This document shows positions 1 to 25,162 of a stretch of DNA of 25,162 nucleotides, piece by piece. Position numbers and translations under genes: made by a program. Below the pieces are notes generated by a model. That model was not told the origin of the DNA and ran no database searches. It worked only from the letters and a program-made list of their open reading frames with translations. Positions within the stretch are counted from its first letter, which is position 1, and the number at the start of each line of letters is the position of its first letter. Origin of the DNA: a virus (lineage: Duplodnaviria > Caudoviricetes); the IMG/VR virus record IMGVR_UViG_3300006802_000512, positions 1 to 25,162 of that record; one strand, written 5' to 3'.

Positions 1-1
1 T

Positions 2-94
2 AATATAGAATTTTTAAGAGATCAATTAGAAAAAGCATTAAGTGATATTGAAGATTTAAAAGATAAGGTTAGAGCAAATGGGACGAGTCACTAG
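2..94 (+). CDS. 3' end of a truncated hypothetical protein (coiled-coil-like C-terminus)
   Basis: Open frame from the window edge: NIEFLRDQLEKALSDIEDLKDKVRANGTSH*, TAG at 92-94; overlaps the next ATG at 78. Confidence 0.6.
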   Translation, partial: NIEFLRDQLEKALSDIEDLKDKVRANGTSH

Positions 95-242
95 AAAAAT
101 AGTTGAGTACATTAGTGATATGGAAAAGAAAGCTAAACAAATGAGCTTTATAAGAAATTTAAAAAAAGAAGTTGAAACTGGCAAACATGGTACACAAAAG
201 TATGTCATTAAACAAGGACAAAACAAAGGTAAAGTATTATGA
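78..242 (+). CDS. Small hypothetical phage protein (54 aa), not in ORF track
   Basis: MGRVTRKIVEYISDMEKKAKQMSFIRNLKKEVETGKHGTQKYVIKQGQNKGKVL*; stop overlaps the next start (ATGA 239-242). Confidence 0.75.
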   Translation: MGRVTRKIVEYISDMEKKAKQMSFIRNLKKEVETGKHGTQKYVIKQGQNKGKVL

Positions 243-451
243 TTGAAACAGTTGTGGCTTTACTAATGATAGTAAATAATGAAATTAAAGAACATAGAAT
301 ACAAGTTTCTATGAGTGATTGTTTAAAAGGTAAAAGAGTAGCTTCAAGAGCAATAGACAATAATGTTTCTTACCAATGTATTAAATCAAAAGCAGAATTA
401 GAAAAAAATATTGATGGAAGTTTATCGATAAAGAAGCTAATACTGGAGTAG
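239..451 (+). CDS. Hypothetical protein (70 aa), short hydrophobic N-terminus, two Cys
   Basis: ORF track; ATGA coupling upstream, directly abuts ATG 452. Confidence 0.75.
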   Translation: MIETVVALLMIVNNEIKEHRIQVSMSDCLKGKRVASRAIDNNVSYQCIKSKAELEKNIDGSLSIKKLILE

Positions 452-973
452 ATGATTCAAAAAATCGAAGAAGTTTTAGATAGAAAAGAAAACGAAAATT
501 TAAAACAATTACTATTGATATGTTCCGATTGGCGTATATCTATAGATAATGCTAAAAACGGTTATACTGTTGATAATGGTTTTTGCTGCATTCCACAATC
601 AAAACAAAACATAAACACTTCAAAAGAAAATAAAGAATTAACTGAAATAGCAGATACAATTGCTGCAAGAATTAAAAAAAAATTAAATATAAATGCAGAT
701 GTTGTAAGATATTATTACAATTTATATACTAAATCAGCAGTAGGGTCTTTACATGTTGATGAGAATGATGATAACTTTTTGTCAATTGTGTATAGCATCG
801 ATGACGATGGTTATACAATTATAAATGACGAGAAACATTATGATAAACCAAGACAAGCTAAAATCTTTAATAGCAATATCTTGCATTGTGGAAGTCCACC
901 AATTTACAACAAATTCAGATTTAATTTAAATATTGTATTAGAACTAAAGGAAAACTATGAACTTAAGCCGTAA
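452..973 (+). CDS. 2OG-Fe(II) oxygenase superfamily protein
   Basis: HxD (LHVD), distal His (FNSNILHCG) and Arg (RFNLNIV) in double-stranded beta-helix order. Confidence 0.75.
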   Translation: MIQKIEEVLDRKENENLKQLLLICSDWRISIDNAKNGYTVDNGFCCIPQSKQNINTSKENKELTEIADTIAARIKKKLNINADVVRYYYNLYTKSAVGSLHVDENDDNFLSIVYSIDDDGYTIINDEKHYDKPRQAKIFNSNILHCGSPPIYNKFRFNLNIVLELKENYELKP

Positions 974-1433
974 TTTTACTCTTTCAGAGTTAACTAAATC
1001 AGATACTGCAATTAGGAAGGGAATTAATAATAATCCTAACGCAGAACAAATAGAAAAATTAAAAGGTTTGTGTGAAAATATTTTACAGCCAGTACGTGAT
1101 CACTTCGGCAGAGTTAAGGTAACCAGTGGATTTCGAAGCGTGGATTTATGTATGGCTATTGGCAGCTCTGCAAATTCGCAGCATGCCAAAGCTGAAGCCG
1201 CAGACTTCGAATGTGTTGGAGTCGACAACGCTGAACTTTTTGATTGGATTAAAAATAACCTTGAGCCAGATCAACTGATCCTCGAATACTATACGCCTGG
1301 AGAACCTAACAGCGGATGGATACATTGCAGTTGGATTGAAGGAACACCAAGAGCTAGTTTTTTACATGCGTATAAATCAGAGGGAAGAACTAAATATAAA
1401 CCAATATTAGGATCAGCCAAAGAACTTGTGTGA
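957..1433 (+). CDS. Peptidase M15A family protein (putative endolysin / peptidoglycan peptidase)
   Basis: N-terminal LSRNFTLSELTKS, VTSGFRS, Zn ligands SQH-x6-D (SQHAKAEAAD) and WIHCS; AAGGA SD upstream. Confidence 0.88.
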   Translation: MNLSRNFTLSELTKSDTAIRKGINNNPNAEQIEKLKGLCENILQPVRDHFGRVKVTSGFRSVDLCMAIGSSANSQHAKAEAADFECVGVDNAELFDWIKNNLEPDQLILEYYTPGEPNSGWIHCSWIEGTPRASFLHAYKSEGRTKYKPILGSAKELV

Positions 1434-2161
1434 GAGATATAATTGTTATTTCTGATATCTTTGACAAAGGTTTAGGAGATCATTTCTGTGCTTCAGCTGC
1501 ACTTAGGTCTTATTACAATAACAATTTTCAAGCTCATAAAATTGTGCTGTTTTCACAATATCCTGATCTGTATGCACAACAAACTTACATAAATCAATCA
1601 TTTGGTTTAGAACATTTAGCTGCATTAGATTATGGTGCTAAAACTGATTTTGAATATGAAAAGATAATACATCTTTATTCAAAGAAAGATTTTAAAGATA
1701 AAACAAATATTGTTGAACAATATTGTGAAAAACTTGGAGTAAAGCCTGAGCATTATCCTAACTTTGAAATAAGACATAATAGGTATAAATTTGATAAGAC
1801 AATACTACTAGCTTTAGAAACAGGTCAAAAACATAAGAGTGTATGGAATGCTAAAGAGGTAGAACAAGAATTAATAAAAAGATTTCCTCAATTTAACTTT
1901 GTTACAACTAAACAATTTGAACGTCTGCCTGCTGACCATTTACCTGAAATTTGCAGCAAGATGTCAGGGTATGTGTCTATTAACTCTGGTTATTATCATC
2001 TTTTACATAATAAAGAGTATATTAAAAAAGGCATACATTTGTATGTAGATGATGTTTATAAATACAAGTTTGGCTATAAAGACTCAGTACATTATAAATT
2101 TGATAAGATCATCAATGTTGATAATCTCTGTGAAGTATTCTATAATACCTTATGCCAATAG
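1430..2161 (+). CDS. GT9-like (heptosyltransferase-type, GT-B fold) glycosyltransferase
   Basis: N-terminal GLGD-x(4)-AALR motif, C-terminal YVSINSGYYHL (GT9 D/N-S-G-x-x-H); GTG start overlapping the upstream stop (GTGA). Confidence 0.65.
   Translation: MRDIIVISDIFDKGLGDHFCASAALRSYYNNNFQAHKIVLFSQYPDLYAQQTYINQSFGLEHLAALDYGAKTDFEYEKIIHLYSKKDFKDKTNIVEQYCEKLGVKPEHYPNFEIRHNRYKFDKTILLALETGQKHKSVWNAKEVEQELIKRFPQFNFVTTKQFERLPADHLPEICSKMSGYVSINSGYYHLLHNKEYIKKGIHLYVDDVYKYKFGYKDSVHYKFDKIINVDNLCEVFYNTLCQ
2118..2146 (+). promoter_or_regulatory. sigma70-type promoter, probably leaderless for ORF at 2152
   Basis: TTGATA(2118-2123)-N17-TATAAT(2141-2146); ATG 2152 lies 5 nt after the -10; no SD. Confidence 0.75.
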
Positions 2162-2283
2162 GAAGAACTGCAATACCAAAACAAATAGATGGAAAGCTTA
2201 GAGGAGCGAGAGATGAAAAAAAGAAGAAAAGACGTGTCATCTCCAAATTATATCGCAAAAAGCCTAAGGTCTTCAAAGTTTAG
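2152..2283 (+). CDS. Small basic protein (43 aa), not in ORF track
   Basis: MPIGRTAIPKQIDGKLRGARDEKKKKRRVISKLYRKKPKVFKV*; start sits at the predicted transcription start; 17/43 K+R. Confidence 0.6.
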   Translation: MPIGRTAIPKQIDGKLRGARDEKKKKRRVISKLYRKKPKVFKV

Positions 2284-2374
2284 TCAAAAAGTGCTACAAT
2301 CTAAGAAGTTGTACAACCGCAAAAAGGAGAAGTCATACACTCTCAAAGCGGCCGCTAATAAGGAGAACAAATAA
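2213..2374 (+). CDS. Small basic protein with ArfA-like core (53 aa; start revised from 2189)
   Basis: GAGGAG SD at 2201-2206 before ATG 2213; NYIAKSLRSSKFSQKVLQSKKLYNRKK resembles the ArfA core; TAATG coupling to the next gene. Confidence 0.65.
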   Translation: MKKRRKDVSSPNYIAKSLRSSKFSQKVLQSKKLYNRKKEKSYTLKAAANKENK

Positions 2375-3069
2375 TGGCTACATCTGGAACAGTTGCTTTT
2401 AATTTAAGCATAGATGAAATTATTGATGAGGGTTATGAGAGATGTGGTTTATCTACTAACTCTGGTTATGATATGCGTTCAGCAAGAAGAAGCTTAAATC
2501 TTCTTTTATCTGAATGGGGTAATAGAGGAATACATCTATGGAAAGTAGCTTTGCATGAAGCAGCTTTAGTTTCAGGACAAGCTGAGTATGCTGTAAGCTC
2601 TAGTGTAAGTGATGTACTAGAAGCTTTTGTTTCTTCTACAGCTGCATCAGGTGATAGTGCAAGTACTCAAGATATATCTTTATCAAAAATTGACAGATCT
2701 ACATATGCTGCTTTACCAAATAAGTTATCTGTAGGACAACCATCACAATATTATGTTGCAAGAGAAACAACACCTAAAATTTATTTATACCAAGCACCTG
2801 ATTTAAATACTTATACAACTTTAAAATACTATGTGATAAAAAGAATTGAAGACGCTGGAGCATATACTAATGACCCCGATGTAGTTTATAGATTTTTACC
2901 TTGTTTAGCTGCAGGTATGGCTTACTACACGTCTATGAAAAAAGCTCCTCAACTTGTTCAACAAAATAAATTAATTTATGAGGATGAACTAAAAAGAGCT
3001 TTAGATGAAGATGGTCAAAGAGCTTCTACGTTTATATCACCTCAGACATATTTTGGAGATGGTGTATAA
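2374..3069 (+). CDS. Head-tail adaptor protein (P22 gp4 / tail tubular A-like)
   Basis: Helical N-terminus EIIDEGYERCG...ARRSLNLLLSEWGNRG, central GQPSQYY, C-terminal helices CLAAGMAYY; AGGAG SD; first gene of the tail block. Confidence 0.65.
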   Translation: MATSGTVAFNLSIDEIIDEGYERCGLSTNSGYDMRSARRSLNLLLSEWGNRGIHLWKVALHEAALVSGQAEYAVSSSVSDVLEAFVSSTAASGDSASTQDISLSKIDRSTYAALPNKLSVGQPSQYYVARETTPKIYLYQAPDLNTYTTLKYYVIKRIEDAGAYTNDPDVVYRFLPCLAAGMAYYTSMKKAPQLVQQNKLIYEDELKRALDEDGQRASTFISPQTYFGDGV

Positions 3070-3518
3070 TGGGTAAGTTTGCAACTGGAAAAAGATCATT
3101 AGCTATATCTGATAGATCAGGACAAGCTTTTCCATATAATGAAATGGTAAAAGAATGGAATGGTTCATTAGTGCATACATCTGAATATGAACCAAAACAT
3201 CCACAGATTAGAAGACGAAGACAAGTATCTGATGCAATAGCTTTACAGAATGCAAGAGTACAAAAGTTTCAACAACCTATACAACCATTTATAAATAATC
3301 CTACAAGTGATGTGACTATAACTAACTCTGGTGGAACAATGGTTGGTGTTGCTAATTTAGAATTACCTGGAGACTTCGCATTCAAAACACAAGATTTTGA
3401 AATTACAAGAAATGGAGTAACTTCTATACTTCATTCTATGATTCCAGAAGATCCTGCTTTACAAAATAGAAGAAGACAATTAAACGCACAATTGGGTGCA
3501 GTAACAGTGGTAACATAA
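3069..3518 (+). CDS. Conserved phage hypothetical protein (possible degenerate Zn-ribbon N-terminus)
   Basis: AISDRSG...EWNGSLVHTSEYEPKHPQ; TAATG-coupled on both sides. Confidence 0.7.
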   Translation: MGKFATGKRSLAISDRSGQAFPYNEMVKEWNGSLVHTSEYEPKHPQIRRRRQVSDAIALQNARVQKFQQPIQPFINNPTSDVTITNSGGTMVGVANLELPGDFAFKTQDFEITRNGVTSILHSMIPEDPALQNRRRQLNAQLGAVTVVT

Positions 3519-4171
3519 TGGCAGTAACATACGCAAATTTTTTAACACAAATTAGAAACTACACAGAAGTAGATAGTAATGTTTTGACTGATGCTATTAT
3601 TCAAGATTTTATAAGATCTGTGGAATTAGATATTGCAGGTAAGGTTGATTATGATGATTTAAGAAAATACTCAAACTCTACGTTTACTGCTTCAAACAGA
3701 TATGTAAGTCTTCCATCTGATTTAACAATTATTAGATCTGTTCAAGTAATTAGCGGTTCTACTAGAACATTTTTAGAAAAAAGAGATACAAGTTTTATAT
3801 CTGAATATAATAACAACGCAGCTACAGGACTACCTAAATATTATGCTAATTGGGATGACTTCAATTTTATAGTAGCTCCAATCCCTGATTCTAATTATAG
3901 TGTACAAATAAACTACATACAGGATCCACCTCAATTTACTTCATCTACCGAAACTTTTATTTCTAAGTATCAGGAGTCTATGTTATTACATGGGACACTA
4001 GCTGAAGCATACCGGTTCTTAAAAGGGCCTATGGATCTATACAACCTCTATCAAAAGAAGTATGATGAAGAAGTACAAAATTTTGCTCTTCAACAAATGG
4101 GGAGAAGAAGACGTGCAGAATACGATGATGGAGTGCCAAGAATTAAGGTTCCTTCACCATCGCCAAATTAA
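3518..4171 (+). CDS. Second adaptor-like virion protein
   Basis: TYANFLTQIRNY...IIQDFIRSVELDI, YVSLPSDL, GLPKYYA, IVAPIPD, LLHGTLAEAYRFLK: pattern typical of phage adaptor/neck proteins. Confidence 0.6.
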   Translation: MAVTYANFLTQIRNYTEVDSNVLTDAIIQDFIRSVELDIAGKVDYDDLRKYSNSTFTASNRYVSLPSDLTIIRSVQVISGSTRTFLEKRDTSFISEYNNNAATGLPKYYANWDDFNFIVAPIPDSNYSVQINYIQDPPQFTSSTETFISKYQESMLLHGTLAEAYRFLKGPMDLYNLYQKKYDEEVQNFALQQMGRRRRAEYDDGVPRIKVPSPSPN

Positions 4172-4192
4172 TAATTTAGAAGGAGGCCTACT

Positions 4193-4627
4193 ATGGCAAT
4201 AACAACTAACGCAATCTGTAATTCTTTTAAAAAAGAATTATTAGAAGCAAAACATGACTTCACTCAGACTACTGGTGATAAATTTAAATTATCTATGTAC
4301 ACTAGCTCAGCAACTTTAGGTAAATCTACAACTTCATTTACAACTGGTAACGAAGTTACGTCACCTGCTGGATACACTTCAGGTGGAGGTGCTCTTGTTA
4401 ACACAGGAACATCATTAGCTTCAAACACAGCTATAACTGACTTTGCAGACCTATCGTTTACAAACGTTACATTAACTGCGAGAGGTTCACTAATTTATAA
4501 TACATCTAACTCTAATAGTGCGGTGGCTGTATTGGATTTTGGTGGTGATAAGACTGCAACTAGCGGAACTTTCACTATTCAATTTCCTGCGTTTACAACC
4601 TCTGCTGCAATATTAAGGATTGCATAA
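4193..4627 (+). CDS. Virion structural protein (tail-associated, beta-rich)
   Basis: Strong AGGAGG SD; Thr/Ser/Ala-rich; FKLSMYT, GYTSGG, ARGSLIYN, VLDFGGDK motifs seen in phage tail modules. Confidence 0.65.
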   Translation: MAITTNAICNSFKKELLEAKHDFTQTTGDKFKLSMYTSSATLGKSTTSFTTGNEVTSPAGYTSGGGALVNTGTSLASNTAITDFADLSFTNVTLTARGSLIYNTSNSNSAVAVLDFGGDKTATSGTFTIQFPAFTTSAAILRIA

Positions 4628-4643
4628 GAAGTAAAAGGTATGA

Positions 4644-5861
4644 ATGTCGAAAACATGGGGTGCACTTGATTGGGGACAAGGTAGCTGGGCAGCACAAGGT
4701 GATGCCGGTGTTACTGTTACTGGTCTAAGTGCCTCCACGACAATCACAAATGTAGTACCTGACACTGAAGTTAATTCAGGTTATGGTAGAGCAGCTTGGA
4801 GCGAAGGTTCTTGGGGTATTGCTGGAGATGTATTAGCTCAAGGGCAACAATTACAAACACAAATTACAGCAGTCGTTGTCGATAACGAAATCAACGTAGG
4901 TTGGGGTGGAGACACTTGGGGAGAAAATGCTTGGGGAGAATTATCAGGTGTTTATCAAGATGTAACTGGACAATCATTAACACCAACAACAGGTTCACCA
5001 ACACCTAGAGGTGATTGTAATATTGAAGTAGGATCTGTTAGCTTAACATCATCTATTGGCCAAGGTATATACGGAGTATCATTTACTTTTGATGCTACTG
5101 GGTTATCTTTATCTACCTCAATGGGAGAAGAGACAATTGGAATAGGTGTAAACGTAACTGGATCACAACTTCAAACAACTCCTGGAGGAGTAACTATTGA
5201 TGAAAGCTTACTAACTGGAATTGGTTGGGGTAGAAGAGCTTGGGGTAACCTTGCTTGGGGTGAAGCATATTCAGTAGTATTAACTGGACAAGAATTATCA
5301 TCTTCAATTGGTGAAGAGACAGCGTTTACAGATGTTACTGTATCTGTCACTGGACAAGAAATGTCTATGACTTTAGCTGGTAACTTCTCAATACAAATTG
5401 ACCAAGATATATTTGTATTTGCAACAGAAGACCAATTAGATTTATCATTAGGTAACTTTAGTTTAGAACAAAGCACTAATGAAACAGCTACCGGACAACA
5501 ATTAACAAGCACTACTGGAGACGTAGAAGCATTTCAAAACACGCCTGTTGATGTAACAGGAATATCACTATCTTCAAGCTTAGGTTCTATTAATTTAATA
5601 CAATCAACCGTAGAGCCTGTAACAGGTATTGCAGCAACTTTGGAACTAGGGGACGAAGAAGAAATTCCAGGACAAGTTATAGGTGTGACGGGTCAGGCCT
5701 TAACATCAGCTGCAGGTTCTGTAACAATTGCAGCAAATGCTGATGTTTCATTAACTGGCATATCATTGACTTCTTCAGTAGGTGCACCTAATATAACTGC
5801 GTGGGCTGAAATAAATCCAGGTGTAAACAATGTTTGGGAGCCTGTTGACTTAGCCGCTTAG
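4644..5861 (+). CDS. Repeat-rich acidic virion/tail protein (WG clusters and ~22-aa TG-x-x-L repeats)
   Basis: Four aromatic-x4-W-x4-W clusters and ~14 VTGQxLxxxxG-like units; lies between the structural gene and the fibre. Confidence 0.65.
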   Translation: MSKTWGALDWGQGSWAAQGDAGVTVTGLSASTTITNVVPDTEVNSGYGRAAWSEGSWGIAGDVLAQGQQLQTQITAVVVDNEINVGWGGDTWGENAWGELSGVYQDVTGQSLTPTTGSPTPRGDCNIEVGSVSLTSSIGQGIYGVSFTFDATGLSLSTSMGEETIGIGVNVTGSQLQTTPGGVTIDESLLTGIGWGRRAWGNLAWGEAYSVVLTGQELSSSIGEETAFTDVTVSVTGQEMSMTLAGNFSIQIDQDIFVFATEDQLDLSLGNFSLEQSTNETATGQQLTSTTGDVEAFQNTPVDVTGISLSSSLGSINLIQSTVEPVTGIAATLELGDEEEIPGQVIGVTGQALTSAAGSVTIAANADVSLTGISLTSSVGAPNITAWAEINPGVNNVWEPVDLAA

Positions 5862-5873
5862 CAATAGTAAAAT
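5845..5873 (+). promoter_or_regulatory. sigma70-type promoter for the tail fibre gene
   Basis: TTGACT(5845-5850)-N17-TAAAAT(5868-5873); AGGAG SD at 5886-5890, ATG 5901. Confidence 0.7.
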
Positions 5874-5900
5874 TATACTTAAATTAGGAGAAAAAAATTT

Positions 5901-7151
5901 ATGGCATCTAATTATTCATCTGACCTTGCACTGGAGTTAATGACCACTGGTGAAAACGCTGGTACATGGGGAGATAAAACTAATACAAACTTAAACTTAA
6001 TTCAACAAGCAGTCGCTGGTTATGAAGCAGTAGCATTAGCTGATGGTGGAACAGTAACACTAGTTATGTCTGATGCTGCATTATCAAATGCAAGAAACAT
6101 GGTAATTAAATTTACTGGTACTTTAACTGGAGCTTCTGCTGTACATATTCCAGACTCAATAGAAAAATTTTATATATTTGATTGTTCTGCTGTTACAGGT
6201 GTAACAAACTTAACTATCAAAACTGTTAGTGGAACTGGCTTTACTGTAGGCGAAGCAAAAATTATAGCTGCTTACACAGACGGAACTAACTTAAACGAAA
6301 TTGCACTTAATACAATTGGTGGTACAATTGGTACTGCTCAAATTGATGACGATGCAATTACAAACGCTAAGATTGCAGACGATGCGATTCAAGCTGCACA
6401 AATTTCAAACAACGCAGTTGTAACGGCAGGCATTTTAGATGCAAATGTAACTACTGCTAAAATTGCGGATGATGCAGTAACTCAAGCAAAAATTGCAGAT
6501 GATGCTGTTGGTGCTGACCAACTTGTTAACACTGCAGTAAGTGCAGGAACTTACACAGCTGCAACTATTACAGTTGATGCTCAAGGAAGACTTACTGCTG
6601 CTTCTGCAGGAGCTTCTGCAGTTCCAGATATGATACTTACTCAATCATTTGTTGGCCCATCTTCTGGAACTTTTACAAAATCAACTAACGCTAATTTTGT
6701 TGGGTCTTACATTGTTGGTGGCGGAGGAAATGGTGGTAACAACCAACCTGGATTTAACTCAACTGGAGGAACTGGTGGAAAAGGTGGCTTCGGTTATTTT
6801 GCTGCACCCTCAGGAAGTCCATTAACAGTCCCTTACTCTATTCCTGGCCCTGGTGGAGGAACAACAAATCTTTCAAACATTGGTAGAGCTAATGGTGGAG
6901 GTGAAGGACAAACTGGAAGAAACTCTAATGGATTTAGAGGAGCTCCTGGTACTGTCGGAAGTATTACAACTGCTCCATCAAACATTGCAAATGTTTCTTA
7001 TGACTACGGAGGAAACACAGGTTTTGCGGATAATATAAGACTTATTATTACTGGTTCAAACAACATCGGTTCAGGTGGCCCTAACGGAACAGCACCGGGT
7101 TCACAAGGAAGACCAGGCGGAATAATAGTTTATGAGGATTTAGGTACGTAA
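5901..7151 (+). CDS. Tail fibre / receptor-binding protein
   Basis: Fibre-type N-terminus (TGENAGTWGDKTNTNL), 10-aa AKIADDAVT repeats, ITVDAQGRLT knuckle motif, Gly-rich C-terminal domain. Confidence 0.8.
   Translation: MASNYSSDLALELMTTGENAGTWGDKTNTNLNLIQQAVAGYEAVALADGGTVTLVMSDAALSNARNMVIKFTGTLTGASAVHIPDSIEKFYIFDCSAVTGVTNLTIKTVSGTGFTVGEAKIIAAYTDGTNLNEIALNTIGGTIGTAQIDDDAITNAKIADDAIQAAQISNNAVVTAGILDANVTTAKIADDAVTQAKIADDAVGADQLVNTAVSAGTYTAATITVDAQGRLTAASAGASAVPDMILTQSFVGPSSGTFTKSTNANFVGSYIVGGGGNGGNNQPGFNSTGGTGGKGGFGYFAAPSGSPLTVPYSIPGPGGGTTNLSNIGRANGGGEGQTGRNSNGFRGAPGTVGSITTAPSNIANVSYDYGGNTGFADNIRLIITGSNNIGSGGPNGTAPGSQGRPGGIIVYEDLGT
6327..6539 (+). repeat. Seven degenerate 30-nt (10-aa) tandem repeats in the fibre shaft
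   Basis: IGTAQIDDDA / ITNAKIADDA / IQAAQISNNA / VVTAGILDAN / VTTAKIADDA / VTQAKIADDA / VGADQLVNTA. Confidence 0.85.
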
Positions 7152-7152
7152 T

Positions 7153-7617
7153 ATGGCAACATTAATTAAAAGAGATAACGGAACTATGCATAAAGTCTGT
7201 TTGACTGAAGCACACGTAAATGCACAAAACCTTCAAGAAGAATTATATACTGAAGGACAATACACTAAAATGGAAATTTCTACAGCTGAGGCAAATGATG
7301 TAAGACATGGAAACAAACATTACATTGAAAATGCTTGGGTTGTTTCAGAAGATAGAGAAGCTCCTGAAGATGGAATTAAAACACATCACTTTCTTAACAA
7401 ATCAGATTTTGATGGAGCAGTTGCTGCAGAGATTAAAATTTTTGAACATTTCTTAGCACTCAATCCTGATAATGCTATGGCAGCAGAAATATCAACTTAT
7501 GTTGATGCTCTTAAAGCTTTAGATACTTCTGGTATTAGTTTCCCATTAGCACATAATGTATGTAGCTATATGGAATCTACAGGTACTACTTCATTCAGTC
7601 CTTTACAATGTCCTTAA
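7153..7617 (+). CDS. Hypothetical protein, possible tail fibre assembly chaperone
   Basis: Immediately after the fibre; C-terminal YVDALKALD-x-S-x-I-x-FP recalls the Tfa-type Y..AL.....WP pattern. Confidence 0.5.
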   Translation: MATLIKRDNGTMHKVCLTEAHVNAQNLQEELYTEGQYTKMEISTAEANDVRHGNKHYIENAWVVSEDREAPEDGIKTHHFLNKSDFDGAVAAEIKIFEHFLALNPDNAMAAEISTYVDALKALDTSGISFPLAHNVCSYMESTGTTSFSPLQCP

Positions 7618-7630
7618 TAATTGATATTTA
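7602..7630 (+). promoter_or_regulatory. sigma70-type promoter (extended -10), probably leaderless, heading the oxygenase cluster
   Basis: TTTACA(7602-7607)-N17-TATTTA(7625-7630) with TG at 7622-7623; ATG 7636 lies 5 nt downstream; no SD. Confidence 0.6.
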
Positions 7631-7635
7631 GCCTT

Positions 7636-8376
7636 ATGGCTAATATCATTGAATTTTCTGCTTCTCCAGAATATTTAGCGACACCCGACATTGAAAAACC
7701 TGTTCCTATAAAAGTTAATATACCTAAATGGTATAAAGACTTAGAACATAAGATGGAGAAGTTAACTGTAAAAGGTTGTATGCCTTTTCTTGATACTTTG
7801 TCATCAGGGTATTTATTAAAACTTCCACAAGATATAGCTATAGGTCTAGATCATTTTGATGATGATGGTAATCCATTAATGCACGTAAGATACTCTTTAC
7901 AAACTGAGATAGGCCCTAAAGAGGGTACAAATTTAAATCATGGGGATCATGAATCTACTCATCCAGTATTTCAATTAGGTGATTCACCTATGGTTGCTAA
8001 AAATAATGGCAGACCTTTTCACAAAATAATTAGTCCTTGGAGAATAAAAACACCACCAGGATATAGTTGTTTATTTTTACCACCTATGAATAACTATCAT
8101 GAACCATGGAGTATTATTCCTGGGATTGTAGATACTGATAAATTTACACTAGAAGTTAATTTTCCTACAATTGTTGATGCAGAAAAGATTAAAACTAAGT
8201 ATAAACAATTTTTAATGAAGAAAGGCACACCTTATGTTCAAATCATTCCTTTTAAAAAAGAAAGTTGGCAAATGAATATTAAACCACTAGAAAACAAAAA
8301 AAGTGTCTTTTTATATCCAATGAAATTACTACATAACTATAAAACAGCTTTTTGGAGAAAGATTACATGGAAATAA
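7636..8376 (+). CDS. DUF6065-like hypothetical protein (start revised from TTG 7621 to ATG 7636)
   Basis: IPKWYK, TVKGCMPFLD, GYLLKLP, PWRIKTPPGYSCLF, GIVDTD, KKGTPYVQIIPFK motifs; a family I recall beside 2OG oxygenases in marine phages. Confidence 0.55.
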   Translation: MANIIEFSASPEYLATPDIEKPVPIKVNIPKWYKDLEHKMEKLTVKGCMPFLDTLSSGYLLKLPQDIAIGLDHFDDDGNPLMHVRYSLQTEIGPKEGTNLNHGDHESTHPVFQLGDSPMVAKNNGRPFHKIISPWRIKTPPGYSCLFLPPMNNYHEPWSIIPGIVDTDKFTLEVNFPTIVDAEKIKTKYKQFLMKKGTPYVQIIPFKKESWQMNIKPLENKKSVFLYPMKLLHNYKTAFWRKITWK

Positions 8377-8957
8377 GAAGTTTTGTACAAGTTTTTGATA
8401 ATGTATTACACCCTGAGGCTATAGCTTGTTTGCTGCAATGGTTAAATAAAACAGACAGATTTGATAAAGCCGATGTTATAAATGATGCAGGCAAAACTAG
8501 AAAAGGTGTATTGAGAGAAGATATAAGAAAAACAGAAGCTTTTGGATTACACCCCTTAGATAAAGAATTGACTTCTGTACATTGGTTTAATGTACTACGA
8601 ATGAAGATTGAACAACAAGTTAATAATTATAGAATACTTCATCCTAATTTAGATTTACATCCACAAAAAGTAGAAGAAATAAATGCACTTAGATATAAAC
8701 CAGGTGGCTTTTATAAGTATCATACTGATTATCATATTAAGTTTCCAAGAGTCTTAAGTACAATTACATTACTTAACAATGATTATAAAGGTGGGCAACT
8801 TTGTTTTAGAAACCCTTCGAAAGAAGAAGATTCAGAATTTTGTATAGATGTTAAACCAGGACGAATGATAATGTGGCCAAGTAATTTTTTATATCCACAT
8901 GCTATCAAGCCAATAACAGAAGGTACTCGTTATAGTATAGTGGGGTGGGTATGGTAG
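8367..8957 (+). CDS. 2OG-Fe(II) oxygenase, prolyl-4-hydroxylase-like (start revised from 8352)
   Basis: LRYKPGGFYKYHTD, LSTITLLNNDYKGGQLCF, WPSNFLYPHAIKPITEGTRYSIVGW; GGAG at 8354-8357 before ATG 8367. Confidence 0.9.
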   Translation: MEIRSFVQVFDNVLHPEAIACLLQWLNKTDRFDKADVINDAGKTRKGVLREDIRKTEAFGLHPLDKELTSVHWFNVLRMKIEQQVNNYRILHPNLDLHPQKVEEINALRYKPGGFYKYHTDYHIKFPRVLSTITLLNNDYKGGQLCFRNPSKEEDSEFCIDVKPGRMIMWPSNFLYPHAIKPITEGTRYSIVGWVW

Positions 8958-9508
8958 AACGTGTAACAAGACCATTTAAGTATAGAGTAATAAAAGGTTT
9001 TTTAGATAAAACAGAAATTAAATTATTAACTGATTATACTAGAATTAAACACAGACTTAATAGAGAAACATTTGATCTTGAACAAAGTAATAATTATGCA
9101 ACCATTTTTTATAAAGACCCTTTAACAGAAACAATTATGTTACAAAAAAAAGAAATGATGGAAATAGAAACTGGTTATAAATTATTTCCAACTTATTCTT
9201 TTTTTAGAATGTATACTTTTGGATCTGATCTAAAACCTCATACTGATAGATCTTCTTGTGAAGTGAGTGTAACTGTATCTATTGGTTCTGATGGAACTCC
9301 TTGGCCTATCTATATGGATGGTAAAGAAGTGATGTTAGAACATGGAGATGCAGCAATTTATTTTGGTTGCGAAATACCTCACTGGAGAAAACCATTTAAA
9401 GGTGATTGGTATGCACAAACTTTTTTACATTATGTAAATAAAGATGGGCCACACAAAGAGTGGTTAAAAGATAAAAAACTGTTATGGGGCCAAACCGAGG
9501 AGGATTAA
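8951..9508 (+). CDS. 2OG-Fe(II) oxygenase-like protein
   Basis: RMYTFGSDLKPHTDRSSCEVSVT, GDAAIYFGCEIPHWR, QTFLHY; ATG 8951 preferred over the GTG at 8945. Confidence 0.75.
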   Translation: MVERVTRPFKYRVIKGFLDKTEIKLLTDYTRIKHRLNRETFDLEQSNNYATIFYKDPLTETIMLQKKEMMEIETGYKLFPTYSFFRMYTFGSDLKPHTDRSSCEVSVTVSIGSDGTPWPIYMDGKEVMLEHGDAAIYFGCEIPHWRKPFKGDWYAQTFLHYVNKDGPHKEWLKDKKLLWGQTEED

Positions 9509-9727
9509 ATGCAAATACAACAAAATGAAGACGGCAGTGCAGATATACTTTTTGAAGATAGTGAAATTACTATTTTAACACAAAAAAAGAAATTACATTT
9601 AGATGCAGAAGGTTTGCGGCATTTTGGTAATATTTTGGTAAAGATTGTATCTGATTGGAATCTTAACTTTAACGAAGATTTAAAAAATAAAGCAACACAT
9701 GATACTACACGTGTTAAGTTTAAATGA
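9509..9727 (+). CDS. Hypothetical protein (72 aa)
   Basis: GAGGAGG SD directly upstream; ATGA coupling to the next gene. Confidence 0.75.
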   Translation: MQIQQNEDGSADILFEDSEITILTQKKKLHLDAEGLRHFGNILVKIVSDWNLNFNEDLKNKATHDTTRVKFK

Positions 9728-10248
9728 TAACACTGATTGATAATTTTTATCCAGATGAATTATATGCTGATGTTTTAGAACAAGTCAAAACTTTTGATTT
9801 TAATCCTAGTCATCAACCTTGCAGAAAAGATATAAACAGATACCAAGCTTATCCTGTTTATGAAACTAATGATTTGAAAAAAGACAATCCTGCATATCAA
9901 TATTTAGAAAAGAAATTACAAGAGTTTAAATTAAAACCTTTTAAAATGCATACCTTTTATAGAAAAACATTGTTGTCAGAATTAAAAAAAAGTTTATCTT
10001 GGGATAACTATGCGAAACATATTGATGGTGGAGGTATATCTTTAGCAGGAGTTATTTATCTAAATACACAATCTATTCAAGATGGCACATCATTATATAA
10101 TGACTTTTCAGATTATGAACCTACACTTACAGTTGCAAGTAAACCAAATAGATTTATAATGTATAACTCAAATATAATACATAGTCCTGGTGTAAGACAG
10201 TGGCAGGAAGAACGTATTATACAACCATTTTTTATAGAATATGCTTAA
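9724..10248 (+). CDS. 2OG-Fe(II) oxygenase-fold protein (DUF6445-like)
   Basis: IDNFY N-terminus, KHID, LAGVIYLN, GTSLY, NRFIMYNSNIIHS, RIIQPFF. Confidence 0.75.
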   Translation: MITLIDNFYPDELYADVLEQVKTFDFNPSHQPCRKDINRYQAYPVYETNDLKKDNPAYQYLEKKLQEFKLKPFKMHTFYRKTLLSELKKSLSWDNYAKHIDGGGISLAGVIYLNTQSIQDGTSLYNDFSDYEPTLTVASKPNRFIMYNSNIIHSPGVRQWQEERIIQPFFIEYA

Positions 10249-10792
10249 GGACGTTTTAAAAATAGAAAAACCATTAGAAAGACAATCTTGGTTATATGCA
10301 TTTGATCTTGGTAAAATTGATACCGATTATTTTATTAAAAGAATTGATCACTTTGTAAAAGACGAAACTAATGCAAACTATGAAACAAATGTAAGAGGTA
10401 AAATGACTAATAATATATTTATGGAAGATCAACAATTTGTAAATATATTACATGTATGTAAAACTTATATAGGTTCTTTTTCTAGAGTATGGGATCATCC
10501 TTGGATATTACAAGATGCATGGGGAGTAAGAAATGATTATGGAGATTATACAAGAAATCATCGACACGGACAAAGTAATATATCAGGATTAATTTATTTA
10601 AATAGCAGCACACAAGAATTAGAATTTCCAGAATTACAAACTAAAGTTAAACCTGAACCGGGAAGAGTAGTTATTTGGGATTCTTTATTAAGGCATGAAT
10701 GTAAACCAAATAGATCAGATATATCTAAATATTCTGTAGTGTTTAACATAGATTATCAAGTAGGTTACGAACATCAAGACTATCGATCTTGA
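10241..10792 (+). CDS. Putative 2OG-Fe(II) oxygenase, HxH type (2OG-FeII_Oxy_5/TIGR02466-like)
   Basis: NHRH, ISGLIYLN, PEPGRVVIWDSLLRHEC, KYSVVFNI. Confidence 0.8.
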   Translation: MLKDVLKIEKPLERQSWLYAFDLGKIDTDYFIKRIDHFVKDETNANYETNVRGKMTNNIFMEDQQFVNILHVCKTYIGSFSRVWDHPWILQDAWGVRNDYGDYTRNHRHGQSNISGLIYLNSSTQELEFPELQTKVKPEPGRVVIWDSLLRHECKPNRSDISKYSVVFNIDYQVGYEHQDYRS

Positions 10793-10811
10793 AGACTGCT
10801 TATGATATAAT
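10783..10811 (+). promoter_or_regulatory. Extended -10 promoter, probably leaderless for the nozzle gene
   Basis: TCGATC(10783-10788)-N17-TATAAT(10806-10811) with TG at 10803-10804; ATG 10817 lies 5 nt downstream; no SD. Confidence 0.7.
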
Positions 10812-10816
10812 ATGGC

Positions 10817-12985
10817 ATGCCATTAAAAAATGTACAAATACAGCCAGGATTTAATAAACAAACAACTGCTGTCGGTGCTGAAGGTCAGTGGACTGATGGA
10901 GATTTTGTTAGGTTTAGATATGGTTTACCAGAAAAAATAGGTGGATGGGCACAGATTACAGGTCAAACTTTAGTTGGTGCAGTCCGAGAACAGCTTGTAT
11001 GGGCTGATTTGGATGGCAGAAGATATGCAGCTTTAGGTTCTAATAAAGCTTTATTTATTTATTATGAAAGTGCTTTTTACGATATTACACCATTGGACAC
11101 TGCTATTACTGGTTGTACTTTTGGTACAACTAACGGTCTAACAGAAGTAGGTGTTAATAAAACTGCACATGGTTTAGAGGTTGGAGATTTATTTACTTTT
11201 ACATCTGTAACCCCTCCCGTAGGAGCAGGATATGTTGCAGCAGATTTTACCACTAATACTTTTCAAGTAGTTACCGTACCTTCAACAGATGCTTTTACAA
11301 TTACTATGGCTACGGGTGCTGGAACGACAGTATCTAACAGTGGATCAGCTGTAGTTAATCCTTATATAAAACCAGGGCCACTTACTCAATCTGCAGGTTA
11401 TGGTTACGGAACTTCTACTTTTGGTGGAGCTTCTGGAGTCTTAGGAAGTTTAAATGGATCTCTAAATGATGACACCGCAGGAACGGGCGGGTCAGGAACT
11501 TCAATAACGCTTGCCTCAACAAATGGCTGGCCAACGTCTGGAACTTTTAAAGTTGGAACAGAATTTATATCTTATACAGGAGTATCATCAAATGATCTTA
11601 CTGGTATTACGAGAGGTGTAGCAGGAACTCGATCTGCACACTCTTCTGGTGCTACTTGTGAATACTACACTGCATGGGGAGATGCTTCATTATCTTCCAC
11701 AGTTGTACTAGACTCTGCATCTTGGTCTTTAGATCATTTTGGACAAAAACTAATTGCAACTATTAAAAATGGTAAAACATTTGAATGGGATCCTCTTAAT
11801 GTATCTACTGCAGCTTTAACAACAAGAGCTACTGTAATATCAGGAGCACCTACAAAATCAGTTATGTCGATTGTTTCTGAAAGAGATAGACATTTAATTA
11901 TGATTGGAACAGAAACAACTATTGGTCAAACTGCATCACAAGATAAAATGTTTATTAGATTTTCTGATCAAGAAAATATTAACGATTACACAGCTACTTC
12001 AGTAAATACCGCAGGATCTTTAAGGCTTGATTCTGGTGTTAAGATAGTTGGTGCAGCTAAAGGAAAAGACTATATTTTAATATTAACAGATACTTCTGCA
12101 TACATTATGCAGTTTGTTGGCCCACCATTTACTTTTTCTCTTAGACAAGTAGGTTCTAATTGTGGTGCAATAGGTCAACATGCAATTAAATATGTTAATG
12201 GTAAAGTATTTTGGATGGGACAAGCAGGAGGCTTCTTTGTTTATGATGGTACAGTTAAATCATTACCTTGTTTAGTAGAAGATTTTGTATTTACATTTAC
12301 AGGAAATAATGTGGTTACAGACAATATTGGAATTAACTACACTAATGGCGAACAAGTATATGCAGGTTTAAATCATTTGTATGAAGAAATTACTTGGTTC
12401 TATCCTAAGAATGGTTCTGATGAAGTAGACAGACAAGTTACATACAACTATGCAGAGAACACTTGGCATACAGGATCTCTAGCTAGAACTTCTTGGACTG
12501 ATTCTACATTATATGACAACCCATACGCGACAGACTACGATACGACTGGTGTTCCTACGTACCCTACTATTCAAGGAGTGACAGCGGAAAACGGAGCAAC
12601 AACTTATTACGCACACGAAATAGGAACTGACCAAACAGACAATGATGGTAATGTAACACAAACTATAACTTCTTACTTGCAATCTGGTGACTTTGATTTA
12701 GATATTAATGGAGATGGTCAAATGTTTATGAGTATGAGAAGGTTTATACCTGACTTTAAAAAAATAGTTGGTAATGCTAGTATTACAATAGGTCTTAAAA
12801 GATATCCTTCCTCTACCTCAGCATCATCACCACTTGGGCCTTTTACAATTACAAGCACTACTGATAAGGTAGACACACGTGCAAGATCTAGATTTGCAAG
12901 TGTAAAGATAGAAAATTTATCTAGTGGAGAGAGTTGGCGATACGGAACATTTAGAGCAGATGTACAACCAGATGGTATGAGATAA
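10817..12985 (+). CDS. Tail nozzle / DNA stabilisation protein (P22 gp10 / tail tubular B-like beta-propeller)
   Basis: 722 aa; VRFRYGLPEKIGGW, FIRFSDQE, NTAGSLRL, GSNCGAIG, FWMGQ, EITWFYP, TRARSR...WRYG C-terminus. Confidence 0.72.
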   Translation: MPLKNVQIQPGFNKQTTAVGAEGQWTDGDFVRFRYGLPEKIGGWAQITGQTLVGAVREQLVWADLDGRRYAALGSNKALFIYYESAFYDITPLDTAITGCTFGTTNGLTEVGVNKTAHGLEVGDLFTFTSVTPPVGAGYVAADFTTNTFQVVTVPSTDAFTITMATGAGTTVSNSGSAVVNPYIKPGPLTQSAGYGYGTSTFGGASGVLGSLNGSLNDDTAGTGGSGTSITLASTNGWPTSGTFKVGTEFISYTGVSSNDLTGITRGVAGTRSAHSSGATCEYYTAWGDASLSSTVVLDSASWSLDHFGQKLIATIKNGKTFEWDPLNVSTAALTTRATVISGAPTKSVMSIVSERDRHLIMIGTETTIGQTASQDKMFIRFSDQENINDYTATSVNTAGSLRLDSGVKIVGAAKGKDYILILTDTSAYIMQFVGPPFTFSLRQVGSNCGAIGQHAIKYVNGKVFWMGQAGGFFVYDGTVKSLPCLVEDFVFTFTGNNVVTDNIGINYTNGEQVYAGLNHLYEEITWFYPKNGSDEVDRQVTYNYAENTWHTGSLARTSWTDSTLYDNPYATDYDTTGVPTYPTIQGVTAENGATTYYAHEIGTDQTDNDGNVTQTITSYLQSGDFDLDINGDGQMFMSMRRFIPDFKKIVGNASITIGLKRYPSSTSASSPLGPFTITSTTDKVDTRARSRFASVKIENLSSGESWRYGTFRADVQPDGMR

Positions 12986-13629
12986 TGGAAGATTTATTAC
13001 AAGCACAATACAATAATCAATTAGCTAATAGTGCAGCTGAATTATTTGACCAAAGACAAAGAGAGCAAGTTAACAACTCAGCTATGGGTATAATGAAATT
13101 AGGTTTTCAAAACTCACCAGCTATGACAGCATTAGGTGACCCTATGTCTGAATATAGTAATTTTGATGTAGGTGGCCAAACTTTTGCATATGGTGATCCT
13201 ATGGCACAAGAAAAAAGTAATTTTATTGAGAAAGGTTTTTTTAATGTTAATAGAAATGCACCTGGATTTAAAGGTTCACTTGCAAGAACTGGTATTAGTG
13301 CTTTAGGTAGAGCAGCAGGATTAGGAACAATAGCTTCTTCTGCACTTGGATTTGCATTTGCACCAATAGCAGGAATAGCTAGTTTGTTTAGTGGTTTAGG
13401 TAGAAGTACATCGATTGCAGGTTATCTACAATCTAAGCGAGACGCTAAGGCTAGAAGAGATGCAGCAGCAAGAGGTGCTAGAAAACAAGGTTTAAAAGCT
13501 CTGGCAAAAACTTATCATGAAATTGGACAAAACAGAGATGGAGGAGGTCACCCAGGAGGATCTACAGCAGCGGCTGGTGCAGCGGCTCAGGCAGCAGATG
13601 ATAGTGCAGCTGGAGCAGGAGGTTACTAA
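12985..13629 (+). CDS. Gly/Ala-rich hypothetical protein with membrane-like segment (possible internal virion protein)
   Basis: Hydrophobic Gly-zipper GLGTIASSALGFAFAPIAGIASLFSGLG; low-complexity tail; TAATG-coupled on both sides. Confidence 0.6.
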   Translation: MEDLLQAQYNNQLANSAAELFDQRQREQVNNSAMGIMKLGFQNSPAMTALGDPMSEYSNFDVGGQTFAYGDPMAQEKSNFIEKGFFNVNRNAPGFKGSLARTGISALGRAAGLGTIASSALGFAFAPIAGIASLFSGLGRSTSIAGYLQSKRDAKARRDAAARGARKQGLKALAKTYHEIGQNRDGGGHPGGSTAAAGAAAQAADDSAAGAGGY

Positions 13630-13793
13630 TGGCTAAAGTAGATATTTATGTTCCTGAACCAACACCAACTTATACTGAAGAAAATCAAAGACAAGTAGCA
13701 CAAACTTTACAAACACTTAAAGATAAGTTAAACACAAGTTATCAACACGAACTTAAAAATGAACAAAACACTTTTAACTATTTTATGTCATGA
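13629..13793 (+). CDS. Small hypothetical virion protein (54 aa), not in ORF track
   Basis: MAKVDIYVPEPTPTYTEENQRQVAQTLQTLKDKLNTSYQHELKNEQNTFNYFMS*; fills the gap exactly with TAATG and ATGA overlaps. Confidence 0.8.
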   Translation: MAKVDIYVPEPTPTYTEENQRQVAQTLQTLKDKLNTSYQHELKNEQNTFNYFMS

Positions 13794-14125
13794 CAATAAG
13801 ATACAAAAGCGAAACATTTGATTTAACTACAACAAACATCACGACAGTTTTAACGTGTCCATCAGATGCAACTATTATAGTAAAAGCTATTCAAGCTAGT
13901 CATCAGGCTGCATCAAATGTGGATGTTGATGCTTTTTTACAAAAATCTGGTGGGTCAGATGTAGAGATTAGTCATGCTCAACTAAATAAAAATTTTATAA
14001 ACATGGTTAGTTCAAGTTTAAATATGGAAGCTAGTGATGTTTTAAAAGTGCAAGCAGATACTGCTAATCAAATTACAGGATCTGTTAGCTATGCTCTTAT
14101 AGATAGATCTCAAGAGAATGGCTAA
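13790..14125 (+). CDS. Small beta-rich hypothetical structural protein
   Basis: TTVLTCPSDATIIVKAI...LNMEASDVLKVQA; coupled to both neighbours. Confidence 0.7.
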   Translation: MTIRYKSETFDLTTTNITTVLTCPSDATIIVKAIQASHQAASNVDVDAFLQKSGGSDVEISHAQLNKNFINMVSSSLNMEASDVLKVQADTANQITGSVSYALIDRSQENG

Positions 14126-14246
14126 ACAAAAATTTACAAACTTTGTACCAAGACCACAACCTAGGAAGAGACCTAGACGTCACACCAAAAGTCTTAACAA
14201 AAGTAAGAAAAGATGTTTTAAAAAATACAATCGGCAAGGACGTTAG
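14118..14246 (+). CDS. Very basic small protein (42 aa), not in ORF track
   Basis: MAKQKFTNFVPRPQPRKRPRRHTKSLNKSKKRCFKKYNRQGR*; 17 K+R, no D/E; fills the gap, and its stop overlaps GTG 14246. Confidence 0.75.
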   Translation: MAKQKFTNFVPRPQPRKRPRRHTKSLNKSKKRCFKKYNRQGR

Positions 14247-14893
14247 TGCATATTACTAATTTTCAAAACAACAATATTAATAATCCTTTTAATCCACATT
14301 ATTCATATCATATATATGAAGATGATTTACCTTTAGATACAGAAGTATTAAGTGAGTTTTTATTACACAAAGAAAAACAACTTATAAAAGAACATCCACC
14401 ACATGATAATGGTGGTACAGGATTAAGTGAAAATAGTGTTACAAGTAGATTTATATATTACAACTTACTCGAGTTTCCTGAGTGTGGCTTTCTTAAAAAT
14501 CATATAAGAAAAGCACACGATACATTTTGTAAGTTTTTAGAAGTAGATATACACGAATCATATTATGTTCAATGTTGGTTTAATGTAATGAGAAAAGGCG
14601 AAGAAATTAAATTACATAATCATGCAGAGGATAATACAGGTTATTTGAGTGGGCATATATGTGTAAAAGTTGCAGATACTACAACAGATTACGAGGTACC
14701 TTATTTTAAAACATCGTATAGATGTAAAAATACACCAGGAAAAATAACTTTATTCCCAGGTTGGCTTTCACATAAAGTAAGCACTATAGAAAAGGACGAT
14801 GTAAGAATAACCATAGCGTTTGACATAAGAACTCAAAGCTCTTATATTCAACACGTTAACGATAAATTAAAAAATCATTGGATTAAAATATGA
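14246..14893 (+). CDS. Putative 2OG-Fe(II) oxygenase, HxH type (TIGR02466-like)
   Basis: CWFNVMRKGEEIKLHNH, LSGHICV, PGKITLFPGWLSHKV, RITIAFDI. Confidence 0.85.
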   Translation: MHITNFQNNNINNPFNPHYSYHIYEDDLPLDTEVLSEFLLHKEKQLIKEHPPHDNGGTGLSENSVTSRFIYYNLLEFPECGFLKNHIRKAHDTFCKFLEVDIHESYYVQCWFNVMRKGEEIKLHNHAEDNTGYLSGHICVKVADTTTDYEVPYFKTSYRCKNTPGKITLFPGWLSHKVSTIEKDDVRITIAFDIRTQSSYIQHVNDKLKNHWIKI

Positions 14894-15090
14894 GTGATGA
14901 ACTAATAAAAATACCTGCTAAAGCAGTAGAAATAGTAAAACATAAAAGAACTGGTAAGGTATATGCAGATAAAGCTGAATTTGATGCAGATGTTGCAGAC
15001 CCTAATACAGATACAACCGCAGAGGACTTCAGACAAGACTTAGAAATAACAGTTGCAAAACTTTCTATGTTTGGTAAAACCAAAACATAA
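14890..15090 (+). CDS. Hypothetical protein (66 aa)
   Basis: ATGA and TAATG overlaps with neighbours; codon use like other plus-strand genes. Confidence 0.75.
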   Translation: MSDELIKIPAKAVEIVKHKRTGKVYADKAEFDADVADPNTDTTAEDFRQDLEITVAKLSMFGKTKT

Positions 15091-16022
15091 TGAATCCTAG
15101 AGGTGGTACCGAGTTGCAAATGGAGATGCTTTACAAGCATTGTCCTAAAGAGCTGTTAGATAAAACACAAATCTGTACTTCTATACCTGGTAAAGTACCT
15201 ATTGATCCAAATAAACTAAATATACTTTGGCAAAAAAATTCATATGACCAATCAAACTTACAAGAATTTTTTAACAATCCTTTTAAACATTCTGATTATG
15301 ATTGGTATGTATTTAATTCACATTGGAATTATGAAAAATTTAGAATGGCTTTTAATATTCCACAAGAAAAATCAATAGTAATTAAAAACGGTTGTACAAA
15401 TTTTCCAGAAAGAAAACCTTATATAAAAGGCCAACCAATTAAAATAATACATCATTCAACTCCTTGGAGAGGATTAAACGTACTGTTAGCAGCAATGCAA
15501 CTTGTAAAGAATCCATTAATTACTTTAGATGTTTACAGCAGCACAAAAGTATATGGTAGTGAGTTTAGTCAAGCACATGAAGCTACTTATCAGCCTTTAT
15601 TTGATCAGGCTAAATCTTTACCTAATGTAAATTACATAGGTTATGTACCTAATGAACAAATATTAGAAAAAATTACTGACTATCAAATGTTTGTATACCC
15701 AAGTATATTTGAAGAAACATTTTGTATATCAGCTTTAGAATGTATGTCCGCAGGACTACATGTTATAACTACAAACTTTGGAGCTTTATTTGAAACTTGC
15801 TCTGAATGGCCAGTATATGTCAATTATGATTCCAATGTAGAAAACTTAGCAAGAGCAACTGCACATGCAATAGAAACAGCTGCTACATATCTACACGAAC
15901 AACCTGTACAAGATCATCTAGCAGAACAACAAAAATTTTTTAAAAAGTTTTATAGTTGGAAGAAAAAAGGTTCAGAGTGGGAAAACTTTTTAAAAGGTGC
16001 AATCCATGCAAAAGGTCTATAA
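15090..16022 (+). CDS. Glycosyltransferase, GT4 / Glycos_transf_1 (GT-B fold)
   Basis: N-terminal GGTE, STPWRGL, FVYPSIFEETFCISALECMSAG (E-x7-E), ITTNFGALFET. Confidence 0.9.
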   Translation: MNPRGGTELQMEMLYKHCPKELLDKTQICTSIPGKVPIDPNKLNILWQKNSYDQSNLQEFFNNPFKHSDYDWYVFNSHWNYEKFRMAFNIPQEKSIVIKNGCTNFPERKPYIKGQPIKIIHHSTPWRGLNVLLAAMQLVKNPLITLDVYSSTKVYGSEFSQAHEATYQPLFDQAKSLPNVNYIGYVPNEQILEKITDYQMFVYPSIFEETFCISALECMSAGLHVITTNFGALFETCSEWPVYVNYDSNVENLARATAHAIETAATYLHEQPVQDHLAEQQKFFKKFYSWKKKGSEWENFLKGAIHAKGL

Positions 16023-16452
16023 ACAATTTAGTGACGAAAAACTAGATTTCAATCAACTAACTAACTTAATATCTGAAGATCATTTTAAGTCTAAACAATC
16101 TAGTAAATGGCTAGAGAACTTTGTACTCCAAGGCACAATAGTCATAAAAAATGTGGGTGCACATCCTGCTTTTAATTCTTTAATAAATAAAATTATTAAT
16201 CAATTTAAACTAAAATTTAAATCAATGGATATAGATTTATATGTAGGGTTTACTCAAGGTGCAACATCTAATATACATCGAGACGACTATGATGTTTATC
16301 TATATAATTTGTATGGAAATGTTATTTATAACATTAATAAAGAAAACTATATGTTAGAAGAAAAAGATTTAATTACAATTAAACAAGGAGACATACATCA
16401 AGCAATTGGTTTATCTCCTAGAATAACATTATCGTTAGGAATTTATGATTAA
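16006..16452 (+). CDS. JmjC/cupin-type 2OG oxygenase-like protein (start revised from 15997)
   Basis: IHRDDYDVYLYNLYG, LEEKDLITIKQGDIHQA, PRITLS; recalls the Cupin_4/YcfD-type H-x-D-x-x-D-V-F pattern. Confidence 0.75.
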   Translation: MQKVYKQFSDEKLDFNQLTNLISEDHFKSKQSSKWLENFVLQGTIVIKNVGAHPAFNSLINKIINQFKLKFKSMDIDLYVGFTQGATSNIHRDDYDVYLYNLYGNVIYNINKENYMLEEKDLITIKQGDIHQAIGLSPRITLSLGIYD

Positions 16453-17266
16453 AGATATAGGACAAAAGGTTAATAGAGAAGGTGCGGCTAAACCTATTTG
16501 GATAGGTAAATCAAGTGTACCACATATATATGTAGCTACGCCTGTTCACGATCAAGTTAGTATTCATTTCACACAATCTATACTAGACTTTCAAAAGTAT
16601 TGTTTTCAAAACAAATTAAAAGTAACTTTTCAATTAGTTAAATCATCATTAGTAACCCAAGGCAGAAACTTATGTGTTGCAGATTTTTTAACTTCCGGTG
16701 CTGACTATTTATTATTTATTGATTCAGATATTGAATTTGAACCAGGCACCATTCAAGCTATGATAGACAAAGACAAAGAGCTTATATCAGCTCCATACCC
16801 ATTGAAAAATATTAATTGGAAAAAAGCATTTGAAAAGATTCAAGCAGGAGATGTTAAAACATTAGAAGATCTTTCTAACGCAATCTATCAATATCCACTT
16901 AGAGTTCCAAATGAACACGATATAAGTATGCATGAAGGGATAATAGAAGTAACTCATGGTGCTACTGGTTGTATGTTAATAAAACGTAGTGTTTTTGATA
17001 AATTAATGAAAGCTTATCCTGATAAAACTATTGTTCAAAAAACAGTTATGAATGGTGAACTAGTTGATAAAGATAACCTATGGAATTTCTTTGATACTTT
17101 ATACGATTCAAAGACTAAAATGTATATGGGTGAGGACTTTGCTTTCTGCAAATTATGGAAAGATATAGGTGGTAAATGCTATAGTTACGTACTAGACCCA
17201 ATTACCCACGTAGGCGAATTTAAATATAGTGGAAGGTTCGCTGATGAGTTGATAATCAATAAGTAA
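16445..17266 (+). CDS. Glycosyltransferase, GT-A fold (GT2-like)
   Basis: IYVATPV, GRNLCVADFL, DYLLFIDSD (DxD), ATGCMLIKRSVF, GEDFAFC. Confidence 0.8.
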   Translation: MIKDIGQKVNREGAAKPIWIGKSSVPHIYVATPVHDQVSIHFTQSILDFQKYCFQNKLKVTFQLVKSSLVTQGRNLCVADFLTSGADYLLFIDSDIEFEPGTIQAMIDKDKELISAPYPLKNINWKKAFEKIQAGDVKTLEDLSNAIYQYPLRVPNEHDISMHEGIIEVTHGATGCMLIKRSVFDKLMKAYPDKTIVQKTVMNGELVDKDNLWNFFDTLYDSKTKMYMGEDFAFCKLWKDIGGKCYSYVLDPITHVGEFKYSGRFADELIINK

Positions 17267-17277
17267 AATGGTATTAT
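17249..17277 (+). promoter_or_regulatory. sigma70-type promoter for the ejection/internal protein operon
   Basis: TTGATA(17249-17254)-N17-TATTAT(17272-17277) with TG at 17269-17270; AAGGAG SD at 17297-17302. Confidence 0.72.
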
Positions 17278-17298
17278 TTACCATTTAAAGATCTTTAA
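17266..17298. repeat. Two adjoining inverted repeats (operator-like)
   Basis: AAATGGTA-ttatt-TACCATTT (17266-17286) and perfect palindrome TTAAAGATCTTTAA (17285-17298). Confidence 0.6.
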
Positions 17299-17313
17299 GG
17301 AGAACGTTTATAA

Positions 17314-18321
17314 ATGTTACAATTTTTACCCTATGCACTTGCCGCCTACGGAGGATACAGAGGTTATAGAGATGCTAAGAAATCTGGGGCTTCAGGAATA
17401 GGAAGATTATTATCGGCTGGTACAGGTGCCGCTATGGGCTACTATGGAGGTAAAATGATACCAGGTGTATCTACATCTGGATTTACTCCATTTACATCAA
17501 CAGCTTTTGGTCAGTCACTTCCTTTTGTTGGTGCAACACAATCAGCAGCAGCACAAACTGGTGGATTATCTGCAATGCAACAAGCACAAATTGCAAGTAG
17601 CGGAGCAGATCCAGGATTAGCATTATCTCAAATGCCAGCAGGAGGTGAAGGAAACCCAACTGATCCAAGAAGTTTTTTACAAAAAATGTTTTATAAAAAA
17701 GATGCACCATCAGAAGTAGATCCATTAAAATTATTTGCAGGTGTATCTGGACTAAGTTATGCATCAGGTGCTTTTGAACAAGGCCCAGTAGATATGTATC
17801 AACCTACATACAATATAGCTTACAAAGAATTTGCAGAGAAAAGACCTAACTTTAAATATATAGATCCACAAACTGGTGATGAAAAAAATTACGAAAAAGT
17901 TTACATACCTGAAGGTAATGTTGAGGGCAATCCATATCAAATGGTTAAATCTAGATTAAGAGAAGGTGGGTTAGCTGAAATAAAAAAATTTAATGAGGGT
18001 GGTATTAATTATTTACCATCAAAAACATCTCATGACGAGTATGATTCTAACAATTATGTTAGAGCAACTGGTTATGTAGAGGACGGATCCGGAACAGGAG
18101 ACAAAGACGAGGATACGATGTTAGCTCAATTAGCAGACGGAGAGTTTGTAACAAGAGCAGACGGTGTATTAGGTGCTGGTTTAATAGCTGGAGCAAATCC
18201 TACAAGCATAAAAGATATGCGAGAAAAAGGTGCGGCTTACTTCTATGAACAGCAAAAAAGATATAAAAGAATTTTTGACTTAATAGGAGAAGCACGTGGC
18301 ACGAGCAGCAAAAAAAATTAA
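17314..18321 (+). CDS. Internal virion / DNA ejection protein
   Basis: Gly-zipper N-terminus; LREGG/FNEGG; GSGTGDKDEDTMLAQLADGEFVTRADGV motif as in tape-measure/ejection proteins. Confidence 0.6.
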   Translation: MLQFLPYALAAYGGYRGYRDAKKSGASGIGRLLSAGTGAAMGYYGGKMIPGVSTSGFTPFTSTAFGQSLPFVGATQSAAAQTGGLSAMQQAQIASSGADPGLALSQMPAGGEGNPTDPRSFLQKMFYKKDAPSEVDPLKLFAGVSGLSYASGAFEQGPVDMYQPTYNIAYKEFAEKRPNFKYIDPQTGDEKNYEKVYIPEGNVEGNPYQMVKSRLREGGLAEIKKFNEGGINYLPSKTSHDEYDSNNYVRATGYVEDGSGTGDKDEDTMLAQLADGEFVTRADGVLGAGLIAGANPTSIKDMREKGAAYFYEQQKRYKRIFDLIGEARGTSSKKN

Positions 18322-18757
18322 ACCATCAGTAAATATTGTACCTGTTCTACCTAAAGACGTAGAAAGATTTTGGCCTTTAGCTGAATTTATGATTAAAGAA
18401 GCGTTAATTTATTCTGGAAGATATGCAGAATCTTCTGACATATATAGTCTATTATTAAAAGATGAGGCACAACTATTTGTTATGTTTGGATCTGATGAAA
18501 CAGAAGAGAATAAAGTATTTGGTATAGCTGTAACAAGAATAGGTTCTATGCCTAATTACGATCAGTTAGAAATTATTATATGTACAGGTAAAAGAAGAGA
18601 GCTATGGGAAGATAAAATTGTAGCTCATATAACTAACTTTGCTAAACAAAACAAATGTAAAAGACTTTGCATTTGGGCAAGACCTGGTTGGGAAAAAGTT
18701 TCCAAAAAATGGGGATGGAAGAAAAAACACGTTCAACTAGTAAAGGATATTAAATGA
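18296..18757 (+). CDS. GNAT-fold-like virion assembly protein (position of P22 gp14 / T7 gp13)
   Basis: QLFVMF...FGIAVTRI...LEIIICTG...FAKQNKCKRL..WARPGWEKV; GTG start with AGGAG SD. Confidence 0.55.
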   Translation: MARAAKKIKPSVNIVPVLPKDVERFWPLAEFMIKEALIYSGRYAESSDIYSLLLKDEAQLFVMFGSDETEENKVFGIAVTRIGSMPNYDQLEIIICTGKRRELWEDKIVAHITNFAKQNKCKRLCIWARPGWEKVSKKWGWKKKHVQLVKDIK

Positions 18758-19620
18758 GTTTTGTAAGTAATTTATTTGGTGGAGGCGGTGGAGCACCAGC
18801 ATCAACTCCTGCATCTCAAACACAATTTGTTAGAGAAGCTCCAGGTATAGAAGAAAGAAAACTTGAGTTGATGGATATCGCGAGACAAGTTTCTCAAGAT
18901 CCAATTAAATTACCTGGTATACAAGTTGCCGGATCTGGTCTTGGATCAGCTTTACAACAACAAGGACTAACGGCTGCCGGAACAACAGGTGCGGGTGCTG
19001 GAACTGTTAACCAAGGTATAGCACAAGTATTAGGTGCAGCAGCTCCTGTAGGTCAATCACAAATAAATCAATTTTTAAATCCTTATCAATCTTATGTTAC
19101 TGATGAAATTGGAAGACAAGGACAAATCATGCAAAACCAACTATCGGCACAGGCAGTTAATCAAGGTGCCTTTGGTGGAGGACGTGAGGGTGTTCAACAA
19201 GCGGAATTACAAAATAGAATTTTGGAAGCTCAGGGTAGAGCTAATGCTCAAGGATTTGGAACTGCATTAGGTGCAGCTCAAAGACAACAACAATTAGGTA
19301 TGGCTGCTGGTCAACAATTAGGAAACTTAGGTGCTGGTCAACAACAAATGGCTCAAGCAGATATTAATCAACTAATGGCTTCTGGTGGAATTCAACAGCA
19401 ATTAGCTCAACAAGCACTTGATGCACAAAGACAAACTACTTTACAACAACAATACGAGCCTTACCAAAGAGCAGAGTTTCTTGCAAACTTATATGCTGCA
19501 GGGCCTAAATCACAGTCTGGAATTACGATGACAACACAACCTGGCACAAGTCCATTAGCACAATCTATCGGAACAGGATTAGGAGCATTCACGGCATACC
19601 AAGCTGGACAACAACAATAG
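18754..19620 (+). CDS. DNA ejection/transfer protein (P22 gp7-like role), Gln/Gly/Ala-rich
   Basis: LFGGGGG N-terminus, FLNPYQ, GAFGGGR, C-terminal IGTGLGAFTAY. Confidence 0.65.
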   Translation: MSFVSNLFGGGGGAPASTPASQTQFVREAPGIEERKLELMDIARQVSQDPIKLPGIQVAGSGLGSALQQQGLTAAGTTGAGAGTVNQGIAQVLGAAAPVGQSQINQFLNPYQSYVTDEIGRQGQIMQNQLSAQAVNQGAFGGGREGVQQAELQNRILEAQGRANAQGFGTALGAAQRQQQLGMAAGQQLGNLGAGQQQMAQADINQLMASGGIQQQLAQQALDAQRQTTLQQQYEPYQRAEFLANLYAAGPKSQSGITMTTQPGTSPLAQSIGTGLGAFTAYQAGQQQ

Positions 19621-19628
19621 GAGGATTA

Positions 19629-21821
19629 ATGTCAATTAATAATGTTTTAAATCGTCCTATTTTTAGAAAACAAGCTTTACGTAAAGGTCATCTTAAAGTA
19701 ATCAAAGCGAATACTGGTACTTATACAGGAAGTTATCTTCCACTAGATCCAAGAACATCAACTCCTAAAGGCCCTGGTTTTTTTTCAAAGTTAGGTTCTG
19801 ATATAGGTGGAGTAGGAAGAAATATTAAAGACCCAAGATTTTTAATTAATGCTCCTTTTGGTATGGGTGGTGCTACTACTAGAACTGCAGGAGCATTTGG
19901 GTTGTACCCTTTAATTGGTGAAGCAACAAGAAAATTAGGAATGACAGGCGTTGGAAAAGATGTTGCAGATTTAGGTATATCTGCAGCGTTATCAAGAAAT
20001 CCATATGCTGTTGGTGCGGGATTATTATATGGTGGTTATAGAGCAGCACGTCCTGTTATCGGAAGAGGAGTAGATTTAATTAAAGAAAGACCACTAGGTA
20101 CAACTGCATCTAATGCAAGTTTTATGCCTGGTATTGAAGGTGTGTTAGGTAAACCAATTAATCAAGTATCACTAGAAGAAATGGTTAAGAATAATCCTAA
20201 AGGAAGACCAATAAATAAACCGGGTGAAAGAAATAAAATAGCATCAGGAAGAGGTGCAGGAGATAAAGAAACTGCTGTTGGATATAAACCATTTGATGAT
20301 GCTGTTGCAGGAGTTACAGATAATTTAACTGTACCTGATAATATGGCTGAATTACCTGGAGAGCCTAAAGTTGATATAACTAAAGTAGTAAACAACATCG
20401 CACCAGTGCCACCGGAAACAGGTATTACTGCAGATGCTCCACCACCTAAAAAGGATACTAAACTTGCAAAAATAGAAACACAAGAAACTGAACAAAAACC
20501 AGGTGGAACACAATCTGCTGGTGACATTGTTACATCAGCAAATGAAAATTTAAACCAACCAACTAGAATAACTTCTGCAGATGGTGCACAAGTTACAGAT
20601 GATATTATTGCAAGAGCAAGAAAAATAAGAACAGAATTAATGCAAGGTCAATCATCGCAAGCTAAACTTGTATTCTTAGCTAACTTAGCTTCTGGATTAA
20701 TGTCTGGTACTACAAGCAAAGCTGGTATTGGTGGAGCTATGGAAGTATTTGGTAGAGCTTTAGGCCCAGCTGTAAATAATTATGCAATGATTAAACTTAA
20801 AGAAAATGAATTACAAAATGAATTTATGCAGAGTGCATTAGAGATTGCTTCTGATGAAATGGATAGAAAAAACAAAGCTTATGAATATCCTGAAGGAGAC
20901 CCAGGTGTTGTTCAATTTTTTAACGAAAATGGAAAAACGGTTAACATGACAGGAATTAGATTAAAAGATGGTACAGTACAAGTAGCTATGCCAGGACAGT
21001 ATGATCAAAATGGAAGAAATGTTTATAGAACAATTCCACCAGGACAATACAATAGATTTGCAAAAAATGATGAATTAGCTAAACCACAAATAGAATTGTT
21101 AAAAGAACTAGAAGGTAAGTACAGAGCTTATGCATTAGGACAAAAATCAATTAATATTCTTAGAGAGTTTCAAGAAAAAGGTGAAACTGGAGCAGGGCCA
21201 GTTGGACGATTCAATTTATTTAGTCAAAGATTAGGAAGTGCGTTTGAAGATATTACAGGAAGAAAAATGTATGACTCTGCAGAAGCAGCTAATGAAAGAT
21301 TACAGTTTGAAAGAGATAAATTAATAAATGACTTAATGGTTGGAGAAGATTTAGAAAGAAAACAAGCTGAGAAAAAAGTAGACAGTTTACTTGGAGACTC
21401 AGTTGTTAAAGATAAAATTATGAAAGCTATCCAACAAGCTACTGGTGAAGAAGATAAACAGAAACTTTCTCAATTAGCTATTAACGAAACGGTGATGGTT
21501 TACGCGTTAGCGAACTCATTAAAATCAAAAGACCGTTTAACAGAAAAAGATATTAAGATGGCTAAAGAACTTGTAAACATCTTCCCATTATTAAGAGGTC
21601 AAAGAGATGTAATTAGAGATTTATCGTCAGTGAATAATACAATCCTAGGAGATATACAATCTTTAGAAAATCAATGGAGAGATGGATTACTTGGAGAAAC
21701 TGGAACATTAGATAATTTCAAAAGAAAATATGGAATTACTTCAGGAACAGGTGATCAACCAGAAGAATTAACAAACCCATTCACTGATAAATCAACTGAA
21801 GAATTATTGGAGATGTTCTAA
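19629..21821 (+). CDS. Large internal virion / DNA transfer protein
   Basis: 730 aa; Gly-rich hydrophobic N-terminal part, Pro-rich linker, helical C-terminus; GGAGGA SD; position in the ejection block. Confidence 0.6.
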   Translation: MSINNVLNRPIFRKQALRKGHLKVIKANTGTYTGSYLPLDPRTSTPKGPGFFSKLGSDIGGVGRNIKDPRFLINAPFGMGGATTRTAGAFGLYPLIGEATRKLGMTGVGKDVADLGISAALSRNPYAVGAGLLYGGYRAARPVIGRGVDLIKERPLGTTASNASFMPGIEGVLGKPINQVSLEEMVKNNPKGRPINKPGERNKIASGRGAGDKETAVGYKPFDDAVAGVTDNLTVPDNMAELPGEPKVDITKVVNNIAPVPPETGITADAPPPKKDTKLAKIETQETEQKPGGTQSAGDIVTSANENLNQPTRITSADGAQVTDDIIARARKIRTELMQGQSSQAKLVFLANLASGLMSGTTSKAGIGGAMEVFGRALGPAVNNYAMIKLKENELQNEFMQSALEIASDEMDRKNKAYEYPEGDPGVVQFFNENGKTVNMTGIRLKDGTVQVAMPGQYDQNGRNVYRTIPPGQYNRFAKNDELAKPQIELLKELEGKYRAYALGQKSINILREFQEKGETGAGPVGRFNLFSQRLGSAFEDITGRKMYDSAEAANERLQFERDKLINDLMVGEDLERKQAEKKVDSLLGDSVVKDKIMKAIQQATGEEDKQKLSQLAINETVMVYALANSLKSKDRLTEKDIKMAKELVNIFPLLRGQRDVIRDLSSVNNTILGDIQSLENQWRDGLLGETGTLDNFKRKYGITSGTGDQPEELTNPFTDKSTEELLEMF

Positions 21822-24800
21822 TGGCTACATCAATAAAAGCATTACAGAAAAGTTTAGATGACAAAAGTTTAGATCCATCTAGATTATCAAAAGAACAAAG
21901 ACAAATTATAGATACTTTAATTGAAAGAGGTGATCTTAAAGGCCCATCAATGGGCGAACTACAATCACAAAGAAGTTTTGCTGCTAAAAATATAGCAAGA
22001 GAAGAAGAATACCTTAAAGATCCAATTGCGGCAGCTTTAGCAGCAGAAGATAATCCTTACTTTGTAAAAGGCAGACCAACTGCAGAATTAGCAGGTGACC
22101 TATCAGGATCAATTGCACCATACTTACTAATGAGAAAAAAAATATATGGTGCCGCTAAATCAGGAAACTTATGGCAAAAAGGCCCTGGCTTCTTTAAGAA
22201 AGCTGCAGATAAATTAGCAGATAAGATGCCTGGCAGATTAAAATTATTTGGTGGTGCTCTTAAATTACTTGCAAGAGTAGCTGATGCTCCAGCTAAAGTA
22301 GTTAAAAGTCCATTAGGTAGAGCTGAGTTATATTCAGTTATGGGAGGTACAGCAGGTGCTGGTGTAGGTTCTGTTACTTATGATGTATTAAATGAACAAG
22401 CAGGAACTTTAATTGCAAGTACAATTACAGATGAGTTTGCAGATATACCTCAACAAAAAATAGATAACGATATTTTATTAAATGCTGCAGATGCAACTAA
22501 GAACGCTTTAATGTGGAACGCAGGAGCTGCTGCACTTACACCATTTATTTCAGGGCCAATAGGTAAATTAGGTTCTAAATTATTTGGCACTAAAGGTGCT
22601 AAGGCAAAAGAGTTGGCACAATATGCAAGAGATAAAGGATTACCTTTACCACTTAACACTGCGATTGAAGATGGAGTTTTATCTGGTGTAGGTAAAGATT
22701 ATTTTAAAACAGTTGGTGTATTTCCATTTATATCTGGTATTGGAAGAGAAGCTTTACAAGGTGCTGAACAAGCTGCAGGTAAACAATATTTAAATTCATT
22801 AGCAAAATTTGCACCTATCATGAAAACATCCGCATTATCTTCTTCTATTTATAATCAAGCAGCTAAAGTATTTGCTGATAGATCTGCATTAATTGGAGCT
22901 AAGTATAAAGCATTTGATACATTAGCTGAAACAGTTGGTAACCCTAAAGTTATTCCAATGGAAAATTTAAAAAGAATATCAACAGAATTTTTAGATCAAA
23001 ATAGACAAATGTTTCCTAATATGGATAGATTTATATCTGATGGTGTTAATCCACAAAAGATAAATGAAATTTTAAAAATGTCAGGTGATCCACTTAATCT
23101 TTTTATGCAAGCAGTAAAAATGATGGGTGATGAAATGATTACTCCTAAACAATACGGTGGTTTAATGAAAATGATGAACCGAGCTATTGAAGGAACACAA
23201 TATCAAAATATAAGAGCTTCTGTATTTGGGTTAAGAGAAGCTATGGAAAATGATTTAAATTCATTTGGTGCAAAATTGACAAAAGATACTTTTTTAAAAG
23301 ATGAAGGTATTAAAACTGCGTACGAAGAAATGTCTAAAGGCCAAGGTAAAGAAGTAGCAGAATCATTTTTAAACAACAACTTAAGAGATGCTGAACAACT
23401 TTATGCTAAACTATATGATGCTAATGCAACCTTCTCTGCATCTATGGGTTTTTTAAAGAAAGCAGGTGGTCTTGTAGGTAAAATGAGAGGGTTTGATCAA
23501 AATTTATTTACATCACAAGGTGTAAATGGAATCTATGGAATGCAAAGATTTCCTAGAGATAAGATGTTTCAAACTATGGAAAGAGATGTATTTGCATCTA
23601 ACTCACCTGAAGCTATTGAACAATTCAAAGTTATTATTGGAGCTGCAGGGCCTAAAGCTTCTGACAATGGAAAAAGATTATTTGAAGCTGCTAAAGCAAG
23701 ATATATGTTTAATGCATTCTTAGGATCATTTGATTCAGCAGGAAGTCCAGCTGCACAATCAATCTTTAAAGATGTTGTTGGTGAATCACTTGGTGTTAAA
23801 GCAGGAACTGAATATGCACAAGATGCTATGAGAGCAATAGGTTCAGAAGCTATGGAAGCAAGAAGAGGTTTTAGTATAGATGATGTAAAACTAAACAATG
23901 GTATTTATGATTTAAGTCAAATTAGATTTAGTCCAAAAGACTTTGCTGATTTTAATATAAACAAATTCATGAACAAGTTAGGTGTAGGAGAAGCTACAGC
24001 AGACTTAGGTAGAGCTAAAATGGCTAGCTTACTAGGTAAAGATGGTGCTCAAGATTTCTTTAAATTCGCTAACTATATGAAAGCAGTTTCGGATGTACCT
24101 TTATCCGATACATCTACCTTCTTACAGAGAAGAATGACACTCGGGTCATTTGGATCTGTAGCTGGTGGTATGTTTGTAGGTGCGGGTATGTTTGCAGTAA
24201 ATCCTTTCGCTCCTGCAATATTTTTATTATTAGCTAGACGTGCTGGTAAAATGTTAACAGACCCTACTGCATTAAGATATATGAATGATGCATTAGGTGT
24301 AGATGAATTAGTACAAGGTCTTAAAGGAAAAGGTATAGGAGTAGATGGTAAATTTAAAATAAGAAGTATCAATCCTAAATTAACAGCTGCAGGCTTAACT
24401 CAGAAAAGAGAAGCGTTTGCAAGACTTGCAAACTATATGGCTGATGAAGATAAAGATTTACCAAGGGTAAATCCTAAAGATGTAGATCCTAAAGCTATCC
24501 AAGAAAAGTTATTAAATATGTCATACAATATTGAACAACCTAGATACGATGATAAAACAATACCAAAAGATACACTTGAAGCTATGTTTGCTCAAGATTT
24601 TGCAAAAAGCTCGGGTAACGTTAATACAGATAATCAAATGGTAGACTATATTAAATCAACTATGGTTAATCAGGAAGCTGTTGAAATTGATCAAGCAGCT
24701 AGAGATGAAGAAGCTGATCAAGCAGGTATAACTGATGATATGGAGTTAGCAGATGTTGGACAAGCTGTTAATAATAATCAACAACCTATGATAGCACCGG

Positions 24801-24895
24801 CTACCGGACAAGTAGATGCTAATCAATTTCAAGCATTATTTCCTAACGATCCAACAGGAGCTGCAATAGCACAAAGAGGAGTTAAACGTGGCTAG
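21821..24895 (+). CDS. Largest internal virion / DNA ejection protein (gp16-like role)
   Basis: 1024 aa, helical, Gly-zipper and TM-like segments (GSVAGGMFVGAGMFAVNPFAPAIFLLL), terminal LFPNDPTGAAIAQR. Confidence 0.6.
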   Translation: MATSIKALQKSLDDKSLDPSRLSKEQRQIIDTLIERGDLKGPSMGELQSQRSFAAKNIAREEEYLKDPIAAALAAEDNPYFVKGRPTAELAGDLSGSIAPYLLMRKKIYGAAKSGNLWQKGPGFFKKAADKLADKMPGRLKLFGGALKLLARVADAPAKVVKSPLGRAELYSVMGGTAGAGVGSVTYDVLNEQAGTLIASTITDEFADIPQQKIDNDILLNAADATKNALMWNAGAAALTPFISGPIGKLGSKLFGTKGAKAKELAQYARDKGLPLPLNTAIEDGVLSGVGKDYFKTVGVFPFISGIGREALQGAEQAAGKQYLNSLAKFAPIMKTSALSSSIYNQAAKVFADRSALIGAKYKAFDTLAETVGNPKVIPMENLKRISTEFLDQNRQMFPNMDRFISDGVNPQKINEILKMSGDPLNLFMQAVKMMGDEMITPKQYGGLMKMMNRAIEGTQYQNIRASVFGLREAMENDLNSFGAKLTKDTFLKDEGIKTAYEEMSKGQGKEVAESFLNNNLRDAEQLYAKLYDANATFSASMGFLKKAGGLVGKMRGFDQNLFTSQGVNGIYGMQRFPRDKMFQTMERDVFASNSPEAIEQFKVIIGAAGPKASDNGKRLFEAAKARYMFNAFLGSFDSAGSPAAQSIFKDVVGESLGVKAGTEYAQDAMRAIGSEAMEARRGFSIDDVKLNNGIYDLSQIRFSPKDFADFNINKFMNKLGVGEATADLGRAKMASLLGKDGAQDFFKFANYMKAVSDVPLSDTSTFLQRRMTLGSFGSVAGGMFVGAGMFAVNPFAPAIFLLLARRAGKMLTDPTALRYMNDALGVDELVQGLKGKGIGVDGKFKIRSINPKLTAAGLTQKREAFARLANYMADEDKDLPRVNPKDVDPKAIQEKLLNMSYNIEQPRYDDKTIPKDTLEAMFAQDFAKSSGNVNTDNQMVDYIKSTMVNQEAVEIDQAARDEEADQAGITDDMELADVGQAVNNNQQPMIAPATGQVDANQFQALFPNDPTGAAIAQRGVKRG

Positions 24896-25064
24896 AAAAT
24901 CTGCATTAGATAGAATAGATAATCACGAAAAGATTTGCAGATTAATGCAAAAGCAGACTTTTGATAGAATCGATAGAATGGAACAAAGAATAAATAGAAT
25001 AGAAAAGATTATTGTAGGCGGAATGTTTGCAATATTTATGGCTGTACTTTCCAACCATTTGTAG
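24888..25064 (+). CDS. Small coiled-coil + C-terminal TM protein (XhlA/holin-like), not in ORF track
   Basis: GTG start after GAGGAG; MARKSALDRIDNHEKICRLMQKQTFDRIDRMEQRINRIEKIIVGGMFAIFMAVLSNHL*. Confidence 0.7.
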   Translation: MARKSALDRIDNHEKICRLMQKQTFDRIDRMEQRINRIEKIIVGGMFAIFMAVLSNHL

Positions 25065-25076
25065 TATGAATGACTA

Positions 25077-25162
25077 ATGGAACTAGTCAGAAAATATCCC
25101 TATAAACATTATAATAGATTTTCAGATACAACCGGGCGTAAATATTTAGTTGGTGAAGCCAA
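25077..25162 (+). CDS. 5' end of a truncated gene, probably a PD-(D/E)XK exonuclease
   Basis: MELVRKYPYKHYNRFSDTTGRKYLVGEA... open to the window edge; the Y...G.R.Y N-terminus recalls phage exonucleases, but the catalytic region is not visible. Confidence 0.45.
   Translation, partial: MELVRKYPYKHYNRFSDTTGRKYLVGEA

Follow-up and report, generated by a model that had tools for sequence, protein, structure and literature searches.

Absence of GGWCC from the window

The locus studied here raises the question of why a tailed phage should spell every Gly-Pro dipeptide with glycine codons that it seldom uses elsewhere. A sequence-only reading of the window (the whole 25,162-nt stretch analysed, from IMG/VR record IMGVR_UViG_3300006802_000512) had attributed this to total avoidance of the word GGWCC, and exact counts confirmed that the absence is real, with zero GGACC and zero GGTCC. 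In the 34 called genes (8,281 codons), we recovered the same 18 in-frame Gly-Pro pairs, all on the plus strand within 4025..23653, of which 10 were GGC-CCN (6654, 6846, 7077, 7912, 12119, 17782, 19770, 20763, 21941 and 22181) and eight were GGG-CCN (4025, 9446, 11375, 12836, 19501, 21195, 22553 and 23648), with none using GGA or GGT; the orthologous pairs in non-avoiding relatives are mostly GGW. GGA and GGT do dominate the glycine codons of the window, as had been claimed (596 of 687), GGS making up 91 of 687 (13%), or 73 of the 669 outside Gly-Pro (11%). The GGS share of 20% assumed earlier was therefore too high, which made the accompanying estimate conservative; given the measured share outside Gly-Pro, 18 GGS codons in 18 pairs have a probability of about 5e-18 (Fisher, 3e-17).

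Comparison with synonymously shuffled sequences, a check that had been proposed, placed GGWCC far below expectation under both types of shuffle: the mean was 17.5 sites and the minimum 12 in 1,000 synonymous shuffles, and 14.5 and 8, respectively, in 1,000 shuffles with the next base also held. The majority of the expected sites fell within Gly-Pro pairs. GGSCC was over-represented, with 19 occurrences against 3.6 and 7.1 expected under the two shuffle types, the 19th (at 9487) lying outside any in-frame Gly-Pro pair. GATC, GANTC, CCGG and CCWGG were near expectation, in agreement with the earlier observation that these words are not depleted. Contrary to what had been supposed, the depletion was not unique to GGWCC, because GCGC was also absent (14.4 and 6.1 expected under the two shuffle types), as was CGWCG.

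Identity, gene content and population of the phage

The window (1..25162), free of GGWCC, GCGC and CGWCG, is the late-gene half of an HTVC023P-type podovirus. Core genes and their order are common to this phage and HTVC023P/HTVC027P (25 orthologues, 63% identity; genome type of about 60 kb), and its DNA polymerase A is 61% identical to that of HTVC023P. The gene for a 722-aa virion structural (stabilisation) protein (10817..12985, plus strand; phrog_3287, E 1e-88; 58% to HTVC023P gp72), with three recoded Gly-Pro pairs inside, served as the marker for finding relatives and for trees. A cluster of 2OG-Fe(II) oxygenase-like genes (8352..10792, plus strand) is common across the phage group and has no tie to the purge. 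Further along the plus strand, a group-1 glycosyltransferase gene, a 151-aa ORF and a second glycosyltransferase-like ORF occupy 15090..17266; the 151-aa ORF (15997-16452, plus strand) is cupin/JmjC-like, its fold being judged by eye with no Pfam match. The same gene content and order, with many 2OG-Fe(II) oxygenases and glycosyltransferases, are described for HTVC023P-type pelagiphages by Wittmers et al. 2022 (PMC9599517); that paper also reports a thymidine-hypermodification pair (thymidylate-synthase/aGPT-PPlase) in clades V, VIII and IX, which we did not see among the ORFs scanned here.

From the closest cultured relatives, we infer a SAR11 (Pelagibacter) host, which is supported by a Peptidase M15 endolysin (957..1433, plus strand) with 77-82% identity to those of four cultured Pelagibacter phages. 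Hosts outside SAR11, namely Roseobacter or a gammaproteobacterium, are infected by phages more remotely placed in the group, and SAR11 is accordingly a likely host here. The search for a host link in the genome collection gave only three contigs, inside a Maricaulis MAG and too distant at 45-55% identity.

A second IMG/VR record, G003 (45,915 nt, 73% completeness), is 99.99% identical to the window and likewise lacks GGWCC, GCGC and CGWCG, with 19.2 GGWCC sites expected when codons and protein are preserved. Joined to two overlapping extensions, it covers 56,532 nt of this phage population, which contain 0 GGWCC, 48 GGSCC, 0 GCGC and 1 CGWCG. The phage was present in 14 DNA runs from nine studies (eight without the possible source) dated 2014-2025, with at least 91% of the sampled words found in each; RNA runs with small word shares were excluded from this count. 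Long contigs from the DNA runs were mostly 0-5 letters off the phage of the window, and none of the 40 variants listed (of 40 + 106) created GGWCC or GCGC. These occurrences and variants rule out an assembly artefact.

Probable selection on the word GGWCC

In the 56,532 nt, 45 GGWCC sites would be expected from four non-avoiding genomes, and none was found. Frames other than that of Gly-Pro were also empty (0 vs 14.6 expected from the four genomes, p 5e-7). The six one-mismatch word classes, except GGSCC, had the same density as in two of the non-avoiders, G592 and G595, whereas GGSCC was two to three times denser. We used G592, the closest complete non-avoider, as the reference for orthologue comparison and found that, among 17 Gly-Pro pairs common to both phages, 14 are GGW in G592 and GGS here; that aligned columns hold 21 Gly-Pro pairs in each; and that 16 of the 22 alignable GGWCC sites of G592 are resolved synonymously here. 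GGWCC was thus lost through synonymous recoding, in which Gly-Pro was retained and GGA/GGT became GGC/GGG, and the target of the purge is the DNA word, in every frame, with neighbouring words spared. The proposal that a GGWCC-directed pressure shapes codon choice is upheld by these cleared frames and recoded pairs.

Distribution among related phages

The same test in related phages showed that the avoidance is lineage-specific. Unlike the phage of the window, HTVC023P keeps 66 GGWCC sites, with GGW-CCN in 53 of its 61 Gly-Pro pairs, and three near-complete relatives keep 38 to 48 (G592, 48; G595, 44; G596, 38); 50-kb parts of HTVC027P and 023Pt_psg01 contain 49 and 55, respectively. Each of the two scans for relatives, by tail gene and by polymerase, covered the top 80 of some 600 matches. 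Among the 78 tail-gene loci covered that measured 4 kb or more, only L021 (the same phage) and L057 lacked GGWCC. Of the 79 polymerase loci covered, 10 lacked it, eight belonging to the close clade and two (L251 and L307) being distant and too short to call. We considered avoidance throughout the family and rejected it, since most relatives within the top 80 of each scan kept GGWCC. Among the polymerase loci with at least 91% nucleotide identity (again within the top 80), eight of nine lacked GGWCC, the ninth being G593, which has three sites in 36.9 kb; L100 and L098 have one site each, and the purge is therefore not absolute in the wider clade. One of the G593 sites differs by a single letter, where the surrounding stretch is 0.7% divergent, and the other two lie within tracts that are 6-7% divergent, indicating that GGWCC sites still arise or enter.

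Two other loci, L057 and L320, likewise lack both GGWCC and GCGC. In the tail-gene tree L057 was placed among non-avoiders, and a clade of the window and L057 was rejected (p-AU 0.012, for 17 rows and one gene, tested after the first tree had been viewed); a second origin of avoidance in L057 is suggested.

The losses of other words are nested. CGWCG is nearly absent also from HTVC023P, G595, G596 and G592; GCGC is missing from G592 and the close clade of the window phage; and GGWCC is missing only from that clade. Different words are missing elsewhere, 023Pt_psg01 lacking CATG and CTNAG, and HTVC010P lacking CTNAG, GTSAC and more. GCGC and CGWCG may have been lost in earlier purges, driven in a similar way by other systems.

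Search for a cause within the phage

Scans with PHROGs and Pfam covered the ORFs of the window and its extensions, about 62 kb in all (overlapping sets of 34, 52, 26 and 16 proteins), and in none of these ORFs did they detect a DNA-methyltransferase or restriction family. The sole methyltransferase found in them was a Methyltransf_24 protein; this protein and a ParB-like ORF had weak PHROG matches (E 5e-4 and 1.5e-4). The 151-aa cupin/JmjC-like ORF was considered as an avoidance gene, its homologue in the second avoider, L057, sharing 50% identity, but it was rejected because non-avoiders also carry it (31-38% identity in three).

The sequence-only reading had further argued that the phage DNA is not globally shielded by hypermodification, which would favour protein substrates for the oxygenases and glycosyltransferases. 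The first part holds only in a narrower form, in that the purge indicates that GGWCC is probably unshielded, and says nothing about the substrates of modification enzymes. The second part is not supported: relatives with GGWCC intact, HTVC023P among them, have oxygenase and glycosyltransferase genes of the same sorts, and the purge is thus silent on their substrates.

Candidate AvaII/SinI-type systems in SAR11 genomes

We surveyed 401 genomes of one order, centred on genome G121 and taken from an Alphaproteobacteria sample. G121 has 1.2 Mb, 29% GC and a rhodopsin, and genomes of its order have roughly 1.0-1.5 Mb; because of these sizes, and because a homologue of a G121 gene (81% identity) is named Candidatus Pelagibacter, we read the order as Pelagibacterales. 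A C5 methyltransferase was found in 72 of the 401 genomes and an RE_SinI nuclease in four (1%), with a C5 methyltransferase adjoining the nuclease at all four loci. The search of host genomes for GGWCC enzymes that had been proposed thus yielded candidates, and these loci show that SAR11 genomic islands carry what are, by homology, pairs of an AvaII-family nuclease and a C5 methyltransferase.

Two of the nucleases were searched against the PDB and matched 6G3B (E 1e-28 and 2e-27), which is AvaII and cuts GGWCC (PMC7337904). According to that paper, H108, M112 and E115 of AvaII select A/T at the centre and E123, D147, Q161 and K163 are catalytic; identical residues are aligned at all seven positions in the four SAR11 nucleases. 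Of the G:C-reading residues N116, N167, T168, N170 and S171, all five are present in the G396 nuclease, and N167 and N170 in all four; at N116 and S171 the other three depart from the AvaII residues, as do two of them at T168. GGWCC specificity is predicted for the SAR11 nucleases. The purged word is thus the site of AvaII/SinI-type restriction-modification (R-M) enzymes (PF09570; PDB 6G3B; PMC7337904), whose catalytic and centre-reading residues these nucleases keep; they are encoded by candidate hosts and not by the window, and their cleavage of GGWCC is a prediction.

The motif-IV Gly-Pro is GGS in all four SinI-type methyltransferase genes, which are homologues and not independent, compared with nine of 32 other SAR11 C5 methyltransferases. 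Gly-Pro pairs in SAR11 genes are GGW-CCN in 25/32 to 38/53. The carrier genomes keep GGWCC, with 31-49 sites per 57-100 kb examined, and so show no depletion, and the system is sporadic: a single set of 80 genomes, sampled around two of the carriers as their relatives, contained no copy of the system and hence no SAR11 lineage fixed for it. A defence held by 1% of genomes looks like a weak cause of a total purge. The idea that GGWCC fingerprints the host finds no support in a system so rare (four of 401 genomes, and none of 80 carrier relatives) whose carriers are undepleted. Metagenomic runs gave no informative co-occurrence: pieces of SinI-like methyltransferase genes were present in two that contain the phage and in one of two that lack it.

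For the other purged words, one genome, G191, encodes a homologue of Hpy99I (E 2e-35), whose site we take to be CGWCG, matching the shared loss of that word. The site of HhaI and HinP1I is presumably GCGC; no member of the HinP1I family exceeded the cut-off among the 401 genomes, one M.HhaI-like SAR11 methyltransferase has a different recognition loop, and for the 362-aa neighbour of its gene neither PDB nor PADLOC gave a match. This sample of 401 genomes thus yielded no GCGC nuclease, in a survey that covered C5 methyltransferases and the HinP1I family. A further SAR11 methyltransferase cluster, with nine members, has a Dcm/DrmMII-like recognition region, which presumably reads CCWGG.

Alternative explanations

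A translational preference for particular Gly-Pro codon pairs, or a target in the mRNA, would require no DNA enzyme, and most of the sites expected in the window do lie within Gly-Pro. The other frames are empty too, however, what is missing is a palindrome with W at its centre, and GGW-CCN is freely used by HTVC023P and in SAR11 genes; we give this explanation practically no weight. Mutational decay, in which the host would place m5C at GGWCC and deamination would follow with no cutting, could draw on the C5 methyltransferases of the SAR11 order, but the expected products, GGWTC and GAWCC, are not enriched (29.9 per 10 kb vs 26.6 and 32.6 in non-avoiders), and the actual change, from central A/T to G/C, runs counter to the AT bias while the amino acids are preserved. 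Such decay is very improbable, and with GGSCC enriched instead of the deamination products, the suggestion of a methylation mark acting through mutation is not supported. The empty non-Gly-Pro frames, the normal neighbouring words and the change from GGW to GGS at kept Gly-Pro pairs together lead us to reject both.

Explanations that invoke an enzyme other than a host type II nuclease fare somewhat differently. The word may be read by another defence, or its methylation may be what is avoided, if phage marked at GGWCC in one host then fell to a methyl-directed nuclease of the following host or met a DISARM-like system that uses the mark. In G396 the immediate neighbour of the pair is an AspBHI/Mrr-type methyl-directed nuclease (a similar ORF occurs in G380), in G337 the pair lies beside a DrmA-containing cluster, and modified GGWCC is reported for marine myovirus-like genomes (PMC8919816). 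All four SinI-type methyltransferases, however, adjoin a nuclease of the cognate family with intact catalytic residues, which suffices, and CCWGG is unavoided (54 vs 52.7 expected) despite the nine-member Dcm/DrmMII-like cluster, and we regard another reader as unlikely. A GGWCC nuclease encoded by a phage, either its own for degrading host DNA or that of a co-infecting phage, or a shield kept by relatives and lost here, seems improbable. The genome of the lineage was put together from overlapping pieces, with the capsid region taken from L098 and L100, possibly other strains, and this leaves such genes some room; but eight ORFs have no homologues in the four non-avoiders and none is a nuclease, the nucleases present (an exonuclease, a homing-endonuclease-like protein and a 133-aa endonuclease-like ORF) are not confined to avoiders, and no ORF is common to all four non-avoiders and missing from the phage of the window.

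Probable restriction-site avoidance in a pelagiphage lineage

Purging of restriction sites by phages is a textbook habit, and ordinary avoidance of a type II restriction site is the best reading of the data. This HTVC023P-type lineage purged every GGWCC by synonymous recoding, in our view probably under AvaII/SinI-type type II restriction in a likely SAR11 host. The AvaII-family enzymes of SAR11 would cut unmethylated GGWCC; incoming phage DNA would be unprotected, since no phage DNA methyltransferase was found; and each site lost would raise survival, until zero remained.

Lytic phages typically avoid the sites of orthodox type II systems, and about a tenth of viral genomes show near-complete elimination of a site (Rusinov et al. 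2018, PMC6286503). The loss seen here is the same as that described there for non-temperate dsDNA phages, that of a short orthodox type II palindrome, and the mechanism is no different; in the present case, however, the host is uncultured, the cognate enzyme is deduced from homology, and the purge is limited to a small clade of a non-avoiding group. Depletion of GANTC has likewise been reported for only some pelagiphage lineages, with past or strain-level restriction and host range proposed as explanations (Seong et al. 2022, PMC9516812), but it concerns another word and is partial, whereas the loss of GGWCC is total and GANTC is at expectation here. That paper reports that none of its eight Pelagibacterales MAGs yielded an R-M system, whereas we find a candidate nuclease-methyltransferase pair in SAR11. 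SAR11 has long been described as nearly R-M-free (PMC9516812), and scattered systems were recently reported (PMC13712998; bioRxiv 10.64898/2026.04.03.716430 and 10.64898/2026.09.15.751803). In a literature search with most subscription journals and supplements outside its scope, no report of GGWCC being purged from a pelagiphage came up.

The finding is of modest value for SAR11, in that a total, recent and lineage-limited purge is phage-side evidence that R-M systems exert real selection, and a specific enzyme-site pair can now be tested, with the cultured, GGWCC-rich HTVC023P as control. More tentatively, and with rather more doubt than belief, we suggest that pelagiphages may carry nested, lineage-specific sets of purged palindromes, in this lineage GGWCC added to the older GCGC and CGWCG, that record the type II systems of SAR11 host islands, in which case either this lineage would have specialised on a Pelagibacter population nearly fixed for an AvaII-like system or defences present in about 1% of SAR11 species would suffice for a total purge. 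If so, barcodes of purged words would foretell the host range of a phage and point to SAR11 restriction enzymes as yet undiscovered, for example one for GCGC.

Purged words and type II-like pairs

The word GCGC was absent from the window (1-25162) and from G003, the 45,915-nt record of the same phage, for which 10.2 occurrences were expected, and CGWCG was almost totally absent from this phage. G592, a relative that retains GGWCC, also lacked GCGC, and CGWCG was nearly missing in HTVC023P, G592, G595 and G596 as well as in the window phage. Sets of purged words differed between pelagiphages, each having its own: CATG and CTNAG in 023Pt_psg01 (L084); CTNAG, GTSAC, ACSGT, AGSCT and ACGT in HTVC010P (L085); and GCGC, CGWCG and, in part, ACGT in G592.

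No GCGC nuclease was found among the 401 SAR11-order genomes. A gene for an Hpy99I-like nuclease with an adjoining C5 methyltransferase was located in one of them, G191 (L155:1495-3065). SAR11-order islands (L139-L208) also carried type II-like pairs of varied kinds, with nucleases of the Eco47II, TdeIII, Bsp6I, NgoFVII and BsuBI/PstI families, and a HaeIII-like methyltransferase. The SinI-type pair was immediately flanked by an AspBHI/Mrr-type methyl-directed nuclease gene in two carriers, G396 (L209:91-1284) and G380 (L210:186-1379), and in a third, G337, it adjoined a DISARM-like cluster with DrmA (L228:817-10542); another such cluster with DrmA was present in G121 (L121:6803-17816).

Phage genes and related lineages

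A 483-aa tryptophan-halogenase-family gene (L092:14706-16157; E 4e-93), adjoined by the small terminase subunit, was conserved throughout the GGWCC-avoiding clade and missing in four non-avoiding genomes. Among the loci examined, a 243-aa ORF (window 1430-2161) was confined to this clade; it had no match in Pfam or PHROG and appeared glycosyltransferase-like by eye. In locus L111, a 138-aa homing-endonuclease-like ORF (973-1389; phrog_5046), with a LAGLIDADG-like motif read by eye, followed a portal-like gene.

Three contigs of HTVC023P-type phage DNA (L113-L115) in a Maricaulis MAG probably represent binning contamination. Both GGWCC and GCGC were missing from a second lineage (L057 and L320), with 61% protein identity to the window phage; these losses probably arose independently, and the two lineages may possibly share a host.
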